A DNA stretch of 64,000 bases from an uncultured bacterium (GTDB taxonomy: Bacteria; Babelota; Babeliae; Babelales; Babelaceae). The stretch is from contig CAWFXL010000001.1 of the NCBI GenBank assembly GCA_963819815.1, forward strand, positions 192,001 to 256,000, written 5' to 3'. Below the pieces are notes generated by a model. The model was given only the letters and a program-made list of their open reading frames with translations. It had not been told where the DNA came from and ran no database searches. The translations under genes were made by a program, and so were the position numbers. Positions 1 to 64,000 of the stretch are shown piece after piece; the stretch's first letter is position 1; every line of letters begins with the position of its first letter.

Positions 1-92
1 TACTTGAAGACGAATATAGGTTATCTGATGCATTTATGTATCCGATAACCAATACTATGCAGCAGCTTATGGCCTCACACAAAAAAAGTTGA
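1..92 (+). CDS. 3' end of a CDS entering from the left edge (...LEDEYRLSDAFMYPITNTMQQLMASHKKS*)
   Basis: Open frame from position 3 to TGA at 90-92; no recognisable motif. Confidence 0.4.
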   Translation, partial: LEDEYRLSDAFMYPITNTMQQLMASHKKS

Positions 93-187
93 GAGGTTAC
101 CATAACCGTGTAGACTAGCAGCATGGAGGTCTTCCTTCAAGTTTCTGTGTAGTATCATATTTCGATATCTTACCTAAAGGGCCTAAT

Positions 188-619
188 ATGATTAACAAAA
201 TCATCTCAATTGTGTCGATCGTTTCAATCTGCTTACTACAGCATTCCATACTGCCAATGGAGAAGTTAGCTTTATCGACTACTCATACCACAGCCTCACG
301 TTCACTTGATGAACCGCTACAGAAGCTGATAGCAAGATGGGCCTTCATGCAAGCACATGTGGCAAATGCAGGCTTGTTGTTAGCAGCAGAAATAGAGAAA
401 CGAAAAAAGCAATTAGCAGAACTACAGGTACAAGGGGTAGATAGAGATGAGCTTAACAGGCTACTAACAGAATATGAGCAAGTTGAAAGGCTTCTAGCTG
501 AGTATGTGCAGGAACAGCAATCTCAGTTAGATCTGAAAGAAAAAGTTGAAGAGAACCAAGTGAGAAGTGGTGGATGGATCAGGAATCTCTTGGAGACATT
601 GTGGGATTCAATTGAATAA
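188..619 (+). CDS. Exported hypothetical protein, coiled-coil; short paralog of 693..2057
   Basis: Signal-peptide-like N-terminus; N- and C-termini and upstream DNA resemble those of the next gene. Confidence 0.75.
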   Translation: MINKIISIVSIVSICLLQHSILPMEKLALSTTHTTASRSLDEPLQKLIARWAFMQAHVANAGLLLAAEIEKRKKQLAELQVQGVDRDELNRLLTEYEQVERLLAEYVQEQQSQLDLKEKVEENQVRSGGWIRNLLETLWDSIE

Positions 620-692
620 CAAGTAATCTCTTGTATGAAAGTTTTTGTGTGTCATTATATACTATATCTCAACCTAGCAATAAAGGCTTATT

Positions 693-2057
693 GTGATTAA
701 AAGAATCATCATATTTGTATCGATTGTTTCAATCTTTCTAATACCAAATTCCGTACTGCCAATGATGTCTGTGAAGGTAGCTACACCGGTCGCTCAAATA
801 CCTTCTTTTACTGCTCAGAAAGAAGAGATAAAAAGGCTACTAGCATCATATGAAGAACTAACAAAGATTCATCATGAAAATGCCAATGTTATAGCAATAA
901 GAGATCAGGCGAAAAAACTATTAGCAAAGGTTGAGCTGCTTGAACAGGAAGAAAAGCTCACGGCATTTTCGCAAGAAATGCAACGACGAAACGAAGCAGC
1001 CCTTGCATCTCGAACCCTTGTCTCGATACAGCATGCCTTTGTTAAACGTCTTCAGGCAGTACGAGCTGATAATGGGACCATCCTAGCAAGAGTACAATCA
1101 TGCAGTGCTGAGACTATTCAGAAAGGTCATGCGCAATTACGAGAAAATATTGATGAGTGTTTAGAGAATATTGAAGGGAACCTCGAAAGAGATGTAGTAA
1201 CTCACAAAAGTGATCCTGTTATGCTTGGAGCGATGTGCATTGAAGTTTTTTATCGAGAATCTGAGCTTGCTGTGGTAGAAGCTTTTCAGCAGGAATGGTT
1301 TAATCCTTTGTTTCAGTATCCCGATGGCGAAACTCCATTTTCGCTTATTTTGCAACTTGCAAAACTTCAAATAGACCATGAAGCTGAATGGCCGATACCG
1401 TTTTTGTGTGATCTGCTCATGGTTACCGATACCCTGGGTTGGCGTGTAGTCTCACAAGAAGCCTTGAATAAGGGTCTTTTTGAGATAGGAAGAAACAAAG
1501 ACTATGAGTTTATTGTAGAGGAGATGTTACGTTGGCACCCATGTAAAGATATTGAAGGTCTGAAAAAACTCTGCATTGAATTAATACGGCATGATCGCTT
1601 TTGTCGATTTCACCTCCGCATATTGAAAGAGTCTCAGTTGGATCAAGATATGCTCAATACTCTATTGAAAGAGATTATTGCAAAAAAGCCGGAAAAGCTA
1701 GATGAAACTGAATTAGAAGCAAGGTTTGAAACATGCGCCTGTTTGATAGATGCAGGTGCTTCGATGAATATGGACATAGAGGGTAAACATCCCGTTGTTG
1801 CTTTAACTGAGCTACTTTTGGCCAATGGCCCTGATGTTGATAAAAACGCCTTAGCTTATTTTAATCGTATCATGAAATGGTGTTATAACCCCCAGCCTGC
1901 GCAGCGAGCACTACCACAAGCTCAACAGCAATCACCGCTGCACGGTCAATTAGTAGGTAATAATGAAAGTGTTAAAGAGCTGAATGAACGTGGTATCGTA
2001 AGAAGTAATGGCTGGATCTGGAAGCTCTGGGAGATATTTTGGGGTCAAAGTGCATAG
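693..2057 (+). CDS. Exported hypothetical protein with degenerate ankyrin-like segments
   Basis: GTG start, signal peptide, segments DGETPFSL, CLIDAGASMN and LLLANGPDVD. Confidence 0.75.
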   Translation: MIKRIIIFVSIVSIFLIPNSVLPMMSVKVATPVAQIPSFTAQKEEIKRLLASYEELTKIHHENANVIAIRDQAKKLLAKVELLEQEEKLTAFSQEMQRRNEAALASRTLVSIQHAFVKRLQAVRADNGTILARVQSCSAETIQKGHAQLRENIDECLENIEGNLERDVVTHKSDPVMLGAMCIEVFYRESELAVVEAFQQEWFNPLFQYPDGETPFSLILQLAKLQIDHEAEWPIPFLCDLLMVTDTLGWRVVSQEALNKGLFEIGRNKDYEFIVEEMLRWHPCKDIEGLKKLCIELIRHDRFCRFHLRILKESQLDQDMLNTLLKEIIAKKPEKLDETELEARFETCACLIDAGASMNMDIEGKHPVVALTELLLANGPDVDKNALAYFNRIMKWCYNPQPAQRALPQAQQQSPLHGQLVGNNESVKELNERGIVRSNGWIWKLWEIFWGQSA

Positions 2058-2253
2058 TACCTTTCCATTACATGAAAGCTCCTGAAAATAAATATTTTAC
2101 CTATCTTACTTATTCAATAGCTGCCTCTTATGTTGAGCAAAGTCATCTTAATGGTATCTATAAAAAATACCTGATATGCTAGCATGCGTATGATGCGAAC
2201 ATGACTAATGGGCATAAAAATTTGCCTACCTAAAAACTCTCAGCGAGGTTCTC

Positions 2254-3492
2254 TTGAACGCTATACCTACTCAAGTACTTATTTTGTTGATGTTCTCATG
2301 TGCTATGCGTGCAGCAACTAATGCCCAAACTGCTCAAAGGGATGTGCGTCTAATAAGACTAGAGACAGAGCTCAATAATGACAATGACAATCTTACCCGT
2401 TTGTATCGACAAGAGAACGCATCTCTTTCAGATGCACGGCTTTTGGCAGTAGTGCAAGCCAACCAATATCCTAACGCAAATCCTCAAGCACTTTCCGCTG
2501 ATTTCGCTCATTTTCAATTGAACATGAGAGCGCAGCACTATCAATATCTATTAATCGCCTGTCGAAATGGATGCCCTGATGTGGTACAACGGCTCTTTAA
2601 ACTTGGAATTACCCCTTTTTGTTCCGATTTGCAAGGAAGAACTCCGCTGCATAATGCCGCATTGAGCCAATCAGGTGAGGTTGTTAGATCTGTTACTCAA
2701 GCAAGGGATCTTCTCGAAAGTCGTTGTCAGAAATACTGGGATGGGAACCACGTTACCTGTATTCTTTGCAGTTCAATTCCAAAAGACATAACCCATGTGG
2801 ATGATAATGGTAGGACTCCCGTTGATCTCTATCTCGACCTTATCAATACCTTATTGTTCGCAGGAAAAAGAGTCTCTGGGCTTAACACTTGCTTACAGCT
2901 GTTATTTTTAAGAGCCGTAAGATTAGGTGTTCAACAGGAGGTCACTAAGGTATTAAACTTTTTTAGTGACATCCATACTGCAGTAATAAACGCAAACCAA
3001 CCAGGGCAAATCTTTGGGGATATTCTTGAGAACAGGCATCAATTTGTTCTTAATGGACACAATGGCCCTGACATTGAGCCTGCAGTTCATTTTATTGATA
3101 CTGAAGAAATCTTTAAAGATTCTGCGCTTCATATTGCGGCAAGAAATGGAGATCATACCCTTTTAGGGGCACTTCTTAATAGCATCAATCCTTACGACAG
3201 AGAAAGATTAGTTAAGAAAAAAAATGATTGTTCAGGCGGTGAAACAGCTTTAACGACCGCAATGTTTTATCTGAATTGGCACGTCGAACGTAAGTCAGAA
3301 ACGGAGGATAGAAGGGTTGATGTAGGGAAGGTCCAAGATCTTCTAAATTGTATTGCTCTTCTGCGTACAGCTGGCGCAGTGATTACGCAAGACCAAGATG
3401 AACTGCTTAATTGGGTGAATGGCTTACTTACCCCACAGTTTATAAACAATCCTATAGTAAGAGCTATTTTTCCACGCACGGAAACTGATTAA
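2254..3492 (+). CDS. Ankyrin repeat protein with signal peptide
   Basis: GRTPLHNAA, GRTPVDL, DSALHIAARNG, GETALTTA. Confidence 0.85.
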   Translation: MNAIPTQVLILLMFSCAMRAATNAQTAQRDVRLIRLETELNNDNDNLTRLYRQENASLSDARLLAVVQANQYPNANPQALSADFAHFQLNMRAQHYQYLLIACRNGCPDVVQRLFKLGITPFCSDLQGRTPLHNAALSQSGEVVRSVTQARDLLESRCQKYWDGNHVTCILCSSIPKDITHVDDNGRTPVDLYLDLINTLLFAGKRVSGLNTCLQLLFLRAVRLGVQQEVTKVLNFFSDIHTAVINANQPGQIFGDILENRHQFVLNGHNGPDIEPAVHFIDTEEIFKDSALHIAARNGDHTLLGALLNSINPYDRERLVKKKNDCSGGETALTTAMFYLNWHVERKSETEDRRVDVGKVQDLLNCIALLRTAGAVITQDQDELLNWVNGLLTPQFINNPIVRAIFPRTETD

Positions 3493-3687
3493 CACGCTCT
3501 AAGATTAGTATGCAGAAGCTTTGATGGTGAAAAATTGAGCACGAGCTCTTCATAGGCCCCAACCTGCATGGCAAGTAATGCGGCACGTGAAGTCAGTTGG
3601 TCGAGGGCAGCATGAGAGTGACAAGTGATGGCTTGATCTGGAAGTTCTTGGAGTCTGTTTTACCCTCAAAGATTCGAGTTAAACATC

Positions 3688-4356
3688 TTACAAAAGTTCA
3701 GGGCGTACACAGAGCAGATTGACTTTGTTATGCCGAGGAGAATCTTTTTGAATGATTCGAAATCCCTGGGCCACTATCCATGAAGTGAGCTCGTCAAACA
3801 ACGGGATCCCCTTGAATCGCTCGGTTAGGCTTGCTTCTACTACCATGACCTGTATCGTTCCCACTATAGTAGGAGAAGCTTTAAGTACTTTAAGTTCTGC
3901 TCCTTGCATGTCAAACCATACAGCATCTATATGGGTGATACCCTCTTTGTGAGCCCAATCATCTAAAGTGATAGTGGAAACTTTAACTTGTTCAAAGAAG
4001 ACATTAGGCCGTTCTTGAATATACTCAAGTGGCTCATAGAATGAGCTTACTGCCGTAGATGCTCCCGAGCATTCATAGAACGCTTCAACACCGGTATGAT
4101 CACTTAAGGCGATATTATAGCACGTAATGTTTGGGTAGGGTGCGGTGCGCTCAAGCAATTGACTATATAATGAGGGAACAGGTTCAAAGGCATAGATCTG
4201 TGCATGTGGCCAGAGCGTCGCCATACGTATTGTATCTCTACCAAAGTGTGCCCCAGACTCTATTATGATAGGGCGTTGAGGTAAATATTGGGTTATCTGT
4301 TCTTTTAATATAGGAGCTTCTTGCATATATTCTAAGACTATCTTTTGGGTGTACAT
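3688..4356 (-). CDS. FkbM family SAM-dependent methyltransferase
   Basis: IIESGAHFG, YAFEP, TITLDDW and FDMQGAELKVL motifs. Confidence 0.9.
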   Translation of the reverse strand: MYTQKIVLEYMQEAPILKEQITQYLPQRPIIIESGAHFGRDTIRMATLWPHAQIYAFEPVPSLYSQLLERTAPYPNITCYNIALSDHTGVEAFYECSGASTAVSSFYEPLEYIQERPNVFFEQVKVSTITLDDWAHKEGITHIDAVWFDMQGAELKVLKASPTIVGTIQVMVVEASLTERFKGIPLFDELTSWIVAQGFRIIQKDSPRHNKVNLLCVRPELL

Positions 4357-4559
4357 TCCGCGATTAGTATAGAGGGAAGCATCTTTTTATGAAAGCTTTC
4401 GTAAAAATCATTCGCCTCTGAAAGCCTTCTAGGGTTCCTAATGTTATGTGGGCTGATGGGGAAAGTGTGCTATTTTTGAGGGTGATATTTTTTCTATCAT
4501 CATGAAAATCATGATATAGCATATACTGTGTGGTACACTATCACCAAGGAGACGATCAC

Positions 4560-5291
4560 ATGAAAATTAAAGAACGACTCGACCTTAAGATGCAGAAACT
4601 TTTTCCTGCGTTGAGTCGTACGCAGATACAAAGTTATATCATGCAAGGTAAAGTAACCGTTGACGGTCAGGTATGCTTAAAACCGGGTATACTCGTAAGC
4701 GATGAACAAGAAGTATTTTGCACCTACGAGGCTCCTCCTTATGTATCTCGTGCAGGTCAGAAACTCGCACATGCCTTAGATCATTTTGGTGTTGATCCGA
4801 AGAGTATGATCATCCTTGATGCAGGTCTGTCTACGGGTGGATTTACTGACTGCTTACTCAAACGTGGCGCAGCAAAAGTCTATGGAGTTGATGTAGGCTA
4901 TGGGCAAGTGCATGAATCAATTCGCCAAGATCCACGTGTAGTTGTTATGGAGCGCATTAATCTAAGATATCTTGAGAGCCTTCCTGAGAAAGTTGATCTT
5001 GTCACTCTAGATCTCTCATTTATTTCAGTTACCAAAGTACTTGTGGCGGTAAAACATCTTATGAAGCCACAGGGAAAACTCATAGTTCTTATTAAGCCAC
5101 AGTTCGAAGCGGAGCGGCACGAAGTCGGCAAAGGGGGCATCATTAAAGATCCAGCTATTCATAAGAAAGTTATCGAGAAGATCATAGCTGCTTGTGCTCT
5201 CGAAGGATTTGTATGTCAGGGGGTAATCGAATCGCCGATTACGGGAACTGAAGGCAATAAGGAGTTCTTGGGCTATTTTATCTTAAGTTAA
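4560..5291 (+). CDS. tlyA: TlyA family rRNA 2'-O-methyltransferase (S4 + FtsJ-like domains)
   Basis: KERLD, YVSRAGQKL, LDAGLSTGGFTDCLL, DLSFIS, LIKPQFE, ESPITGTEGNKEF; ATG at 4560 preceded by AAGGAG. Confidence 0.95.
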   Translation: MKIKERLDLKMQKLFPALSRTQIQSYIMQGKVTVDGQVCLKPGILVSDEQEVFCTYEAPPYVSRAGQKLAHALDHFGVDPKSMIILDAGLSTGGFTDCLLKRGAAKVYGVDVGYGQVHESIRQDPRVVVMERINLRYLESLPEKVDLVTLDLSFISVTKVLVAVKHLMKPQGKLIVLIKPQFEAERHEVGKGGIIKDPAIHKKVIEKIIAACALEGFVCQGVIESPITGTEGNKEFLGYFILS

Positions 5292-5299
5292 AACACTAA

Positions 5300-5327
5300 T
5301 TGACAATTTTGCTCGAGATGGTAGAAT
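5300..5327 (+). promoter_or_regulatory. Sigma70-type promoter of the ankyrin gene at 5462
   Basis: TTGACA, 16 nt spacer ending in TGG, then TAGAAT (extended -10). Confidence 0.6.
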
Positions 5328-5461
5328 ATACCTACGGGTTATACTACTGTATGATTTAAGAAAAGCTTCAGCGCAAGTATGCTGGGAGCCCATTATGGAT
5401 TTGATCCAGATTCAAGTGCTCCATTTACCGATAAAAATAATGTTATTGAAAGGAATTAGGT

Positions 5462-6463
5462 ATGAAATTAGTATGTGTACTCAGCTTGCTTTTTATGAGC
5501 CAGGCTCTTGCGATGAATAATGCTGACTTTGATGATTTCAACTTAAGCGGTGTTGTGAGAGTGCAGAGAACTCTCCATGATGCTGCGAAAAATAATGATG
5601 GAGCACTTCTTACGGAACTTATTAATGAGGGTTCAGATGTTGATGCTCTCGCTGTGGGCAGGGGAGTAACGATGGATGGTATGACGCCACTCTTTTGTTG
5701 TATTGTACACGAAGGTACAGAAGAGAATATTGATGCTCTCAAGGTACTTATCAGCAATGGTGCGGATCTTAATCTTCGCCGTGGTAAACGTACGCCAATT
5801 CATTGGGCACTCGAGCAAAAGCGTTTTGCCAGTGCAGAAGAATTAATCATTGCTGGAGCTAATCTGAAAATTCTTGGTCACTTTGAGAATACCTTTCTAC
5901 ATTGTGTTATAGAGGAGAATGCTCCTATCAGAATTCTACGTGCACTACTTAAAAGGGGTCTTTCTCAAGCGGTGAACGCAAGCAATGTGCGTGACGAGAC
6001 GCCTCTCATGGTTGCGGCCGGTAAGTGTAATAACCTCAAGGCTGTCGTAGTGATGTGCAATGCAGGTGCGGATGTAGCTTTAGAAAATTCCGGGGGGCAG
6101 AACGCCTTAGAAATTGCAGATAGTTATGGCAATATTAAGATTATGAGAGCATTGATTGCACGCGGGGCAACATCGGACGAGATGCTTTACATTGCATCCA
6201 AGTGCAATGCGCATGAAACTGTCAAAGCATTACTTGAGGCTGGCTGCAATGTAAATGAAAAAAGGGATGATCAGGGGGGGGCTACTGCTCTTCATATAGC
6301 GGCTGAATTCGATGCATTTGAGTCTGCGCAAGTACTTATTGGAGCTGGAGCAGATGTAAATGCTTTGATGTTGAGCTCTATTAATACTCCGATATCTGTG
6401 CTAGCATTGGCAACCGAAGATAGTCAGCTCGCTGCGCTTTTAAAATCTGCAGGAGCGAAATAA
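5462..6463 (+). CDS. Ankyrin repeat protein with signal peptide
   Basis: Many ANK repeats: GMTPLFCC, RTPIHWAL, ETPLMVAAG, GATALHIAAEF...GADVNA. Confidence 0.92.
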   Translation: MKLVCVLSLLFMSQALAMNNADFDDFNLSGVVRVQRTLHDAAKNNDGALLTELINEGSDVDALAVGRGVTMDGMTPLFCCIVHEGTEENIDALKVLISNGADLNLRRGKRTPIHWALEQKRFASAEELIIAGANLKILGHFENTFLHCVIEENAPIRILRALLKRGLSQAVNASNVRDETPLMVAAGKCNNLKAVVVMCNAGADVALENSGGQNALEIADSYGNIKIMRALIARGATSDEMLYIASKCNAHETVKALLEAGCNVNEKRDDQGGATALHIAAEFDAFESAQVLIGAGADVNALMLSSINTPISVLALATEDSQLAALLKSAGAK

Positions 6464-6779
6464 GGTCGGGTTGTCAGACATTTTTCTTAAGGGATATTGA
6501 AAGAGTGTGAGTAGCTTAAGAAATGTTCTTGAGCTACTCACACTCTTTAGTGAGGACTATTGTAAGGTCCTCACCGGGTATTTAACATTAATACCTTACA
6601 GACGCCATCCTTTAGCGCTTTCTCTTTTCTCTGTAATCAGAACTTCAGCAGATTTTTCTCAAAAATGTGGACAATCTCATAGCATTCCAGCCAATTTCAT
6701 TCAAAACTCTTGCATGTGCTCTATCAAAAAAGCTAGTATGCGGGAAAAGATTCCAGAGAGTGATTATGAAAGGATGACT

Positions 6780-8630
6780 ATGAAGAATCAAAAAAGCATC
6801 TATATGAAGGGCTCAGGAATGCTCGGTGCAGTAGTTGCATTTTTCTGCCTCTTCGTGTCTGGTGAGCTCATTGCGGCGGCCCCTGATGACTGCTGTAACT
6901 TTATCCCTATAACGGCACTTCCGTTTGTATGTCAAATGTCAGCTCACTATAAGATAGTGAATGATGTTGTATTTGGAGAATCTCAAACTTCTCAAGGTAA
7001 GACCGATGGCAAGCTTCAAGCTGGTATCGTCCAGCCACCAGCATGTCCTGTGCTCCCGGCCGTAGTCTTTGGAATAACCATTGCTGCAGATAAAGTAACG
7101 GTTGATGGTAATAATAAAACGGTTGCAATTGTAGGAGAGAATGTAGGAGGAGTAGTCGTAGCCAATGGGGTAACCGATGCGGTAGTAAATGGGGTTAAAG
7201 TCGTAGGTGATGCTGTCTCGGTTGTCCAAGTAGGAGTAGCAGTTTCGTCTGTAGTTGCTACCGTAAGCGGTGTTAGTGTAGTAAATGTTGGTGTCGCTTC
7301 TGTGGCAGAAGTAACAGCGCCTCCACTTGTAAATGTTGGGCAGGGTCCAGTCCCTCCTGTTGCGGGAGCGGTGGTAGTGGCTCCTATTGTGTCTGAAGTA
7401 GTTGCTCGCTCCAAAGGGCTTGGCCAATCGGGGGTGATTGAAGGTGGCGGTGTACTTATAGAAGATTTGAATGTTTCAAATAGTATCAACGGCGTAACTA
7501 TTCAAGGATCAAATGTAAATGTTATTCTAAGAGATAGCTTTATTTCCGATAGCATCGAAATGGGTATTTCGCAGCCAAACAGGAGTGGATTCGAGGGGAA
7601 CTTTATACTTGAGAATGTCCAAATTACCGATTCTGGGATTAATGGCATTTATACTACTTTTAATCAGGACAATTGGATTCTCAAGAACGTGCAAATTCGT
7701 AATAGTGGATTTAATGGAGCAATCTTTGAAGGGTTTCAGAATCTGAGTATTATAGATAGCCAGATTTTTGACAGCGGCGCAAAAGGGCTTGTTGCGAGCA
7801 TTAGACAAAGTCAAAATATTTCCCTTATTGGTCTAGAAATTTTTAATAGTGGTGATGAAGCATTGCGTGTCGACAATGTCCAAAATCTTTTTATAGACCG
7901 CAGTCTTTTTACTAACTATAACCCGACGTCCTTGCCGCTTGCTAAGATCCAGGATGTTAATAATGGCTTAATAAAGAACAGCCAGTTTATGAGTTTTGGT
8001 GGATTATCTGACGGACTCTTCATCAGAAATTCTCATGGACTTATCGTGGATTCGAATCTTGTGAAAGTATTTAATAATTTCTCAAGCGAGACTCCAGTTT
8101 CGCAGCCACCAAACCTTTCCGGTAATCCAATTGGGAACTATATTCAGCAAAAATACTGCTCGGCACCACCAACCTCTAAGGGTGTAAATGGTCCGGTAGG
8201 TATAAATCTGCAGGGAGGTGTCACAGCTGCACAGATAAAAAATACGGTAGTATCGGGAACTCCTTCGATTGGGATAGCTGTTCAAGCAGATAGCTTAAAT
8301 GGAATTGATGAAGGTGTAATACTTGAAAACGTTCTTGTTGATGGAGCTCAAAATAGTGGGATCCTTTTTGATAGTGCACTTAATTCTGCTGTCTTTAATT
8401 CACAGGTAGTTAATGGCCAGGGTGACGGTATCACAATCTCAGGTAGTAGCAATACCGCCGTGCGTGGAAATACGCTTACGAATAACCGTGCCTTTGGCGT
8501 GAGAGATAACGGAGTACATTCACAGATCTATCAAAATTTTGCCTCAGCTAACGGCGCAAATTATACCTCAAATATTCTTACTTCAAGGCCAACTGCAGAT
8601 CTTGGGTCCCTAGAAAATATTAGTAGTTAA
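6780..8630 (+). CDS. Exported right-handed beta-helix repeat protein
   Basis: Repeats such as ILENVQITDSGINGI, ILKNVQIRNSGFNGA and IIDSQIFDSGAKGL; probable start ATG 6780 after GAAAGGA; signal-like hydrophobic segment. Confidence 0.85.
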   Translation: MKNQKSIYMKGSGMLGAVVAFFCLFVSGELIAAAPDDCCNFIPITALPFVCQMSAHYKIVNDVVFGESQTSQGKTDGKLQAGIVQPPACPVLPAVVFGITIAADKVTVDGNNKTVAIVGENVGGVVVANGVTDAVVNGVKVVGDAVSVVQVGVAVSSVVATVSGVSVVNVGVASVAEVTAPPLVNVGQGPVPPVAGAVVVAPIVSEVVARSKGLGQSGVIEGGGVLIEDLNVSNSINGVTIQGSNVNVILRDSFISDSIEMGISQPNRSGFEGNFILENVQITDSGINGIYTTFNQDNWILKNVQIRNSGFNGAIFEGFQNLSIIDSQIFDSGAKGLVASIRQSQNISLIGLEIFNSGDEALRVDNVQNLFIDRSLFTNYNPTSLPLAKIQDVNNGLIKNSQFMSFGGLSDGLFIRNSHGLIVDSNLVKVFNNFSSETPVSQPPNLSGNPIGNYIQQKYCSAPPTSKGVNGPVGINLQGGVTAAQIKNTVVSGTPSIGIAVQADSLNGIDEGVILENVLVDGAQNSGILFDSALNSAVFNSQVVNGQGDGITISGSSNTAVRGNTLTNNRAFGVRDNGVHSQIYQNFASANGANYTSNILTSRPTADLGSLENISS

Positions 8631-8655
8631 AAAAATTCAATACAAAGGAGTATCT

Positions 8656-10257
8656 ATGAAACGCATGATATTTTGTCTTCTTATGTGCCGTAGCATGACA
8701 GGCATAGTCAATGCAGATGGCGTTCAAACCCCTCTTGTGTTGACGACGACACCGGTATTTCGAACTACGGCACAAATCATGCAAGGACAAGTACCTGCAC
8801 CTGTTAAAGGTCAGACGCCACAGGCTTCAGGACCAGCTACACCTGGTACCCCGTTAGTAGTAAACCACTTTACAGTAGCTGACTATCAAGAAACAGGTCA
8901 ATATGGGCCAAGTGCAGAATCAAGTGTTGGTTCTACACAGCTTCTTGTTGCTTCAAAGGGTCGTATACGTTCCTTTTTAAAGAACGGTACTCTTGATAAT
9001 GTTCTTAATCTTGCACATGATAGTTTTTTTAGCCCGATAACTTTGGGTGGTTTTACCGCAGATCCCAATGTGATCTTTCATCCTCAGTGGAAGCAATGGA
9101 TCATCTTTGCAAACGCGCAGTCTTCACTAGTGCTTGCTGTAAGTGATGGAGACCCGATAACTCCTAATACCGTATGGAGTTTTTATGTCGTAGATTCAAT
9201 CACTGCACCATGCACAGATCCGACAAAGGCAGAATGTTTTACCGCGACGTCGTCCTTTGACTATACGACATTGGGAGCAGATGTACAGGCGGTCTATTGT
9301 GCCGCTAATATTATAGATACTGCTACCGCAGAAGGATTTGTTTCGGCAGCCGCCTATGTACTTCCAAGAAGCTCTTTGATGAATGGTGTCTCGGCAAAGG
9401 TTTTTGCCTTTAGAAATTTAACGACAGTTGATGATCCTATACGACCATTTACGTTCCAGCCAGCGCTTAATTTTGATGCAGCTCCGACTGCTGGGATTTT
9501 TCCAAGCATAGATTTCGTTACCTTAAATGCTTTCAATGCTTCATCTTTAATATTAGTGAGCGTCGTTACGTTTACCAATGGGATACCTACGAGTCTTTCA
9601 GATCCAATTTCAGTGCCGGTTGATACCTTTGCACAACCTATATCGGTTAGTGTCTTGGGTACTCCAGATTCTCATATGGTTGCACCTGTGGCAGGATGCC
9701 GTTTGGCACCTTCTCACATTCGCAATAATAGGCTCTGGCTTGTAGCTAATACCGGAGTAAACAATAATGGGGTAAGTCCAGAGTCTAATTGTTCTCCCAT
9801 TGACACAACAAAGGTAAATCGGGATGCAGCTCAGTTTACGCAGATAGATGTTTCACGACCAACGAACCCCGTTCTTGTAAGCCAGGGAACGCTCTTTCAG
9901 CAAACTGCGTCGAATAATTTGGGAGAAAGAAGTTTTCTTACGCCATCGATCATGTCAAATGCTAATGGCAATGTGATTATAGGGGCAACCACGTGTGGTG
10001 CGAGTGAACGTCTTAACGCTGCAGTAGCTCAGCTGATAGAGGACAATACAGCGGTGGGAACTCCCATTCTTTATACCTCGAGTACTAGTGACTACGATGC
10101 CGGCCAAGATTGGGAATTTGTTCCTCTTGCACGGTGGGGTGATCATACTCGAATATCTCCAGATCCTGAAAATCCAGCACTTTTTTGGACTTCTCAGCAA
10201 TGGTGTTCCCAAGAGAATACCTGGGCTCTTGAAGCCGCACAGGTACTTACTCAATAA
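8656..10257 (+). CDS. Exported beta-rich hypothetical protein (RWGD-motif type), probably co-transcribed with the beta-helix gene
   Basis: AAAGGAG RBS, signal peptide, C-terminal RWGDHTRISPDP; 25 nt gap to the upstream gene. Confidence 0.8.
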   Translation: MKRMIFCLLMCRSMTGIVNADGVQTPLVLTTTPVFRTTAQIMQGQVPAPVKGQTPQASGPATPGTPLVVNHFTVADYQETGQYGPSAESSVGSTQLLVASKGRIRSFLKNGTLDNVLNLAHDSFFSPITLGGFTADPNVIFHPQWKQWIIFANAQSSLVLAVSDGDPITPNTVWSFYVVDSITAPCTDPTKAECFTATSSFDYTTLGADVQAVYCAANIIDTATAEGFVSAAAYVLPRSSLMNGVSAKVFAFRNLTTVDDPIRPFTFQPALNFDAAPTAGIFPSIDFVTLNAFNASSLILVSVVTFTNGIPTSLSDPISVPVDTFAQPISVSVLGTPDSHMVAPVAGCRLAPSHIRNNRLWLVANTGVNNNGVSPESNCSPIDTTKVNRDAAQFTQIDVSRPTNPVLVSQGTLFQQTASNNLGERSFLTPSIMSNANGNVIIGATTCGASERLNAAVAQLIEDNTAVGTPILYTSSTSDYDAGQDWEFVPLARWGDHTRISPDPENPALFWTSQQWCSQENTWALEAAQVLTQ

Positions 10258-10625
10258 TGTACAACTCTCCGCTTCTTTATGGCTGCTAGGGGATAGTTAA
10301 TGCATTTTAAAGGCTAGTATCTTGGAAGTACGAGAGCCTCAATGTATATCATACTTGTCCGTATATCTCGATCTGTTTTTTAATCCGTATACTTGCATGT
10401 AATTGCAGATGTTGATTGTTGCAGCATGAAAAAACACCTATTGATCGATAGGTAAAATCGATCAGTCTCTAGAACTCTCCTTTCTGAGCCACTTGTGCGT
10501 GTCCGTAAAGAATCCATAGCCTTCACAAAATGAATGAGTAAAATAATTTAATCCATTTATTTTATTTCTATCTGAAATGTGCTATGCTTAGATTATAGTA
10601 ACGAAAGGCATCGGGTAAGAAAAAT

Positions 10626-11567
10626 ATGAAGTTATTGCAGAGCATATGGCTTTTACTGTTTAGTTGCACTCTCAGCATGGCACAAGACGATGAAAAAGCT
10701 CTTTTAATCAAAAATGCAACTGGGAAAACCCTCGTAGTGATTGTTGGGGGAAAGAATCAACCTGAGAGAGAATTCTTGCACCGTCTTGTTGCTCCTTTAG
10801 GAACCATGATGGTGCCATTTAAGACTATTGGAACTCTAAATATTGCTCCACATGGTATAGAACACAATTCACTATGGATGTTTCCTTATAACTATGCTGG
10901 TCAGATTAATCCATTTATTGACCTTCATAAAGATCTTCAGAAGATCTCACTTGAAATTTATCCTCCCCAGCAGGAGGGCTTTTTAGGCCCTATTACAGCT
11001 ATGGTGAGGCCCTACAGCCTCATAATCGGTCAGCCAGATCAAAAAATTCCTAATGGATTCGAACTTAGTTTTAACTACATTCTTTCACTTCTGAGACGCA
11101 ATCCACAGGCTGATATTACGGCTGCCGATATCCTTGGCCTTAATGAGGATAGTGCTACTTTTGGACCATTTATGTTCGATCAGTATAGAGAGATATGGTG
11201 GCAACAAGAGAGCTATTGGAAGGGTGTGTATGGATCTGGTCCTACCTTGGAAGACATTAAGAAGATTATCGAGGAAACTGAGCAGATTTATCGAGAGCTG
11301 CTTGGAGCAATGCCTCACGGACGATATCAAAGAGAAGACAAAGATTATGCACGAATTGCTTTAGAAATACTTGATTTGACGAATCAACTGCTTAACGAAG
11401 ACATAATACTACGCAATAAGGAGTTGCTTTGGATGATGTCTCCCTTATCTGACCCTGAGGCCACGATAGCCGTTCAAAAAGTTGTAAATCCTGCACGCAT
11501 CAAAAAAACTGAGCTTCTTGAGAAGATTAGAGATCATTTTAAGAACTATATACAAAGCGAAGCATAA
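10626..11567 (+). CDS. Exported hypothetical protein with a degenerate J-domain-like C-terminal region
   Basis: Signal peptide; ADILGL...TLEDIKK...IYRELL..MPHGR. Confidence 0.7.
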   Translation: MKLLQSIWLLLFSCTLSMAQDDEKALLIKNATGKTLVVIVGGKNQPEREFLHRLVAPLGTMMVPFKTIGTLNIAPHGIEHNSLWMFPYNYAGQINPFIDLHKDLQKISLEIYPPQQEGFLGPITAMVRPYSLIIGQPDQKIPNGFELSFNYILSLLRRNPQADITAADILGLNEDSATFGPFMFDQYREIWWQQESYWKGVYGSGPTLEDIKKIIEETEQIYRELLGAMPHGRYQREDKDYARIALEILDLTNQLLNEDIILRNKELLWMMSPLSDPEATIAVQKVVNPARIKKTELLEKIRDHFKNYIQSEA

Positions 11568-11941
11568 GCTTATAGACCTCTTTTAATGAGCATTATAGAG
11601 ACTCATCTCAACTACGATCTTTCAATTTGCCAGCTATAAACCTTTCGGTTGTCCGTTCTGATCGATTATTATCAACGTTTCAGATCGATGATAAGCAGGT
11701 GATTTGAGATGGGAAAAGAACTGGTAAAAAAGTGATGCTTCGGTTGTGAGAAATTCACGATAATCTTGGATATATCGAGTTTTTGAGTAGGGATTTGATT
11801 TAAAAAAACCTTTGTTAATCAAAAATTTTCAGTAGGGGGATCATCTAGGTACGCTGTGCAAAAAATTCTCTGAAAGATACTTCCTGGATTCCCTCGTCCT
11901 AGTAGTTTTGGAGGTTTTATGGTACCTTTTTCAATAGACAA

Positions 11942-12018
11942 GCGCCCGTAGCTCAATTGGATAGAGTACCGGACTTCGAATCCGTTGGTTGTAGGTTCGA
12001 CTCCTACCGGGCGCACCA
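11942..12018 (+). tRNA. tRNA-Arg (anticodon TCG)
   Basis: 77 nt cloverleaf, GCGCCCG/CGGGCGC acceptor stem, CT-TCG-AA loop, GGTTCGACTCC, encoded CCA. Confidence 0.97.
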
Positions 12019-12029
12019 GAGTGCCTTAA

Positions 12030-12106
12030 GCGCCCGTAGCTCAGTAGGATAGAGCGACAGATTCCTAATCTGTAGGCCACAGGTTCAAATCCTGTCGGGC
12101 GCACCA
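12030..12106 (+). tRNA. tRNA-Arg (anticodon CCT)
   Basis: 77 nt cloverleaf, ACAGA-TT-CCT-AA-TCTGT anticodon arm, GGTTCAAATCC, encoded CCA. Confidence 0.97.
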
Positions 12107-12192
12107 GCAGTTTCCCGTCAGTCTTTTAGTCATGAAGCACTGGATGAATGATATGAGCATAGATTAACTTGTAAATACTATGGAGTTTGCTT

Positions 12193-12930
12193 ATGGCAGA
12201 AGAAGCCACAACCCTGATTAAGTATATTTCTGCTCATTCTTACTATTCTCGTAGGAAAGCTGGCGATCTTATCAAAGATGGGCACGTTAAAGTAAATGGG
12301 CTCCTGATTCGCAAACCATGGTTTGAAGTTGATGATGACGATGATGTACGTGTTGACCGTGTAAAGATTGTTCCTGGGATGGTGTCCTATATTCTCTTAA
12401 ATAAGCCTGAAGGGTACATCACTTCAATGGCAGATGATGAAGGGCGTCCTTCTGTTGCAGGGCTCATCAAAGGGGCATCAAAAGAGCGCGTATTTCCTGT
12501 AGGTAGGCTAGATAAAGATACCACGGGGCTCTTATTATTTACCAATGACGGGCTTCTTACTCAGAAGCTTACTCATCCCCGATTTAGCATAGCAAAGGAA
12601 TACCAGGTAACGTTGAATATACCAGTTGTACCTGAGCATCTGAAAGCTATGGTTAAAGGGGTCTATCTTACCGATGGGTTTATTCATTTTGATCGGGCAG
12701 TATTCGTTGCTAAGACAAGAAAGTTTGTCGTACAGGTGGAGATTCATAGCGGAAAAAAACGCATTATAAGAAGGCTTTTTGGTAGGCTGGGGTATGAAGT
12801 AAAACATCTTGATCGCGTAGGGTTTGCAGGACTAACCAAACGGAATCTTCCCCTTGGAAAATGGCGTAAGCTTGAGCCTCGTGAAGTTACTCGCCTAAAA
12901 GTTCTTGCAGGGCTTACCGAAGATGAATAA
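12193..12930 (+). CDS. rRNA pseudouridine synthase, RsuA/RluB family
   Basis: S4 domain (SRRKAGDLI), LLNKPEGY, VGRLDKDTTGLLLFTNDG, KEYQV; ATG 12193 after GGAG. Confidence 0.93.
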   Translation: MAEEATTLIKYISAHSYYSRRKAGDLIKDGHVKVNGLLIRKPWFEVDDDDDVRVDRVKIVPGMVSYILLNKPEGYITSMADDEGRPSVAGLIKGASKERVFPVGRLDKDTTGLLLFTNDGLLTQKLTHPRFSIAKEYQVTLNIPVVPEHLKAMVKGVYLTDGFIHFDRAVFVAKTRKFVVQVEIHSGKKRIIRRLFGRLGYEVKHLDRVGFAGLTKRNLPLGKWRKLEPREVTRLKVLAGLTEDE

Positions 12931-13591
12931 GGTGTTTGGTTGCTTCCCGATAACTCAAGGGAGATAGCGCATTCTTTTCTTGTAAGACAAACTGGCACAC
13001 CGCTTCTGGATCTGTGCGAGCATAGTGTCTTAGGGCCCATCCAATTGCTTTTCGTATGAAAAACTCTTTCTCATTAATCCGAAGCTTACAGTATCTAAAG
13101 AGACGGTCATTCTGTGTATCCTTTTTATAGGACAGCTGATAGATGAGCGCAGTTCTTCGGATCCACATAAAATCGTCTTCAATCCACATGTCCATATTGC
13201 TTTTTAAAGAAGGGTACTTTTGTAAAAGGGGCCCTACGAGATTAGATGCTAGTGTATCGACCGAGTCCCACCAAGATTTTGTGCGGATGAGTTTCTCAAA
13301 ACAAGGAAAAATCTCAGGTGTCCAGAGCTTCCTGTGAGCGTAAGCAAGATCAAGCGCAGCCATCTGATATTCTCGCTCGGGTAGCTCCCAAAGCTTATTC
13401 AAAAGCCGTATGAGCTCTCGCTCTGAGGTGACTGGATGCGCTTTAAATACTTCTTTTTGAATGAGACTTCGTGGGGGCTTTTTTATGCCAAGAAAGGGAA
13501 ATAAGTTTCTCATGTATGCAGATTGTTGGGCAGCGATGAAAGGATCTTGTAGCTCCTCAAAACGCAAGCGCAGTGTCTGAATGAGAATCAT
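12914..13591 (-). CDS. DNA alkylation repair protein (AlkD-like HEAT-repeat glycosylase)
   Basis: AYMRNLFPFLGI, EREYQ, SWWDSVD, WIRRTAL, EFFIRKAIGWALR. Confidence 0.9.
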   Translation of the reverse strand: MILIQTLRLRFEELQDPFIAAQQSAYMRNLFPFLGIKKPPRSLIQKEVFKAHPVTSERELIRLLNKLWELPEREYQMAALDLAYAHRKLWTPEIFPCFEKLIRTKSWWDSVDTLASNLVGPLLQKYPSLKSNMDMWIEDDFMWIRRTALIYQLSYKKDTQNDRLFRYCKLRINEKEFFIRKAIGWALRHYARTDPEAVCQFVLQEKNALSPLSYREATKHLIHLR

Positions 13592-13599
13592 GAGAATCC

Positions 13600-15102
13600 T
13601 TAATGAACTGCAATAGCGGCAACACTTTGTCCGGCCGCTTGCTCAGGCGAACGGAAGACGTTGTTAGATTTTCCCTTAGTATATCTATCCAGTAGCCAGT
13701 AGAAAGCAGCTCCTGCTACAATGCCTCCTAGGAGTCCTACGGAGAAGGGATATTTTTGGACGAATTGCGGAGAATTCTCTTTAAGCCGATTCAACAATTT
13801 CGCAACTATAGGACTAGATGCAGGATAAGATTCTTTGATCCATTCATCAAATCTTCCATCAATCGCATACGTAACATCACCTTGAAGTAGGCATTTCAAC
13901 TCTTTAATTCGATAATGTTCGATACAGGAAGACGAGCAAGAGTTGGCCATAAGAAATTGTCGAATACTTCCTTCCCTATGTGCAACAAAAGTAACCCAAT
14001 GCCCATCGGAACTTGTGCCCATACCATTGTTAAAAATAGTTTTTTGATCGGCATTGGTGTCGATTTTGTTTTTACTTGGCGATTTGAGGTAGATACAAAA
14101 TATTCCGGTTACAGAGCCTTTGTCACTCATAAATTGGTCGACAAATTGATTGAATGCGGTAGGTATAGGCTTTTTGGTGATGGGATCAAGAAGGTCGGGA
14201 TCAAAAAGTTGAGTGTCTTTTGTGAGCGCATCAGATCCCTGAAGCTGATTGTTGCCCGTAATAAAAATATTCTTCATATCAGCTTTTTCTGCATCGCGTA
14301 GTACTAGTTCTATATCATGGGAATCAATCCAATTGCCAATATGTCCGCTAGGCACTGAAACAGTAATATCCTTAAAATCGATGAGTGATTCGAGCATGCC
14401 AGGTTCTAGAAGCTCCACAAAGGACTGTTTATCCTCTATATTCGGATCATCTCTTCGCTCTCTTAATCGTTTTCTGAGTTGCTTCTTTATGACTGCTGCT
14501 GGTATCGTATATGATGAACCGTTATTCGCTTTCTGAGACTTTTCACCTAAGACCCTTGATAAAGATCTTACTTCTGACCTCAACTTATCCCAAGGTACTG
14601 CATTCTCTTCTGAAGGTGCTGGAAACGTTATCAAATGTTCATTTGATAACGTCCTGAAAATGCCCACATTCTGATCTTTACTGTGTATGAGTTTTGCGCC
14701 TTTATACATAAGCATGATCTGTTCCTCGATCGCTGGCCTTAACTCATCTTGGACATGACTGTTGATAACCGTTGCTCTCCAAGGACTTTCTGTAGAGGAA
14801 AATTTCTTATTACGGCTATCTATGTCATTCTTGAGATTTGTTAACGCAGCTGCGCGCTGAGTTTGGTCTGTAAGCTGCAAGATGTCACGTATAGCAAGGC
14901 CATTATAACTAGCTTGATAGCCACAACTCGCATAGCCATTCTCCATACCAAATTGGCTAGGAACGAGAAGTTGTATGGTATCGGTTCCATTGTCATAAGC
15001 AATAAAGCCTTTTAATTCTTCGCGAGAAAGTGGTACTGCTTCGATTAGTCCCACATATACTGAGAGCGTTAAAGAAATGACTAATAATCTGTTAATTTGC
15101 AT
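13600..15102 (-). CDS. Exported papain/Josephin-like cysteine protease candidate with C-terminal TM helix
   Basis: Signal peptide; SQ...SCGYQASYN, GHWVTF and MANS in triad order; TM segment VGLLGGIVAGAAFYWLL. Confidence 0.65.
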   Translation of the reverse strand: MQINRLLVISLTLSVYVGLIEAVPLSREELKGFIAYDNGTDTIQLLVPSQFGMENGYASCGYQASYNGLAIRDILQLTDQTQRAAALTNLKNDIDSRNKKFSSTESPWRATVINSHVQDELRPAIEEQIMLMYKGAKLIHSKDQNVGIFRTLSNEHLITFPAPSEENAVPWDKLRSEVRSLSRVLGEKSQKANNGSSYTIPAAVIKKQLRKRLRERRDDPNIEDKQSFVELLEPGMLESLIDFKDITVSVPSGHIGNWIDSHDIELVLRDAEKADMKNIFITGNNQLQGSDALTKDTQLFDPDLLDPITKKPIPTAFNQFVDQFMSDKGSVTGIFCIYLKSPSKNKIDTNADQKTIFNNGMGTSSDGHWVTFVAHREGSIRQFLMANSCSSSCIEHYRIKELKCLLQGDVTYAIDGRFDEWIKESYPASSPIVAKLLNRLKENSPQFVQKYPFSVGLLGGIVAGAAFYWLLDRYTKGKSNNVFRSPEQAAGQSVAAIAVH

Positions 15103-15503
15103 GGAGCTCCTCTTTCAAGTGAGTATATACAATAAGTGTATCGTATCTTTTCCTAAGGCGCAACAGTTAGACATCTTTTGAGGATTTTTTTGTGCGAATT
15201 GGGCCTTGGCACATAAGCTGGCGCTACATGCGCTTATGCAGAAGGCCGTTGGGAAGTGGCGTTTCATTGTGCTTTGAGATCTAGAAAATCATGTTTTCGA
15301 ATTTGATTTTGACTAACTATTATAAACGCTAATGTTTTCTAATTGTGTGGAAATCTATAGATTGTCGGGAGGATTTGTCCTAATGGAAACATTAAGGGCG
15401 CATTCTTGTAACCTTCTGTGTACTAGGCAAAGGGAGGACCAGAAAGAACAACTCCTGATGCCGCCACTAAATGATTGGTCTCCTTTTTGCTTATGATGAC
15501 ACT

Positions 15504-16967
15504 TTAGACATATTCTCTGAATAAATCATCAAGCGTTACTACTCCAGAGATGAGGTCTTCTGAATAGATGGTCTTTTTAAGGCCACTGGCAGAAATCATT
15601 GCAAGATAGAGCGTTTTTCGTGTTTTTGTTTGTTTTGCGAATACTGCGCATTTTTTTTGTAGTACTTGGGCATATTCCTTATCTATTGCAAAAGCCTTTT
15701 CAGTATATTTTATCTCACAGAGCGTTATTGATCGATCCTCTCTATCAAATAATAAATCAATTTGTGCTCCTTGCTCAGGAGAGCCCTTTTTTGGCACGAA
15801 GCGCCATTGGGATGCACCGGCCATTGTGAGATTTACCGCTTGTCTAATCAAAGGGACATGCTTATTGCAAATTGATTCAAAAGCACATCCTGCCCAGCTA
15901 TGCCATGCTGGAGAGTTTTGAACCTTCGTCCAATGTCCTTTCTCTTCCCCCCGTTCTATCATTTCTTTTTTTGGCTCTATCCACTTAAAGTAGAAGAGGC
16001 TATATTCGTCTGACATCTTATAGAAGATCCCTTTCTTTTTGCGACCAAAAGAGGTGAATCGTTGAATGAATCCTGTTTGCTCGAGCACTTCAAGGTGAGA
16101 CTTTAACCAGCCACCTGACTCTTGGACAGTCACCTGATCAAAAAGCTCTTCCTGGCCGATTCCATAACAATGCTGAGCTATAATTCTTGCCAATTCAGCG
16201 TGAATACTATCTTGGCCAAACAGCGTGGCATAGAGGAGCGAAAACTCCTTCAACAGAAAACTATCCTTTTTGAAAGCAAGATACTCAATGTTCTGCATAG
16301 CCGATAATCCAGCCTTTATTTGATCCAAATAAAACGGAATACCACCGATAACCATATAGAGATGGACAATATCATTATTAGCTAGCTTTACTTTCTTATG
16401 TTTCAAATACTCTTTTGTCTGATGCAAGTCGAATGGCTTTAGGTGGATCACCCGAGTAGCACGGTTATAGAGCCCCCCGATATTGTGAATGATATTTTTT
16501 AAAATCCAGTTCGATGCTGAACCGCAAATAATCAACTTAATTCTTCGGTCCATAGACCAATGGCGATTCCAAAAGTAATCGAGCATTTGAAGTAATTGAG
16601 ATTTTCTCGTAACCATCCAAGGAAATTCATCAAAGAACAAGACAATTTTCTTTTTCTGCGATAATTCGATCGTATTAGTGAGCAGATTAAATGTTTCTCT
16701 CCAATCCTTTTTAACACTGAGCTCAGGATGCCCAAAGGCACGAGCGATAGAGTCAGTAAATTGTGCAATTTGTTGCTCTTGAGTCCCGTCCTTTATGCCT
16801 GTTACGTACAAAAAGATGCTATTCGTTTTTTTTGAAAAGGTGTTCCTCACGAGAAATGTTTTTCCAACTCTTCGTCTGCCATAAAGGGCAATAAACTCAG
16901 GGTTGTCTGAATTGTAGGCTTCTTCAAGTATTTCTTTCTCTTCTTTTCTTCCAATAATCTTAAACAT
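15504..16967 (-). CDS. AAA ATPase (archaeal-type ATPase_2-like) with probable wHTH and C-terminal PD-(D/E)XK-like domain
   Basis: IIGRKEE, Walker A YGRRRVGKT, Walker B FFDEF, GGIPFYL, QIDLLFD...CEIKY. Confidence 0.9.
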   Translation of the reverse strand: MFKIIGRKEEKEILEEAYNSDNPEFIALYGRRRVGKTFLVRNTFSKKTNSIFLYVTGIKDGTQEQQIAQFTDSIARAFGHPELSVKKDWRETFNLLTNTIELSQKKKIVLFFDEFPWMVTRKSQLLQMLDYFWNRHWSMDRRIKLIICGSASNWILKNIIHNIGGLYNRATRVIHLKPFDLHQTKEYLKHKKVKLANNDIVHLYMVIGGIPFYLDQIKAGLSAMQNIEYLAFKKDSFLLKEFSLLYATLFGQDSIHAELARIIAQHCYGIGQEELFDQVTVQESGGWLKSHLEVLEQTGFIQRFTSFGRKKKGIFYKMSDEYSLFYFKWIEPKKEMIERGEEKGHWTKVQNSPAWHSWAGCAFESICNKHVPLIRQAVNLTMAGASQWRFVPKKGSPEQGAQIDLLFDREDRSITLCEIKYTEKAFAIDKEYAQVLQKKCAVFAKQTKTRKTLYLAMISASGLKKTIYSEDLISGVVTLDDLFREYV

Positions 16968-17064
16968 ATGACTCCCAGGATATGTAACTTTTAATATACT
17001 TTCTAATAAGGTTTACATAGAGACGTTTGCAGTGTGCCTGGAATGGCCTTCCTCTATTTGAGAC

Positions 17065-17298
17065 TTATGCCGCGAAGTATAATCTACTATATTCCGCGGT
17101 ATAAAGCGAGGATTTTGATTATACCGCGGAATATAATTTTTTTTCCGACTCGAAATCTTATGCTTTGTTTGGTCGATTAGATAGTGATTTATTAAGACTC
17201 AAATTTATACCGCGAAATATAGATTTTTATATTCCGCGGTATAAATCAGGAATTTTGATTATACCGCGACTTATAATTTTTTATATACCGCGGTATAA
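17065..17298. repeat. Array of seven 17-bp near-palindromic repeats (TTATACCGCGGAATATA or its reverse) upstream of the ATPase gene
   Basis: Copies at 17065F, 17088R, 17119F, 17205F, 17228R, 17259F, 17282R; the block is duplicated with a 140-bp offset. Confidence 0.92.
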
Positions 17299-17481
17299 GT
17301 TGGGAAATTTTTGGTATTAAACCAAAGGAAACAGAGGGTGTCGTTTTTGTACGATCAGATATAGTTAATAAGCTTGATTCAAAGAAGCTATCGAGTGTTT
17401 GAACCAAATTTTGCCTTGACTCCTCGCGTTTAAGTCGATACGTTAGGATTCATGACTTATACCAAGTAGAGGAATAGACTC

Positions 17482-18354
17482 ATGATGAATGTGATGGTAG
17501 CGCTCCTATGCTCTTTACTATGGGCAGGAGTGACTATTGGAAGTAAAATGCTTTCGGGAGCTCTTCCTTTTTTTGCCTTTGCTTTTCTGCGTTATTCATT
17601 GGCTGCTTTATGCTTACTCCCCATACTACTTATGCGGAAAGATAAGGAAGAGCTGAAAGTACGCTATCTTCCCACTCTTATGTTTTTAGGGTTTACGCTT
17701 GTGTTCCTGTTTAATGCATTATTCTTTAATGCTCTATATTATAGTTCAGCAACATCGGTAGCTCTCATAGGTGCTACTAATCCTATTTTGACTATGCTGG
17801 TATCTGCTGTAGTGTTTAGACATATTCCAAATAGGTACCAGCTTTTAGCGTTTATGCTTTCTTTTGCGGGAGCGGCCTTGGTAATTACCGAAGGAAAAAT
17901 GGGAGTTGCTGTGTTAATGGGAAGTGTTGGAGATTTTCTTATGCTTCTAGGGGTGCTTTGCCAGATACTCTATACTATGGCATTAAATAGGGTGAGTGTT
18001 CACTTTTCGCCGCTATTCCTATCATTTGCTACAATAGTAAGTGGTGTTCTATTTGTGTTTCCCTTTATAATAAGCAAAGAATTTGTTCACGTTGTAACGC
18101 ATCTTACGGTAGGACAATGGGGGATCTTTGCTTTCATTAGCTGCCTTGGAACAGCATTGGCCATCTATCTCTACTCCTATGCTATCAAGCATATGGGCCC
18201 TGCGAGGACTAGCTTAATCGTTTTTAGTTCGATGCCCGTCTTTGTATTCTTGCTTGCATTCCTGATATTGGGAGAGAGCATTTCAGTGTGGCAGCTACTT
18301 GGGGGCATTCTTGTTGTATCTTCATTAGTGATTGGTTTGCGGCATACCCGATAA
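17482..18354 (+). CDS. EamA/DMT family transporter, copy 1
   Basis: About 10 TM segments, LLWAG, FLRY, ALYYSSAT, YAIKHMGP. Confidence 0.9.
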   Translation: MMNVMVALLCSLLWAGVTIGSKMLSGALPFFAFAFLRYSLAALCLLPILLMRKDKEELKVRYLPTLMFLGFTLVFLFNALFFNALYYSSATSVALIGATNPILTMLVSAVVFRHIPNRYQLLAFMLSFAGAALVITEGKMGVAVLMGSVGDFLMLLGVLCQILYTMALNRVSVHFSPLFLSFATIVSGVLFVFPFIISKEFVHVVTHLTVGQWGIFAFISCLGTALAIYLYSYAIKHMGPARTSLIVFSSMPVFVFLLAFLILGESISVWQLLGGILVVSSLVIGLRHTR

Positions 18355-18552
18355 TTCGTCAGATAGAGTTTCAATAAATGCACTAATGTTTCTTAAAGTC
18401 TCTACGTAGAATACGCCCATGCCGCATTTTACATCATGGAAGCTAAACTAATTATGCAACCATACTTATGAGTACATAACTCCTTGCCGCTTTTCTGAGA
18501 AACTATAAGATTAAGAAAAAATACGTACGATCTCATTTGTTCAGGAGCAATT

Positions 18553-19425
18553 ATGATGAATGTGATTATAGCACTTCTATGTTCCTTACTTTCGGCGGGA
18601 GTGACGATTGGCGGCAAAATGTTTACGGTAGCTCTTCCGGCATTTGCTTTTGCCTTCTTACGATATGGATTAGCTTCTTTTTTCCTATTGCCCCTTTTCA
18701 TTATAAATAAAGAGAAAGAAGCTGTTAAATTACACGATCTTCCGGTCTTCATGTTTTTAGGGTTTACCCTTGTATTCCTGTTTAATGCACTATTTTTTAA
18801 CGCTTTATATTATAGTTCAGCAACCTCGGTAACGCTTATAGGTGCTACCAATCCGATTTTGACTATGCTCGTCTCAGCCGTGGTTTTTAGACAGGTTCCT
18901 AATAAATATCAAGCGTTGGCATTTCTGTTATCTTTTGTAGGGGCGGTCCTCGTAATTACTGAAGGAGAAATGGCCTTAGAAAAGTTAGGCGGAAATATTG
19001 GAGAATTGCTTATGCTTTTGGCAGTTCTTTGCCAGATAACGTATGGCATGGTATTGAAAAAGGTAAGTGCACATTTTTCTCCTCTAACTCTTTCATTTGC
19101 TACATTGACAACGGGTATACTTTGCGTATTGCCATTTGTTGCCAACAGGGAATTTGTCTCTATCGTAACGAATCTTACCCTTTGGCAATGGGGTATGTTC
19201 GTCTGCATTAGTGGTCTTGGAACGGCCTTAGACATATATCTATACTCACTTGCGATAAAACGTATGGGCCCAGCACAGACGAGCTTAATTATATTTAGTT
19301 CGATGCCTATCTTCGTGTTTTTGCTTGCATTCCTGATATTAGGAGAGGGCATTTCAGCGTGGCAGCTGCTCGGGGGTATCCTTGTTGTATCTTCATTAGT
19401 GGTCGGGTTACGTCATACCCGGTAA
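18553..19425 (+). CDS. EamA/DMT family transporter, copy 2 (tandem duplicate)
   Basis: Same length (290 aa), colinear with copy 1, identical C-terminus GLRHTR. Confidence 0.9.
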   Translation: MMNVIIALLCSLLSAGVTIGGKMFTVALPAFAFAFLRYGLASFFLLPLFIINKEKEAVKLHDLPVFMFLGFTLVFLFNALFFNALYYSSATSVTLIGATNPILTMLVSAVVFRQVPNKYQALAFLLSFVGAVLVITEGEMALEKLGGNIGELLMLLAVLCQITYGMVLKKVSAHFSPLTLSFATLTTGILCVLPFVANREFVSIVTNLTLWQWGMFVCISGLGTALDIYLYSLAIKRMGPAQTSLIIFSSMPIFVFLLAFLILGEGISAWQLLGGILVVSSLVVGLRHTR

Positions 19426-19430
19426 CTCTC

Positions 19431-20155
19431 TTATACAGGTACGACAAATACCGTGTTGCTTTGTAAGGTACAGCTACAATATTTGTTGAAGATATAGGCC
19501 TTTAGAGGGTTTGCCATTCCTTGAGGGAAAGGAAATGTTATAGTGAACACGCCCGTGTGCTCTGTTTGAGGATCACAATCACCTAAAATATTAATGTCAG
19601 CCCTGAACGTTGTGGAGCTTTTCTTTGCAGAAAAGGTCTTGGTAAAAGGAGGTGCTGACACCGTATTTCTGATCTCATCTTCAACGGTAGGTACAATTGA
19701 AAATTCTACGGGACCGGGAACTTCGTTTGGTGAAACAGCTAACGTGATGCATCCCAGACCATTTCCAAGAGGAAGTGAATCAATATTCATGCTGGCCGAT
19801 TCGACTGCAGATTCAGTAAAAACAATCGTAGTGGTGATTGAACTGGTTGTGGAGTCGGTAACAACGATATTGAGCTCCGTTGCGTATTCTGCAGCAGCCT
19901 ACTTCCAGTAAAGTCTGCAATTTGCGTAGTTTGAGAGGCAATAACGGTTCCATTTGTCTCAAGTAACTGATACGTATATGACCCATTAGACGAAGGTGTG
20001 CCACCTGATGCAGTTACGGATATATTTAGGGTTGGGTTGGCTCCGCATTCCCCTTGAGGGTTGAACGTTATATTTGAGATAAATAATGGTTGTGGGCCAA
20101 CCTGGGCAGTTAAGCTGATAGGTAAGGCGATTAGGGTGAGTAAGAGTTTTTTCAT
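19431..20155 (-). pseudogene. Frameshifted exported protein, short paralog of the SprB-like adhesin at 59351; ends in the KYC motif
   Basis: ORFs 19787..20155 and 19431..19790 join into about 241 aa if one base is restored near 19898; N-terminus aligns with the 59351 protein. Confidence 0.75.
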
Positions 20156-20334
20156 GAGTCTTCCTTTTGGATAATGTGGATTGTGTACGTGCTAACACGT
20201 TTGCTTCTAAGGTAGATTAACATATCGATTCTTACATATGCAATGATTTTGATCTTGATGTGCGCTTCCTAACTACTTACTAGATGTTTGCAAGTGGGCT
20301 TCTGAAGAAATAGGGCGCCTATGCATCCTGTATC

Positions 20335-20410
20335 CTATTTGTGTTTCCCTCATTATAATCAAGGAATTTGTTCACGTTGTAACGCATCTTACGGTAGCAC
20401 AATGGAGGAT
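20335..20410 (+). pseudogene. Remnant of a third EamA copy
   Basis: Matches 18049..18125, including an identical 34-bp stretch GAATTTGTTCACGTTGTAACGCATCTTACGGTAG. Confidence 0.8.
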
Positions 20411-20546
20411 TTTTAGTTGGCTTAGGCCATACATGGTAACTTTCTTAAAAGGGAAACGTTGAGGAATACGTTTCTGTAATTCTACGTATATCACTCAGAG
20501 CGTTCGCTTCTGGTGCTCAGCTCAAAATTTCTCTGCCTCGATCAGC

Positions 20547-21254
20547 TTAGATAGCGATGATTACATCTGGTGAGGACCATTCCAAGGGCGCTGCCACGCT
20601 TAGATCTGGATGGTCTTTGAGATTTTTTAGTACTTTCTCAGCATTGGCGGCAGCAGTTTCAAGAGTATCAATAGACCAACCTTTAGCCAACAAATATGCA
20701 CCAATAAGGCCGGAAGTAATACCTCCTGCCAGGTAGTTTCTCTGTTCACGCTCAGTCATCGCATTGAAACCTAGGCTTCGCACTGTAAAGCATACTAGGG
20801 AAGCAGCGAGTAGTAGAAGACCTCCAGAAACTGGTAGTCGTGAAGAAAGTACCGAATATTCTTTGAGATGTTCCTTGCGTTCATTAACGATTTCACGTGC
20901 ACGAAGGGCCAAATCGAAGCTCTCTTGCACTAGTTCTTCATGGGTCAAAAACTCGGCCATTTTGGCTAGGGCGGACCGTGCATGGTATAGGTCAAAAGGA
21001 CTAGAGCCTTCTACCGCTTGTCTAAGTTTTGTAATATGTTTTTCTTTATCCTTAAGAATCTTTGTTTCCAAAGAGGTAAGTAATTTCTCACGCATGCTGC
21101 TCTTTTGTTCATCAGGGACCGTGAAAGCATCAATAGAAGCAGATTCCTTTTTAAAATCATCAGTTGTTTGTATCATTTTTCTTATATGATCGTCTGATCG
21201 TGAGAATCCTACAAATGCTAAGCTAACAAGCAAGCTACATAACAATTTCTTCAT
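20547..21254 (-). CDS. Exported hypothetical protein, helical with two C-terminal TM segments
   Basis: Probable start MKKLLCSLL at 21254 with GGAG RBS; the longer ORF call overlaps the upstream gene. Confidence 0.75.
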   Translation of the reverse strand: MKKLLCSLLVSLAFVGFSRSDDHIRKMIQTTDDFKKESASIDAFTVPDEQKSSMREKLLTSLETKILKDKEKHITKLRQAVEGSSPFDLYHARSALAKMAEFLTHEELVQESFDLALRAREIVNERKEHLKEYSVLSSRLPVSGGLLLLAASLVCFTVRSLGFNAMTEREQRNYLAGGITSGLIGAYLLAKGWSIDTLETAAANAEKVLKNLKDHPDLSVAAPLEWSSPDVIIAI

Positions 21255-21321
21255 AAGCAAACTCCATTGCGTAAAATCTAACCTTATCACCACGTTACTC
21301 ATCTTAACGATAACACACATA

Positions 21322-22188
21322 CTATGTCCTGCGTCTCTTCTGGCTATGAGCTTGATCACGTAGTTGGTCTCTATCACTATTTCTATCTTCTTCATCATCA
21401 TCTACTGATGCCTGCACAAAGGGGACATCAAGAGCGAATGTACCCTCGATCTCTGTTGATTGGGGCCTTGTTTGAGGGTACTCATTTTGAAAGGCACTTT
21501 GAGCCGATTCGGCAAGGAGAGCATTTAAGTGTGGTGTACCCGATCCTTGGTAGCCATCCCGAAGGTGATTATGTGCGGTTCTACTAGTAGTGAAAACCTC
21601 GTTGAGTAACCGAATGGTATAGTCACCCGTCGATTCATCAGGAGCTTGTTGGCATGCTTGAATCTTCTCAAAGTCATAGCCTACAGCGTTACAAAATCTC
21701 CTCAAGAGGGTGTGTGCAGAGTTATATGCAGACATATCGTCGTCATCTGTGTGACTCAATGGAGCATTATGGCTAGCTGTAATGTGCTGTCGAAGAAAAT
21801 CATAAGGGTGCAGAACCTGCCGAGAGCGATTGTAATATACGAGTGCTGCAAGAATCTTTGCGTGAGTCCTAACATAGTCAGGGCAGTTAACTAAACGGGT
21901 TGCTGCATCAAGTTGGCTTCCCAGAGTACCTCTTCCTGGAATGAGATAATCTTCTACCTCAACAGTATCGACATCAAAGGTATTCGATGCATAAAATGTT
22001 TCGAGCTTTGGAAGCATGCTATCAAACTGAGGTGGTTCAAGCTGGAGCATCATTTTAAGGCTTCCAGCAAATACGTGCTCCACCTGTTGCTCGATAGGTA
22101 AGTCCTCTACAGCTAAAAGGAGTGCTTCACTGCCCTCAAGCAGTGGTGCTCCTAGGCTCACAAGTCCGATTAAGAATAACTTTTTCAT
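21322..22188 (-). CDS. Exported hypothetical protein with acidic then basic C-terminal tail
   Basis: GAGGGAG RBS, signal peptide, tail DDDEEDR...QKRRRT. Confidence 0.75.
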   Translation of the reverse strand: MKKLFLIGLVSLGAPLLEGSEALLLAVEDLPIEQQVEHVFAGSLKMMLQLEPPQFDSMLPKLETFYASNTFDVDTVEVEDYLIPGRGTLGSQLDAATRLVNCPDYVRTHAKILAALVYYNRSRQVLHPYDFLRQHITASHNAPLSHTDDDDMSAYNSAHTLLRRFCNAVGYDFEKIQACQQAPDESTGDYTIRLLNEVFTTSRTAHNHLRDGYQGSGTPHLNALLAESAQSAFQNEYPQTRPQSTEIEGTFALDVPFVQASVDDDEEDRNSDRDQLRDQAHSQKRRRT

Positions 22189-22436
22189 ACTGGCTCCCTC
22201 ATAATCTAATGATATATTTCTAAATTCTGTTCTAATCCTACCCGCTTAAGTATAGCACAGAGAGGCTGCCTGCGAAAGTGCCTCAGATCATTGTACCAGA
22301 GATACTAATGAGATGCGAACTTGATGCCTAGATGGTTAGAGAGGCTCAAAAGGGGGGCGGTTTTTCTTATGGAGGCATTTTGCTATAATTATTCCATAGA
22401 TAATGACTATAGAAAATTATAATAGGGTGATTTCTG

Positions 22437-23629
22437 ATGAACAGGCACCGGCTGCTAGGCAGTATACTCTTTTTATTGAGTGTTTTCTCCCCCTCTCAAG
22501 AGGTGTATTCCTATGTGTACGGGTATACGCGATTATACAGACCAGATACCCAAACAACACTTGACCTAGTCTATGACTACCACAAAGCTTCCGACTATCT
22601 CTCCCATGAAGAAATGAATTCCTTCTTATGTGATGATATTAAACAGGGGCTGTATTCTTCGGAGAAGACCTTTGTTGAGTCTCTTGAGCATCTTAATCGA
22701 ACAAATCCCCATGATACAACGGTGATCTGGGAAAATGCACCGAACTTTGTTCCAGCTGAGGTTCATCTCCTTACCTATCCGCAGCGGCTTGTCACAAATC
22801 GCCTACGCCAATTGAGCTTTATTCCCGCAGATACCTGGCGATCTGACTATCCAGGATGTCTCATGTCAGTGTTGCGCGGTGGTAGCTAGAAAATCGAGTT
22901 GATCGTCGTGCTATTATCCAAAACCACGGATCTCAGGTATGGGATGGGTACAAAGCATTAATGGGTACTACGCTTCGCAAACTGAAAACTACCTATGGGG
23001 CACACCGTGAAAGGGTGGCCTACTCGAGACTTGGCGATGATCTGTATAAAGAACTTTTCTTTGCAAAGCCACCTTATTCTGAACTCGCTGATTTAGAAAT
23101 GATATCCCAAATCTTACAATCTCCTCATCGCCATATTGTCCTCTTTGCTGGAGGACTCCACTGTCATAACATTGTGGACTTTCTTTTCTCTGCAGCCTCC
23201 TTTGAGGTGATTCATTCTGTAGTTGATCGGGATTGGGTAGAGATTGATCCCCATGAGCTTAAGCGGATTGCCCACAGTCATGGCCGAGAAACCCGAACTC
23301 CCCAAAGACCATATCGTGCCCCTAACCCAGGACCTAGTACAAGACCTGTACGGCCGGGCAAGACAGCCAAGCCAGCACCGCTTAAGACCAAGAAAAAGCC
23401 ACCTACAGAGATAGCTGAGAAGCAGAAGAAGCAGCTGCTCGTAGGAGGAGCGGTAGCTCTTGGAGCTCTTATGTTATCTGCGTACCGTGAAAGTAAGGAC
23501 ACTGGAGTAGCTATGTCGGGTATAGCACAGCGCAAACTGCTGAACACCTTGAAATATGGCGCAATACCAGGTCTGCTCTACTACGCATTGATTAAGAATC
23601 AAAAATATCAGAGTGCACTGACTGCTTAA
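22437..23629 (+). pseudogene. Exported hypothetical protein, paralog A, split by a 1-bp deletion at about 22887
   Basis: AGC-TAGAAAATCGA here versus AGCTTAGAGCATCGA in paralog B; restoring the T gives about 397 aa. Confidence 0.85.
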
Positions 23630-23667
23630 ATATGGATCTAGAGGAAAATTTGAAAGGGAGGTTGCTC

Positions 23668-24672
23668 GTGAACAGGATAGGTAAAATACTCCTCTTATTG
23701 CACGTTTTCTATCTCCCACAAGTATATGGCTATGTGTGTGGGTATACGCGGTTATATAGTCCTGAAACACAAACGACGCTGGATTTTGTGTATGATGTTC
23801 ATAAAGATTCGAAGAAACTATCTCATGATCAAATGCATAACCTCTCCTGTGATGATCTTTTGCAGAAACTTTATCCTTCTGAGAAGGCCCTCGTTGAGTC
23901 CCTTGAGCATCTTAATCGAACAAATCCCCATGATACAACGGTGATCTGGGAATATGCACCAAACTTTATTCCTGCTGAGGTTCATCTCCTTGCCCATCCA
24001 GAGCGGCTTGTCACGAATCGCCTACGCAAAGTGAGCTTTATTCCCGGAGATACCTGGCGATCTGACTATCCAGGATGTCTCATGTCAGTGTTGCATGGAG
24101 GTAGCTTAGAGCATCGAGTGGATCGCCGTGCCATTATCAAGAACTACGGATCTTGCGTGTGGGAGGGATACAAGGAATTAATGGAGACTGCGCTTCGCAA
24201 CCTGAAAACTTCCTATGGGGCACATCGCGAAAAAATAGCAGATTCAAGATTTGGCGATGATCTCTATTTCGAACTATTCTTTGGAGGGACTCCCTACGTT
24301 GTACTTGCTGATTTAGAAATGATAGCCAACATATTGCAATCGCCTCATCATCATATTGTCCTCTATGCTGGGGGGCTCCACTGTTATGAGGTTGTGAAGT
24401 TCCTTTTATCTACGGCCTCTTTTGAGATGATACATACCGTAGTAAATGAGGATAGGTCAGAGATTAATTCTCAAGAGCTTAAGCGGATCAGAAGACCAGG
24501 CAACTCTCGTGCGCTCAATCCAACGTCTGGCACGAGACCTGTGCAGCCTGGCAAGTCAGCCAAGCCGTCAGTAGAGATAGCTGCTTCTGAAAGTAAGAAG
24601 AAGCGCCTGTTCCTAGGAGGGGCAATAGCTCTTGGAGCTCTTATGCTATCTGTATACTGTGAAAGCCAGTAG
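23668..24672 (+). CDS. Exported hypothetical protein, paralog B, with a truncated C-terminus
   Basis: GTG start after GGGAGG; highly similar to paralog A; homologous tail continues in frame to 24801 behind TAG and TGA. Confidence 0.8.
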   Translation: MNRIGKILLLLHVFYLPQVYGYVCGYTRLYSPETQTTLDFVYDVHKDSKKLSHDQMHNLSCDDLLQKLYPSEKALVESLEHLNRTNPHDTTVIWEYAPNFIPAEVHLLAHPERLVTNRLRKVSFIPGDTWRSDYPGCLMSVLHGGSLEHRVDRRAIIKNYGSCVWEGYKELMETALRNLKTSYGAHREKIADSRFGDDLYFELFFGGTPYVVLADLEMIANILQSPHHHIVLYAGGLHCYEVVKFLLSTASFEMIHTVVNEDRSEINSQELKRIRRPGNSRALNPTSGTRPVQPGKSAKPSVEIAASESKKKRLFLGGAIALGALMLSVYCESQ

Positions 24673-24927
24673 ACGTGAGTAGCTCTGTCGAATATAGCAC
24701 AGCGCAAACTGGTGAACACCTTGAAATATGGTGCAATACCAGCAGGTTTGCTCTATTTTTTATGGAAGAGATCTCAAGATCAGACAACAAAGTCTGCTTG
24801 AACGGGGTTATCTAGGAAACAATTGATGAAATATTGAGCCAAGGAACGAGCAGATGGGTGGAATTGGCTTGACAAAAGAGACTCGATGCCACATGATCTT
24901 CATGTAGACGTACCTAAGAAGAAAGCC

Positions 24928-25791
24928 ATGAAATTCAATCAACCAGCCTCATCTATATTCCCGCCAGATGGTCTTAATGCTGAAGCAGCATTAGGGCGAA
25001 CGACGCACTTGGCCATTGTTGGGCATCAAGATGATACCGAGATTCTTGCTATTGATGGCATCCTTGCCTGCTTTCAGCAGAAAGATCAGTGGTTTACCAG
25101 TGTCGTGGTGACCGACGGGCGAGGTTCCCCTCGATCAGGCACGTATACAGCATACACCGATGATGATATGCGAGCAGTGCGAATTAAAGAACAGATGAGT
25201 GCTGCTATGATAGGGGAGTATGCTGCACAAGTATTCTTAGACTATCCAAGCTCTCAGGTTAAATCACCCAACGATCATCTTATTGACGATCTCGTCGACG
25301 TTATCAGAAGAACTCAACCTAAAGTTATCTATACGCACAATTTGGCTGATAAACATGAAACGCACGTAGCAGTGAGTCTTAGAGTGATAGAGGCCTTACG
25401 TCGTATGCCGCATACAGAGCGCCCTCAAAAGCTTTATGGCTCTGAAGTGTGGCGTGATCTTGATTGGCTTACAGATGAGGACAAAATTACGTTTGACTGC
25501 TCATCTCATGAAAGCCTTCAGCAAGCACTTCTTGGAGTTTTTGAGTCGCAAATTTCAGGAGGAAAGCGGTATGACCTGGCTACTATGGGGCGCCGAAAGG
25601 CCCATGCTACCTATGCAGTAAGCCATCAGACTGATGTTCAGACTGGTAGTGCCTTTGCAATGGACTTAACGCCCCTTATTAAGGAGGACTCGCTTGATAT
25701 AGATTCCTTTGTAGAGTCTTTGATTAATCGGTTTAAAGAAGATGTGCAAAGTCGCTTATACAAGCTGATGCAGAAGCAGGATACACGCTAA
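24928..25791 (+). CDS. PIG-L/LmbE family N-acetylglucosaminyl deacetylase
   Basis: GHQDDTE, VVTDGRGS, RIKEQ, FLDYP, IYTHN..DKHETH. Confidence 0.88.
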   Translation: MKFNQPASSIFPPDGLNAEAALGRTTHLAIVGHQDDTEILAIDGILACFQQKDQWFTSVVVTDGRGSPRSGTYTAYTDDDMRAVRIKEQMSAAMIGEYAAQVFLDYPSSQVKSPNDHLIDDLVDVIRRTQPKVIYTHNLADKHETHVAVSLRVIEALRRMPHTERPQKLYGSEVWRDLDWLTDEDKITFDCSSHESLQQALLGVFESQISGGKRYDLATMGRRKAHATYAVSHQTDVQTGSAFAMDLTPLIKEDSLDIDSFVESLINRFKEDVQSRLYKLMQKQDTR

Positions 25792-25827
25792 GCGTATCTG
25801 AAAAATGTGCCAAATAGGATTGAGGCT

Positions 25828-25855
25828 TTGACATTTTCATCATTTTTGTTATAAT
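25828..25855 (+). promoter_or_regulatory. Near-consensus sigma70 promoter
   Basis: TTGACA, 16 nt spacer ending in TGT, then TATAAT. Confidence 0.7.
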
Positions 25856-25899
25856 TCAATTAGTATAAATAATAAGAAATATAACAACGAGGAACTTCT

Positions 25900-26193
25900 A
25901 TGAACTTGCTTAAAATTTCGTTTGCGGCGATTGTGGTAAGCTTTGGGCTTTGCGCTCCATCCTTTGCCCATCGTTACGTCAATCCAACCTACTATTCAAA
26001 GTGTTACGACTGTCCAACTCAGGTAGTCTACCAAGAACCTGTGTACGTTCAGAGGGTACCTATGGTTGAGTATGTTCAACCTGTGTATGTACAACCTACC
26101 TATGTTCGTCAGTATCGTTCATATCATAGACCACACCGTCATCACTACCGTCACTCATACCGACCATCAATTAACTTTTCATTTGGTTTTTAA
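25900..26193 (+). CDS. Small exported Tyr/Pro/Val- and His/Arg-rich protein
   Basis: GAGGA RBS, signal peptide, PVYVQ/EYVQPVYVQPTYV repeats, C-terminal FSFGF. Confidence 0.8.
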   Translation: MNLLKISFAAIVVSFGLCAPSFAHRYVNPTYYSKCYDCPTQVVYQEPVYVQRVPMVEYVQPVYVQPTYVRQYRSYHRPHRHHYRHSYRPSINFSFGF

Positions 26194-26202
26194 GTGATTG
26201 AA

Positions 26203-26229
26203 GGAGGTACTCATATACAGAGTACCTCC
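26203..26229. terminator. Hairpin between convergent genes
   Basis: GGAGGTACTC-7 nt-GAGTACCTCC, perfect 10-bp stem. Confidence 0.7.
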
Positions 26230-26282
26230 CATTGCTTAGCTTTGAAGCGCTACCACTTGATTACTTGATGGGTATCCACGTC

Positions 26283-27488
26283 CTATTTTTTTTGATAACG
26301 GCGTAGGGGAAGAAGGGTGATAATGCTGAGAAAGCTTATAATTCCCGCTATGCAAAATGCAGCTTTGGCGCCTATCATACGCCAGATGATTCCTAGTATA
26401 ATACTCGAGAGCAACGCAGCAAGACTATCAATAGTATTGATAATGCCATAACCTGTTCCACGTACATTCTCAGGTAGAACATCCGCAGCAAGAGATTTCT
26501 GTAGACTTACGTAGGTTCCTGCGCTAAATCCTGAAAGGAAGAAGATGCAGAGGGCTGAAATGAGTGAGGTACTCTGCCAGGCAAGAAGAAAACACATAAT
26601 CCCAAAAAATCCAAAGCCTCCTATCCCTAAAGGAATAAGGCGTCCAATCTTATCGCTGATAGATCCCATTGCATAACTTGAAAATGTCTGAATAATATTG
26701 CGGAAAATATACATAAGAGCAACGGTACTTAATGCTACTGCCGCAGAAGCCCCTGGAGAGAGTACTTCTTGCATGCGCAGTACTAAGAGACTTTTATTAA
26801 AATTACCTAATCCAAACATCAGAAAAACCCCCATAAGATAATAGAAAGCCCTGGGTAAGGAATTCTTAAAGATAAACAAGAACGAAAATGGTTCATTGGT
26901 GACAGTATGCGGAACATCTTTGACCAGCATATATATAATAAGACAGGCAAGAACTCCTGGAATGAGCGTTATGAGAAAGAGCTTATGCGGTGACCAGTCA
27001 GCAAGAAAATAGACAATGAGTGGACCAAGTATCGATCCAAGAGTATCAAAGGCCTGTCTAAATCCAAAAGCTCTTCCGTAATAGGCTTGAGGAGTTGAAT
27101 CAGCAATGATAGCACTTCGGGGAGCACTGATGATACCTCTTCCAATCCAGGCTCCTGTCATGAGGAGAAATACGGTAACCCAATGGTTAGCAAAAGCAAG
27201 GAGACCTACGAGTGATCCTGCAAGAAAATAGCCAAAGACAATCATAGGTTTACGGTTCGTAAGCTGGTCACTCAATTTTCCAGCATAGAGACCCGAGAGA
27301 CTTGCTACGGCTGTAGAGGTTCCTCCAATAAGGGCCACATAAGGAGGTGCGGCATCTTTTCCGAGCAACTGAGAAATCAATAGAGGAAGTATGAGTGGTA
27401 CAACTTCATGACTTGCGTCACTCATAGTGCTCGCCAAGCTAAATCCGACGACGTTCTTAGTAAGCCATTGTGGATAAGAAATTTTCAT
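26283..27488 (-). CDS. MFS transporter
   Basis: About 12 TM segments, GKLSDQLTNRK, GSISDKIGR, GRAFGF; start MKISYP at 27488 after AAAAGGAG. Confidence 0.92.
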   Translation of the reverse strand: MKISYPQWLTKNVVGFSLASTMSDASHEVVPLILPLLISQLLGKDAAPPYVALIGGTSTAVASLSGLYAGKLSDQLTNRKPMIVFGYFLAGSLVGLLAFANHWVTVFLLMTGAWIGRGIISAPRSAIIADSTPQAYYGRAFGFRQAFDTLGSILGPLIVYFLADWSPHKLFLITLIPGVLACLIIYMLVKDVPHTVTNEPFSFLFIFKNSLPRAFYYLMGVFLMFGLGNFNKSLLVLRMQEVLSPGASAAVALSTVALMYIFRNIIQTFSSYAMGSISDKIGRLIPLGIGGFGFFGIMCFLLAWQSTSLISALCIFFLSGFSAGTYVSLQKSLAADVLPENVRGTGYGIINTIDSLAALLSSIILGIIWRMIGAKAAFCIAGIISFLSIITLLPLRRYQKK

Positions 27489-27543
27489 GGGATCTCCTTT
27501 TGAAGGAGTATACACAGGTCTTTTTCAAAAAATATAGATTTTG
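27480..27543. repeat. 64-bp direct repeat, left copy (contains the MFS start codon and RBS)
   Basis: 63/64 identical to 29324..29387. Confidence 0.95.
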
Positions 27544-27692
27544 GTGGTAATTGGGCGTAGAATAGCACCCATGAGAAAAAGATGATACCAACAGCTCATG
27601 AAGTGGTTTTTACTACGCAGTCTGCTATCTAAAATTCTGCGCAGTAGATTTGCTCACTTCCTTTACATGTACTCTTTTGGGTATGATAGATC

Positions 27693-29135
27693 TTAGTTGT
27701 CGGGTGAGAAGATATCTGAAAAATTAATAATTTTTGCAAAAAAACCATTTGCTATAACTTCTTCATCGACGCCATTCACGTGAACTAAAACGGGCCTCAT
27801 TGAAAACCCTTTGGGATGAATCAGATGGGCCATTTTTTTTTGCATCTCTTTTATCACAGCTTTTCCAACGGGGTTTTTGGAAAACTTAAACTCACAAAGC
27901 CATAGCCCCCCGAAATGTGTCTGAATAAGATAATCAATCTGGCATCCAGGGAGCTTATTTGTCTTTCGTTGGAAAAAGGGATTGTCAGATACTATTTCAT
28001 CATGGCTGATTCCTAAGCAGTCCTTAATATATTGGCGATTTCTTAAAACGAGGTTGTCAAATTGCAGACCCATAAGAGAATCCCATCCGGGAAGCAATGA
28101 GAGTGATTTGGCAGTAAATGTATCAGTTTCTATTTTGGGTAGGTTTTTTTCAATATATTTCAAATAAAATCTTACGTAGTTATCGCTTAAGCGAAAATGA
28201 CTTAACCGTGAAGCTTCTCCTGAAGCAATATGCCAAGTATAGTCACGACTGACAAAGCCAGACTTTATAAGATCTTCAAGATATTCGCCTACAGATCCGC
28301 CTTGGTTTAACTCGAGTATTTTAGTTATTTCCTTAAGTTCACGAGCACCGTCTGCAAGGGTCTCAATAATTTTCTTATAGGTTTCAGTGCGCCGGGAAAA
28401 GATGTCATTAAAGATATCTTTAAACTCATGAACCAAAAGACCACGTTTAGTGAAACAGAGTTTGCGAATCGTTTGCTCTGCGGGTAAAGAAGGATTCATT
28501 TCTTCAAGATACCGAGGGACTCCACCGGTTACTGAGAGTACTTTTAGTTTTTCATAGGCCGAAATGAAATCCCCATTCTGAGCCCAAAACTGGTTACACT
28601 CTTTGAGTGGGAGCTCTTCAAGGGTGAGCCGATAAGATATTCGGCCAACGAAACCGGTGCTTGATAAGATGTTTTTATCGATCCACGTAGAAACTGATCC
28701 ACACAGGACAAGAATGAGGTTAGGGTTTTTCGCGAAATAGATGTCCCAGGCGTTCTTGAGTTTCCCTAAAAATTCAGGATCTTTTGAACCCATCCATGAA
28801 ATCTCATCAAATAGAACAATAATCCTACCGGTTTGAATGTCCCTATGCAACAAAATGAAGAGTTTGCTCCAATCGTCAGCAAAAACCTCAGGGGTTCCTG
28901 TTTGAGCGCTTAATTGACGAGAAAACTCATCTAATTGTGACTGCATCGTTGTGGCAGCGACAGGTGGGCTACCGGAAAAGTGGTAGAATGTATGATTCTT
29001 AGCAAATTCTTCAACGAGACGACTTTTGCCGATTCGTCGACGTCCCTGAATAACGACGAGACTTGCAGTTTTTTTTTCAAATAATTCCGAAAGCTCAGCT
29101 AGTTCACGCTTTCTACCAATAAATGGGCGGGCCAT
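27693..29135 (-). CDS. AAA ATPase (ATPase_2-like) with probable wHTH and PD-(D/E)XK-like C-terminus; paralog of 15504..16967
   Basis: FIGRKRE, QGRRRIGKS, LFDEI, GGVPRYL, QIDYLI...CEFKF; start MARPF at 29135. Confidence 0.9.
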   Translation of the reverse strand: MARPFIGRKRELAELSELFEKKTASLVVIQGRRRIGKSRLVEEFAKNHTFYHFSGSPPVAATTMQSQLDEFSRQLSAQTGTPEVFADDWSKLFILLHRDIQTGRIIVLFDEISWMGSKDPEFLGKLKNAWDIYFAKNPNLILVLCGSVSTWIDKNILSSTGFVGRISYRLTLEELPLKECNQFWAQNGDFISAYEKLKVLSVTGGVPRYLEEMNPSLPAEQTIRKLCFTKRGLLVHEFKDIFNDIFSRRTETYKKIIETLADGARELKEITKILELNQGGSVGEYLEDLIKSGFVSRDYTWHIASGEASRLSHFRLSDNYVRFYLKYIEKNLPKIETDTFTAKSLSLLPGWDSLMGLQFDNLVLRNRQYIKDCLGISHDEIVSDNPFFQRKTNKLPGCQIDYLIQTHFGGLWLCEFKFSKNPVGKAVIKEMQKKMAHLIHPKGFSMRPVLVHVNGVDEEVIANGFFAKIINFSDIFSPDN

Positions 29136-29167
29136 AGGGTACTCCAATATCAAAAACTTTCTAAAGA

Positions 29168-29266
29168 TCACTAATCATAAATGGAAAAAGCCAATTATGA
29201 TTGGTGAAACTCTGCCCCAAGTTTACCACTCATAATTGGAAAAAGTCGATTATGATTAGTGAAACT
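29168..29266. repeat. Two tandem inverted-repeat units upstream of the ATPase gene, 55-bp period
   Basis: TCACTAATCATAA..GGAAAAAG....TTATGATTGGTGAAACT and TTACCACTCATAA..GGAAAAAG....TTATGATTAGTGAAACT. Confidence 0.9.
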
Positions 29267-29323
29267 TTGAGAGCGCTGAATTGTCCTACCTTTTCCATGC
29301 CCCCCGATTGCATGTAGATATGT

Positions 29324-29387
29324 AATTTTCATGGGATCTCCTTTTGAAGGAGTATACATAGGTCTTTTTCAAAAAATATAGATTTTG
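29324..29387. repeat. 64-bp direct repeat, right copy
   Basis: 63/64 identical to 27480..27543; offset 1844 bp. Confidence 0.95.
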
Positions 29388-29447
29388 AGTACATTTGAGA
29401 GTACACTTACCGGCATATGGGCAGGTCCTCTTCAGAAAGGGTTTTCT

Positions 29448-30074
29448 ATGAATCGCTATCATGCTTTTCTTTGTAGTGTACTATTCTGCGGCTTACTCTT
29501 TGGATCTGAGCAGCGGACTCTTCAAAGAACCTATTCTACGTTTCCAGCTGCAGATGCTCTTAAGCGTGCCATACGCAGAGGTGATGTTGATATCGTTAGG
29601 GAGCGCATGGCGGTGCTACCTCTCGGCATTGATTCTCAGTATGCGTATCTAGGATTAGCTCGTTCGTTTGATATGTGTAGCTTTTTGCTTGATGCGATCT
29701 GTTCTTCTTGGGTTGAGCGAATTAAAAGATCACCGCAAGATGCCCTAAAAACTCTTCATGTAGGACTTACTAGACTTTATAAATCGTTTCCGCTTGATGA
29801 GCTTGATCATGGGTTTCGATGTACTCTTGCTAAAATCAGAAGAGCAGCGCTTCTGTTACCCCGCGTAGCTGCGGATCCAAAAGCAAAAGCCCTTGCAAGT
29901 TCGATTCCCGACTATTTTTATCACCATGATGCTAGGATGATACAGGCTTACCGGGAAGCTTTTGAGGAGCACACCGATCTGAGTCCAGAGCGTAAGGAGC
30001 TTCTTTCAAGAGCCCATAGAATATATACGAGAACACTTCTGATTCAATCACAATCGCAAGAGACAGCTGACTAG
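29448..30074 (+). CDS. Exported hypothetical protein
   Basis: Probable start MNRYHAFLC after GAAAGGG; signal-like N-terminus. Confidence 0.7.
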   Translation: MNRYHAFLCSVLFCGLLFGSEQRTLQRTYSTFPAADALKRAIRRGDVDIVRERMAVLPLGIDSQYAYLGLARSFDMCSFLLDAICSSWVERIKRSPQDALKTLHVGLTRLYKSFPLDELDHGFRCTLAKIRRAALLLPRVAADPKAKALASSIPDYFYHHDARMIQAYREAFEEHTDLSPERKELLSRAHRIYTRTLLIQSQSQETAD

Positions 30075-30312
30075 CATGCTCGAAGGGTGCTCCATGATGT
30101 GTGGTTGTCATGCCTCGTCAGTTATTCTCTTACTAATTCGGCGGCAAGTCGCAGAAATTATCTTCTAAAGATACTAATGAGTTACGACTTTGGAATGGAA
30201 TAATCAATACGCTCACAACTTGAATTTGCGAGCTGAAGTAAAATGATCTACGATACTATCTAAGACTTTCTTGCCTGAGTAACACAATAATACATAATGA
30301 GAGAGATTGCAC

Positions 30313-32253
30313 ATGGTTATTCGTTATCTTACCTACGCTTGTTTTTTGACGTCTTTTTATTACCTGCAGGGTGCAGCACTTTTACGCACACCTCTGAGCC
30401 CCTGTAAGCCTGGAATTCTTCAGGCTGTCAAGAACGATGTACATGCACATGTTGAAGAAGTCACTCAGCGGTGTCTTGAAGCAAGTGACCTTCATGCAGC
30501 AGCTGTTGCCGGTGACATACCAAAGACGAGAGATCTAGCTTTATCACATGAAAAAACTCCGCCACGTGTTCTAAGCCCTTTAATGTGTGCACTTGCTCAA
30601 AGACATACCGAAGTTGCTCGACTTCTTTTGAAAATGAGAAGTTTTGAAGTTGCTCAACAGGATCAGTGGGGCCTAACAGCGCTTTTCTATGCACTTAATG
30701 GGAGCACAGATCTTATTGATGAACTTCTTGATCAAGGTGCACATGCGCATCTGAGAGGTGTCCAACTGCTCGACGTTCTCTTCCTTGCGGCTCTCTTTGA
30801 GCAGCAAGATGTCATCGAGAAACTTCGCGAGGTAAGCGCTCAACCAAACATCGAACCTTATGGTAGTAACTTTTTTACATTCGTAAAAAGCGATCTGTTT
30901 AAAGCACTATTTGCTGATGCTTCACAATTCGATACGTTCGATGTCTTCAATTTTGTCGCCCTTACCGGTAAATCAAGGGAGTTTGATCCATCTGGTTCTG
31001 GATGCACCTATACCTGTGAAAAGTTACGGTTCGCTCTTGAAAAGCATCTAAAAAAAACACAGCCAAATAATCTGCCATTGCTTCGAGCGATTCTTGCAAA
31101 TAATCCACAAAGGGTTGCATCACTGATCGAGCGAGGTGCTTTGCCGGTAGCCCATTATCCAGATACCATAAGTCCTATTGACGTTGCCGCTCTAGTTGGT
31201 TCTGCGGAGGTTATAGATAGCCTTGTTACGACAGGCAAGAAAAAGAATAATTTTCACTTTCTTCCGTATCGCTTAGGTGGCGCTGCTCACTTTCTTAGAG
31301 GTCTAAACGGTGAACCTATGCTTACCGAACTTAATCAACTTCACCTTGCTGCTCTTGCATCAAATTGGCCTGCTCTCAGGCAATTGAGTACCTATGGGTT
31401 TACTAGTAATCGAGGTGAGCTAACTCCTCTTCACCTTGCGAGCCAATGGGCAACTCCTGAAACGGTTGCTACGCTTCTTGAGCTCGGGGCGAATGTAAGC
31501 AGTAGGGATGAATCAGGCCTCCTGCCACTTCATTTCGCCATAGATAACATCGATGTGCGTGCTGTAACTGCACTGTTAATCAGGGGAGGCGCATCACTCA
31601 GAGAATTTTTAGACAAGTACTCAACGGGCGCATCTATTACAACAACTCGGCGCAGTTCATCATTAAGAAGCAGTGAATTTATTCGAGGCATTCTCGATGC
31701 CCTTACTGACCTTGACGAAAATAACGGTGCACTATTGATCACTACTCTCCAAGCAGGGGGCATTCCTCAAGTTGCGATGCTTTTGAAAGCGGGTGCTCGA
31801 GCAGATACGCATGATGATCGAGGAAGAACAGTTATTCATCACACGGTAGAAGCATGCTGTAAAAAATCTCTGCGCCCTGAAGATACTTCTGCACTTATTA
31901 AGTTGCTTACTACTCATGGAGCAGACATTGATGCACAAGATGCTCATAATAAAACGGCCCTCAATCGTGCCATTGATCGCCGGTGTATGATGGTTTGGGT
32001 ACCTTTACTTCAAAATAATGCAACGATTTTAAGCTCAACAAAACCTATGAATGAGTGCTACAGTGAGCTCTATGCATTAAAAAACTGCTCTGAAATGATT
32101 GAAGTACACCCAAACTGTAAAAATGAGACCCAGGCTGTTCATCTATGTATCATTGCCAAAAGTCCTTCGTCACTGAAAGTGTTTGACTTCGGGCAAGAAG
32201 GGGCTGCTCTTGGGCTGTTTGTTATTATTTTGTTTTATCTCTGCTGTAGATAA
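30313..32253 (+). CDS. Ankyrin repeat protein with signal peptide and C-terminal TM helix
   Basis: SPLMCAL, GLTALFYA, LTPLHLASQW, GLLPLHFA, HGADIDAQDAHNKTAL; tail ALGLFVIILFYLCCR. Confidence 0.9.
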   Translation: MVIRYLTYACFLTSFYYLQGAALLRTPLSPCKPGILQAVKNDVHAHVEEVTQRCLEASDLHAAAVAGDIPKTRDLALSHEKTPPRVLSPLMCALAQRHTEVARLLLKMRSFEVAQQDQWGLTALFYALNGSTDLIDELLDQGAHAHLRGVQLLDVLFLAALFEQQDVIEKLREVSAQPNIEPYGSNFFTFVKSDLFKALFADASQFDTFDVFNFVALTGKSREFDPSGSGCTYTCEKLRFALEKHLKKTQPNNLPLLRAILANNPQRVASLIERGALPVAHYPDTISPIDVAALVGSAEVIDSLVTTGKKKNNFHFLPYRLGGAAHFLRGLNGEPMLTELNQLHLAALASNWPALRQLSTYGFTSNRGELTPLHLASQWATPETVATLLELGANVSSRDESGLLPLHFAIDNIDVRAVTALLIRGGASLREFLDKYSTGASITTTRRSSSLRSSEFIRGILDALTDLDENNGALLITTLQAGGIPQVAMLLKAGARADTHDDRGRTVIHHTVEACCKKSLRPEDTSALIKLLTTHGADIDAQDAHNKTALNRAIDRRCMMVWVPLLQNNATILSSTKPMNECYSELYALKNCSEMIEVHPNCKNETQAVHLCIIAKSPSSLKVFDFGQEGAALGLFVIILFYLCCR

Positions 32254-32308
32254 ATACAAGGTATCCTTTGCATGGGTGCATGTTGCTATCTATGGTAGCA
32301 TTCGCAAC

Positions 32309-32632
32309 CTAGGATTTTTTATCTTGCAAAAGCTTTGATTCCGACCAGAGAATGGTTGCAAAGTAGGAGGTAGCAGCCATACTGAATCCTGCTCCTGTAT
32401 ATCCAAGCGCAAGCATAAAAAGCTTCCCATGAGATAGGGAAGGTGAATCTTGTGCTTGCCAATATAAATAGGCATACGTTCCCATAAGACAGCATCCTGC
32501 ATAGGTGGTGAGAAACTTTTGAAAGGAACTGTTTTGTTGTGGCGACGGGGTAGTGCGTTCAGATTGAGCTGCCTGGAGTGATAGTGCAATGGTACTTACT
32601 AAAAGGGTACTTACTAAAAAAATACGTTTCAT
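32309..32632 (-). CDS. Small exported or membrane hypothetical protein
   Basis: Signal peptide plus two hydrophobic segments; ATGA overlap with the upstream gene. Confidence 0.7.
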   Translation of the reverse strand: MKRIFLVSTLLVSTIALSLQAAQSERTTPSPQQNSSFQKFLTTYAGCCLMGTYAYLYWQAQDSPSLSHGKLFMLALGYTGAGFSMAATSYFATILWSESKLLQDKKS

Positions 32633-32955
32633 ACATGCCCCTTTATCAAGTGATTAGTGAGGAAAATGGTTTTACTCGAAAGAGTACTCCAAAATACATT
32701 CCCAAGCCCAAAAGAGAGGGTAGCCCCAGTGAGTAAGCAAGTAATCTTTTCTTGGAAATTTGCTCTCCTGAGGTGTATGAAATCAAGTATAGAAAGCCGT
32801 AAGTACTTGCTGAGCTCAACCCGAAATATTTCATGTGCTGTAGTTGTTTTGGAGTTAGAATTTTTTTCGTAGGTTGTTTTTGTAGACTCAGGTAGGGGAT
32901 TGACTGCCCATAGAGGAGTCATACATATAACAAGGAGAAAAAGAACTGCTTTCAC
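32629..32955 (-). CDS. Small exported or membrane hypothetical protein
   Basis: GTG start after AAGGA, signal peptide. Confidence 0.65.
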   Translation of the reverse strand: MKAVLFLLVICMTPLWAVNPLPESTKTTYEKNSNSKTTTAHEIFRVELSKYLRLSILDFIHLRRANFQEKITCLLTGATLSFGLGNVFWSTLSSKTIFLTNHLIKGHV

Positions 32956-33164
32956 GAAGATCCTTGGTAAGTCTATTAAACTAGGTAATGCCTATTAGTA
33001 TGCCGCTCCCCAATCAGTTAGTCAATGCCATTCTATTCACATTGTTAACACCTTCAGAAGCTGAGTTCGGGCATGCGGAAGTACTGCATACGTAGATTTG
33101 CTGGGTGAGCATCATGTTCGTTTGCTCGGTAACTGTGTGTGATCGTAGGTAGTCTTTGAACGGA

Positions 33165-33216
33165 CCTGATTTTTCAGCTTGCACTATTTAGAACACCCGC
33201 CACACTAGTAGCCAAA
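33165..33216. repeat. Degenerate 52-bp direct repeat, left copy
   Basis: 40/52 identical, ungapped, to 34996..35047; offset 1831 bp. Confidence 0.75.
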
Positions 33217-33343
33217 CAAAGAATCTAACATCAATTCGATGACTGAATGATTTTTTTGTAAAATTTATCTCCAAAGCTAACTTATAGTGCATTAATCAAC
33301 AAATATTTACAAAAATATCAACAAATTTTGTAAATTGTGCTCG

Positions 33344-33541
33344 TGTCCGTTATGGAGGTACAAAAAATCAATTTTTAGACTTGCATAACGGACAAAAAAC
33401 CAATAATGAATGATGGTCTTAGGTATATATACTCGGCAGATAGAGGTCAAAACTATTATTCATAAGGTCTTTTTATGACAAAGCAAGCTGTCCTTTACAA
33501 AGTGCTAAAAATCATATAAAGTAGACTAACGTAATGGACAG
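33344..33541. repeat. Two inverted-repeat units upstream of the ATP-binding protein gene
   Basis: TGTCCGTTATG(33344)...CATAACGGACA(33394) and CTGTCCTTTAC(33488)...GTAATGGACAG(33541); both spacers share AAAAATCA...TAGACT; offset about 145 bp. Confidence 0.8.
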
Positions 33542-33566
33542 TTTTTTTAGAAGGGGGGCTGATGCT

Positions 33567-34874
33567 ATGGTTAAGTTGTTTGAAGAGATGATCAGAGAGT
33601 TTCACGCATCCCATATACCAACGCCTAGCAGAAGAGATATCTTTATTCCTAGCTTTCCTGAGCATGTGCGTAAGGCTTTAGTATTTATAGGCATGAGAAG
33701 AAGCGGGAAGACGTGGATGCTCTACCAAGTCATGAAAGATCTCATGGCGCAAGGTGTAGACATAACCAAAATAGTCTACATTAATTTTGAGGATGAGCGC
33801 CTGAGTGATATGCAAAAAAATAATTTTCAGGACATTCTCAAGGCTTATTTTCAGCTTTTTCCAGAGTATACGCACAGAAGAGATATACACTTCTTTTTTG
33901 ACGAAATACATGAAATTCCATTGTGGGAAAAGTTCATTCGGCGTCTGCTGGACCAGGGACATATGAACCTCTACATAACAGGCTCATCATCTAAGATGCT
34001 CAGTAAAGAGATAGCCACATCTTTACGGGATAGAACGTATTCACTCGAGGTCTATCCTTTCAGCTTTGGCGAAGTACTACGGCAAAAAAATATTGCAACA
34101 ACAGAGCCAATCGTGGGTCGCACTAAGAACCAGGTAATACATCAATTAAGAATTTTTCTAGAGAGAGGTGGTTTTCCCGAGGTACTGGATCGCTCTTCGC
34201 AGGAACATCGAAATCTTTTACAAGAGTACACCTCAACTGTTCTTTATCGCGATATAGTCGATAGATATGGGGTTCGAAGCATTCTTGTTCTTAAGCACCT
34301 ATTAACGCATAGCTTAAGAAATAGTGCAACACAGTTTAGTATCACAAAAATGCATAACTCTCTTAAGTCTATGGGCATCGATGCAAGCAGAACTGCGATG
34401 TATGAATTTATGGGTTATTTCGAGGATGCTTACTGCGTTTTTTCGCTCGATAAATACACTATCTCTTTCCGCAAATCATCTCAGAGTGTTAAAAAAATTT
34501 TTGCGGTAGATCAAGGACTGATAACATCAGTAACCATGGCAAGCAAACTTGATGAATCGGCACAACTTGAAACAGCGGTTTTTGCGCATCTTCGTCGCCA
34601 AACATCTCAGTTATTCTACTATCGTTCTTCTGATAATAAAGAGGTAGATTTTATAAGCATTTTAGATGACCAAACAATGCATCTTTATCAAGTTTCGTTA
34701 TCAATAGCAGATGAGGAAACAAGAAAAAGAGAAGTCAGTGCTTTAGAGACAGCTATGAAAGAGCTTCAGATTCAAAGTGGAACGATCATAACACTGGATG
34801 AAAATGAAATAATTACTACTTCATACGGAACGATCTACGTTGTTCCTGCTTGGAAGCTTTTTTTGGGTCTCTAA
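33567..34874 (+). CDS. ATP-binding protein, AAA_14 + DUF4143-type
   Basis: IGMRRSGKT, YINFEDER, FFDEIH, ITGSSSK, GGFPE, KIFAVDQG, KEVDF...YQVS; probable start 33567 after AAGGGGGG. Confidence 0.92.
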   Translation: MVKLFEEMIREFHASHIPTPSRRDIFIPSFPEHVRKALVFIGMRRSGKTWMLYQVMKDLMAQGVDITKIVYINFEDERLSDMQKNNFQDILKAYFQLFPEYTHRRDIHFFFDEIHEIPLWEKFIRRLLDQGHMNLYITGSSSKMLSKEIATSLRDRTYSLEVYPFSFGEVLRQKNIATTEPIVGRTKNQVIHQLRIFLERGGFPEVLDRSSQEHRNLLQEYTSTVLYRDIVDRYGVRSILVLKHLLTHSLRNSATQFSITKMHNSLKSMGIDASRTAMYEFMGYFEDAYCVFSLDKYTISFRKSSQSVKKIFAVDQGLITSVTMASKLDESAQLETAVFAHLRRQTSQLFYYRSSDNKEVDFISILDDQTMHLYQVSLSIADEETRKREVSALETAMKELQIQSGTIITLDENEIITTSYGTIYVVPAWKLFLGL

Positions 34875-34899
34875 AGTCCTCTCAAAATTTTAGTTCATA

Positions 34900-34941
34900 G
34901 CCAGAAAACCCCATGGCTTTTTAAGCCTGGGGATGAATGGC
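34900..34941. mobile_element. Solitary IS200/IS605-like end hairpin; could also act as a terminator
   Basis: GAAAA-CCCCA(T)GGCTT-TTT-AAGCCTGGGG-ATGAATGG, a bulged GC-rich hairpin; no transposase nearby. Confidence 0.5.
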
Positions 34942-34995
34942 AATCCTTACTATTTGCCTAAATAGCAGCTATCAGACTAGGCTCATTTAAACGTG

Positions 34996-35047
34996 CCCGA
35001 CTTTTCAGCTTGCAATTTCTAGAGCTCCCGCTATACTAATAATCAAA
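34996..35047 (+). promoter_or_regulatory. Right copy of the 52-bp repeat, containing the probable promoter of the RING gene
   Basis: TTGCAA-16 nt-TATACT at 35010..35037. Confidence 0.6.
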
Positions 35048-35092
35048 TAGTAATTTAATCAAGAATTGATAATTTCACGTAGAAGAGGATTT

Positions 35093-36950
35093 ATGAATCG
35101 TGTATTTCTCTATGTAGCTCTTATGAGCAGCTTTTCAACATCTGTGCATCTTATGAATGGCTCAAGCATAGCTACTCTTGAGGTGCAGGCATTAGAAGAA
35201 CAAGAAGCTCAAGCTGATATCTGTTCTACCTGCCGTGAATCCCTTGGGCCAGTATTAGAAGTCCTCGTTAAAGAACATAATCAATATATCAAGCTGTCTC
35301 CAGAAGTATTAAAAGCTACTCCTGAAGAGCGTAAAGCTTCTTTGCTGAGGCTCTCAGCCGATCCTGCTATGCCAGCAGCACAGAAACGATTAATTCAAAA
35401 TACAATCCTTCAAGAGCAGGAGCTCTTTGATAAAGTCACGAAAAAATATACGGCAGCTCAAACTCGTTTAAAAAAGATTAAGGAACAGTTACTGAGTGCA
35501 GAGTTTCTGGAGGGTGTGCAAGATGGATTCACTAAAGAGATCACAAAAGCGAGGCAACAGTTGAACTCTCCGGGTATTACTGATGAAGAAAAGGTACCTC
35601 TTAAGGACGATATAGCTAGATGGGAATCGATCAAGAGTGACATTATGAAGTTTAGTGCACTTGTGACAAGCATACGCTCTGCTTCTGAGCAAGAGGATAT
35701 TACTGGAGCACTTGAGCGACGAAATGCTCAAGTTGCCTAGCGTAGAAGCACGGTATAACAAGACTATTGATAGTATGCTTGAAATAGAATTATTAAGAGA
35801 AGCAAAAGAAACCCACTTACATTGTGCACATAGATTCCATAAAGACTGCCTTGATTCCCATTTCAAATCACAAAGCATCACCTTGCCTTCTGTTTCCATG
35901 CAATGTCCTACCTGTAGGGCCGATTTAGATGAGAGTGATCTTCATAGCATTTCAATAGAGCTTACCCTTGATGATTATATTGGCTTTATAAACAATAAGC
36001 TTTGCGATCTTCTCCCTATGACGAACCGCACTCATCTTACTAGGTTTTTAGCAGATCCTCTGCTAGTCGGGGAACTAGAAACCATGCTAGGACTCTCGCG
36101 GGCTGAGGTAGAACAAATCATATCTAAGCTGAAAGAGCTGCTTGCGAGTCTTACTGTTGAGAATCTTATGCAAAAGGGATTTCATGGTCTCATACAAGAA
36201 AAATTTCCGAGCTACTCAAAGGAACACGTAGCTTATGACATCAATCGTCTTGTAAAAACCATTGTCGCCTTACTTAACATACTAACATTCCTGGATGATG
36301 AGTTGTTGTCTGATACCGAGGCTGGGCCAGTTCTTAAGAGTCTTATGCTATTGTTATTAAAGGTACCAGAGCCTCAGCTGCAAGCGGATAGTCCCGCCCT
36401 TTTTCAGAGCATCGTAAATTCTGATGCATTGATACGATGCGGTGTCAACTTAGCGCTGCCTTTCGTTGTGGACGGGATTAATGCTTTTTTGAGCATGCCT
36501 GTAAGGCGTAGCCGCACGGCAATAGTCACTCTGCAAATTATTCATTTCCTTGAATGTCAAGCGAGACAAGATAATCAAATCTTTGTTGAACGTTTACATC
36601 GTTCTTTGTATCCCATAAGGTTAAACGAAGGATCTGCTGCTATTGTTGCAGATCTACTTCTATCTCAAGCTACAGGTGACACATTGCATGAAGCTCTGAG
36701 AAATCTTATCAATCATAATCCGGCTCTTCGTTCCCAAATACGAAGTGCTGCAGCTCTTCACATAGAGCATCAAGAACAAACCCATGCCCAAATTCGAAGA
36801 AGGTTTTGCATGTGTAATCACCAGATTAAGTTTTTTCTTGGAGCTTCACTTTATACATTCATCGTTATTGTGGCGACCCATTTTCTTCGAGACTACATGG
36901 AACAAGCGCATGCATTAAGAACTACTACACAAAACGTGCCATTCTTATAA
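35093..36950 (+). pseudogene. Exported RING-H2 protein with a long helical insertion and C-terminal TM, split by a +1 frameshift at about 35736 (or a sequencing error)
   Basis: CSTC in ORF 35066..35740; CAHRFHKDC...CPTC in ORF 35712..36950; removing one C gives about 618 aa. Confidence 0.78.
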
Positions 36951-37856
36951 AAGGGTTGTCCGATCTTTGCGTTTCTGCGTATTGATATGTTGAACATGCT
37001 TCATTCCATTGCCGACTTCAACATAGTCTAGGCAGAGGAAGGTTGGCAGATGCGATGGTTGAGATTGAGTATCAAGGCCCCGTGAGAGGGCTCTTTTAAG
37101 AAATGCATCTAAGCTTTCAGTATTAATCCGCTCATAAGCATTATTAGTATTTAAATCAAAAAAGGGAAAATAATTTAAGAGGTATAAGGATCGACGCTCC
37201 TTTTTATGGGCCTTTGATTCAGGGCGTTCTCTGCATGCTCGTGCAGGATGGAGAGCTCCCCATTGATTTTCAACAACATGGCGCCATTGATCAAAGCAAT
37301 ATTTTGTTTCACCCGTCGCATTAAAAATAATTAACCGTTTATTAGTCGTCCGCATCCATTCAAAGGTAGGCCAATTTGGTGTGGCTGGATTGGTACGTAG
37401 GATGTAGGTATCAAGGCCCGCCTTTAAAAAGCAGCTGTCGAGAAGGGAAGAGTCTTTTACGTAATTCTCAAGAAATATCGTAAGTACTTCTAAGGGATTA
37501 TCCTCAAGAAACTGACGAATCATTTCAAGTGCCCGCAAAAAGGGCATAGGCTCTTTACCTCGGCAAATAAGCCTTGTGAGAAAGGACGTTTTATGTATAA
37601 GTACGACATCGTTTTTTGACTCACCTATATCGAGCATGAGACCTCGCACACCATACGCAAGCTGCTTTTCGATGCTTAAGCTTTGCTGAGCATAGAGATA
37701 ACCATGCTCAAGTGCTGCATAAGAATTATGTGAGGTGAAATGACACACTTCATCATACCGCAGTTTCCCCTCAAATGGCTCCCAACTGCCGTATACAAAA
37801 TGACAAAAAAAAGCACAAAAAAAGGCCCTCGAAAGGGCTGTAAACAAACTGTTCAT
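36945..37856 (-). CDS. PI-PLC X-domain-like phosphodiesterase, exported
   Basis: FTSHNSY, QLAYGVRGLMLD, FLEDNPLEVLTIFLE, WPT..M...NKRLIIF; start MNSLF after GGGGGAGG. Confidence 0.85.
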   Translation of the reverse strand: MNSLFTALSRAFFCAFFCHFVYGSWEPFEGKLRYDEVCHFTSHNSYAALEHGYLYAQQSLSIEKQLAYGVRGLMLDIGESKNDVVLIHKTSFLTRLICRGKEPMPFLRALEMIRQFLEDNPLEVLTIFLENYVKDSSLLDSCFLKAGLDTYILRTNPATPNWPTFEWMRTTNKRLIIFNATGETKYCFDQWRHVVENQWGALHPARACRERPESKAHKKERRSLYLLNYFPFFDLNTNNAYERINTESLDAFLKRALSRGLDTQSQPSHLPTFLCLDYVEVGNGMKHVQHINTQKRKDRTTLL

Positions 37857-37917
37857 AGTCCCTCCCCCTAGCACTTAGTATAGGCAATAGGGATGAGGAA
37901 ACACAAGAAAAGAATGG

Positions 37918-38595
37918 CTAATCAGAGATATAGTGATAAATCGCTTGCTTGGCAATCCAATCAGCAATAAATGGGAGGCGACACGCAGTGATCAATGAAC
38001 CTGCGATAAGCGTCTTCTGATTAATCTTTTCATCCATGAGGCCACTATAGGTTAAATTAACCGCATAACTGACGGTAGCATCCTCGACGAACCTGCGACC
38101 TATCTCGTATCCTTCATTTATTTTTTCTCCCTCTTTTGGTTCTGAATAGAATCCTATTTTAAAGGGGATTCGATAAATAGCATCAAGTATAGAGGGAATA
38201 CGTAGAGCATCGATTAAGGCACTTTTAATGAGAGCTTTGTGATTAGGCTTTTCGTCCTGCACATACGTCATTGCATAGCCCAGAGCATAACTGGTACCGG
38301 CATCTTCGACATAGGTAGAAGCCAAAGAAAAGAGATTACTTTTCCAGGTGGGCTTTTCTATAAGCTTTGCTGTAGTCTTTTCTGTTGGTTTCTTTGACCT
38401 TGCATCCTCTGATTCCTCCTTTTGAATGGGCCTTCTTTGTTGAAGATAGGCTTTTCTTAGCCGTTTAATGGGGTCGAGCTCTTCTTCAGTCTTTGAAGAA
38501 ATACCCTGTGAGATTTGTACTGGCTCATCTACAGCGTAGAGCTGATGGGCTCCAACGCATGCACCGATGAACAGAACTAGAACTAATTTTTTCAT
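37918..38595 (-). CDS. Exported hypothetical protein with an internal ~46-aa duplication
   Basis: Signal peptide; YVEDAGTSYA...DEKPNHKALI...RIP versus FVEDATVSYA...DEKINQKTLI...RLP. Confidence 0.8.
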   Translation of the reverse strand: MKKLVLVLFIGACVGAHQLYAVDEPVQISQGISSKTEEELDPIKRLRKAYLQQRRPIQKEESEDARSKKPTEKTTAKLIEKPTWKSNLFSLASTYVEDAGTSYALGYAMTYVQDEKPNHKALIKSALIDALRIPSILDAIYRIPFKIGFYSEPKEGEKINEGYEIGRRFVEDATVSYAVNLTYSGLMDEKINQKTLIAGSLITACRLPFIADWIAKQAIYHYISD

Positions 38596-38879
38596 AAGTA
38601 TTTGACCTTCTTAGTAGGGCGAGCCTCTGCGCTTGCCTATATCTCAAGGATACGACAAGCATTTCTTAACGTCAAAAGGCCCATGAATTCTTCTATGGAA
38701 GATGAAAATGGTGGGAAGTTCTATTATTATCATAATCTGGTAGTGCTTTAAAGAGTTGAATCGTTGAAAAATACTTCTCATTGACCATATTCGGATTTGT
38801 CGAAAGTGGGTGGCGGGTGACTCCATACAGTCAGGCATAGGGTTCTGTCAATTGCCCAATACTACTATCTAATAAAGGT

Positions 38880-39341
38880 TTTGACAGTTGCTCAAAGGGT
38901 GTAATTATTAATTTCAGGAAAGGAATTGAGTGGCTTTTGTCTACGATCTTCTTTACTGGCGGCATGATTTGGGAGGAGGTTTTTATGCAAGAAAGAAGGA
39001 GTATTGTGGACTATTGCCCCTCTTAAACCGGGAAGAGGCTGGTTCTATAGGGGGTGGTTTTACCTTCTTGTGCAAATCGGTCTAATCTGTGGGGAAAAGA
39101 TAGGTTTTCGAGGGTCTATGAACCTATTCTTAGGGATGAACGTACTTGGGAAAAGGGGGAGAAAACCCTCGTGGTCCTTGGTAGAAAAATGTTGTGAAAG
39201 GGATAGGTCACCTAGATCAGAAAATCCCTTGAAATCGAATTATTCATGAAAAAAAGTCCTTCCTAAACCCTAAGAATATGATAGAGTAGTGAGTGTTCTT
39301 AACAGGGGTGTTAACAAAACAATTTTTAAGCTAGGTGTACC
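38880..39341. promoter_or_regulatory. dnaA upstream region, possible oriC
   Basis: About 750 bp intergenic gap; only degenerate, co-oriented DnaA-box-like 9-mers at 39005, 39069, 39088 and 39193. Confidence 0.3.
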
Positions 39342-40700
39342 ATGGTGAACAGAGCCACATTATGGCAGGATCTCCTATTAATGCTTACTGACGAAGTGGG
39401 TAGCAGGGTAGTAGAAACCTGGTTTAAAGCAATATCATTTTCTCGATGGGATGCAGATACTAAGACGGCCTACGTGAGCGCTCCAAATGCCTTTGTACGC
39501 GATTGGGTCTCATCACAATACCAAGGTCTTTTAAAAACCCATCTAAGTAGGCTTCTTAATACGAATGTTTCGCTTACTTTTATAGATGAGAGTAAAACTG
39601 GCGTACAAAAGGTCGAAAAAGATAAACCTTCGATGTCTCGAATGCCTAAAGCTCCAGATGCTCAAAGTTCACGTAATCAAATAAGTGCTCGGTACGGATT
39701 TGATAGTTATATCATAGGTGAGCATAATTCAGTTGCTGTCGCAGCTGCTCAGGCAGTTGCTGAAAAGCCGGGGGTTCTGTATAATCCTTTTTTTATTACC
39801 GGCGGCTCTGGGATGGGAAAAACCCATCTTTTGCAGGCGATCGGTAATCAGATAAAGCATACGCATCCTCAGGCAAAAGTGGTTTACCAGTCTGGTGATA
39901 GATTTGTGCATGAATTTGTGAATGCGATTCGGTACGGTAAGATCAAAAACTTTGAGGAGCGCTATAAGGATGCTGATGTACTCTTGGTTGATGATATTCA
40001 GCTGCTATCTCATAAGGAGCAGACCCAAGAAGCGTTCTTCCATATTTTTTCGACACTATATGAAAAAGGAAAACAGATCATCTTTGCCTCTGATGTCCTT
40101 CCTGACCAAATTGAAGGACTGTCAGAGCGCCTTAAATCCCGGCTAAATGGCTCATTGATAGCAGATATCCAGCCACCTTCAGTGGCAACAAAAATAGCTA
40201 TCGTTCAAAATAAAGCGCTTCTTCAAAAGACTCCTATCAGGGATGATGTCGCTTCCTTTATTGCTACACGTTCTTCCTCAAACGTACGTGAACTTGAAGG
40301 GCTGCTGATTCGTGTCCTTGCTTTTGCTGCCTTGACTCACCAAGTACTTACGGTTGATCTTGCTCACAAGGTGCTTGCGAGAACGACCATTGAGACAAGA
40401 CAACAGGCGCTGCTCGATTTACCTCAGGTGGCATCCTGTGTGGCGAAGCACTTTAGTACCAGTATTGCTGAACTGCGGTCCACAAAGCGGCAAAAGAATC
40501 TTGTAGATGCGCGGCACGTTGCTATGTATTTTATGAAGAAGCACACAGAAAATTCATTACGTGACATTGCTGCTTATTGGTGTCGTAAGGATCATACGAC
40601 CGTTATCCATGCGATTGCTAAGGTAGAAAAACTACGACTTCTCGATACGATACTCGATCAGAAGATGGCTGCTATTGAGCGGGAGCTTCTTCATCGGTAG
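39342..40700 (+). CDS. dnaA: Chromosomal replication initiator DnaA
   Basis: YNPFFITGGSGMGKTHLL, LLVDDIQ, TQEAFFHIF, RLKSRL, NVRELEG, RHVAMY, KDHTTVIHA. Confidence 0.98.
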   Translation: MVNRATLWQDLLLMLTDEVGSRVVETWFKAISFSRWDADTKTAYVSAPNAFVRDWVSSQYQGLLKTHLSRLLNTNVSLTFIDESKTGVQKVEKDKPSMSRMPKAPDAQSSRNQISARYGFDSYIIGEHNSVAVAAAQAVAEKPGVLYNPFFITGGSGMGKTHLLQAIGNQIKHTHPQAKVVYQSGDRFVHEFVNAIRYGKIKNFEERYKDADVLLVDDIQLLSHKEQTQEAFFHIFSTLYEKGKQIIFASDVLPDQIEGLSERLKSRLNGSLIADIQPPSVATKIAIVQNKALLQKTPIRDDVASFIATRSSSNVRELEGLLIRVLAFAALTHQVLTVDLAHKVLARTTIETRQQALLDLPQVASCVAKHFSTSIAELRSTKRQKNLVDARHVAMYFMKKHTENSLRDIAAYWCRKDHTTVIHAIAKVEKLRLLDTILDQKMAAIERELLHR

Positions 40701-41772
40701 CATCTCTCTCTTCTTCATATAACGTGAAGAGTTCAGGTGTTGGATTAGTTTGCATGTCATGACGGTATTTTTTGTTGCGCATAAAATTATCTTGGACGCA
40801 TTTTCCGGTGAGTTGTAAATACCACGAGGAGTAGTTCTTGAAGGTCATCGGTTTTTTGAGACCGACCATCGTGGGGAAATGCTCGGTATCGATAATTACG
40901 ATTTTGCCCGTTCCTTTCTCTAAAAAAAAGTTATCGACGTGAGCATCCATACGATTCCCAATGTATGATGAGAAGGTAATTCCAAATCGCGTATCTCCTG
41001 TGTTTGAAATACTGAATTGTCTTTCGGCTTCTATAGCATCTACAACAACCCCATAAATGGAGGGGATACTAGTTTTACAGGGGCCATTGTTGCCAATATT
41101 ATTTCCTTCGATCGTGATATAGCGAACATTCTTAGGGGCCCAGTACCATTTGCGTGGGGTATCTACTAGTGAGCTCCAGTAGGGACTCTCATCGATTCGC
41201 TCTTGAATTTTTTCTAAGTTAGTTATGCGAGTAAAACCTGATAAATGCCTATTGGTGCCACCGCCCATACGGAAAAAGAACTTTGGAATAAGACCTTCAG
41301 AGAGTTTTACAAAGCTTTCTGGAGTTTTAAGAAAGAGTTTGAGTACAAATGGGTACTTCTTATATTTGAGGATAATGAGTCCTGAAGCGATTCGGGGATT
41401 AAAGTCGGATTTTTTGAGTACCGTAAAATCGGTATAGGTCTTCTTCTGTGCCTGAATCTCGAGTACTACATTTTCAGCAAGGCGCCCAAGTTCTTCAGTA
41501 TCTACGGTTTGTCCAGGATTTCTTCTATAGGGCAGGGGTTCTTGGGGAAGGAGATGCTCTTCAAAGTTTTTCTTATTGAATTTACAAAAGATGGCATGGT
41601 ACTCAAGGCAATGGTCCCGAAGGATATGCCTTGTAGAATCATCAGCCCAGTGAACCTGGATTTCGGGTGTCTGAGGATCTTCAGCCCGCCAGGGACTGCG
41701 ACCGGATTCGAGTGACATAGTTAGGCATATGAGCGCACAAAACGCCATATGCTGTGTACTGAGTTTGCTCAT
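40672..41772 (-). CDS. Exported protein with atypical kinase-like motifs
   Basis: FVLKLF, DAHVDNF, IVIIDTE; hydrophobic N-terminus. Confidence 0.65.
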   Translation of the reverse strand: MSKLSTQHMAFCALICLTMSLESGRSPWRAEDPQTPEIQVHWADDSTRHILRDHCLEYHAIFCKFNKKNFEEHLLPQEPLPYRRNPGQTVDTEELGRLAENVVLEIQAQKKTYTDFTVLKKSDFNPRIASGLIILKYKKYPFVLKLFLKTPESFVKLSEGLIPKFFFRMGGGTNRHLSGFTRITNLEKIQERIDESPYWSSLVDTPRKWYWAPKNVRYITIEGNNIGNNGPCKTSIPSIYGVVVDAIEAERQFSISNTGDTRFGITFSSYIGNRMDAHVDNFFLEKGTGKIVIIDTEHFPTMVGLKKPMTFKNYSSWYLQLTGKCVQDNFMRNKKYRHDMQTNPTPELFTLYEEERDATDEEAPAQ

Positions 41773-41917
41773 GTACTTCTCCCCCTAAGTTTCAGGGTAC
41801 CAAATTCTGTCTTCCTCACACAAGAGTTCAAAAATGGTTGATTTTTCAAATAATTGTCTGCTACTATGAGGTCAGTAGTAGTAAGTATCAATCACGTACA
41901 AAGAAGAAGGGGTACGT

Positions 41918-42451
41918 ATGAAGTTAGACGAGATGAATCCTCGTTATGAAGGTTTGTTGCGCTGTTTTACCCATCTACCGCGGCAAATATTAAGTCTCCA
42001 CGAACTGGATAATGCAACAGAATATGTCTTACATTCCTTATGTGATGAGGGATGTTTAAACCTTTTAAAGGCAGCCTATTTTGTTGATAATCCTGACTTT
42101 AATTGTCTTAAGGGGATTGCAGGCTTTAACAAGGAAGAAGAGATATATACCTGTGATAAGGTATTAAATGATCCTGCTCATTTTAAGAATCATATGGATG
42201 AATGTGCCTATAACCAAAAAATTCGCACCATAACCGTGCCAAGTGCTCGCAGAAACGGCGAATCATCAGAGCATCTCATTGCTCGCTTAGCCGATCTTCT
42301 TGATATGGAGAATCCTTCGGTTCATACCTGGAATATTAAGCATGATAACTTTGGGATGCTCATTTATGAACATCCTTCTAGTTCAGATAGAAGCTTCCAT
42401 CAGGAGCTCCTACATGGTCTTTCAATTCTTGGATTCTGTCCAATAAGCTAA
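41918..42451 (+). CDS. Cytoplasmic hypothetical protein, possibly GAF-like
   Basis: GAAGGGG RBS; 177-aa ORF; the fold guess is weak. Confidence 0.75.
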   Translation: MKLDEMNPRYEGLLRCFTHLPRQILSLHELDNATEYVLHSLCDEGCLNLLKAAYFVDNPDFNCLKGIAGFNKEEEIYTCDKVLNDPAHFKNHMDECAYNQKIRTITVPSARRNGESSEHLIARLADLLDMENPSVHTWNIKHDNFGMLIYEHPSSSDRSFHQELLHGLSILGFCPIS

Positions 42452-42457
42452 CTATAC

Positions 42458-42491
42458 AGGGAATGCGCTGATATACTAAAGCGCATTCCCT
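42458..42491. terminator. Hairpin between convergent genes
   Basis: AGGGAATGCGCT-10 nt-AGCGCATTCCCT, 12-bp stem. Confidence 0.7.
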
Positions 42492-42669
42492 TATTAGCTA
42501 ACGAGATGCGGTTTTAATCGAAGAACTGTTTGGCTCAGTATATCTTTCACTATTGAATCATGTTTCATAGTTTTATACGGAAGCCAATAATAAGAATTTT
42601 TCTTATGTGCAGCTTTTATATGAAAATTCCTCAGAATTAACTTTCAGCCTATGAAGCTATGCAACAAGG

Positions 42670-44793
42670 CTATTTCGAGCCGCCGTTATCATCATCATTT
42701 TCTGAAACTTTTCTTCTTTTGTTGCTTCGATCAGCTTCAGCTTCCTGTTGTGTATCTTCACCTGCTAGATTAACTGCACGGTGATAATCTTCCAAACTGC
42801 AGATATTTTTGTTGGCTTTATGAAGCTCAACAATTTTCAAAGCTACAACCTTGAGAGCTGCCATTCCTTCAAAGCTTGGATTCTTAAGAAGTGTTAGAAA
42901 GAGAGGCCGTGCCAGAGAATTCTGGTCGATTAACAATGTATTTGAGTAACCAGCAAGAAAATTGTCCACATAGTCATGTGCCCCCTTAATCTTACCTGCT
43001 TCGTTGTAGATGCGAACAACCTTCTCAAGGACTTTCGACATATATAGTGCATCGTTCAACTTAATAGCTGCTATATCAGCATTACCCATGAATATTCTCG
43101 ATGGAGCTAATGCAAGGGCCACATTATAGTTCAACATGGCTTTATTTCTTTTATCTCGGTCAGTTGCTGGATAGGCCGCCATGAGATGGTCACCCAATAC
43201 TTCATGCAGCTTTCCTCTTGGTTGCTCTGCAATGGTCATTCTGATACATCGTTTAAGCTCTTTAACAATGTCGATGTCTTGAGGCTTTTGATCGGGATGA
43301 TAGACATAATGTTGCATCAACATGCTAGAAAGCATCAAATCATTTTGAACGAATGCCTCATATTTGTTATTTCTGTCGAACTTGATAAGGTAATATTGAT
43401 TATCAAGTGGTTCTAGCCTGCGCGCATATTCGCGACGCACAAGCGCTAAGCATTCATTGTTAGTTATGAAAGCAATATCGTTGAGATAAGCTATGCGTAT
43501 AGCACATAATCTGGCGGCTCGCTTGAGATCTTCACTTACAGCAGTACGATGGGCAAAAAGGAACTCAGCGATTGCTTCTTGAAACTTACCTTGCCTCTGC
43601 AAGCCATGCCCTATTTGTATGGCGCATGCCGCTCTTACCTCAGCTGGTAATTGCATACAATTCTTAAAAAAGGTAAGCCATTGACCTGCCTTATTTACCT
43701 GATATTGGGCGATAAGAGGATCGGGGTTTGGCAGTGCTACATCTGGATTATTTAGTTTTGCAAAAAAGAGTGTAGCGGAAGCACGATCTTCTAACGGAAG
43801 TGCCTCGTCGGTGATACTTGCTTCGAAATATTTTCGCGCCTGTGCGAAGGTCCAATTACCATTAAGATTTGGAATAGACAATGCAAGATTTTCTGCCTCC
43901 TCAGAAGTGCTTGGCTCCTGAAGCAACGGTAGAGCTGGAAAGGCCAATGGGATTTCTTGAGCAGGCAGTATTGCCTTTAATTCTGCCAATACATTCTTCG
44001 AGCATGCAGTTTGTAAGTGTTTTGCCATACTATACTGTAACTTGCCCAGTTCAAACCTTGATCTGGCCATTCGTTTTTTAACGATTTTGACGTGCGGATC
44101 GGTAGGGAAATGTATATTATTGCGTAAAAACTGAGCATAACCTGGTTCACATCGCATGTTCTCCCAATGCTCGAGAAACAGACGTCTATACGATTCTCTA
44201 TTTTCCGGAGTATCTTCTAGATTAAATCCTTCATTGTCATGTAAATTTGCTTCCGCAGCGTTTTCCCAGTCACGATTGAACCGTTCTGATTCCTCTATTA
44301 CATCCCAAGCTTCTTGACCTTCAGGGCAGGTAATACCCCCCAAATAAAAGATCGTGTTTATCCCATTAAGGAGCACAGAATAGTGTATTGCTTCACCGAT
44401 ATTTGCGTCAGACCTCTGCAAAAGCAGCCGAATTTTTTTTACATACAAAGCTTTTATATGGCCTAGAAGTTGGTTCTGCAGATTCCCGAAATCTGAATAA
44501 CCAGAATAGGTCGGATTTGCGGCGATAAGAGAATTATATATTTCCACCGGGGCAGTGTCGAAAAAGCGTCCTTTGATAAAGGGTCTGAGCCCGTGGATAA
44601 GTTCATCCACAATGTCCTCACCTATAGTTGGTGCAGTTAATGCTCGTTTGACATGAACCGATAAATTATGTGCTCCTGCCAGGGCTGAAGCTTTGTCTAC
44701 TAGAGCAAAGTGTGCAGCATGTACCTCGATAGTGACCTGTAATGCGAGACCTAGAAGAAGGAGGGTAAGGAAGCTCGAGAAATGCTTGATCAT
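42670..44793 (-). CDS. Large exported alpha-helical (TPR-like) protein with an NLS-like tail
   Basis: Signal peptide; IGHGLQRQGKFQEAIAEFLFA and LGDHL..AMLNYNVALALAP; tail NKRRKVSENDDD. Confidence 0.78.
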   Translation of the reverse strand: MIKHFSSFLTLLLLGLALQVTIEVHAAHFALVDKASALAGAHNLSVHVKRALTAPTIGEDIVDELIHGLRPFIKGRFFDTAPVEIYNSLIAANPTYSGYSDFGNLQNQLLGHIKALYVKKIRLLLQRSDANIGEAIHYSVLLNGINTIFYLGGITCPEGQEAWDVIEESERFNRDWENAAEANLHDNEGFNLEDTPENRESYRRLFLEHWENMRCEPGYAQFLRNNIHFPTDPHVKIVKKRMARSRFELGKLQYSMAKHLQTACSKNVLAELKAILPAQEIPLAFPALPLLQEPSTSEEAENLALSIPNLNGNWTFAQARKYFEASITDEALPLEDRASATLFFAKLNNPDVALPNPDPLIAQYQVNKAGQWLTFFKNCMQLPAEVRAACAIQIGHGLQRQGKFQEAIAEFLFAHRTAVSEDLKRAARLCAIRIAYLNDIAFITNNECLALVRREYARRLEPLDNQYYLIKFDRNNKYEAFVQNDLMLSSMLMQHYVYHPDQKPQDIDIVKELKRCIRMTIAEQPRGKLHEVLGDHLMAAYPATDRDKRNKAMLNYNVALALAPSRIFMGNADIAAIKLNDALYMSKVLEKVVRIYNEAGKIKGAHDYVDNFLAGYSNTLLIDQNSLARPLFLTLLKNPSFEGMAALKVVALKIVELHKANKNICSLEDYHRAVNLAGEDTQQEAEADRSNKRRKVSENDDDNGGSK

Positions 44794-44968
44794 GGGATAT
44801 CCTTGGTATGTATATTGCTATGGTATGATGGTTAATTTTATTTCATAATTATATAATAAAATTTTATATTAGTCAAATTGGGGGTATGGGGCCCTCCTTG
44901 ATAATTCTCATAGAAAATGATATACTGGATAAAAATTAAAATAATGTATATAAAAAGGTTGAAAAAAT

Positions 44969-45679
44969 ATGAAAAAATTCATCTACCTAGTTATCACAAG
45001 TGGCTCTCTTATGAGTAGTGCCTATGGTATGCAACCGCCAGCCTTAGGCTCTTTTGACCATTCTGCAGCATTCGTTGCTCCAATCACGAAGTATGGAGTT
45101 GAAGAGCATATTATTCTGGGCCGTGAATTACATGGCGCTGATAAAGGACTCTATGACGCCTTTGGTGGAAAGCGAGATGCAGCTGATGGTAATCAGCCGG
45201 GAGCAACGGCTGCTCGAGAGCTTTTTGAAGAAGGAATTACTGCCAGAACCCTAGGAATGTCACTTTCTGAAGTTCGTGAGTACATTGCTCTGCGGACAGG
45301 TAACACACGAAATATTTTTGCCGTTCAAGGACGGAATGGATCACGGAATGTTCTGTATCTTACCAGATTTAGCAACAGTGCTATTCGAAGGTTTAAGAAT
45401 AGTTTTGGTAGAGCATTGAGAAGAGCCCCTCGAGGTGGTGGATTTCATGAGAAAGATAAAATTGCATCAGTTCGTCTTACCGATGTCCTGCAAGCCATAG
45501 CTGCTTCACCTTCTAACAGAGGTGTTCAGGTCATTGCACAGGTAACTGATCTTAAGGGTAATCGATCAACGCGACAAATAACACTTCGTCCCGTTCTTGT
45601 AAGTTTGCTTAGGGGCTACGCTGAAAATCGCACCTACGTGCAGGGTACACGGCCTCAGATAAGGTTTTATGGGCTCTAA
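44969..45679 (+). CDS. Exported Nudix-family hydrolase
   Basis: ILGRE...FGGKRD...TAARELFEEG Nudix-box variant; signal peptide. Confidence 0.8.
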   Translation: MKKFIYLVITSGSLMSSAYGMQPPALGSFDHSAAFVAPITKYGVEEHIILGRELHGADKGLYDAFGGKRDAADGNQPGATAARELFEEGITARTLGMSLSEVREYIALRTGNTRNIFAVQGRNGSRNVLYLTRFSNSAIRRFKNSFGRALRRAPRGGGFHEKDKIASVRLTDVLQAIAASPSNRGVQVIAQVTDLKGNRSTRQITLRPVLVSLLRGYAENRTYVQGTRPQIRFYGL

Positions 45680-45782
45680 AGTTCCTGCATCTCATGATAA
45701 TCTCTATTGTAAACCAATCTTGACCCATAATGCGGCTGAATGCTCTATGGGTCTCATCTGAGTTCTCTACCAAGATAGATAG

Positions 45783-46484
45783 TTATTGAACTTCTTGTGT
45801 TGATGAGTTAGTCGCTTCTGTGGCGTCTTTTTTTGTGCCACGCATTTTTTCTCGAAGCCACTCATAGAGGGATTTTCCATTTTGTCCATCATGCATCCCA
45901 TCTAGTTTGGCCAACAAAGGTGGGAGGGCAAGACTTGTAGCAATACTGGCGACTACTTTTGCAGTACCTGGGTTTTGGCCTAAGAAACTTGAAGTTGCAT
46001 TAGCCAATCCGTAGGCAGTCAGAAGAAATACGCCCGATCCACTTGCATAGGTGCGAAGGTTCTTCTTTGAGAGTGGAAGAAGCCAATATTCATCTGAAGC
46101 ATAGTCAGGATCTTTCGCTTCGAAAGCCGTGAGTATGGCTGGAAAGAGGAGCTGAGTTCCCAATGTTGAACAGAGAGCGCTCCATGCAATATCTTTTTTG
46201 GCGTCCTGGGGTATTTTAAATAGATAGTTTGTAAGATAGTTTACCCCCAAGAGAGTTGTGAATACACCGAGGTTCACGAGCGCCATTTCTTTAATGCCTT
46301 TTTTCTTAGTCGTCTGTGGCTGCTCATCATCAGTAGTTTGTGTCTCTTTATTTGCCTGCTTTTCATTGGGGATGAAGGTACTTGGGGAAGCCTTCTTAGG
46401 CATGGCTTTTTTAGGGGCTTCGCTACCCATGAGTGCAGCTGATGATGCAAGTAATAGGGTAGTAATGAGATAGGTTTGTTTCAT
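45783..46484 (-). CDS. Tandem paralog family member 1 (signal peptide + multiple TM segments)
   Basis: MKQTYLITTLLLASSAALMG; GQNPGTAKVVASIATSLALPPLLAKLD. Confidence 0.8.
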   Translation of the reverse strand: MKQTYLITTLLLASSAALMGSEAPKKAMPKKASPSTFIPNEKQANKETQTTDDEQPQTTKKKGIKEMALVNLGVFTTLLGVNYLTNYLFKIPQDAKKDIAWSALCSTLGTQLLFPAILTAFEAKDPDYASDEYWLLPLSKKNLRTYASGSGVFLLTAYGLANATSSFLGQNPGTAKVVASIATSLALPPLLAKLDGMHDGQNGKSLYEWLREKMRGTKKDATEATNSSTQEVQ

Positions 46485-46686
46485 GGTATTCCTCTATAGT
46501 GCAATTACTAGTACGTTATATATCTTATATTCACTCTACTAGATGATCTGCTTGAGGTAAACTGGGTACCCATGTATAAAAGATCCCGCTAGGTCTGTGA
46601 GACCTCGCTGGATACCTTCAATGCAGAGCCTCGCTACTCATTAGTAGTGAAAGTTCTTTCAAAAATTATATGAATTATGGATCATC

Positions 46687-47382
46687 TTAATTATTGTTGA
46701 GCCTATCAGATGCCTGAGTTGGTTCATTCATTGCCGACTTTTCAGCATCCTTTTTTTTCTTTGTCTGCTCAGCTTCAAAGTCATGTAAGACTGCTGCCAT
46801 TGCGTTATAAGGTAACACTTTACGAAGACCAAGCTCATCCGTTTTGGCTAAAAAGACTTGGATTGCAACACTTGCAGCAATACAACCTATTACTTTTTTA
46901 TTGCTAGGGTTTTCGCCAGGTATTACTACCGATAGAAGACCTGCTGCAAGGCCGCACAAAGCAACGCTGCTCAATTCACAGATATGGGTTCGTAGGTTCT
47001 TTGGAGAAAGTGAGAGCTGCTTATATTCATCTACACCATCATCTTGATGATCATTCACTTGAGAGATTGCTTTAAATCCTGGAAAGATGATCTGTGCCAG
47101 CAGGGTTGAGAATAGGGCACTTGAAGCAATATTGTGTTTAAAATCATGTGGTGTATTAGTTACTTTGTCTAAAAGATACCGCCCCCCCAATGCGCTGACA
47201 AACATATATACATTTTCTAAAGCCAATTCTGTAATGCCTTTTTTCCAAAAAGACTTGATCTTCTCCTCTTTGAGTTTCAAGGCATGGAGCAATGTGCCAG
47301 GAGTTTTTTTAGTAGTATCGTTACCCATGACCGCAGCTGATGATGCAAGCACTAGGGTAATAATGAGATAGCTTTTTTTCAT
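46687..47382 (-). CDS. Tandem paralog family member 2
   Basis: MKKSYLIITLVLASSAAVMG; GENPSNKKVIGCIAASVAIQVFLAKTD. Confidence 0.8.
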   Translation of the reverse strand: MKKSYLIITLVLASSAAVMGNDTTKKTPGTLLHALKLKEEKIKSFWKKGITELALENVYMFVSALGGRYLLDKVTNTPHDFKHNIASSALFSTLLAQIIFPGFKAISQVNDHQDDGVDEYKQLSLSPKNLRTHICELSSVALCGLAAGLLSVVIPGENPSNKKVIGCIAASVAIQVFLAKTDELGLRKVLPYNAMAAVLHDFEAEQTKKKKDAEKSAMNEPTQASDRLNNN

Positions 47383-47578
47383 AACGTTCCTCTATAGTTC
47401 AATGAATGCTATTTTATGTTACTATTAACCCTACTAGATGATTTTTCGTAAGTAAAATGGTATCCAATTGGTATAAAGCTGCCCTAGTATGCTTAATGAA
47501 GTCTTGGGAGTGAATTTGCTAATGGAGAGGAGAGACTGCATTTGTTTGAGTCTTACCTTGTATAGATGCAGTAGCGTG

Positions 47579-48229
47579 TTATTGAACCTGTGGTGTAGGT
47601 GCAGTGTGAACTTCTGTACCATCTTTCTGTACAGCCATTCTATTCTTTTTTCTCTGTTCGAGCCATTCGTCTACCTTGACTAAGAGAGCTGGGAGCACGA
47701 GGCTTGCAGCAATACAGGCAGCAGTTTTACTATTGCTTGGATTATCGCCAACGATTTTCTGTGCTACATAGCCGATTCCAAACAGGGGGAAAGTGGAGAG
47801 CCCACAAATTGTGTATCCCTCATCAAACCTCATATTAAAGAGGGAATCGTCGGCCCTGTCTTTGCCAAGGACTAGAGATGTTACGAATCTGAAGCAACGC
47901 ATCCCCAAAACTGAAGCCAAGCAACTTGAAGCGAGCAGACTTTTATTGCTCATGGGTTCAGGGCGGGTCCTATGAAGTATGACCGCAACGGGGTCAGGAG
48001 TGCTCCTGCGAAAGTTCTCTCCAGCAAATCCTTGTATATAGCCAAAAACAAAGGGTATATTTTGCCAAAGTTCTTCCTTTACCTTTTGCATAAAAGATGG
48101 TACGACCTCTTGAGGAGTAGTACAACTAGGAGAGGTTGAATCTAGTACGGGGCTTTGAGGAGCATCGTTTCCTATGATTGCCCCTGATGATGCAAGAAAC
48201 AGGGTAGCGGTAAGATACTGTATTTTCAT
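47579..48229 (-). CDS. Tandem paralog family member 3
   Basis: MKIQYLTATLFLASSGAIIG; GDNPSNSKTAACIAASLVLPALLVKVD. Confidence 0.8.
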   Translation of the reverse strand: MKIQYLTATLFLASSGAIIGNDAPQSPVLDSTSPSCTTPQEVVPSFMQKVKEELWQNIPFVFGYIQGFAGENFRRSTPDPVAVILHRTRPEPMSNKSLLASSCLASVLGMRCFRFVTSLVLGKDRADDSLFNMRFDEGYTICGLSTFPLFGIGYVAQKIVGDNPSNSKTAACIAASLVLPALLVKVDEWLEQRKKNRMAVQKDGTEVHTAPTPQVQ

Positions 48230-48447
48230 AGGCTCCTTTTTTAGGTACTAGCATATCATTAACTTCTCATTACACTCTACCAGATGATGAAAATATGTAA
48301 AATGGCTTTCCTGTTATGAAGTATAGATCTGTATAGGCTATCTTATTCAATGTATTCATATTAAAATAATTTCTTTAAAAATTATTGCAACTTGTCAATG
48401 TAATGTGGTACGATGAAAGTGTATGAAAATAAAGAAAAGAGGTATGT

Positions 48448-48600
48448 ATGAACCCAAATAATATTAAACCCAAGAAGAAGCATCGTAGAACGGTCTTTTC
48501 GTCAAAAAAGATCCATATGACCCCAAAAGAGCATATGGATACTCAAAAGTTGACGAAGGGGAGCTTTGATGGGAAGCGTTGGGTTCCTTACGACAAATAA
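48448..48600 (+). CDS. Candidate 50-aa basic small protein (below the ORF track cut-off)
   Basis: AAGAGGT RBS; upstream TTGCAA...TGGTACGAT; MNPNNIKPKKKHRRTVFSSKK...RWVPYDK*. Confidence 0.5.
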   Translation: MNPNNIKPKKKHRRTVFSSKKIHMTPKEHMDTQKLTKGSFDGKRWVPYDK

Positions 48601-49757
48601 CGGAGCCCGGGAAGGGTTCCTGAAAGAATATAGTGGAGTGTGGTTCCACCACCGGTTGAACAGAAGGTAAAGTGCTGTTCAAGGCCGAACAACTTAACTG
48701 CTGCAACTGATTCCCCCCCGCCAACAACACTTACGGTGTTCGATTGGACGATCGCTTGCAGCAGTTTCTTTAATGGCTCTAACGTATCTGGTCTTTCAAA
48801 AAAACCCATCGGTCCATTAAAAAATAGCGAAGCTGCCGTGGCAATCTCGCGAATGCTGTGCTCTAATGACTCAGGTCCTAGTGCGATACACATCTGACCA
48901 TCAGCAATCTTTGAGGTGACCGATAAAGGTCCCGATAGATCTTTCGATCCGACCATGAAGTCGGTAGGCATAAGGAGCTTTCCCCTGCTATGGGAGGACT
49001 TTGCAAGGATCTCCCGTGCAAGGGGTAGCAGGTGATCATCTACAAGAGAAGTTCCTACTGAAATACCTTGAGCTTTCATAAAGGTACAAGCAAGTGGTGG
49101 AAGTAGTAGTACCGTGTCTGCAAGGTCGAGCGCTTTATCTACTGCGGGAAGTTTTTCCTGTATCTTTGCTCCACCCATAATCATAATAAAAGGCCTTTTA
49201 GGAGGACGCAGTTGACTTAGGGCTTGTAGCTCTTGCTCAACAAGTAGACCGATAGTCTTATCTTCTTGTGAATAGAGTTCAGGTAACAGCGTAATTGAGG
49301 TATCTTCATTTTCAAGAGCGCCCCAGGCATCATTAACATAGTACTCACCAAGTTGGCGAAGCTCTTGAGCAAATACCGGACTTCTTTCTTTCTCTCCTTG
49401 AGAAAAGCGTAAGTTCTCAAGAAGAAGCAGTGTACCAGGTGTAAGCTGAGAGACTTCCTTTTGTGCATCACTCAACGTAGGTGTCCACGTTATTGAGTAC
49501 CCCTGTTCTTTGAACCAGCCAACCAGATATTTTGTGGAGAGCTGCTCTTCATAGCCTTTTGGACGTCCTCTATGAGTGCCGATAGAGATGCAGCTTTTTT
49601 TTTTGATAAGGAGATCAAGAGTTGGTCGTAGCTTTTCAAGACGAAACGTATCTATGATCGTAGTGCCCACACAGGGTACATTAAGATCAGCGCGGAGAAA
49701 TACTTTTCTGTTGGTAAGATCAACTTCAGTAAGTGCTGAATGAAGAACTGGGGTCAT
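48588..49757 (-). CDS. pgk: Phosphoglycerate kinase, divergent
   Basis: RADLNVP, HRGRP, LLENLRF, GGAK, NGPMGFFE, STGGG, LPG; start overlaps the upstream stop (ATGA). Confidence 0.92.
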   Translation of the reverse strand: MTPVLHSALTEVDLTNRKVFLRADLNVPCVGTTIIDTFRLEKLRPTLDLLIKKKSCISIGTHRGRPKGYEEQLSTKYLVGWFKEQGYSITWTPTLSDAQKEVSQLTPGTLLLLENLRFSQGEKERSPVFAQELRQLGEYYVNDAWGALENEDTSITLLPELYSQEDKTIGLLVEQELQALSQLRPPKRPFIMIMGGAKIQEKLPAVDKALDLADTVLLLPPLACTFMKAQGISVGTSLVDDHLLPLAREILAKSSHSRGKLLMPTDFMVGSKDLSGPLSVTSKIADGQMCIALGPESLEHSIREIATAASLFFNGPMGFFERPDTLEPLKKLLQAIVQSNTVSVVGGGESVAAVKLFGLEQHFTFCSTGGGTTLHYILSGTLPGLRYLS

Positions 49758-50998
49758 ACGCCAAGCCCTTTTAATATGCGTAAGACGCGCATCGTTTGTA
49801 AAGAACTGTTTGGAAAGAGTCCTGCACACAGGCTCACAAAAAGAGCAAAGAGAGCTACCGCGGCGATTATGGTCATATCAAGAGTGGCTGGTACGTGGCT
49901 GACATAGTACACATCAGGAAGTTTAATCAGGGGATAGGTATTTAAGAGCCAGGTACAAAACGCTGCAAGTAGGATTCCACAGAAGGTGGCTGAGCAGGTA
50001 ATAAGTGTTGCTATCCATAGAAATACTTCTCTGATAGCTCTATCAGCCATGCCCATAGCTTTTAGAAGTGCAATGTCGACGATCTTATGCTTCGTATACA
50101 TATAAAGAAGAGCAATGATGGTGAGGCTCGCAACTAAGGTAACGAGCATTAAAATAATCCACATAGCATAACGCTCGAGTGTCAATGCAGAGATGAGAGG
50201 TGGGTAGAGGTCCTTCCAGGACAGCACCTCAAGAGAGAGCCTCTTCTGAAGTGATTGCTGTATCTCAATGAGACGTGATTCATCCTTGAGTGCCAATGCT
50301 ACTTGGGTAACCTGTTCAGGATAGAGCTGATTTACCAGTGCAAAGGATGCAACGATGACCTGCTCATCAAAGTCATGGATACCAGTTTTAAAGAGGGCGC
50401 CAATAGTTACCTGCTTGCGTTCAAGGGTAAACGTATCAGAAGATTGATCGGTATCGGCTTGAAATACGAGTGCAACCTGTGAACCAAGCTTTACACCAAG
50501 TCGTTGTGCTAGAGACTCTCCTATCGCTATTGAACTGTCCGTCAAACTGCCCCATGAAGAAGAGAGATTCTCTGTGATCATATCATGGAGGGTACTTACC
50601 TGCGCTTCGCTTGTCGGATCGATTGCCTTGAGTAAGCAAATTGAACTTTCGAGCGAGTTTGATTCCTGGCCCTTTGTGCTCGATGCTTGGATCATCACAT
50701 GATGAAGACTTGTAGGACTTGATGCGGCAATCGTATCATTATATTCGGTTTTAAGTACTTCACGAAGCTTTGCATACATAAGAGGTTTTCCTGAAGCATC
50801 GATGATCAGGTCAGAATGTACGCCCTTGAGCTTCTTATGGGTAGCTGCTTCAAATCCTTTCATGATAGCGGCCACTAAGGTTAGAGATCCTGTGCCCAGT
50901 ACGATGCTGATAAAGCAGATGCTGAGCATTGTGGAGATAGCATGCTCTTGCGAAGAACTTTTTAGAAATCGAAATGCAAGTAATAAAGGTAGGCGCAT
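49754..50998 (-). CDS. LolC/LolE-type (FtsX/MacB-like) ABC transporter permease
   Basis: LAFRFL, AIMKGFE, IGESLAQRLG, FKTGIHDFD, IALLKAMGM, DVYYVSHVP. Confidence 0.9.
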   Translation of the reverse strand: MRLPLLLAFRFLKSSSQEHAISTMLSICFISIVLGTGSLTLVAAIMKGFEAATHKKLKGVHSDLIIDASGKPLMYAKLREVLKTEYNDTIAASSPTSLHHVMIQASSTKGQESNSLESSICLLKAIDPTSEAQVSTLHDMITENLSSSWGSLTDSSIAIGESLAQRLGVKLGSQVALVFQADTDQSSDTFTLERKQVTIGALFKTGIHDFDEQVIVASFALVNQLYPEQVTQVALALKDESRLIEIQQSLQKRLSLEVLSWKDLYPPLISALTLERYAMWIILMLVTLVASLTIIALLYMYTKHKIVDIALLKAMGMADRAIREVFLWIATLITCSATFCGILLAAFCTWLLNTYPLIKLPDVYYVSHVPATLDMTIIAAVALFALFVSLCAGLFPNSSLQTMRVLRILKGLGV

Positions 50999-51078
50999 AA
51001 ACTTTTCCTTAAGAGTATTGCAATTTGGGTATAGTATACGACAAACTACCTGATGTAGGAACTGTAGAAAGGAAAACT

Positions 51079-51558
51079 ATGCAGTATCGTATAGCTCTTG
51101 GTGCTGACCATCGTGGATTTGCATTAAAAGAGCTGCTCCGTCAAAAAACAGCCTTTGGCCAACATACGATCGTCTGGCTCGATGAAGGAACCTATTCTCC
51201 TGAGCGGACCGATTATCCGCTATTTGCTCATAAAGTTATTGAGCGTCTTTTGAATAACGAAGTAGACTTAGCAATTCTGACTTGTGGATCTGGTATAGGA
51301 GAAAGTATTGCAGCAAACCGGTTTGCCAAGGTCTATGCCGGCCTTGTATGGCAGCCTGAGGTAGCTCGTATGGCTAAAGAAGATGATAATGTGAACGTCC
51401 TTATTTTACCCGCCGACTATATCTCTTCAGACACTGCCATTGCCTGTATTGAGGCATGGCTCTCAGCTACATTCAAAGGGGGGCGCTATCAGGAGCGTCT
51501 TGCTATGATTGAGGCCTATCATGAACAAAAACATGAACAAAAAAAGAAGGAGCGTTAA
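51079..51558 (+). CDS. rpiB: Ribose-5-phosphate isomerase B
   Basis: IALGADHRGFALK, DYP, CGSGIG..IAAN, NVNVL, FKGGRYQERL. Confidence 0.93.
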   Translation: MQYRIALGADHRGFALKELLRQKTAFGQHTIVWLDEGTYSPERTDYPLFAHKVIERLLNNEVDLAILTCGSGIGESIAANRFAKVYAGLVWQPEVARMAKEDDNVNVLILPADYISSDTAIACIEAWLSATFKGGRYQERLAMIEAYHEQKHEQKKKER

Positions 51559-51584
51559 GCTCCTCCTTAAAAGTTCTCTGAAAA

Positions 51585-52130
51585 TTATGCGCCTCGTACA
51601 AACCTTGGGTTTTCAGTGTTTACAACTGCCCTTGGGTTCTCATTGACGGACAATTCATTAACTGCTTCTGCAATTTTCTCTGCAGTTTCGATGGCCTTCT
51701 TAGACTTGGCATCTTCTTTATTGCTATCATTGTAGAGCTTATTGGCAGTATCTGAGAGTTTTGTGAGGGTGATGATAAATAATGGCCATGATTTCCATCC
51801 TTTACCTGTAGGGACATCGTAATACTCATCATAAGCAGCGAACATTGAAGCGACTACAGCTACCGCTGTTGTGGCAAGTGATACAGCATTAGAAGTGAGA
51901 ACCGCTGAACCGTTACCGCCTTGTTCACTTTTTCTTTTTTCAATCATCTGTTTGGCAAGCTGCGCGTAACTTTGCTGGACGTTTCTATTGACCGAATAGT
52001 CAGTATTATTGAGCGTTTTGAGTACATCAAGCTTTCCTTCTTCAATAGCATCCTTAATAAAGTCAGCTTTTGCTGACATTGAGCCGATAGAAAGGAGCGC
52101 AAGAGTTGCTGCACACAGTGTTTTCTTCAT
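51585..52130 (-). CDS. Exported hypothetical protein
   Basis: Probable start MKKTLCAATL after AAGGA; short tandem tail ENPRAVVNTENPRF. Confidence 0.78.
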   Translation of the reverse strand: MKKTLCAATLALLSIGSMSAKADFIKDAIEEGKLDVLKTLNNTDYSVNRNVQQSYAQLAKQMIEKRKSEQGGNGSAVLTSNAVSLATTAVAVVASMFAAYDEYYDVPTGKGWKSWPLFIITLTKLSDTANKLYNDSNKEDAKSKKAIETAEKIAEAVNELSVNENPRAVVNTENPRFVRGA

Positions 52131-52464
52131 GGTTTTCCTTAGATTGGAGTTGTACATATACTTATTATAAAAGTGTACCAGGTTCATTTTTTTTTTCACC
52201 AGGTCACCACATTTCGAGCCTTAGTGTAACGCAAATTTATTGATTTTCCAGTCTTTTTTTTTCGGTTATGAGGTTTTAGATTTTTCCCGTACTTTTGAGT
52301 CGATTTTTCACCTAGCTCATAAGCGAGTGCAATGGCGTACATTCTCATAAAAGCCCCCTGGTGATTCATTTTACTCTTTGCCGCACTCTGAGTATACTAC
52401 CCTCTATGGTTAGAACCATACATGTGCCTTATGGTACGCGTACAAATTTTTGTTAAAGGAATTT

Positions 52465-53928
52465 ATGAATACACTGAGAAAATCGATCTTTATCATAGGC
52501 CTCCTAGCTGCCAGTATTGCAGGCGCCTTATGGTATAAGTCCTCTTTTCAAAAGGCAGTTATTTCACTGGAAGCTCTTAAGAATAAGAGGAATATTGTGC
52601 CCATTGCCATTATAGGATCTGGGCCTGCCGGTCTCAATGCTGCTCTATATGGTGCACGAGCTGGGTTGTATACCGTTGTTTTTGAAGGGAAGGCTCCAGG
52701 AGGGCAGCTTGTAGGTACCTCCTATGTTGAGAACTGGCCTGGTATTCCTAAAATGCTCGGGGCTCAGCTTGTTGAACAGAATAAGCTGCAAGCAGCTACC
52801 TTTGGCGCTCTTATGGTTCCTGAAACGATTGCAGAGGTTGATTTCTCGGTATGGCCTTATATTCTAAGGACCGAAGATGGTCAAGAAGTTGGGGCTTTAA
52901 CGGTTATAATTGCGACGGGCTCTAATCCTCGCAGGCTTAGTGAAACAGGTGTTGTGAAGGGCGAATCAGAGTATTGGGGCTATGGCGTATCGAGTTGTGC
53001 CATCTGTGACGCACCTTTTTATAAAGGGAAGAACGTTGTTATTATAGGGGGTGGTGACTCTGCTATTGAAGAAGCGACTTTATTAACTGCCTATGCAGAT
53101 AAGGTGACCATACTCGTTCGTGGAACGCAGCTGCGTGCTGCAGCTGTTATGCAAGCACGGCTTAAGGACAATCCTAAAATTAACGTACTCTTCCATACTA
53201 AAGTGTCTGAAGTTCTTGGAGATGGTAAGGTGGTAACCGGTGTTCGCCTTACAGATACCCAAGAGAACAAGAGCTATGATCTTGAAACCGACGGTGTATT
53301 CCTTGCCATAGGGCATTTACCCAATACAGCACTCTTTAAAAAATCTATAACGCTTGATAAACTTGGCTATATTACGTTAAAAGATCGATCTCAAAGAACG
53401 AATCTGCCCGGCGTTTTTGCAGCAGGTGATGTGGCCGATCCTCGTTACCGCCAAGCAGGAGTCGCAGCAGGTGATGGTATTAAGGCAGCGCTTGAAGCGA
53501 TAGAGTTTCTTCAGGAACATGGCTTTACGGGTACGGTAGCTCAGAAGTTTGAAAAAAGCTATTATGATTCAACTCCTGAGGCGAATCTTATCGATCTTAC
53601 CCCAGTAACCTCGGGCCGACAGTTTGATGATCTAGCCTCAAAAAACAGCTGGGTTGTCGCCGAGATAGGTGCTGAAAACTGTGCAAGTTGCAGTACCTTG
53701 CTTCCTATAGTACGCTCCGTAGGCACAAAACTTGCTGATAAGGCAAAGTTTATCTATATCGACTTGACCGAGCAACCTACAGATCTTATTGAACGTTTTA
53801 AACTGACCTCTGTTCCCGCAATTCTCATCTTCAAGCAGGGTACACTCATAGCGCGTTACGATCAGCAGCTCTTTTCAAAACGTGAACTCTATACTATTCT
53901 TACCGCGCTGATTGCAGAAAAGGTTTAA
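52465..53928 (+). CDS. trxB: Thioredoxin reductase fused to a C-terminal thioredoxin domain, with an N-terminal hydrophobic anchor
   Basis: IIGSGPAG, GGQL, CAICD, IGGGDSA, VFLAIGH, GVFAAGDV; C-terminal ENCASC...SVP. Confidence 0.92.
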   Translation: MNTLRKSIFIIGLLAASIAGALWYKSSFQKAVISLEALKNKRNIVPIAIIGSGPAGLNAALYGARAGLYTVVFEGKAPGGQLVGTSYVENWPGIPKMLGAQLVEQNKLQAATFGALMVPETIAEVDFSVWPYILRTEDGQEVGALTVIIATGSNPRRLSETGVVKGESEYWGYGVSSCAICDAPFYKGKNVVIIGGGDSAIEEATLLTAYADKVTILVRGTQLRAAAVMQARLKDNPKINVLFHTKVSEVLGDGKVVTGVRLTDTQENKSYDLETDGVFLAIGHLPNTALFKKSITLDKLGYITLKDRSQRTNLPGVFAAGDVADPRYRQAGVAAGDGIKAALEAIEFLQEHGFTGTVAQKFEKSYYDSTPEANLIDLTPVTSGRQFDDLASKNSWVVAEIGAENCASCSTLLPIVRSVGTKLADKAKFIYIDLTEQPTDLIERFKLTSVPAILIFKQGTLIARYDQQLFSKRELYTILTALIAEKV

Positions 53929-54191
53929 AAGAACTTTCAGATTGAAAGAGTTCGTTAAACGGCTTGGATATACCTATGGGTACATCAGCTCTGAGTTCGA
54001 GCTTGTGTTCCTTGTATCTCTAACACTGAAATGCATTGTTGTGCTCTTTCTTCTTAAAAACTCTCACCGTGACGTGTTTTGCACCCCATTTAGAAACCTT
54101 CAAAAAATCAATCGCTTAGTATTGCAATCTGCAATTTAAAAGTGATAATCTTAATCATGCATATGGTTTTGAATGGGGTGAAGGAGCATCG

Positions 54192-55283
54192 ATGTTTGGC
54201 AAAATGATGCTTATGTTTAGCATAACTGGCCTGGTAATGGCGGCATCTGGTAAAGGGCCAATGGTTCATGTGTGTGATAGTAAGCTGAAGGGTAGTAAAT
54301 TACTTGATGGGGTTACCGAAGAGTGTGTTACGTTCTTTTCTCGTGAAAGTCTCGATTCAGATAAGGAGTTGGCAAGAAAAGGTGTGGTGATTAAGCGACC
54401 AGACGCGAAGGCGACCGTGTTAATTTGTCATGGCTTTAAGTGTGATAAGTATGATGTAAGCTTTTTGCATATGCTTTTTAATGAGTATAATAGCATGGCG
54501 TTCGATTTTAGGGCACATGGTGAAGATAAGGAGGGGCAGTGCTGCACCTTTGGAAGGGATGAGTCCTACGATGTCATTGCAGCAGCTGAGTATATAAAAA
54601 ATGATCCCGAGCTTAAAAAAGTACCTCTTATCGCCTATGGATTTTCAATGGGAGCTTCTTCAGCAATTATAGCTCAGGCTCGTGAGCGAGATCTTTTTGA
54701 TGCGATGATTCTCGATTGTCCCTTCGATTCAAGTGATAAGCTGTTAGATCGGGGACTTGCCCAACTGAAAGTTACTGTGTTTGGGTATGAAATGCCGATG
54801 CCCGGCTCTGGCTGGTTAAAAAGCTACGGCTATAGTCCCTATGTCCAGACCGCTCTTAAAAACATCTTAAAGACTTTTACAAACTTCGGGGCAGAAGACA
54901 TTGTCGTTAACTTCGTGCCAGTCTATCCTGAAGAGGCGATTAAATATGTTGATATTCCCTGCTTTTTTATTGGGTGTATCAATGATTCAAAAGCTCCTGA
55001 AGAGGCAGTACTAAAGGTGTATGAAGGAGCGAAAGGATTTAAGCGTTGCTGGATAGATACTGATGGCAGAAAGCATTACGATACTATCTTTAGACAGATG
55101 CACCAATACTTTTATAAGGTTGACCATTTTATTAAGATCATTTTAGATGGCTCCTATAAGAAAAAGGTACCGGCTAAGATCAGAAAAGATAAACCGGAGT
55201 GTATTCTGACTCCAGGTACCACTACGACACCTACTTTTTCAAAAGGGAATCCTAAGAAAAATCCTTTAGGCAAACGTTTGTAA
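54192..55283 (+). CDS. Alpha/beta hydrolase, exported
   Basis: ICHGF, FDFRAHG, YGFSMGA nucleophile elbow, ILDCPF. Confidence 0.88.
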   Translation: MFGKMMLMFSITGLVMAASGKGPMVHVCDSKLKGSKLLDGVTEECVTFFSRESLDSDKELARKGVVIKRPDAKATVLICHGFKCDKYDVSFLHMLFNEYNSMAFDFRAHGEDKEGQCCTFGRDESYDVIAAAEYIKNDPELKKVPLIAYGFSMGASSAIIAQARERDLFDAMILDCPFDSSDKLLDRGLAQLKVTVFGYEMPMPGSGWLKSYGYSPYVQTALKNILKTFTNFGAEDIVVNFVPVYPEEAIKYVDIPCFFIGCINDSKAPEEAVLKVYEGAKGFKRCWIDTDGRKHYDTIFRQMHQYFYKVDHFIKIILDGSYKKKVPAKIRKDKPECILTPGTTTTPTFSKGNPKKNPLGKRL

Positions 55284-55544
55284 GTATGTCTCACAGCATT
55301 GATGGGAAGTGGTGAGCATCAGCAAAAAGAGTTGCTTACCTCATGAGTATGAGAATTGTTAAGCAGAGATTCTCGTAAAGACATACTCTTGAAAATCAAA
55401 AATTTCCATTTCTTTGCAACATTCGCAAGTTAGCATGCGTCTTTTTAGGTTGCTTGAAAAAGTTTCATCTCCCACCAAAAAAATCCTCCCATCAGAGTAC
55501 TCTTGTGATATACTTTAAAAAAAGATACCGATGAAAGGCCCTCT

Positions 55545-57071
55545 ATGATACAGATTTCTCTTGTTACCAATGACATTATCGATCGTTACTCTGATGCATA
55601 TGTATTTTTCTGTCGCCATGATTTTGACTTCGCACGTCTGTCTGCGACCGCTGGACACCTGTATGCTCCCTACGAGCAAGCGGTGAAGGAGCGGGGCTTT
55701 ACCGGTAAGGCAGGAAGTTCTCTGCTATTAAATGGTGTCTATAAAGGAAAGCCGGTCTACCTTGTTTTTCTCGGGCTTGGCGATATGCCTCATAAAAAGC
55801 CCGGCGGAAGTATCGAAGTATACCGTCGAGCTCTTGGAAGGCTGATACGCTTTGCTGAAGGCCATAAATTTTCTAGTTTTACCTTTGATTTACCAGATCC
55901 TGCAGTCCTTAATCTTTCGTATCGCCACCTTGCTGAAGAGACCTCTACCTTTCTTCATAAAGCTTCCTACCATTTTGATCAGTTCATTACCAATAAAGAG
56001 CGCACCTATCATTGGTCAATGAATGCAGTCATAGGAGCTCCTAAAAACTATGAAGCTGAAGTACAAGAAGGTCTTAACCGAGGTCTCTGCTTTGCGGATG
56101 CGCTCACGTTAGCACGGACCTGGTGTGATATGCCTCCTTCACATCTTCCTCCGGTGACCCTTGCAAAAGAAGCTGTCGCAAAGGCAAAAGAGTATGGCTT
56201 GACGACTACTATTCTTGATAAGAAGCAGATTGACAAGTTGGGAATGGGTGGTATTGAAGGGGTTTGCCGTGGATCGGTCAATGAACCGTGCATGGTAATT
56301 ATCGAATATAAAGCGGCTAAAAAAGATGCCCCCACTATTGCTCTTGTAGGTAAAGGAGTAACATTCGATACCGGTGGGCTCTGTATTAAACCTGCTGCAA
56401 GTATGCTTACTATGAAAGATGACATGGCTGGTGCTGCGGTGGTTCTTGCAACCATGAACGTGATAGCACAGTTAAAGCCTGATGTGAATGTAGTTGCCAT
56501 AGCGCCTCTCGTTGAAAACATGCCAAGCGGGTCTGCCATAAAGCCAGGCGATGTTCTCAAGACGTACAATGGAAAAACGATTGAAGTAATCGATACCGAT
56601 GCAGAAGGGCGTCTTATTTTAGCAGATGCACTGGCGTATGCTGCTGATGTCTATAAGCCTGTAGCTATGATCGACTTAGCAACGCTTACAGGAGCGATAG
56701 GTGTTGCACTTGGTGTGTTTTATGCTGGACTTTTTACCCAGCATGATGAACTCGCTGAGCGGGTTATTGATTCTTCCATACGAACGGGAGATCAAGTATG
56801 GCGTTTGCCTCTTGATGATGACTATATTCCTGCTATCATCTCAGATATTGCCGATGTAAAAAACATTGGCGATAGAAAGTATTTAGGATCTTCAATTACT
56901 GCAGCACTCTTTCTCAAAGAGTTCACTGGTGAGGTCCCTTGGGTGCATCTTGATATTGCCTCAGTAGCCTTTGGAGTACCCGATCTTTCGTACCTTCGAT
57001 CAGGTGCAACAGGATTTGGAATTAGGCTGTTAACAGACCTCGTTATGCAGTGGAAACCTTTTAAAGGATGA
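55545..57071 (+). CDS. pepA: M17 leucyl aminopeptidase
   Basis: VGKGVTFDTGG, MKDDMAGAA, DTDAEGRLILADAL, ATLTGA, WVHLDIA, ATGFG. Confidence 0.96.
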   Translation: MIQISLVTNDIIDRYSDAYVFFCRHDFDFARLSATAGHLYAPYEQAVKERGFTGKAGSSLLLNGVYKGKPVYLVFLGLGDMPHKKPGGSIEVYRRALGRLIRFAEGHKFSSFTFDLPDPAVLNLSYRHLAEETSTFLHKASYHFDQFITNKERTYHWSMNAVIGAPKNYEAEVQEGLNRGLCFADALTLARTWCDMPPSHLPPVTLAKEAVAKAKEYGLTTTILDKKQIDKLGMGGIEGVCRGSVNEPCMVIIEYKAAKKDAPTIALVGKGVTFDTGGLCIKPAASMLTMKDDMAGAAVVLATMNVIAQLKPDVNVVAIAPLVENMPSGSAIKPGDVLKTYNGKTIEVIDTDAEGRLILADALAYAADVYKPVAMIDLATLTGAIGVALGVFYAGLFTQHDELAERVIDSSIRTGDQVWRLPLDDDYIPAIISDIADVKNIGDRKYLGSSITAALFLKEFTGEVPWVHLDIASVAFGVPDLSYLRSGATGFGIRLLTDLVMQWKPFKG

Positions 57072-57142
57072 TTTTTTTTTGAGAACTCTTGCAGGTTGGA
57101 ACGAAGATAGCGTAGAGTTACCTTATGCAAGGGGGCTCTTTC

Positions 57143-57844
57143 ATGCAAAAGTATTTCGTGGTTCTTTTAACATTTCTTGTTATGTGTTCTTCAATCCAAG
57201 CCAAGCATATGGATGGAGTAACTTTTACTAGTCCCCGTAAGGTTCTTGCCTTATATCAGCTGATGAAAGATGTGCATGAACTTTTTGAGGCAAAGAAGAT
57301 CAGTTATTGGATAGATAGCGGTACTCTCCTAGGTGCCGTACGTCACAAGGGTATTATACCGTGGGACACAGATCTTGACCTCTGTATTGACAAGCATGAT
57401 GAGGAAAGGCTTCTTGATCTCAAACCACTTCTTGGGAAACTAGGGTTAACATTGGTATCGAAGACCTTTGGCTGGACGATCAAAGCAAAGGGAGGTTTCT
57501 GTGATATCTTTCTGGTGAGCAAGAGAAAAGGGACGTATATCTATGCTGATAAGCCAACCTCGACCTACTTTGCAAAACGGGATGATGGTCCTATTTATTA
57601 TACACAGGATGAACTATTTCCTCTTAAGCAGTATCCTTTTGGGGATCTGGTGGTCTGGGGTCCGCAGGATCCCTATCCGTATCTTGATAATTACTACAAA
57701 GGGTGGCGAACGACAGCCAAGTTTCTTGAGAGTCATAGGACCTACAGTTACTCGCCAAAAACGGTTGTGCTTACTGAGGATGATACAGTGCCTGCCCAGC
57801 CGCTGGGGCCTTTAGAAAATCGCGTAAGCAAGATTGTGAAATAA
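57143..57844 (+). CDS. LicD family phosphotransferase/nucleotidyltransferase with signal peptide
   Basis: YWIDSGTLLGAVRHKGIIPWDTDLD, DIF, ELFPL, YLDNYY..W. Confidence 0.9.
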   Translation: MQKYFVVLLTFLVMCSSIQAKHMDGVTFTSPRKVLALYQLMKDVHELFEAKKISYWIDSGTLLGAVRHKGIIPWDTDLDLCIDKHDEERLLDLKPLLGKLGLTLVSKTFGWTIKAKGGFCDIFLVSKRKGTYIYADKPTSTYFAKRDDGPIYYTQDELFPLKQYPFGDLVVWGPQDPYPYLDNYYKGWRTTAKFLESHRTYSYSPKTVVLTEDDTVPAQPLGPLENRVSKIVK

Positions 57845-57856
57845 ACGACTAAGTAG

Positions 57857-58987
57857 TTAAATATGTATATGAGCCTTGTAAGGCTCTTCATGATTGTGAG
57901 CAACAAAGTTCATAATCAATCCAAGCATCGCTACATTACAAAGAAGCGCTGACATTCCGTAGCTGATAAAGGGGAGCCCTAATCCTTTGGTGGGCATGAG
58001 CCCCGTGGCTACAAAAAGATTGATAAGTGCCTGGAGACTTGTGAGAAGTACAAACCCGATGGTGGTGTAATAGCAAAAGGGGTCATGAAGGCTGCGAGCA
58101 ATCTTTAAACCGGTATACAAAAAAAGAATATACAATCCTATTAATGCTGAAGCTCCAATGAATCCCGTTTCTTCTGCGATAATCGAAAAGATGAAGTCAG
58201 TATGCTGCATCGGTAGATAGAAAAACTTCTGCTTCGATTGAGCGATACCAACTCCAGTAACCTTCCCCGATCCGATAGCAATAAGTGACTGAATTATCTG
58301 AAACCCAGCTCCCTGAGGGTCATCCCAGGGGTTGAGAAAAGCAAGTACCCTCTGAAGTCTGTAGGGCTTAAGCCAGACGAGTAATCCTGCAACAGGTATC
58401 AGTGGCCCAATAGTTAGTGCTAAATGGAGTAACCGACACTGAGCGATATACAGAAGTAAAAATGAGGTAAGCGAGAGCGTAACTGCCTGTCCAAAATCGG
58501 GCTGTTTTAATAAAAGTAGGGCGGTTGCACCAAGGACGCAGAGAATCGGTAAATAGCCTCGTGTAAACGATGTGAGTCGGTACTGTTTTTTTGCAAGCAG
58601 GTAACCAAGGTAGACGATGAAAGACATTTTAAGGGCCTCGCTCGGTTGAAACCCAAATCCCGCGATATAGATCCAGCGCTGTGATCCGTGAATCGATTGA
58701 CCCATGCCAGGCATGAAGGTCATCAGAGTAAGCATCACGGTTCCTAAGAACACCCAAGGTACCCACATCTTAATTATGTAGAGGGGAATCAGGCGTATGA
58801 TAATGATGGCGATAAATCCGAGAACAAGACCAGTTAACTGCTTACGAAGATAATAGTCAGCAGATCCAAGCCGTTCAAGTGCATAGACGGAGCTTGAAGA
58901 ATAGATAAAGACCATGCCAATGATGATGCAGATCATGGTGATGCACATAAAGGAAAATAGAGTCGAACTATTTTTTGCGGTTATCAT
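57857..58987 (-). CDS. ftsW: SEDS family peptidoglycan polymerase FtsW
   Basis: IYSSS, GSQRWI, FQPSE..K, KQPDFG, GFQIIQSLIAIGSG, KFFYLP.QHTDFIF, PTKGLGLPFISYG; start MITAK at 58987. Confidence 0.93.
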   Translation of the reverse strand: MITAKNSSTLFSFMCITMICIIIGMVFIYSSSSVYALERLGSADYYLRKQLTGLVLGFIAIIIIRLIPLYIIKMWVPWVFLGTVMLTLMTFMPGMGQSIHGSQRWIYIAGFGFQPSEALKMSFIVYLGYLLAKKQYRLTSFTRGYLPILCVLGATALLLLKQPDFGQAVTLSLTSFLLLYIAQCRLLHLALTIGPLIPVAGLLVWLKPYRLQRVLAFLNPWDDPQGAGFQIIQSLIAIGSGKVTGVGIAQSKQKFFYLPMQHTDFIFSIIAEETGFIGASALIGLYILFLYTGLKIARSLHDPFCYYTTIGFVLLTSLQALINLFVATGLMPTKGLGLPFISYGMSALLCNVAMLGLIMNFVAHNHEEPYKAHIHI

Positions 58988-59350
58988 CGTAGGTCCTTTC
59001 CTTTCACCACTGTACATTGAAATGAGTACAAGTGGAAGATCTTTTTTTGCAAGATGTTCCGATAGCGATAAAGATACGTTCGTACAAAAATCGTTCTCTC
59101 TTTCTGTTCCCCATGATTTTTTTTCAAGCAGTAGTTGTGCAGTTTTGCTTTGAACGAACTTTTTTATTAACGTACGATCTTCTTGCTTAACGAAGTTGCA
59201 CTGCATGCTTACAAAAAAATGCAAAACTCTTGCAATTCAATTTTTGAATGTGATACCGTGTGTGAAATTGATGTGGAAGCAAACCAGTTTTCATCAAATG
59301 GTACCCAAGAGTGCATTTTGAAAACACATACTAATAAAAGGAGTAGTTGT

Positions 59351-62300
59351 ATGAAGAAACAGCTTTTATTATCGCTCAGTGCGATATGCTATATGATGAG
59401 TAGTTTTGCGCAGGGTCCCTTGCGTATTTCGCAGATTGATGTGAACCCGGCGATTTGTGCTGCAGGCGGCAGCAGTCCAACGAACACACAGATTCTCGTC
59501 GTTGCCGATGGTGGTGTGCCTTTCGCCGACGGTACGTATCACTATTTTCTGAATGGGTCACCTGTGTTTAATACGAGTGGGGTTTTTAGTGTGCCACTCG
59601 GAACAAGCATTAATATCTCAGTTGCGGACTCATTGACGACCCTATCTGGTATTTCTCTTAATAATCTAGGATCAGATTTTACCTTTTATAGTGTGAGTAT
59701 AGACCCGGTAACTAATTGTCTGGTAAATAATGGGGCCGTTACGGTGGTAACCGAAGGTACATCGAGGCCGGTCTTTACTCTCGCATCTCCTGCCACGGGT
59801 CATGTAAACCAGCCTACTGGCGTGTTTACCGGATTACCTGCAGAAGGCGTCACTATTACCTTTTTTGATGAACTAGGTAAATGTACCAACCCAGCACTTG
59901 GTGGTAACCCAAACTCCGTTACCGTGCCGATTGCTGACTTTCCTGTAGAAATAGTTAACCCATCAGCTACAGGGGCACCTCTAGAAGGCGTAGCACCTGT
60001 ATGCAGTGGCACCAGCGACGGATTCTTAGAATTTACGATCATAGGTGGAAATCCTCCCTATTTAGCATGTCTTACTCCAACTATTGCTGAAGAGACTCAG
60101 CCGAGCGATCCTTCAAGAGTATGCACATTAACTGATTGTGGAACTTGTGGAACAGGTTTTATAGGCGGCCTTTCCAGTGGTACCTACACACTTAGTGTCT
60201 CAGATGCAAATGGGTGTGCAGCTACTAACAACCAATTACCGGTTGTTATTCCATCGGGTAAAATAACTATTGATACTACTACAAGTACTACAACAGTAAC
60301 CCCTTGTTTTAATCAAGCTAACGGTACTTTAGAGGTAAACGTAGATACTATTCAAGCTCCTACAACGGTGACAATCACTGGCCCGGTAACAAGGACTTCA
60401 TCTCCTCAGTCCACAAATCCATTTATATTTGCTAACATTCCGGGCGGCACCTATCAAGTTTCGGCAACAGATGGAACCAATTGTGCGATAGCATCATTAA
60501 CAGTTCCTGTTTCAGGTCCTATCTCATTTACCTATTCTACTATTGATGCTGATAAGGTAGTTATTGCAGCTACGAGAGCTAATGTGGGACAGCCTACATG
60601 TTCAAACAAACAGGGGCTCATAATTATTGATAGCGTATTTCCAAACGACGGTTCTGTGAAGTTTTTTTCATTAGATGGTCATCCATTTGAAGAGTTTCAA
60701 GGTACGTCAACCTTTCAGCCTCCACTTGAAATCTGTGCAGATCCAGGATTTCATACGCTTACGTTAGCATTTGATGATTTGGGAGTATGTACTTCTCAAA
60801 CAGTAACCGTATTTGTCGGCACATCGCAGATTACCTTTACTCCAGTGGTGACAAATGCGCCCTGTTTTAATGGTAGTGCGACGACTGACTCTAATTTTGA
60901 TGGTAATGGAACAATTAAAGTCACAGGTATAAGTGGTGGTACTCCTGATCCTATTACTGACCTTTATTCCTTCTCAATAGGAACAGCAGCCGGATTTATA
61001 ACAACCGATAAGACGTTTACCGTCCCTGCGGGTACCTATGAGGTGACCATAAAAGACCATAACGGGTTTTTCTCAGATCCGCAAATTGTTACGGTTGAGC
61101 CGCAAAGTGAAATTATTCTCTCATTTGATGTATTAACCCCGATTAGCTGTCCAGGCAGTGCTACCGGTGTGATAACCGTGACAGCAACTGGCGGTAGTGG
61201 TTCGTATTTCTTTTCTCTAGATGGGACCCAGGGTACCTTTACTACTACTCCAGGAACCACATTTACTTCTCTACCTACAGCGGCTGGAACTTATTCTCTG
61301 GTTGCAAAGGATGCGGTGAATGGTTGTTTCTCAAGAACCCAACAGCTGGTGTTACAAGATGCGGCTCCAATGCTTATTACATATACGACCTCACAATCTG
61401 CGTGTAATAGTACCACTAGTACAGGAGATATAAGTATATCAAATATTTCGGGCGGCTTACCCCCATATACTGCTATAATTGATGGTCTTAGTTTCACTAC
61501 CAAATTTGGTCCCGGGACCACAAACCCATTTCCGACTGTAATTACTTCAAATCTTGCTCCCGGTTTCCATACGCTTACTATCCAAGATAGTAACAATCCA
61601 GCCTGTTCATCTCCAACGATTGAATTTGAGATACAGCCGGTCGTTATTTCGATAATTAATCCACCTAAGACTACCAACCTGACCTGCTTTAATTCTAATG
61701 ACGGAACTATAACGGTGAATACCGAAGATGTAACTGGTGGTACTTTATTCCCGCCAAATAGTGTTACACCATTTCCGCATTACGAGTATTCTATTGGGCT
61801 TGGAGATTTTATAGATACGGGTAATGCAACAGCGCCGGATTCATTTACAGACCTGCCTGCAGGCATCTATCCTGTTACAGTAATGGATGCTAATGGCTGT
61901 ACTTCAGAGCAAGAATTTGTTGTACTTACTCAACCAGCTCCAGTAACCTTCTCATTTGATGTAACTACCCCAATTCTATGTCCAGGGGGTACCGGTACCG
62001 TAACTATCTTTAACCCTCAGGGTGGTAGTGGAACCGGCTTTCAGTTTTCTATAGATGGTGGTACAGTCTTCGCTTCATTCTCGAACGATCCTGTCACTGG
62101 AAAACCGACAGGAAAGGCGACCCTTGCTGCCGGTACGTACACCCTCGTGGTGACGGACAGTAATGCCTGTCTTTCAACCATCCAAGAGCTTGTATTACAA
62201 GATCCTCAACAAATGGGAGTTGCGTTCACAACAACTCCAGCAACCTGCAAAACTGGTAATGCAGGTACTATAAAAATAACAGGGGTCCTTGATGGAAACG

Positions 62301-63430
62301 TGGGCCTTACTGATAAGACAACACCACCGGCGAACTTTACCTTTACTACGGTTGGGGTAAATCAAACCTTTACCGATAAAGGTATTCCGCCAGTTGTGAT
62401 AAATAGTGCTAACGGCGGTCCGGGGACCGTTCCTCCTGGTACCTATACGATTACCGTAACAGATGCTAATGGTTGCGTATCTCCTTCTGTTACCGCAGAG
62501 GTTGAACAATTTGGGCCACCTATTGTTGATTTTGAAGTAGGTGAAGTGACTGCTAACGCTGGATCTGATGGTTCAATAACGATACATGCGGTGACCAACT
62601 TTGGTCCAGTTGTTGCGCCGGGCAAAATTACATTTAATGTTGGAAACGGGGCGACAACAGATACCGATGTACCTGGTACTGTTTCCATGCTTGATGCTGG
62701 CGTCTATGAAGTGACGGTAACAAACACTACAACAGGATGTCAATCTACCTTTGAAGTGGAAGTAACAGAACCAACACGAACAAGGATTGTCGGAACCATT
62801 TCAGTGGCTGCAACGACGGGCAGTAGCAATGGATGCTTGACGGTTCTTACCGAGTCAACTGCACCACTTCTTTACTCACTTATCTCAATTGAGGGAGAAA
62901 TAGACATAGAGGATCAGATTTCACCGCTCTTCTCAGGCTTGAAAAAAGGCTTCTATACCCTTAAGGTAAAACCAAGGTTTACAGGGACTACTCCTCCGCT
63001 TGGAGACACATTGCGTACTCCGCCTGCCATTGAACCGGATGGACAAGGTAATGAGGCTTTCGGTATTGGGGTTGTCGATGAAGCCTCTGCGATTACGGCA
63101 ACAGCGATAGTAACTCCTATCGATTGCAGTACCGGGCTCGGAGGCTCTATAACGGTAGTTGCCTCTGGTGGAGGTGCACCGTCAACGTGCAATTGTGCAG
63201 TAGGCTTATCGTTCTCGCTCAATGGAGGTGAATTCCAGTCATCTCCCGTGTTTAACAATGTTACTACGACAAATAATATAGTTACGATACAGGATGCTGA
63301 CTGTCATACCACCAGCATAGCTGTTACTGTTCCTATAGTACGGGTACCAAATAACAATCCGATATTTAATTTCTTGGCTAAATATTGCAAAAGTACAGGA
63401 AGTTGTGCTGTTGCTACTACTAAGCCATAA
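59351..63430 (+). CDS. Large exported SprB-repeat-like Cys/Thr-rich surface protein
   Basis: Repeats of C..G.I.V..GG..PY.YS...L.AG.Y.V.V.DANGC; signal peptide MKKQLLL after AAAAGGAG; ends NPIFNFLAKYC... Confidence 0.88.
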   Translation: MKKQLLLSLSAICYMMSSFAQGPLRISQIDVNPAICAAGGSSPTNTQILVVADGGVPFADGTYHYFLNGSPVFNTSGVFSVPLGTSINISVADSLTTLSGISLNNLGSDFTFYSVSIDPVTNCLVNNGAVTVVTEGTSRPVFTLASPATGHVNQPTGVFTGLPAEGVTITFFDELGKCTNPALGGNPNSVTVPIADFPVEIVNPSATGAPLEGVAPVCSGTSDGFLEFTIIGGNPPYLACLTPTIAEETQPSDPSRVCTLTDCGTCGTGFIGGLSSGTYTLSVSDANGCAATNNQLPVVIPSGKITIDTTTSTTTVTPCFNQANGTLEVNVDTIQAPTTVTITGPVTRTSSPQSTNPFIFANIPGGTYQVSATDGTNCAIASLTVPVSGPISFTYSTIDADKVVIAATRANVGQPTCSNKQGLIIIDSVFPNDGSVKFFSLDGHPFEEFQGTSTFQPPLEICADPGFHTLTLAFDDLGVCTSQTVTVFVGTSQITFTPVVTNAPCFNGSATTDSNFDGNGTIKVTGISGGTPDPITDLYSFSIGTAAGFITTDKTFTVPAGTYEVTIKDHNGFFSDPQIVTVEPQSEIILSFDVLTPISCPGSATGVITVTATGGSGSYFFSLDGTQGTFTTTPGTTFTSLPTAAGTYSLVAKDAVNGCFSRTQQLVLQDAAPMLITYTTSQSACNSTTSTGDISISNISGGLPPYTAIIDGLSFTTKFGPGTTNPFPTVITSNLAPGFHTLTIQDSNNPACSSPTIEFEIQPVVISIINPPKTTNLTCFNSNDGTITVNTEDVTGGTLFPPNSVTPFPHYEYSIGLGDFIDTGNATAPDSFTDLPAGIYPVTVMDANGCTSEQEFVVLTQPAPVTFSFDVTTPILCPGGTGTVTIFNPQGGSGTGFQFSIDGGTVFASFSNDPVTGKPTGKATLAAGTYTLVVTDSNACLSTIQELVLQDPQQMGVAFTTTPATCKTGNAGTIKITGVLDGNVGLTDKTTPPANFTFTTVGVNQTFTDKGIPPVVINSANGGPGTVPPGTYTITVTDANGCVSPSVTAEVEQFGPPIVDFEVGEVTANAGSDGSITIHAVTNFGPVVAPGKITFNVGNGATTDTDVPGTVSMLDAGVYEVTVTNTTTGCQSTFEVEVTEPTRTRIVGTISVAATTGSSNGCLTVLTESTAPLLYSLISIEGEIDIEDQISPLFSGLKKGFYTLKVKPRFTGTTPPLGDTLRTPPAIEPDGQGNEAFGIGVVDEASAITATAIVTPIDCSTGLGGSITVVASGGGAPSTCNCAVGLSFSLNGGEFQSSPVFNNVTTTNNIVTIQDADCHTTSIAVTVPIVRVPNNNPIFNFLAKYCKSTGSCAVATTKP

Positions 63431-63453
63431 TAGAATAAGAATATCATGAGAGC

Positions 63454-63487
63454 TGAGGGTCCGCATAGTCGGGCCCTCAACCTTTTC
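63454..63487 (+). terminator. Intrinsic terminator-like hairpin
   Basis: TGAGGGTCCG-6 nt-CGGGCCCTCA followed by ACCTTTTC. Confidence 0.65.
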
Positions 63488-63544
63488 TTGATTAGAATAT
63501 ACTAATGGCATATGCTTAGGGCTACGAATAGTGAGGATACCTCT

Positions 63545-64000
63545 ATGGATCTAACATTTAGTAGTAGTCAACATTTGAAGAACTTTCTTGCATCGCTTGA
63601 TATACGGCAGTCTTCTAAGCTTACGTATCAACGCCAATTAAAGGAGTTCTTTGGCTGGTGTAAGAGGAATACTATTCTTGCTTATGACCGTGAAGCACTG
63701 CTTGCCTATAAGCTTCATCTTTCTAAAGATCGCTCATTAGCAGCCTTTACGATATCGGGATACCTAACTGCTGTACGAAGATATTTTGAATGGCTTGAGG
63801 TCTACCACCAGCAACCTAATGTAGCGCGAGGTATAAAAGGTCCCAGTCGAAAAAGGGGCTTTAAAAAAGATTGCCTTACTATTGATCAAGTTAAAAAGAT
63901 GCTTACCTCTATCGATAGATCTTCATTGACTGGTAAACGTGACTTTGCGATGGTGAATCTGATGGTACGAACTGGATTGCGGACTATTGAGATTGCTCGT
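63545..64000 (+). CDS. Tyrosine recombinase/integrase (XerC/D-like), truncated by the window edge
   Basis: Own translation: SAM-like N-domain (TISGYLTAVRRYFEWL), LTIDQVKKML, KRDFAMVNLMVRTGLRTIEI (box I Arg); GAGGA RBS. Confidence 0.92.
   Translation, partial: MDLTFSSSQHLKNFLASLDIRQSSKLTYQRQLKEFFGWCKRNTILAYDREALLAYKLHLSKDRSLAAFTISGYLTAVRRYFEWLEVYHQQPNVARGIKGPSRKRGFKKDCLTIDQVKKMLTSIDRSSLTGKRDFAMVNLMVRTGLRTIEIAR

What the first reader, a model, noticed from the sequence alone, without database searches (positions are those of the whole stretch)
15504..35047. Three solitary AAA-ATPase/nuclease-fold genes, each with its own upstream inverted-repeat array: possible self-regulated insertion modules
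Seen: all three ATPase genes in the window (15504..16967, 27693..29135, 33567..34874) have, within about 330 bp of their start, paired inverted repeats of a different motif: TTATACCGCGGAATATA x7, TCACTAATCATAA x4 and TGTCCnTTAy x4. The geometry recurs, with units of about 51-55 bp and, at two loci, a higher-order duplication of 140-145 bp. I saw no comparable array before any other gene here. Two of the loci are also bounded by direct repeats 1844 and 1831 bp apart. Established: ATPase_2-like and AAA_14/DUF4143 proteins combine an NTPase, winged-helix regions and a PD-(D/E)XK-type C-terminus, and are mostly uncharacterised. Inference: each protein recognises a cognate DNA array. The array could be an autoregulatory operator, a loading or cleavage site, or a structured RNA. 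The gene plus array appears to behave as a ~1.8 kb unit, as expected of a selfish element or defence gene.
Basis: partly seen in the sequence, partly recalled or inferred. Interest (0 to 1): 0.85.

Follow-up and report, generated by a model that had tools for sequence, protein, structure and literature searches.

The report
Private operator arrays of ATPase-nuclease genes
Three stand-alone ATPase-nuclease genes, from two very common but untested "phage-defence candidate" families, each carry a private set of phased repeats just upstream, most likely where the protein binds to control its own gene, and the same layout recurs across both families in many phyla.

Summary

The pattern goes well beyond the window. 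The genome has 11 ATPase_2/DUF234 (PADLOC PDC-S27) and 20 AAA_14/DUF4143 (PDC-S01) paralogs. 23 of 31 carry a gene-specific repeat of 3 or more copies within 350 nt upstream, against 70 of 1425 other genes. Homologs from many phyla, a Wolbachia WO phage record and a symbiont plasmid show the same.

In ATPase_2 the sites alternate in orientation, with a two-site period of 54 bp (IQR 53-55) and the last site near -45. In AAA_14 the period is about 33 bp. Both proteins model as AAA+, winged helix and PD-(D/E)xK nuclease, closest in fold to Orc1/Cdc6.

Best reading (inferred, no binding shown): private autoregulatory operators that co-diverge with the protein.

The "selfish 1.8-kb unit" idea is only partly supported. 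Flanking DRs are enriched (15 of 122 homolog loci against 0 of 362 permuted). Here they are copies of the downstream gene's promoter, resembling "insertion with long target duplication". A congener has lost or degraded both genes.

This scan noted the same pattern before on other DNA. My literature searches found no description of it.

The parts
15504..16967 (-). Gene 1: ATPase_2 + DUF234 protein, 487 aa (PADLOC PDC-S27). Modelled as AAA+ 1-215, lid, winged helix 251-320, PD-(D/E)xK nuclease 321-487.
   Evidence: Pfam. PADLOC E 8.5e-163. AF2 pLDDT 95.1. Walker A and B, and D404/E418/K420, are invariant in 77 sequences.
17065..17300 (.). Array 1: 7 sites of TTATACCGCGGAATATA type in alternating orientation, at -107 to -332 from the start codon. 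Two blocks lie 140 bp apart.
   Evidence: (D6, D8, I1-I3, I9, I10, I15, I16).
17076..17105 (-). Promoter-like hexamers (TTTATA-18-TATACT) inside the gene-proximal inverted repeat of array 1.
   Evidence: This is a consensus match only; the scan as a whole was not above chance.
27693..29135 (-). Gene 2: ATPase_2-family protein (PDC-S27). The ORF may start at GTG 29171.
   Evidence: Pfam. PADLOC E 4.3e-91. Alignment A1.
29168..29262 (.). Array 2: 4 sites of TCACTAATCATAA / AATCATAATTG type in +-+- order at -125, -100, -70, -45. Two 55-bp units.
   Evidence: (I7).
27469..27543 (.). DR copy at the true 5' end of the MFS gene 26283-27515(-): about 18 nt of CDS, the ribosome-binding site and the promoter region.
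   Evidence: (D7: 75 nt, 95%).
29313..29387 (.). Second DR copy, upstream of array 2. It duplicates the MFS start, ribosome-binding site and promoter region.
   Evidence: (D7). The congener G001 keeps both copies.
33567..34874 (+). Gene 3: AAA_14 + DUF4143 protein (PADLOC PDC-S01). Modelled as AAA+, lid, winged helix 239-313 and nuclease.
   Evidence: Pfam. PADLOC E 3.1e-101. AF2 pLDDT 91.1. Top Foldseek hit is 2qby_A, Orc1/Cdc6 bound to DNA.
33344..33394 (.). Array 3, distal inverted pair: TGTCCGTTATG ... CATAACGGACA.
   Evidence: (I8). Conserved in congener G001.
33489..33540 (.). Array 3, proximal inverted pair: TGTCCTTTAC ... GTAATGGACA. It brackets promoter-like hexamers at 33494-33522.
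   Evidence: The TGTCCTT core recurs in homologs.
33155..33216 (.). DR copy upstream of array 3: a diverged copy of the downstream gene's promoter region.
   Evidence: D10: 62 nt, 76%. In G001 the homologous 141-nt segment lies directly upstream of a RING-gene copy.
34986..35047 (.). DR copy carrying a promoter-like TTGCAA-16-TATACT (35010-35037) for the co-oriented downstream gene at 35066.

Best explanation
Each of the three genes encodes an Orc1/Cdc6-like AAA+ ATPase with a winged helix and a C-terminal PD-(D/E)xK nuclease. The repeat array upstream is the private binding site of that same protein, laid over or beside its own promoter.

Several protomers probably assemble cooperatively on sites set on one face of the helix. 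In ATPase_2/DUF234 these are pairs of inverted half-sites every 54 bp, about 5 turns. In AAA_14/DUF4143 they are sites every 33 bp, about 3 turns. The assembly would set the gene's own expression, most likely by repression.

Site sequence and protein specificity drift together. That would keep the 31 paralogs of this small genome insulated from one another. Gene plus array is the unit that is duplicated, transferred and lost.

SHOWN: the arrays, their privacy, the conserved geometry across phyla, the fold and the intact catalytic motifs.
INFERRED: that the adjacent protein is the binder, that the winged helix reads the site, and that the effect is autorepression.
For: 1. ENRICHMENT IN THIS GENOME (p). 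8 of 11 ATPase_2 paralogs carry 4 or more copies of a gene-specific 11-mer within 350 nt upstream. 15 of 20 AAA_14 paralogs carry 3 or more. Together that is 23 of 31 at 3 or more, against 70 of 1425 other genes (p 1e-22). 15 other genes have 4 or more copies, and 4 of those are divergent neighbours sharing an ATPase's array.

2. ENRICHMENT IN OTHER GENOMES, copies of 3 or more.
- ATPase_2 homologs: 53/76 upstream, 13/72 downstream, 2/70 far upstream.
- AAA_14 subfamily A4: 25/75, 4/71, 3/65.
- AAA_14 subfamily A3: 26/72, 7/73, 7/66.
- Block-shuffled upstream regions: 9/228, 4/225, 6/216.

3. GEOMETRY IS CONSERVED WHILE SEQUENCE VARIES (59 ATPase_2 loci). Orientation alternates in 158 of 169 adjacent pairs. 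The two-site period has median 54 and IQR 53-55 (n = 99). The proximal site has median -45.

4. PRIVACY. For 23 paralog motifs, clustered copies outside the own locus were seen only for three A/T-rich or weak words.

5. CO-DIVERGENCE. Mantel rho is 0.27, p about 0.002, and it holds for pairs below 55% identity. L032 has GCGCCACTTATAG x8 and L036 has GCGCCGCTAATAG x5 at 61% amino-acid identity.

6. FOLD. AAA+, lid, winged helix and nuclease, with pLDDT 95.1 and 91.1. Nearest solved folds are archaeal ATPase_2 proteins (2qen, 2fna) and DNA-bound Orc1/Cdc6.

7. PROMOTER-LIKE HEXAMERS lie inside or between the inverted-repeat arms at 17105-17076 and 33494-33522.

8. THE SCORE ALSO PICKS UP OTHER DNA-BINDING GENES. 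Among other genes in this genome, it flags a Cro/C1 HTH gene and an AlbA_2-HTH gene, both of which encode DNA-binding domains.
Against: - No binding was or can be tested with these tools.
- The Mantel signal is about equal for the ATPase, winged-helix and nuclease parts (0.20-0.28). It does not identify the reading domain, and shared ancestry and base composition contribute to it.
- 8 of 31 paralogs fall below the score. So do about two thirds of the AAA_14 homologs, although many of those show two sites 33 bp apart.
- Array 1 lies at -107 to -332, further upstream than the family norm, and is amplified to 7 sites.
- Promoters are consensus matches only. The scan found 36 against 41.5 expected by chance.
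- Mismatches between arms show a mild excess of G-U-compatible over A-C types (162 against 118). An RNA hairpin role is therefore not excluded.
- 7 of 46 ATPase_2 loci also carry the site just after the stop codon. A pure promoter operator does not predict that.
Confidence: 0.65

Rival explanations
1. Mobility sites. The array, with or without the flanking repeats, is the cis-acting site through which the ATPase-nuclease excises, copies or inserts its own one-gene cassette. That would make it a recombinase-free selfish element that inserts with a long target duplication.
For: - Flanking DRs of 40-130 nt occur at 6 of 31 paralogs and at 15 of 122 homolog loci, against 0 of 362 permuted pairs.
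- In both window cases the geometry is DR - array - gene - DR - co-oriented host gene.
- 7 of 46 ATPase_2 loci repeat their own site just after the stop codon, against 1 of 138 CDS windows. L075, L066, L103, L099 and L107 show whole palindromes there.
- Nuclease catalytic residues are intact.
- Homologs occur on 153 plasmid records and 7 phage records.
- The 11 paralogs need at least 5 origins on the quick tree.
- R-M gene units are known to insert with target duplications longer than 30 bp (PMC2853133, passages).
Against: - The window DRs are host promoter sequence, not element ends, and no terminal inverted repeats were seen.
- Most loci (25 of 31; 107 of 122) have no DR.
- The arrays lie on one side only in the window.
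- In congener G001 the differences are decay and deletion of the genes with array relics left behind, not clean empty sites.
- DRs and downstream site copies can also arise from tandem duplication followed by loss.
- Nothing links the protein's own activity to the insertion.
Confidence: 0.15
2. Loading or arming site for a defence function. The protein parks on its private array as an inactive oligomer. A trigger such as infection or DNA damage releases or activates it, and the nuclease then attacks foreign or host DNA. Autoregulation would be secondary.
For: - Both families are PADLOC defence candidates.
- STAND and Orc-like folds are typical of ATP-driven switches.
- Nuclease motifs are conserved.
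- Copy number among relatives is highly variable, 0 to 30 AAA_14 matches in 31 genomes.
- The genes are lost quickly in a congener.
Against: - Defence is unproven. One PDC-S01 and one PDC-S27 representative expressed in E. coli B were not among the four candidates that protected against T7, T5 or T4 (bioRxiv 10.1101/2024.09.26.614923, passages).
- Thirty-one copies in an obligate intracellular bacterium is odd for phage defence.
- Nothing in the sequence points to a trigger.
Confidence: 0.1
3. Structured RNA. The inverted repeats act as hairpins in the 5' leader or in a separate small RNA, as an attenuator, stability element or riboregulator.
For: - Most ATPase_2 sites are inverted pairs with 13-20 nt between arms.
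- There is a mild excess of G-U-compatible mismatches on the sense strand, 162 against 118.
Against: - No Rfam family matches here: the only gathering-level hits in the window are two tRNAs.
- Many AAA_14 arrays are direct repeats at 33-bp phasing, which cannot pair. Examples are 308838 and 744492 and L208, L240 and L249.
- The strict 54-bp and 33-bp helical phasing and the position over promoter-like hexamers are properties of DNA sites.
- 407 of 687 arm mismatches are neither G-U nor A-C.
Confidence: 0.05
4. Origin-like or iteron function. The Orc1/Cdc6-like protein and its repeats form a minimal replicon for an excised copy of the cassette.
For: - Fold similarity to Orc1/Cdc6 bound to origin DNA.
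- The repeats lie next to the initiator-like gene, as at archaeal origins (from general knowledge).
- The spacers are A/T-rich.
Against: - There are 31 such loci in a 1.6-Mb chromosome whose dnaA lies in this same window.
- NCBIfam orc1/cdc6 scores 15.7 bits against a cut-off of 181.3.
- No circular form or copy-number evidence is available.
Confidence: 0.03

Closest known systems
Archaeal Orc1/Cdc6 initiators with origin recognition boxes next to their own genes (solved with DNA: 2qby, 2v1u)
   Same: AAA+, lid and winged-helix architecture. 2qby_A is the top Foldseek hit for gene 3, and Orc/Cdc6 chains rank just behind the archaeal ATPase_2 structures for gene 1. Repeated, often inverted sites lie beside the gene for the protein.
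   Different: A PD-(D/E)xK nuclease is fused at the C-terminus. There are dozens of paralogs per genome, each with its own site. Nothing suggests an origin role. The NCBIfam orc1/cdc6 model is far below its cut-off. TM-scores are low, 0.3-0.5.
PADLOC phage-defence candidates PDC-S27 (ATPase_2 + DUF234, COG1672) and PDC-S01 (AAA_14 + DUF4143, COG1373)
   Same: Full-length HMM matches. ATPase fused to a PD-(D/E)xK domain, as described in PMC12988326 and PMC3424549 (passages).
   Different: The passages I read treat them as single genes and do not mention upstream arrays or DNA sequence specificity. A defence role is unvalidated.
Winged-helix or HTH autorepressors with palindromic operators over their own promoter, including C-protein/C-box control of mobile restriction-modification units (from general knowledge)
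   Same: Private palindromic sites over the promoter of a nuclease-encoding mobile gene. Specificity diverges between relatives.
   Different: Here the regulator, ATPase and nuclease are one 45-55 kDa polypeptide. The arrays are larger (4-8 sites) and set at a fixed 54-bp or 33-bp phase.
Insertion with long target duplication of restriction-modification gene units (Furuta et al. 2010, PMC2853133; Nobusato et al. 2000 as cited there)
   Same: A nuclease gene unit with no recombinase is flanked by direct repeats longer than 30 bp that are host sequence (62 and 75 nt here). The repeats are unique in the genome region.
   Different: The cargo is an ATPase-nuclease, not an R-M pair. The required single-copy target in a related genome is only ambiguously seen for locus 3 and is not seen for locus 2.
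Plasmid iterons with Rep initiators, and STAND regulators such as MalT with repeated boxes (from general knowledge; MalT structure 8bob is among the Foldseek hits)
   Same: Phased repeats bound by the product of the adjacent gene, with oligomerisation on DNA.
   Different: No replicon context. The sites are confined to the gene's own promoter region, with no regulon.

Membership tests
PADLOC PDC-S27 / Pfam ATPase_2 + DUF234 | Full-length match to the family HMMs | tested here: met
   Gene 1: PDLC04984 E 8.5e-163 over residues 1-483, with ATPase_2 67.9 bits and DUF234 33.3 bits. Gene 2: E 4.3e-91 and ATPase_2 60.7 bits, but DUF234 is not reported by Pfam.
PADLOC PDC-S27 / Pfam ATPase_2 + DUF234 | Walker A/B NTPase motifs and PD-(D/E)xK catalytic residues | tested here: met
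   G30-R-R-R-x-G-K36, D113-E114 and D404 ... E418-x-K420 are invariant in 77 aligned sequences. The nuclease domain is modelled at high confidence.
PADLOC PDC-S27 and PDC-S01 as anti-phage systems | Protection against phage | not testable with these tools
   The literature passages call them unvalidated. One representative of each was not among the protective candidates in E. coli B.
PADLOC PDC-S01 / Pfam AAA_14 + DUF4143 | Full-length match to the family HMMs | tested here: met
   Gene 3: PDLC04787 E 3.1e-101 over residues 46-444, with AAA_14 126.2 bits and DUF4143 68.2 bits.
Orc1/Cdc6 replication initiators | Sequence membership (NCBIfam TIGR02928) | tested here: not met
   15.7 bits against a cut-off of 181.3 for gene 1. 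No hit for genes 2 and 3.
Orc1/Cdc6 replication initiators | AAA+ plus winged-helix fold, with repeats beside the own gene | tested here: met
   Foldseek. Arrays. This is a resemblance of working parts, not membership.
Self-operator (autoregulatory) site | Sites overlap the gene's own promoter | tested here: inconclusive
   The proximal site has median -45 and sites span about -120 to -30. Promoter-like hexamers lie within arrays 1 and 3. No transcription start data are available.
Self-operator (autoregulatory) site | Bound by the product of the adjacent gene | not testable with these tools
   Supported only indirectly, by privacy, co-divergence and the presence of a winged helix.
Insertion with long target duplication (PMC2853133 criteria) | Direct repeats longer than 30 bp of host sequence flank the insert, with no mobility gene inside | tested here: met
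   75 nt at 95% and 62 nt at 76%. Each insert holds only the array and the ATPase gene.
Insertion with long target duplication (PMC2853133 criteria) | A related genome holds one copy of the repeat with both flanks contiguous (empty site) | tested here: inconclusive
   Locus 3: in G001 a 141-nt match to 33078-33216 abuts a copy of the downstream gene. But G001 also keeps a relic of array 3 before a second gene copy. Locus 2: G001 has both DR copies around a degraded cassette, so there is no empty site.
Dispersed repeats (REP/REPIN with RAYT, MITEs) | The motif is scattered over the genome | tested here: not met
   Each motif clusters only at its own locus.
Transposon-like element with terminal repeats bound by its own protein | The same sites at both ends of the unit | tested here: not met
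   Not met in the window, where arrays lie on the upstream side only. In the family, 7 of 46 ATPase_2 loci and 4 of 50 AAA_14 loci have a downstream copy.

The most novel reading that the evidence does not exclude
The private array is more than an operator. The Orc1/Cdc6-like ATPase-nuclease would assemble on it, and on the copy sometimes found behind the gene, to cut and move its own gene. That would make gene plus array a one-gene, recombinase-free mobile element that inserts with a long (40-130 bp) duplication of the target, and whose rapidly diverging site specificity keeps dozens of copies in one genome from interfering with each other.
Probability: 0.12. Interest if true: 0.9.

Novelty: new variant of a known kind. 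Interest (0 to 1): 0.7.

Why it matters
[quoted passage not shown] PDC-S01 is called the fourth most common across prokaryotes in PMC12988326 (passage). No function or mechanism is known for either.

A conserved, phased, gene-private site array implies three things. These proteins are sequence-specific DNA binders built like replication initiators. Their expression is self-controlled. Their specificity evolves fast. All three are directly testable with EMSA, reporters or DAP-seq, and together they offer a natural protein-DNA recognition code spanning thousands of protein-site pairs.

This also cautions against counting these genes as immune systems. A 1.6-Mb intracellular bacterium carries 31 of them, about 2.6% of its genome by my estimate (31 genes of about 1.4 kb).

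The flanking long duplications link the families to a little-studied route of gene insertion, so far described for restriction-modification units.

Tried and rejected
- HOMODIMER PREDICTION for gene 1 (complex prediction, A5 x2). It gave no verdict (score 0.00; controls were not run). I do not use it either way.

- DOMAIN-RESOLVED MANTEL TEST, meant to find which domain reads the site. All domains gave similar rho (0.13-0.28), so it is not informative.

- G-U versus A-C mismatch asymmetry, meant to separate RNA hairpins from DNA sites. The result was 162 against 118. That is a weak excess, possibly compositional, and I treat it as inconclusive.

- ONE ALIGNMENT OF ALL 18 AAA_14 PARALOGS as a locus query. 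It was too diverse, so I used two subfamilies instead.

- A FIRST, SLOW VERSION of the repeat score timed out and was rewritten.

- TERMINAL INVERTED REPEATS at the edges of the two DR-bounded inserts. I saw none by eye.

- RFAM. Nothing in the arrays.

- sigma-70 PROMOTER SCAN. Not above chance overall (36 found, 41.5 expected). I cite only the positions of individual matches.

- CAREFUL TREE. It did not finish in 288 s, so the quick IQ-TREE result is used.

- LITERATURE. Searches for DUF4143, DUF234 (whole word), COG1373/COG1672/PF01637/PF13173, PDC-S01/PDC-S27, 'AAA_14' with 'inverted repeat', PABY2304/SSO1545/ATPase_2, and guilt-by-embedding returned no paper describing upstream arrays for these families. 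Subscription journals and supplements were not searched.

- NOT DONE. A metagenome-contig scan, viral-contig scans, a representative-protein search, and a column-by-column covariation between protein residues and site bases.

Full report
WHAT IS THERE

The window is G000:C1:192001-256000, in a 1.64-Mb, two-contig genome of 42.7% G+C. An earlier scan note names the organism as an intracellular Dependentiae bacterium.

Pfam confirms three stand-alone ATPase genes:
- 15504-16967(-): ATPase_2 + DUF234.
- 27693-29171(-): ATPase_2.
- 33534-34874(+): AAA_14 + DUF4143.

PADLOC files the first two as PDC-S27 (E 8.5e-163 and 4.3e-91) and the third as PDC-S01 (E 3.1e-101).

The three arrays are in the sequence as described.
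- Array 1 has seven TTATACCGCGGAATATA-type sites in two blocks 140 bp apart.
- Array 2 has four TCACTAATCATAA-type sites in +-+- order at -125, -100, -70 and -45.
- Array 3 has two TGTCCnTTAy inverted pairs 145 bp apart.

In the whole genome, TATACCGCGGTATA (up to 2 mismatches) occurs at 6 places, 5 of them in array 1. TCACTAATCATAA (up to 1 mismatch) occurs 4 times, 3 of them in array 2. The weak 10-mer of array 3 occurs 25 times, and only in array 3 is it clustered.

Both DR pairs exist: 75 nt at 95% identity, 1844 bp apart, and 62 nt at 76% identity, 1831 bp apart.

IT IS A PROPERTY OF THE GENE FAMILIES, NOT OF THREE LOCI

The genome holds 11 ATPase_2 genes over the Pfam cut-off and 20 AAA_14/DUF4143 genes. 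One AAA_14 gene has an in-frame TAG and one is truncated. No two paralogs are more than 64% identical.

I called ORFs crudely (1459 genes). For each gene I scored the 350 nt upstream by the largest number of non-overlapping copies of any non-low-complexity 11-mer, allowing up to 1 mismatch on either strand.
- ATPase_2: 8 of 11 have 4-7 copies.
- AAA_14: 15 of 20 have 3-5 copies.
- Other genes: 70 of 1425 have 3 or more, and 15 of 1425 have 4 or more. Four of those 15 are divergent neighbours sharing an ATPase's array.
- Fisher p is 1e-22 for 23/31 against 70/1425.

Every paralog has a different word. For 23 paralog motifs, a 14-mer search at up to 2 mismatches found chance-level scattered hits. 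Clustered copies elsewhere were seen only for three A/T-rich or weak words.

The same score was applied to homologs fetched from one-genome-per-species contigs. Counts are loci with 3 or more copies.

| Set (call) | Upstream | Downstream | Far upstream (-1100 to -750) | Block-shuffled upstream |
|---|---|---|---|---|
| ATPase_2, 34-51% identity; Legionellales, Chlamydiota, Verrucomicrobiota, Bacteroidota, Myxococcota and others (28, 29) | 53/76 | 13/72 | 2/70 | 9/228 |
| AAA_14 subfamily A4 (47, 48) | 25/75 | 4/71 | 3/65 | 4/225 |
| AAA_14 subfamily A3, which contains gene 3 (66, 67) | 26/72 | 7/73 | 7/66 | 6/216 |

In subfamily A3, many homologs, including DPANN archaea, share a TGTCCTT/AAGGACA core. 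That gives independent support to the weak motif of array 3.

A Wolbachia phage WO record carries a homolog (41% identity), annotated there as 'archaeal ATPase, fused to C-terminal DUF234 domain'. Two 53-bp units containing CCGCGGTATATAA and TACGCCGCGGTAAA run up to its start codon. A plasmid of an Acanthamoeba symbiont carries a 48% homolog behind three AAGTGGCAATAA sites.

GEOMETRY

Across 59 ATPase_2 loci with 3 or more sites:
- Adjacent sites are a median 26 bp apart (IQR 23-31).
- Orientation alternates in 158 of 169 adjacent pairs.
- The two-site period has median 54 bp (IQR 53-55, n = 99).
- The site nearest the gene starts at a median of -45.
- The commonest layout is four sites, +-+-, near -120, -95, -68 and -42.

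The sites share a loose frame of a G/C-rich core, 2-4 nt, and a TATA-like element. The individual letters differ between loci (the frame is my reading of that list).

AAA_14 arrays usually have 3-4 sites at a 33-bp period. Some are direct repeats and some are small palindromes.

Promoter-like hexamers fall inside the proximal inverted repeat of array 1 (17105-17076) and between the arms of the proximal pair of array 3 (33494-33522). The scan as a whole is not above chance.

THE PROTEINS

Gene 1, modelled with a 77-row alignment, has pLDDT 95.1. Its parts are:
- AAA+ domain, residues 1-215
- helical lid
- winged helix, 251-320 (helix 285-297, wing 301-318)
- PD-(D/E)xK domain, 321-487

Walker A and B, and D404/E418/K420, are invariant in all 77 sequences. 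Gene 3, modelled with 51 rows, has pLDDT 91.1 and the same order of parts.

By Foldseek, the nearest solved structures are the archaeal ATPase_2 proteins 2qen and 2fna, then Orc1/Cdc6 and ORC subunits, including DNA-bound 2qby and 2v1u, and STAND proteins such as MalT, CED-4 and NLRs. The only PDB sequence hit is 2qen.

DO SITE AND PROTEIN CHANGE TOGETHER?

For 52 ATPase_2 loci that have both an aligned protein and a site matrix, site similarity rises with protein identity. Mantel Spearman rho is 0.27, and no permutation in 500 reached it. The result holds for the 1297 pairs below 55% identity. The signal is similar for all domains, so it does not identify the reading domain. Shared ancestry and base composition also contribute.

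Specific cases:
- L032 and L036 (61% amino-acid identity) carry GCGCCACTTATAG x8 and GCGCCGCTAATAG x5. The same two changes appear in every copy.
- L064 and L065 (74%) keep the same site while the spacers differ.
- Relatives of gene 3 at about 60% identity have other variants.
- G003's homolog of paralog 287184 keeps GTGATAA, and G001's copy of paralog 726425 keeps CTGTTCCGCCT.

MOST LIKELY MECHANISM

I read the arrays as private self-operators. The protein, probably through its winged helix, binds phased sites over its own promoter and sets its own level, and site and specificity co-diverge so that the paralogs stay insulated. My confidence is 0.65.

Shown: the arrays, their privacy, the geometry, the fold and the intact motifs. 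Inferred: who binds, with which domain, and with what effect on expression.

THE '1.8-kb UNIT'

In gene orientation, both window loci read DR - array - ATPase - DR - co-oriented host gene.

- The 75-nt DR is the start (about 18 nt of CDS), ribosome-binding site and upstream region of the MFS gene.
- The 62-nt DR carries TTGCAA-16-TATACT in front of the gene at 35066.

Genome-wide, 6 of 31 paralogs have flank DRs of 40-130 nt. In two of these, the DR is the gene's own operator region repeated behind the stop codon.

Among homolog loci with full flanks, 10 of 61 ATPase_2 and 5 of 61 AAA_14 have a DR scoring 16 or more, against 0 of 362 permuted flank pairs. Also, 7 of 46 ATPase_2 loci repeat their own motif within 300 nt after the gene end, against 1 of 138 CDS windows.

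This geometry matches 'insertion with long target duplication', described for restriction-modification units (PMC2853133, passages). An earlier scan note gave me that lead.

The comparison with a congener at about 90% nucleotide identity (G001, a 67%-complete assembly) shows turnover rather than a clean empty site.
- Gene 2 there is reduced to its first ~200 nt with one inverted-repeat unit. Next to it are an inverted Walker-B fragment and an inserted 635-aa glycosyltransferase-like ORF. Both DR copies remain.
- Gene 3 is deleted from the middle of its proximal operator to about 50 nt past the stop codon. The distal pair and one arm remain at 88% identity.
- G001 has two tandem copies of the downstream RING-finger gene. 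A 141-nt match to 33078-33216, which includes the DR, lies directly before the second copy. That could be an empty target. It could equally be a product of recombination between the promoter repeats.

COPY NUMBER AND ORIGIN

AAA_14 matches (E up to 1e-10) range from 0 to 30 among 31 related genomes. Within the genus the range is 3 to 30.

On a quick maximum-likelihood tree of 77 ATPase_2 proteins, the 11 paralogs of this genome need at least 5 label changes on well-supported branches. They interleave with Chlamydiota, Legionellales and other Gammaproteobacteria, and Verrucomicrobiota. The rows were chosen by similarity to these paralogs, and the careful search did not finish.

The closest homologs of both families come largely from lineages that live inside protists. 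That fits exchange within that niche.

WHAT IS KNOWN

- DUF234 and DUF4143 were assigned to the PD-(D/E)xK superfamily in 2012 (PMC3424549, passages).
- One representative of each, expressed in E. coli B, was not among the four candidates that protected against T7, T5 or T4 (bioRxiv 10.1101/2024.09.26.614923, passages).
- None of my searches returned a description of upstream arrays for these families. Subscription journals and supplementary files were not covered.

Earlier notes of this scan report the same two patterns on other genomes: self-operators, and insertion with duplicated target. I treated them as leads. What I claim here rests on my own counts.

VERDICT

The cognate-site reading is well supported but indirect. 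The selfish-module reading remains open.

Noticed in passing
window 39342-40700 (+): dnaA (Bac_DnaA, DnaA_N, Bac_DnaA_C), so the window probably lies near the chromosomal origin. Its upstream region did not reach 4 copies in my repeat score.
   Followed up: partly
window 17482-18354 and 18553-19425 (+), with a third diverged piece near 20344: Tandem EamA transporter paralogs (77% nt identity over 300 nt) lie directly beside array 1. The first shares the intergenic region with gene 1.
   Followed up: no
window 22503-24742: Tandem duplication of about 1.2 kb (78-83% identity) covering ORFs 22961-23629 and 23632-24672.
   Followed up: no
window 30307-32253 (+) and 35712-36950 (+): Eukaryote-like domains typical of intracellular symbionts: an ankyrin-repeat protein and a RING-finger protein. 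The RING gene is tandemly duplicated in congener G001.
   Followed up: partly
L268 (G001:C5) 4331-6238 (-) and 10332-11552 (-): In the congener, a 635-aa glycosyltransferase-like ORF (weak DXD-region match) sits inside the remains of gene 2's cassette. A TnpB/OrfB_IS605 gene lies between the ankyrin gene and locus 3, and G000 lacks it.
   Followed up: partly
G000:C1:1018624-1019985 (+), outside the window: A Schlafen AlbA_2 + HATPase_c_4 + HTH protein also has a private upstream array (AAATGAGTCGA x5). This may be a third ATPase-type family with self-operators.
   Followed up: partly
G000:C1:1580505-1580940, outside the window: An ATATCCAGCGC x5 array lies in the intergenic region between lepA and a glyoxalase-family gene. 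A TTATTGGTTAA x5 array lies upstream of topA (1479752). The binder is unknown in both cases.
   Followed up: no
window 34900-34948 and other places (G000 268124, G001, G004, G016, G017): A short (40-65 nt) sequence just downstream of gene 3 recurs at 81-97% identity at several places in this genome and in related genomes. It may be a small dispersed repeat.
   Followed up: no

Follow-up and report, generated by a model that had tools for sequence, protein, structure and literature searches.

The locus

The window, i.e., the whole stretch of 64,000 nucleotides that was analysed (contig CAWFXL010000001.1, positions 192,001 to 256,000), comes from the genome of an amoeba-associated bacterium of the Babelaceae, designated here G000. 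An ATPase gene and an array of inverted repeats lie in this window between the two copies of a long direct repeat, one of which covers the start of an MFS transporter gene. The features that matter for the discussion are the following (window coordinates):

26283..27488, minus strand: MFS transporter gene (Pfam MFS_1, E 1.6e-46), whose first codons and translation-start region are duplicated
27469..27543: left copy of the repeat, with its core at 27480-27543 and weaker homology that may extend to 27560; it includes the MFS ATG, its Shine-Dalgarno sequence and a 6-bp hairpin
27494..27508, minus strand: hairpin CTCCTT-TTG-AAGGAG, in which the MFS Shine-Dalgarno sequence forms the 3' arm on the mRNA; identical sequence at 29338-29352
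27544..27692, minus strand: downstream spacer of 149 nt that follows the ATPase stop, with a sigma-70-like consensus match at 27710-27683
27693..29135, minus strand: cargo ATPase of 480 aa (AAA+ ATPase_2, winged helix, C-terminal PD-(D/E)xK domain with QID...CEFK), PADLOC candidate defence family PDC-S27
29157..29273: inverted-repeat array in which four 16-nt half-sites CACYAATCATAAWTGG alternate in orientation, located 22-138 nt upstream of the start codon of the ATPase
29313..29387: right copy of the repeat, with its core at 29324-29387 and weaker homology as far as 29404, upstream of the ATPase array
29448..30074, plus strand: orf229, with ATG at 29448 (TTG 29385 in the ORF list), divergent, adjoining the MFS gene in genus-mates G003 and G005
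36945..37874, minus strand: PI-PLC-X-like gene, the immediate upstream neighbour of the MFS gene in 6/9 genus-mates

The cargo ATPase matches Pfam PF01637 with an E-value of 2.2e-16 (60.8 bits, for a cut-off of 33.2), the MCM_C winged helix-turn-helix domain with an E-value of 2.8e-4, and the PADLOC profile PDLC04984 with an E-value of 4.3e-91 (profile positions 3-473 of 474 aligned). It has the Walker A motif (GRRRIGK), the DE box and the QID...CExK motif. This full-length profile match, together with the P-loop and the PD-(D/E)xK motifs, identifies it as an ATPase_2 protein of the PDC-S27 family. Both motifs are invariant in the 11 paralogues of G000 (11/11) and in a further homologue alignment. 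The family is expanded, with 11 copies in G000 and up to 39 matches in one genus-mate. The NCBIfam search returned no family for this protein, and the sequence search of solved structures nothing below an E-value of 0.08. On the basis of its sequence, the gene is a candidate anti-virus gene.

The four half-sites of the array are located at 29169-29184, 29191-29206, 29224-29239 and 29246-29261. Their motif clusters only at this locus genome-wide, and blastn-short finds the array once; the other ATPase paralogues carry arrays of their own. The array is presumed to be an operator for the winged helix of the ATPase itself, and these paralogue-specific arrays give a handle on whether the ATPases bind their own cassette (putative binding). 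The G+C content of the unit (40.0%) is near that of the window (42.1%); composition thus gives no sign of a foreign origin.

The direct repeat

The repeat search returned one family with two copies of 75 nt, which are 95% identical (71/75) and are spaced by 1844 nt. The cores are identical at 63/64 positions, as the first-pass annotation of this DNA had noticed, the single difference being C 27516 versus T 29360, and 8/11 positions are identical in the 11-nt left extension. When the whole 1,644,148-bp genome is searched with blastn-short, the repeat is found at these two sites only. The DNA between the copies consists of the 149 nt of the spacer, the ATPase gene, the array, about 40 nt, and nothing else; the count agrees with the earlier description of a unit reduced to the ATPase gene, its array and about 150 bp downstream.

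The start codon of the MFS gene (ATG 27488-27486, minus strand) and its Shine-Dalgarno sequence AAGGAG (27499-27494) are inside the left copy. It had been claimed that the repeat holds this start, the ribosome binding site and a hairpin, and all three can be read in the sequence. The minimum-free-energy folds of the two G000 copies do contain the 6-bp hairpin CTCCTT/AAGGAG, although neither is clearly more stable than the folds of shuffled sequences (z of -0.48 and -2.28). The right copy opens a 45-codon frame (29332..29195) whose start resembles that of the MFS protein (MKI-Y).

A collapsed or chimeric join made during assembly could in principle have produced the second copy, a general risk of metagenome-derived genomes to which nothing more specific is added here. 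A contig from a separate public run (X4) covers 29259-29476 with 2 differences, and thus bridges the right copy and both its flanks. The contigs of another run (X1) reproduce the arrangement of G001, the nearest relative of G000, in which both copies are in the same places; runs X2-X4 give pieces of 151-238 nt. The agreement of the X4 contig and of G001 with the assembly makes an artefact very unlikely, to the point of being hardly credible.

Synteny among genus-mates

The MFS gene is directly behind the PI-PLC-like gene in six of the nine genus-mates (G002, G004, G006, G007, G008 and G009), which indicates that the interval 27489-36944 is a variable insertion zone. The ATPase and both repeat copies are present only in G000 and G001 when G000 and its nine genus-mates are compared. 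In G003 and G005 (where tblastn detects orf229 with E-values of 2.9e-21 and 1.3e-9, respectively) the MFS gene adjoins orf229 without the ATPase. The synteny supports an insertion of the ATPase between the MFS gene and its divergent neighbour orf229. The proposal that removal of the unit would rejoin the MFS gene to the DNA past 29387 is borne out by the layout of these two genomes, with the MFS gene divergent from orf229 and no ATPase; their intergenic DNA is too distant to be aligned with the repeat. No single-copy empty site for the PDC-S27 unit was found in close relatives, the only one, G001, carrying the insert, and exact 24-nt scans of genome and metagenome contig collections returned the G001 contig only, and no closer strain.

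The layout of G000 could also result from a tandem duplication of about 100 bp that already existed at the site and was later split by a non-duplicative insertion or a rearrangement. The region from the PI-PLC-like gene to the MFS gene has been remodelled more than once in the genus, and G000 and G001 differ by about 45 indels in roughly 380 kb, which is in line with such a history. This scenario nevertheless requires two events, the insertion having to hit precisely the duplication junction, and footprints of the same kind are seen around other cassettes and in other phyla (see below), so that it appears improbable.

Age of the probable insertion

G001 belongs to a species different from that of G000, and its MFS protein is 97% identical. 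At the orthologous positions, G001 has the left copy (61/64 identical to that of G000), the right copy, the array and residues 1-69 of the ATPase; its right copy is decayed and its ATPase is broken. In four flanking genes, the divergence at four-fold sites is 11.8-19.3% between the two genomes. Block by block, the difference is 7.9% for the ATPase fragment, 8.5% for the array, 35% for the right-copy core (with 10 gap columns in addition) and 5.9% for the next 17 nt. A more generous hand alignment of the G001 right-copy core gives two indels and about 7/41 substitutions.

Since both copies and the N-terminus of the ATPase are orthologous in G001, the duplication predates the split between G000 and G001. 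The insertion itself would date back to their common ancestor. As judged from these alignments, it is an old scar and not a freshly integrated element, and the first-pass proposal of a recent integration is contradicted by the presence of both copies and of the ATPase N-terminus across 12-19% divergence at four-fold sites.

Absence of a recombinase

The Pfam search detected no transposase or integrase domain within the unit, in agreement with the earlier annotation, and no recombinase was found in or beside it. The single PF00589 match of the genome (tyrosine recombinase) is at C1:255875-256396, at the right end of the window, 34 kb away. Insertion sequences and transposons are recognized by their transposase, by inverted repeats at their ends and by a target duplication of only 2-14 bp. 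An element of this type was rejected: there is no transposase, none of the 11 inverted pairs forms a terminal inverted repeat at the ends of the insert, and the duplication is at least 64 nt long.

Near-perfect 64-bp direct repeats around a compact one-gene unit are also what a recently integrated circular module bearing att sites would leave, and its re-excision by site-specific recombination would restore the layout of G003 and G005. This hypothesis, which takes up the att-like integration suggested at first, is most doubtful: the only tyrosine-recombinase match is the remote one mentioned above, the repeat is found nowhere else in the genome, both copies have persisted in G001 over 12-19% neutral divergence, and the diverged edges of the homology are unexpected for a fresh att duplication.

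RecA can in general delete the DNA that lies between repeats of 64 bp, and G000 encodes RecA. The unit may be called excisable only in this general sense, and a site-specific recombinase is not indicated. The loss of the unit would proceed by ordinary homologous recombination between the repeats. No empty-site or circle junction is bridged in the contigs of four soil-metagenome runs, which cover 6-7% of words each and are uninformative on excision.

Identical core and diverged edges

According to a recount of the four-way alignment, the two copies of G000 differ at 1/64 positions in the core, and at 3/11 (left) and 9/17 (right) positions in the edges. A Fisher test of core versus edges, computed with 10/28 edge mismatches and not with the recount, gives P = 1.6e-5. 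The first 17 nt of the spacer (27544-27560), which resemble 29388-29404, are common to G001, and the right-edge likeness is significant in G001 (6/5000 shuffles reach the score). Neutral drift since the split of the two genomes predicts 7.6-12.4 differences in 64 nt, versus 1 observed (P ≤ 0.0045). A later gene conversion of the RecA type, with the left copy as the donor, may well have re-homogenised the 64-bp core in G000.

Alternatively, both copies might be kept alike by selection, with no conversion, the left one as the translation start of the MFS gene and the right one as a leader or promoter region, which would put the ATPase, and the MFS gene by read-through, under shared control. The left copy is indeed conserved between species (61/64, versus 12-19% at four-fold sites), but the 63/64 identity within G000 is tighter than the 61/64 between orthologous left copies. 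The right copy of G001, where the ATPase is broken, has lost the hairpin from its fold, as selection would have it, although the hairpin is weak and the 45-codon frame that starts in the right copy has no conserved counterpart there. The ATPase and MFS genes are on the same strand and the promoter/terminator scan shows no terminator-like site between the ATPase stop and the MFS gene; yet a separate GGAG and ATG, 190 nt downstream of the right copy, belong to the ATPase, and the scan, which is no better than chance (6 promoter-like sites versus 5.8 expected), places none of these sites in the repeat. Selection is thus a tentative explanation, less probable than gene conversion. With the more generous alignment of the right copy (two indels, about 7/41), decay in G001 combined with constraint in G000 is inseparable from gene conversion.

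Recurrence of the footprint

In G000, a 56-nt repeat lies on either side of an ATPase gene of the PDC-S01 family (C1:1370446-1371678), and the matching site of G001 is empty, with a single copy. In G003, taken as the outgroup, a different gene occupies the interval, which does not tell gain from loss. An AbiE pair and a PLD-like gene of the same genome are flanked by repeats of 51 and 94 nt, respectively.

Among PDC-S27 homologues from other phyla, flanking direct repeats of at least 25 nt are present at 9/53 testable loci, compared to 1/101 control intervals, which is roughly a 17-fold excess (Fisher test, P = 3e-4); the controls are shifted intervals of these loci, not independent ones. At least 591 stretches are candidates for loci of PDC-S27 or PDC-S01. 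About four of the nine positive loci are operator-like or repetitive and not clean target duplications, and P becomes 0.019 with 5/53.

Closer to G000, the footprint is rare. A flanking repeat of this kind is found at one of the 11 ATPase paralogues of G000. At four of 19 relatives' loci there are direct repeats with a spacing above 900 nt, none of which flanks a gene cleanly: L033 is a tandem-like repeat of 295 nt, L031 has one copy inside a gene, L043 is a 30-nt repeat and L044 consists of tandem paralogues. The idea that flanking repeats are a regular feature of PDC-S27 was rejected on these counts, which imply that the long duplication is not the regular footprint of the family. Other near direct repeats of the genome, such as 18049-18129 and 20335-20414 in the window, were discarded as tandem paralogues or paralogue remnants.

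Origin of the duplication

The locus is probably a one-gene PDC-S27 cassette, with a four-site operator-like array, which was inserted with a long target duplication between the MFS gene and orf229. The duplicated target would have been about 64-100 bp long and would have included about the first seven codons of the MFS gene, together with the Shine-Dalgarno hairpin and some 55-70 bp of upstream sequence. Since the left copy restored a complete MFS start, the insertion was presumably tolerated. The duplication may originate from staggered breaks or from template switching in break repair, possibly started by the nuclease of the cargo.

A broader proposal, which we consider rather unlikely, is that PDC-S27 cassettes, like PDC-S01, are autonomous mobile genes devoid of recombinase, each made up of an ATPase-winged-helix-nuclease gene and a cognate inverted-repeat array: the nuclease would make or exploit staggered breaks, and the gene would be copied into the gap. 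If so, tens to hundreds of bp of target would be duplicated at each insertion, the 64-bp repeat being one scar, and the flanking repeats would later make it possible for the cargo at the site to be deleted, converted or exchanged. This would explain the spread of the family over Dependentiae, Chlamydiota, Legionellales, Bdellovibrionota and Bacteroidota.

The proposed insertion of the PDC-S27 cassette bears on how single defence genes move without a transposase or an integrase, long target duplication having been described mainly for restriction-modification genes. Together with the sister PDC-S01 case and the excess among homologues, it extends this footprint to a second ATPase-nuclease candidate defence family. 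The fate of the scar over time can also be followed here: the edges decay, the core appears to be homogenised and the cargo is lost or broken.

Comparison with known systems

A literature search on DUF4143 together with direct repeats found nothing, and one on ATPase paralogues in Dependentiae found nothing on the topic, as judged by title or abstract. The unit resembles the genomic islets of tyrosine recombinases, with attL and attR at gene ends, in that the direct repeats restore the target gene's end at one of the two junctions. It differs from them in that the unit has no integrase, either within it or nearby, and there is no second "att" elsewhere, and in that the edges around the identical core are diverged. 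Insertion with long target duplication is the other term of comparison, in connection with which Furuta, Abe and Kobayashi cite Nobusato et al. 2000.

In the sections consulted of PMC12988326, PDC-S27 is a fusion of an ATPase with a PD-(D/E)xK domain, with the status of candidate defence only; relative to that partial description, the upstream inverted-repeat arrays and the long flanking repeats are features seen here.

According to excerpts of Furuta, Abe and Kobayashi (2010, PMC2853133), restriction-modification units are inserted with long, variable target duplications and without a mobility gene. The examples given there range from 46 to over 400 bp, and the authors suggest that double-strand breakage by the cargo takes part in the mechanism. 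The same excerpts define such events by direct repeats longer than 30 bp, a single-copy target that aligns with the repeat in an insert-free relative, an insert shorter than 20 kb with no other mobility gene, and a cargo that includes restriction and modification genes. The repeat described here has a core of 64 nt (75 nt at 95% identity) and the insert is about 1.75 kb long, with one gene and no mobility gene; a single-copy target is available for the parallel PDC-S01 cassette, in the empty site of G001. As in the cases of these excerpts, a small defence-type unit devoid of transposase and integrase is flanked by repeats that are far longer than the duplications made by insertion sequences and that are unique in the genome; theirs often overlap the end of a neighbouring gene. 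The cargo is different, however, since it consists of one PDC-S27 ATPase-nuclease, with neither a restriction nor a modification gene. Also unlike the restriction-modification cases, the duplicated piece is here the 5' end of a gene, and the scar is old, with a core that was apparently re-homogenised.

The direct repeat and the unit it encloses

The window has one outstanding direct repeat (75 nt, 95% identical, spacing 1844), the core of which (27480-27543 versus 29324-29387) is identical at 63 of 64 positions. A search of all 1.64 Mb of the genome (two contigs) places it at these two sites only, with no third copy. The locus is laid out as follows, in window positions:

26283..27488, minus strand: MFS transporter gene (Pfam MFS_1, E 1.6e-46)
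27469-27543: left copy of the direct repeat, followed by 149 nt
27693..29135, minus strand: ATPase gene (480 aa), the sole gene between the copies
29157-29273: inverted-repeat array (117 nt), followed by about 40 nt
29313-29387: right copy of the direct repeat

The first-pass annotation had described a near-perfect 64-bp repeat enclosing only the ATPase gene, its array and about 150 bp downstream, and this description holds. The left copy includes, as also described there, the MFS gene start, its Shine-Dalgarno sequence AAGGAG and a 6-bp hairpin pairing with AAGGAG; this hairpin forms in the predicted fold of each copy, with a stability not clearly above that of shuffles. An assembly artefact, the annotation's own caveat, is very unlikely as the source of the repeat because a public contig of another run spans 29259-29476 with two differences and because both copies are also present in G001, the nearest relative, which is a different species of the same genus.

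The cargo ATPase and its upstream arrays

The ATPase matches Pfam ATPase_2 (E 2.2e-16), has a winged-helix match, and aligns over its full length with the PADLOC candidate defence family PDC-S27 (E 4.3e-91, positions 3-473 of 474). In the available text of a 2026 survey, PDC-S27 is an ATPase fused to a PD-(D/E)xK domain, and validation is still pending for most such candidate families (PMC12988326). The source genome (G000) has 11 matches to the protein, and GRRRxGK, DE and QID...CExK are kept across the alignment of the 11 paralogues. The family is present in all nine genus-mates, with up to 39 matches (G003), and in only one of 31 genomes outside the genus. That sole copy outside the genus among 40 relatives lies on a 3.6-kb contig (L033, G030:C65, 385-3605) with direct repeats of 121-295 nt, 86-90% identical and about 2.3-2.5 kb apart, an arrangement resembling tandemly repeated units. 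Beyond the genus, the nearest homologues share 50-58% identity and belong to Legionellales, Chlamydiota, Thiotrichales, Bdellovibrionota and Alphaproteobacteria, which points to horizontal spread of the family.

Upstream of most of the 11 paralogues lies an individual inverted-repeat array that differs from the others (330 nt inspected for each): an exact-arm finder flags 5, and at least 9 are recognised by eye. Their 2-6 inverted-repeat units lie in the roughly 300 nt 5' of the start codon, and several arrays have a T-rich spacer (e.g., window 16968-17300, upstream of the ORF at 15504..16967; C1:602480-602811; C1:1505530-1505855). The half-site of the window ATPase, CACYAATCATAAWTGG, forms a cluster of four here and clusters nowhere else in the genome. 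Homologues from other phyla (L117, L122, L129 and L147) also have their own upstream arrays. We infer that each ATPase_2 protein binds its own array as a putative cognate site, and the sequences suggest that this site may co-evolve with each protein.

Probable insertion into the MFS-orf229 spacer

A tblastn search of the window genes against the MFS loci of the nine genus-mates revealed three layouts. In six (G002, G004, G006, G007, G008 and G009) the MFS gene is directly downstream of a PI-PLC-X-like gene, which in the window (36945..37874) is 9.4 kb from it. In G003 and G005 it is divergent from the homologue of orf229, the gene beyond the right copy (ATG at 29448), and no ATPase separates the two. 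An ATPase at the MFS locus is confined to G000 and G001. Without the unit, the MFS and orf229 start codons would be about 115 bp apart, compared to about 160 bp in G005 and about 320 bp in G003. Because of these layouts and of the comparable spacer left after deletion, the unit is read as an insertion into the MFS-orf229 spacer, the duplicated piece being the target. The expectation that excision would rejoin the MFS gene to the DNA beyond 29387 agrees with the layout of G003 and G005. In these two relatives lacking the ATPase, the intergenic DNA is too diverged to be aligned with the repeat, so that neither provides a single-copy empty site for this unit.

Age of the duplication

G001 aligns to the window at 23547-27560 and 28932-32249, and its MFS gene is 97% identical to that of G000 in protein and about 91% in DNA. 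Its left copy is identical to that of G000 at 61 of 64 positions, and the next 17 nt are also present. G001 keeps ATPase residues 1-69 (with stops), one array unit and, at the same place, a right copy which is 10 nt shorter and lacks the hairpin, but both ends of which are recognisable. Just outside the core, the right copies of both genomes share differences from the left ones (T at 29323 for A at 27479) and, further left, a one-base indel. Since both copies are at the same place in G001, and four-fold degenerate sites in four flanking genes differ by 11.8-19.3%, the sequences date the duplication before the G000/G001 split, which is itself far from recent. The first-pass idea of a recent integration is therefore not supported.

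Where G000 has the body of the ATPase, G001 has 3 kb of different sequence (L046, the G001:C5 locus, 4013-7061). This stretch includes a fragment of an ATPase in inverted orientation, one array unit in an additional copy, and an ORF of 635 aa that weakly matches DXD-glycosyltransferases; its left breakpoint falls at window 27560, where the duplicated segment ends. Over the approximately 380 kb compared, the two genomes differ by about 45 indels. Among these are three insertions present in G001 only: a TnpB-like gene right after the ankyrin gene (L046 10332-11498), a 493-aa gene that is accompanied by a 28-nt repeat and sits at a tRNA 3' end (G001:C3:23999-25593), and an ATPase_2 paralogue without flanking repeat (G001:C4:15356-16837).

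The near-identity of the core

Under neutral drift since the split, 7.6-12.4 differences are expected over the 64 nt, and one is observed (P <= 0.0045). The edges of the duplication are much more diverged. The left edge is identical at 8 of 11 positions, and the right edge at 8 of 17 in G000; in G001 it is identical at 11 of 17, a significant likeness (6/5000 shuffles). The contrast between core and edges has a P of 1.6e-5 with 10/28 edge mismatches, and a recount of 12/28 strengthens it. The right-copy cores of the two genomes show 35% differences plus 10 gap columns, compared to 6-8.5% for the ATPase fragment, the array and the downstream spacer next to them. The simplest reading is that gene conversion in the G000 lineage would have copied the left copy onto the right one; RecA is present in the genome. 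Alternatively, constraint may have kept both copies in G000, the right copy of G001 having decayed after its ATPase broke, which is plausible given a more generous alignment of the G001 core (two indels and about 7/41 substitutions). Neither reading supports a recent integration.

Mobility genes

A domain search of the unit found no transposase or integrase, as first annotated. The whole genome has one PF00589 match, 34 kb from the unit at the right end of the window; this tyrosine-recombinase match (63512-64000, running on to C1:256396) is probably a putative chromosome-dimer resolvase. With no recombinase in the unit and no third repeat copy, there is no sign of the att-like excision that had been suggested. 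A site-specific integrative element was rejected for lack of a recombinase in the unit, and an IS element because there is neither a transposase nor terminal inverted repeats and the duplication is 64 nt.

Recurrence in the same genome and in other phyla

Comparison of the genome with itself, for gene-sized segments between short direct repeats (paralogue arrays left out), revealed a few others besides the main unit:

C1:1370446-1371678: PDC-S01 (another PADLOC candidate family) AAA_14 ATPase, flanking repeat of 56 nt (53/56 identical)
C1:410417-412840: AbiEii/AbiEi pair, 51-nt direct repeats
C1:403788-405740: PLD-like (DrmC-like) gene, 94-nt repeats, a copy of the neighbour gene's 3' end

The PDC-S01 cassette (C1:1370334-1371779) is downstream of groEL, and its repeat contains a hairpin. 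In G001 (C2:82271-82394), also downstream of groEL, the flanks are joined with a single repeat copy, the left side of which resembles the left copy and the right side the right copy. Like the main unit, the PDC-S01 cassette has an identical core bordered by a diverged extension, here of about 65 nt at about 55-60% identity (34/5000 shuffles). Because of this extension, the sequences suggest an old duplication, probably followed in G001 by a deletion through the repeats.

Of 80 homologue loci retrieved from outside the genus, the 53 with a full gene and 1.2-kb flanks were tested. A flanking direct repeat of at least 25 nt occurs in 9 of these 53 PDC-S27 loci, compared to 1 of 101 control intervals of gene size shifted within the same loci (P 3e-4). 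Five cases are clean (57-238 nt; three Chlamydiota, one Gammaproteobacteria, one Bacteroidales), and the remaining four are operator-like or repetitive sequences; with 5/53, P is 0.019. The repeats of L147 and L129 overlap with an adjacent gene at its 3' end. The same 7TM-HD gene 3' end is duplicated in two related Chlamydiota genomes around different cargo:

L129 (G041), 4604-6547: 74+31 nt duplication around a PDC-S27 ATPase
L190 (G046), 2173-4229: 97 nt, 94% duplication around a different two-gene cargo

A dispersed repeat of about 150 nt (about 20 copies) lies just upstream of the L129 cassette (4709-4863) and at many places in G041 and G052.

Comparison with known systems

The locus alone is the scar of an old insertion with target duplication. 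The first interpretation was half right: the insertion and its target duplication stand, but the event is old and bears no sign of site-specific excision, and the near-perfect identity of the repeat is secondary. A literature search found no paper tying PDC-S27 or PDC-S01 ATPases to flanking repeats. In the available text of Furuta et al. 2010 (PMC2853133), restriction-modification units are inserted with long, variable target duplications (>30 bp; 46 to over 400 bp in the examples), the first cases being credited to Nobusato et al. 2000. These units have no mobility genes, and their repeats, in many cases overlapping the end of a gene, occur nowhere else in the genome. The authors suggested a role for DNA breakage by the cargo, and amplification by way of the repeats. 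The main unit has the same footprint as the units described there with a different cargo, a PDC-S27 ATPase, and is a further case of an unexplained mode of insertion without a recombinase, here in a second ATPase-nuclease family.

Follow-up and report, generated by a model that had tools for sequence, protein, structure and literature searches.

A frameshifted member of a bacterial family of putative RING-H2 proteins with a helical insert in the first zinc loop

Two overlapping open reading frames (ORF1 and ORF2) in the window, the 64,000-nucleotide stretch of Babelaceae DNA analyzed here, are two parts of a single gene, whose junction is spanned in intact paralogs and in orthologs of the sister genome G001; this supports the proposal made in the first-pass annotation of the sequence. 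We assign a probability of about 0.6 to the reading that this gene belongs to a family of exported, anchored, E3-like RING-H2 proteins with an insert in loop 1, and that the copy in the window is broken.

Organization of the two ORFs

ORF1 and ORF2 are annotated publicly as the separate proteins P0007 and P0008, respectively. Both are encoded on the + strand, with reading frames shifted by one and a 29-nt overlap (Table 1); ORF2 can start at ATG 35724 (408 aa) or at TTG 35712 (412 aa). The read-through of the window gene, with an X at the break, comprises 618 residues, in agreement with the protein of ~618 aa predicted in the first-pass annotation. That prediction had also included a C-terminal transmembrane segment and a signal peptide. 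A C-terminal hydrophobic segment, a putative membrane anchor, is present. The leader of the window copy is only weakly hydrophobic and stays below the threshold of 1.8, compared with 2.4-2.6 in the paralogs (Kyte-Doolittle). Export of the protein is a putative property judged from these hydropathy values. An equivalent C-terminal hydrophobic segment was found in the 532-aa and 601-aa proteins of G001, the 537-aa protein of the genome G007, P0012, and P0013.

The C-x2-C pair and the distal ligand motif are divided between ORF1 and ORF2, respectively, at the positions at which they had been placed. ORF1 contains two cysteines in all, and both belong to the C-x2-C pair; the distal ligand sequence in ORF2 is C-A-H-R-F-H-K-D-C-x18-C-P-T-C. 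In the read-through protein, the ligands follow the C-C-C-H-H-C-C-C order as C44, C47, C244, H246, H249, C252, C271, and C274. The first loop of a RING normally has 9-39 residues, as quoted in the first-pass annotation, and the loop-1 spacing of 196 residues in the window gene and of 186-196 in its relatives is outside this range.

Table 1. Features of the window gene, with positions counted from the first nucleotide of the window
Feature	Position	Strand	Remarks
ORF1, N-terminal fragment, 215 aa	35093..35740	+	Leader, C-x2-C, most of the helical insert
Start and stop codons of ORF1	ATG 35093; TAG 35738..35740	+	Stop codon arises from the frameshift
N-terminal leader, ~25 residues, MNRVFLYVALMSSFSTSVHLMNGSS	35093..35167	+	Signal-peptide-like; read from sequence
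First zinc-ligand pair, C44-S-T-C47 (ADICSTCRESL)	35222..35233	+	In ORF1
Helical insert in RING loop 1, 196 residues, C47 to C244	35234..35822	+	Spans the frame break
Frame break, one extra base	35718	+	Relative to both syntenic G001 copies, outside any homopolymer; DNA alignments
ORF2	35724..36950	+	Insert end, RING remainder, post-RING helical domain, C-terminal hydrophobic anchor
Distal six RING-H2 ligands, C-x-H-x2-H-x2-C-x18-C-x2-C, then R	35823..35915	+	In ORF2
Post-RING helical domain (starts SISIELTLDD...)	35916..36248	+	Common to normal-loop homologs by alignment
T6 run	36485..36490	+	T7 in the G001 ortholog, its own independent frameshift
C-terminal hydrophobic segment, residues 580-598, FFLGASLYTFIVIVATHFL	36831..36887	+	Kyte-Doolittle 2.25; putative membrane anchor

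Family members and distribution

Our search for intact homologs turned up two intact paralogs within this genome; G001 has six copies, five of which are complete. The two paralogs are arranged in tandem (G000:C1:1467744-1469972), contain no stops, and match residues 57-302 and 26-299 of the query. In the paralogs and the G001 copies alike, a hydrophobic leader at the N terminus is followed by C-x2-C, by the helical insert (186-196 residues), and then by the six distal ligands. The window region 34986-38992 shares 92-93% identity with the second G001 copy and its downstream genes, and the window gene itself is 93.1% identical to that copy over 1,899 nt. The ORF1 protein is 90% identical to its G001 ortholog over the first 208 residues.

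Among the insert-bearing proteins, the first cysteine (C1) is conserved in 11/11 and the second (C2) in 10/11, at 23-50% identity among paralog groups; 26 columns are invariant in alignment A3, eight of which are the zinc ligands. All eight ligands are also present in nine of the ten insert-bearing proteins other than the window gene product, two of these nine having a C-x3-C first pair. These two are the paralog P0003 and its G001 ortholog, which gave no match to the C-x2-C module profile described below and have His in place of the basic residue after C8. The sole exception to the eight ligands is the metagenomic protein P0009, which starts with MICARS, has Ser at the C2 position, and lacks the leader. 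The subgroup of the window gene is marked by Thr before C2, where Ile or Val is usual. In normal-loop homologs from the same genus, loop 1 comprises 11-19 residues.

The family is very narrowly distributed. A query with the insert gave no match besides the family in its own genome and nothing further in 261 genomes of the order, and among 1.84 billion representatives it gave ten matches in all, none of them outside the family. A scan of JGI metagenomes detected the insert in two of 75 loci only (L052 and L053), on contigs equal in length to the genome-collection contigs of L025 and L026; the other 73 match the query from residue 189 onward only. A single origin of the insert is weakly supported by our tree, in which the corresponding branch had a support of 45/66 and was recovered in 52% of bootstrap trees. 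We found no report of a RING split by such an insert among the papers listed in our literature searches, which covered journals outside subscription.

The frame break

Both syntenic G001 copies read through the break site in one frame and differ there from the window gene by exactly one base. The one surplus base that the first-pass annotation had supposed between the ORFs was thus found, but at 35718 and not at GCCTAG (35736-35741). The junction ALERRNAQVASVEA was rejected; since the extra base at 35718 is seen relative to both G001 copies, the ancestral junction reads GALEHEMLKLPSVEA. The extra base would cause the N-terminal part to end 22 nt later and would leave the RING remainder in another frame. 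The G001 ortholog of the window gene carries a frameshift of its own in the T run listed in Table 1, by which its ORF is cut short at 500 aa and ends in an unrelated tail. Because this frameshift is independent, the ortholog pair seems to be dispensable in both lineages.

As sequenced, the window copy is unable to make the full protein and is thus, most likely, either a recent pseudogene or the product of an assembly error. As in a pseudogene, the change breaks the frame relative to intact orthologs, the site is not conserved as broken, and the paralogs are intact. For the ORF1 and ORF2 parts, dN/dS relative to the G001 ortholog was 0.42 and 0.29, respectively, compared with 0.64 and 0.43 for the intact paralogs; by this measure, the window gene displays no relaxation yet.

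If the extra base at 35718 were present in the assembled sequence only, the gene of the organism would be intact and would encode ~617 residues. We used contigs from four soil-metagenome runs for a read check of this position. The sole contig that covers 35718 in the four runs, derived from a G001-like strain with ~94% identity, is without the extra base; contigs with 99-100% identity (X1 and X3) reach 35758-35964 and 36072-36222 only, and none of them in the four runs extends over 35718. Since no near-identical contig covers this position, the frameshift may be an assembly error. Such an error would be in line with dN/dS values of both halves not above those of the intact paralogs and with the two-contig state of the genome, which suggests that long reads, which are indel-prone, were used. 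However, position 35718 is not in a homopolymer, and the G001 ortholog has acquired its frameshift independently at a T run. Furthermore, conserved enzymes encoded in the window are covered end to end by their Pfam profiles (for example, Peptidase_M17, 2-309/310; FTSW, 4-354/356; PGK, 2-376/379), and this full-length domain coverage of conserved genes across the 64-kb window suggests that indel errors are infrequent in it. We regard an assembly or consensus error as rather unlikely and the extra base as probably real.

RING identity

To examine the RING, we built a family profile from 10 normal-loop homologs only. Positions 2-16 of this profile matched ORF1 (7.1 bits) and positions 17-77 matched ORF2 (53.2 bits); that is, the normal-loop profile splits across the insert, which supports the earlier description of a RING-H2 finger with a long helical insert (~190 residues) within its first zinc loop. 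The N-terminal part of the split match (positions 2-16) was recovered in 8/10 proteins with the cysteine pair. When all of the genome's six-frame ORFs with 60 aa or more (6,595) were scored with a 16-column profile of the C-x2-C module, built from 10 normal-loop homologs of other genomes, ORF1 came first (12.5 bits, E 0.038), followed by the paralog P0002 (10.4 bits, E 0.18).

Pfam zf-RING_2 (PF13639) matched ORF2 at positions 14-44/44 (E 4.8e-5). The first-pass annotation had considered it likely that standard domain searches would miss the RING; its distal two thirds were in fact seen at this E value, although the score of 24.0 bits fell below the cut-off of 27.3. P0002 narrowly exceeded the cut-offs of zf-RING_2 (27.7 versus 27.3) and zf-C3HC4 (22.0 versus 21), and its best Pfam match was zf-rbx1 (PF12678; 29.8 bits, cut-off 31). 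Overall, the matches of Pfam RING profiles began only at about position 14-16 in the insert-bearing proteins and at position 2 in the normal-loop homologs, and in both they ran to the profile end.

A profile of the wider family, when searched against PDB, matched the RING of synoviolin/HRD1 (E 3.2e-9) with the first C-x2-C aligned; 98 sequences had E <= 0.01, and TRIM2, AMFR, and RNF38 were also matched. Pro after C7 and Arg after C8 are E2-contacting features of RINGs, and both are present in the CPTCR sequence of the window gene. In the ESM Atlas, the nearest clusters were RING finger proteins, mostly of giant viruses (scores 0.83-0.85), which we treat as leads only.

Predicted structure

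All 11 insert-bearing proteins can be aligned over the insert. The AlphaFold2 model of P0002 predicts it to form helices at residues 62-236 with block-mean pLDDT values of 58-94 (85-94 over residues 71-110). Foldseek and VIA-align searches with the insert fold of this model returned generic helical hairpins and coiled coils (Z <= 7.7), with no Foldseek match at E <= 0.001. The distal RING of P0002 gave local Foldseek matches to RINGs over 41-44 columns with an rmsd of 1.5-2.5. Likewise, the ORF2 model had a distal RING with local Foldseek RING matches and a post-RING domain with pLDDT values of 70-88; the same searches gave no informative match for the latter domain, the best one (Z 6.3) being under the noise level of the tool and located elsewhere in the model.

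The first zinc site of a cross-brace needs ligands 1, 2, 5, and 6. The C-x2-C region of P0002 was modeled with pLDDT values of 45-54, compared with 58-79 for the RING remainder, and co-folding of the C-x2-C piece (P0002 residues 28-72) and the RING remainder (212-300) with two zinc ions gave scores of 0.25 and 0.24 against a mark of 0.32, in runs performed without controls. In ORF2, the distal part was predicted with pLDDT values of 82-94 without the first pair. The low confidence for C-x2-C and the high confidence for the distal part could mean that the N-terminal C-x2-C is vestigial or serves some other purpose, the distal part working without it as a degenerate one-zinc RING or a U-box-like domain, which would also be consistent with the C-x3-C of P0003 and the absence of C2 from P0009. 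We consider this improbable, however, because both cysteines are kept in 10/11 proteins at identities down to 23-30% in an otherwise poorly conserved region, the sequences flanking them still fit the normal RING module (ranks 1 and 2 genome-wide), and the insert-bearing proteins have no substitute ligands beside C-x-H.

Expression of the split gene

A functional two-gene system, in which ORF1 and ORF2 are made separately and the RING is assembled in trans via the helical insert, appears very unlikely to us. The in-frame ATG of ORF2 at 35724 inside the ORF1 overlap and the dN/dS values below 1 in both halves would be compatible with such a system; however, this ATG is also present in the intact G001 copies, as a Met codon within the gene, and thus did not arise for the split, the GGAG upstream of it is 15 nt away, ORF2 would be without an export leader, and no other member of the family is split at this place. 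Our promoter and terminator scan, which overall was not above chance (4 promoter-like sites versus 5.4 expected), placed no promoter-like site on the + strand before ORF2. We give almost no weight to a programmed +1 ribosomal frameshift, which could join the frames within the 29-nt overlap and give the full-length protein, because both G001 copies are single-frame here and differ by one base although conservation would be expected of a programmed site, the switch of frame in the protein sequence occurs at 35718 and not at the stop codon, and no slippery run is visible in the overlap.

Proposed function and comparison with known systems

Under our preferred reading of a broken copy of one RING-H2 gene, the intact members of the family would function as follows. 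The bacterium that carries the family is a Dependentiae parasite of protists, and the protein would be exported to the host cytosol, where it may play the role of a RING-type E3 ligase. By folding back, the C-x2-C at the N terminus and the six distal ligands would come together in a cross-brace that binds two zinc ions and recruits host E2~ubiquitin. The insert is an alpha-helical module of 186-196 residues in the first zinc loop, placed right after C-x2-C-R-E-x-L and right before the strand leading into C-x-H. It may stick out of the RING as a helical arm that captures substrates or mediates self-association, and the protein may be positioned at a membrane by its post-RING helical domain and hydrophobic tail. 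The more general proposition, that the RING cross-brace tolerates a helical insertion of ~190 residues in loop 1 and stays an active E3 ligase with a built-in arm, is put forward tentatively.

Close counterparts are found within the same Dependentiae genus, in the form of RING-H2 proteins with a normal loop (G003, G004, and G007; metagenomic P0012, P0013, and P0014). They share the leader, the DIC.IC.E.L context of C-x2-C, the distal RING, and the post-RING helical domain with its L.L.(I/V)T.DD motif, as well as a hydrophobic C-terminal tail in the long forms; however, they have no insert, are covered by the Pfam RING profile at 2-44/44, and in one case (G007) contain ankyrin repeats before the RING. 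Canonical RING-H2 E3 ligases, such as synoviolin/HRD1, AMFR/gp78, and RNF38, likewise have eight ligands in the C3H2C3 order with Pro after C7 and Arg after C8. The window family differs from them in its loop 1 of 186-196 residues, its bacterial source, and its different N-terminal leader and C-terminal anchor. HRD1 and gp78 are membrane-anchored. A precedent for extra sequence within a RING-H2 is provided by the Rbx1/APC11 type, in which an extra stretch of ~20 residues within the RING gives rise to a third zinc site, and zf-rbx1 is the best Pfam match of P0002; nevertheless, the insert of the window family is ~190 residues long, helical, and cysteine-free in most members.

Babela massiliensis, a cultured member of the phylum, has been reported to possess genes for RING finger, F-box, and C19 deubiquitinase proteins; secretion of its ubiquitin-system proteins is predicted, and they are thought to act on host ubiquitin signalling (Pagnier 2015, PMC4378268). 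B. massiliensis resembles the bacterium studied here in phylum and lifestyle, but the portion of that report on which our comparison is based describes one RING finger protein and mentions no insert; the two were compared by description only (PMC4378268). A link between the window gene and a "DUB-like candidate at 13600", drawn in the first-pass annotation, received no support here; the ORF at that place gave no Pfam match at E <= 0.001.

Few small domains have been studied as intensively as RING fingers, whose definition makes use of ligand spacing. A natural family in which ligands 2 and 3 are separated by ~190 inserted residues would be informative on the tolerance of the cross-brace, with the insert-free sisters as a ready comparison. 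Threshold-based annotation overlooks such genes: ORF2 scored under the Pfam cut-off, and ORF1 is without any annotation. For the biology of Dependentiae, the family contributes a set of likely host-directed mimics of ubiquitin ligases that is specific to the lineage and is both duplicating and decaying. Given that the copy in the window is itself broken, it is of little direct importance, and the intact paralogs are the proteins to study. Insert-bearing and normal-loop forms occur side by side in one bacterial genus.

Gene layout

The RING gene of the window is divided between two overlapping open reading frames, ORF1 and ORF2, which share 29 nt and have been entered in the public annotation as two separate proteins. 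The ORF1 product starts with a leader of weak hydrophobicity, continues with the motif ADIC-ST-CRESL, which contains its only two cysteines (C44 and C47), and has approximately 165 more residues; in the ORF2 product, the distal ligands are followed by a long helical region and a hydrophobic tail. Our re-reading of the sequence, together with a Pfam search, therefore verified the coordinates and motifs of the first-pass annotation, with C-x2-C in ORF1 and six distal ligands in ORF2. Its expectation that standard searches would miss the RING held in part: ORF1 had no meaningful match in Pfam and ORF2 scored below the zf-RING_2 cut-off (24.0 bits against 27.3; E 4.8e-5), although the distal two thirds of the domain were matched (profile positions 14-44 of 44).

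Features of the frameshifted RING gene in the window
Feature	Position	Strand	Basis or location
ORF1	ATG 35093 (or TTG 35066) to stop 35738-35740	+	sequence
First ligand pair C44, C47 (ADIC-ST-CRESL)	35222-35233	+	ORF1
ORF2	TTG 35712 (or ATG 35724) to 36950	+	sequence; one frame further on
Distal ligands C-A-H-R-F-H-K-D-C-x18-C-P-T-C-R	35823-35915	+	ORF2
Hydrophobic tail	36831-36887	+	Kyte-Doolittle 2.25

ORF1 and ORF2 as one ancestral gene

The genome, G000 (1.64 Mb in two contigs; the window is C1:192001-256000), contains two tandem paralogs at C1:1467744-1469972 that align without a stop to residues 57-302 and 26-299 of the joined ORF1-ORF2 read-through; both are intact (P0002, 318 aa, and P0003, 366 aa). 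The six copies in the sister genome G001 comprise a tandem array of four and, on a different contig, a pair. Window positions 34986-38992 gave a 92-93% alignment with the second copy of the two-copy pair and its downstream genes, and the window gene and that copy are therefore orthologs. A search for intact homologs, the check that the first-pass annotation had proposed, thus found them both as the two G000 paralogs and in G001; because they span the junction, the comparison indicates that ORF1 and ORF2 were once a single gene, as had been claimed.

Relative to both G001 copies, the DNA alignment revealed a single additional base in the window, at position 35718 (GAGC[G]ACGAAATG). The G001 proteins read ...GALEHEMLKLPSVEA... 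at the junction, following the ORF1 frame until GALE and the ORF2 frame from EMLKLPS on. The break is therefore at 35718, approximately 20 nt upstream of the GCCTAG at which it had originally been placed. A conserved recoding site at this position was rejected, since the change is an ordinary indel against both single-frame G001 copies.

A RING finger interrupted by a helical insert

All insert-bearing proteins share one arrangement, in which the hydrophobic leader is followed by C-x2-C, then by a helical region, and last by C-x-H-x2-H-x2-C...C-x2-C. Ligands 2 and 3 are separated by 196 residues in the window gene and in the 532-aa G001 copy, 193 in P0002, 191 in the 601-aa G001 copy, 188 in P0011 (a further insert-bearing protein), and 186 in P0003. 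Loop 1 is only 11-19 residues long in the normal-loop homologs, which come from three genomes of the same genus (G003, G004, and G007) and from metagenomes (P0012-P0014). The two forms have in common the leader, the context of C-x2-C (for instance DICVICREPL and DICSICLTEY in normal-loop proteins), the distal RING, and the post-RING helical domain with its motif L.L.(I/V)T.DD; the long forms also share the tail.

Pfam RING profiles covered normal-loop proteins from position 2 to their end, whereas on insert-bearing proteins their matches started at position 12-16. A profile built from the RING regions of 10 normal-loop homologs was run over the insert-bearing proteins and split between the two window products, with positions 2-16 matching ORF1 residues 37-51 (7.1 bits) and positions 17-77 matching ORF2 residues 25-85 (53.2 bits). 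The N-terminal match was present in eight of the 10 proteins with the cysteine pair; the two that lack this match, P0003 and its ortholog in G001, have C-x3-C. When the first 16 columns alone were compared with all 6,595 six-frame G000 ORFs of at least 60 aa, ORF1 ranked first (12.5 bits, E 0.038) and the P0002 ORF second (10.4 bits, E 0.18). The split matches and this genome-wide control indicate homology between the N-terminal C-x2-C and the first ligand pair of normal RINGs, and they place the insert exactly between profile positions 16 and 17.

Ligand conservation and predicted structure

In an alignment of 11 insert-bearing proteins, with groups down to 23-30% identity, C1 was kept in all 11 and C2 in 10; the exception, the metagenomic call P0009, starts with MICARS, has Ser at C2, and lacks the leader. 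Eight of the 26 invariant columns in the eight-row family alignment are zinc ligands. P0003 (G000:C1:1467744-1468676) and the G001 locus L019:1399-2379 have, besides the C-x3-C first pair, His at the position of the basic residue that follows the last cysteine; this branch of the family may be degenerating or may have shifted in function.

AlphaFold2 modeling of P0002 with eight homologs gave a mean pLDDT of 69. The insert was predicted as a set of long helices (residues 62-236; block-mean pLDDT 58-94) and the distal RING reached 58-79, whereas the C-x2-C region had a pLDDT of only 45-54. The Foldseek matches were limited to local RING alignments spanning 41-44 columns (APC11, TRIM5, and RNF125; rmsd 1.5-2.5), and VIA-align of the insert gave only generic helical matches (Z <= 7.7). 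In the model of the ORF2 product, the distal RING and post-RING helices had a pLDDT of 70-94 and the remainder was below 60; fold searches with it gave no informative match. We infer the zinc cross-brace from homology and conservation and not from the models. The proposed RING-H2 finger with a helical insertion of approximately 196 residues is supported in that both halves match the normal-loop profile. All eight ligands are present in C3H2C3 order, but the spacing of ligands 2 and 3 is outside the classical RING rule and the window copy is below the Pfam cut-off; the gene is best described as a RING-H2 derivative and not as a standard member.

Distribution and origin

The insert-bearing full form is very rare. 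In the order, G000 and G001 were the two genomes with it out of 261, and the search among relatives found it in two genomes of 41. A search of 1.84 billion representative proteins gave 10 matches at E <= 0.001, seven insert-bearing (including both window halves) and three normal-loop; a word-indexed search of proteins of near length gave four at the same threshold, among them the query itself. A JGI metagenome scan found the full form in two of 75 loci (L052 and L053), on contigs equal in length to the genome-collection contigs of L025 and L026, the loci with the G001 copies. In a tree of the distal RING and post-RING region, all 11 insert-bearing proteins fell on one side of a branch with weak support (45/66; 52% of bootstrap trees). 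The nearest protein to this group, P0013, has the longest loop (19 residues) among normal-loop proteins. Across the whole subfamily the insert can be aligned, consistent with a single origin.

RING-H2 proteins of the ordinary type are common in the order, and some of them carry ankyrin repeats. In two loci from another genus of the same family (L011, G016:C14, and L017, G016:C4), a normal RING-H2 is embedded in a long ankyrin-repeat protein. The 637-aa ORF of L018 (G004:C3) has Ala/Pro-rich repeats, a RING, and then cysteine-rich blocks that by eye resemble IBR and a second RING, which suggests an RBR-type ligase in a Dependentiae genome.

Origin of the frameshift

We consider the window copy to be a real pseudogene with a probability of roughly 0.65, and probably a recent one within an unusual but small family. 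An assembly error that added the base at 35718 is less likely: the position is outside any homopolymer, and indel errors appear uncommon in the window because its conserved genes have end-to-end domain coverage (DNA_alkylation 2-213/213, Peptidase_M17 2-309/310, FTSW 4-354/356, PGK 2-376/379, and DnaA). The G001 ortholog (L023/L027, G001:C5) is also frameshifted independently, with T7 against T6 at window 36485-36490, removing the C-terminal third, so that each sister genome carries a broken form of this gene, damaged at a different position; this counts for a real change in the window, and the double breakage could reflect parallel decay or slippage at a homopolymer. The neighboring tandem copy in G001 (532 aa) is intact and is missing from G000.

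Four public runs over 35000-37000 gave a single contig across 35718, from a G001-like strain of approximately 94% identity, without the extra base; contigs of 99-100% identity span only 35758-35964 and 36072-36222, and thus give no independent read support for or against the frameshift. Against the G001 ortholog, the ORF1 part shows 13 synonymous and 20 non-synonymous changes (dN/dS 0.42) and the ORF2 part 24 and 26 (dN/dS 0.29), compared with a dN/dS of 0.64 for P0002 and 0.43 for P0003 against their own G001 orthologs. There is therefore no extra relaxation in the broken copy, consistent with a frameshift that is either very recent or erroneous.

Likely function

The wider family is, judging by its profile, bona fide RING-H2: the profile matched 98 PDB sequences at E <= 0.01, and its match to the synoviolin/HRD1 RING (E 3.2e-9) includes the first ligand pair in the alignment. 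C7 is followed by Pro and C8 by Arg, both of them E2-contacting features. The Dependentiae in culture live as obligate parasites of amoebae and flagellates. The protein is best interpreted as a mimic of a host RING E3 ligase that is exported and anchored in a membrane, of which we infer the export, host target, and activity; the insert would form a helical arm growing out of the RING finger. For Chromulinavorax, signal peptides are reported in 44% of coding sequences (Deeg 2019, PMC6561590), and the word RING is absent from that paper and from Yeoh 2016 (PMC4776705).

The family falls among the known eukaryote-like RING E3 mimics of intracellular bacteria and differs from them in a new element, the domain-sized insert between ligands 2 and 3; insert-free sister proteins accompany it in the same genus. 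We found no report of such an insert among the matches listed in open-access text.

Neighboring genes

An AAA_14/DUF4143 ATPase gene (33534-34874, +) lies directly upstream of ORF1; at the syntenic place in G001 it is absent and a second tandem RING copy is located there instead. Two more ATPase_2-type genes are present in the window (15504-16967, with DUF234, and 27693-29171), suggesting that this group of ATPases may be mobile or undergoing expansion. The convergent neighbor (36945-37874, -), which is syntenic in G001, combines a hydrophobic leader at its N terminus with a borderline match to the PI-PLC X domain (23.0 bits; cut-off 23.1), and may be another exported host-directed enzyme. The DUB-like candidate that had been offered as a complement to the RING protein (ORF 13600-15102, -) was not corroborated, matching no Pfam family at E <= 0.001. 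The dnaA gene (39342-40700, +) follows downstream at a distance of 2.4 kb from the RING gene, which probably puts the RING locus near the replication origin.
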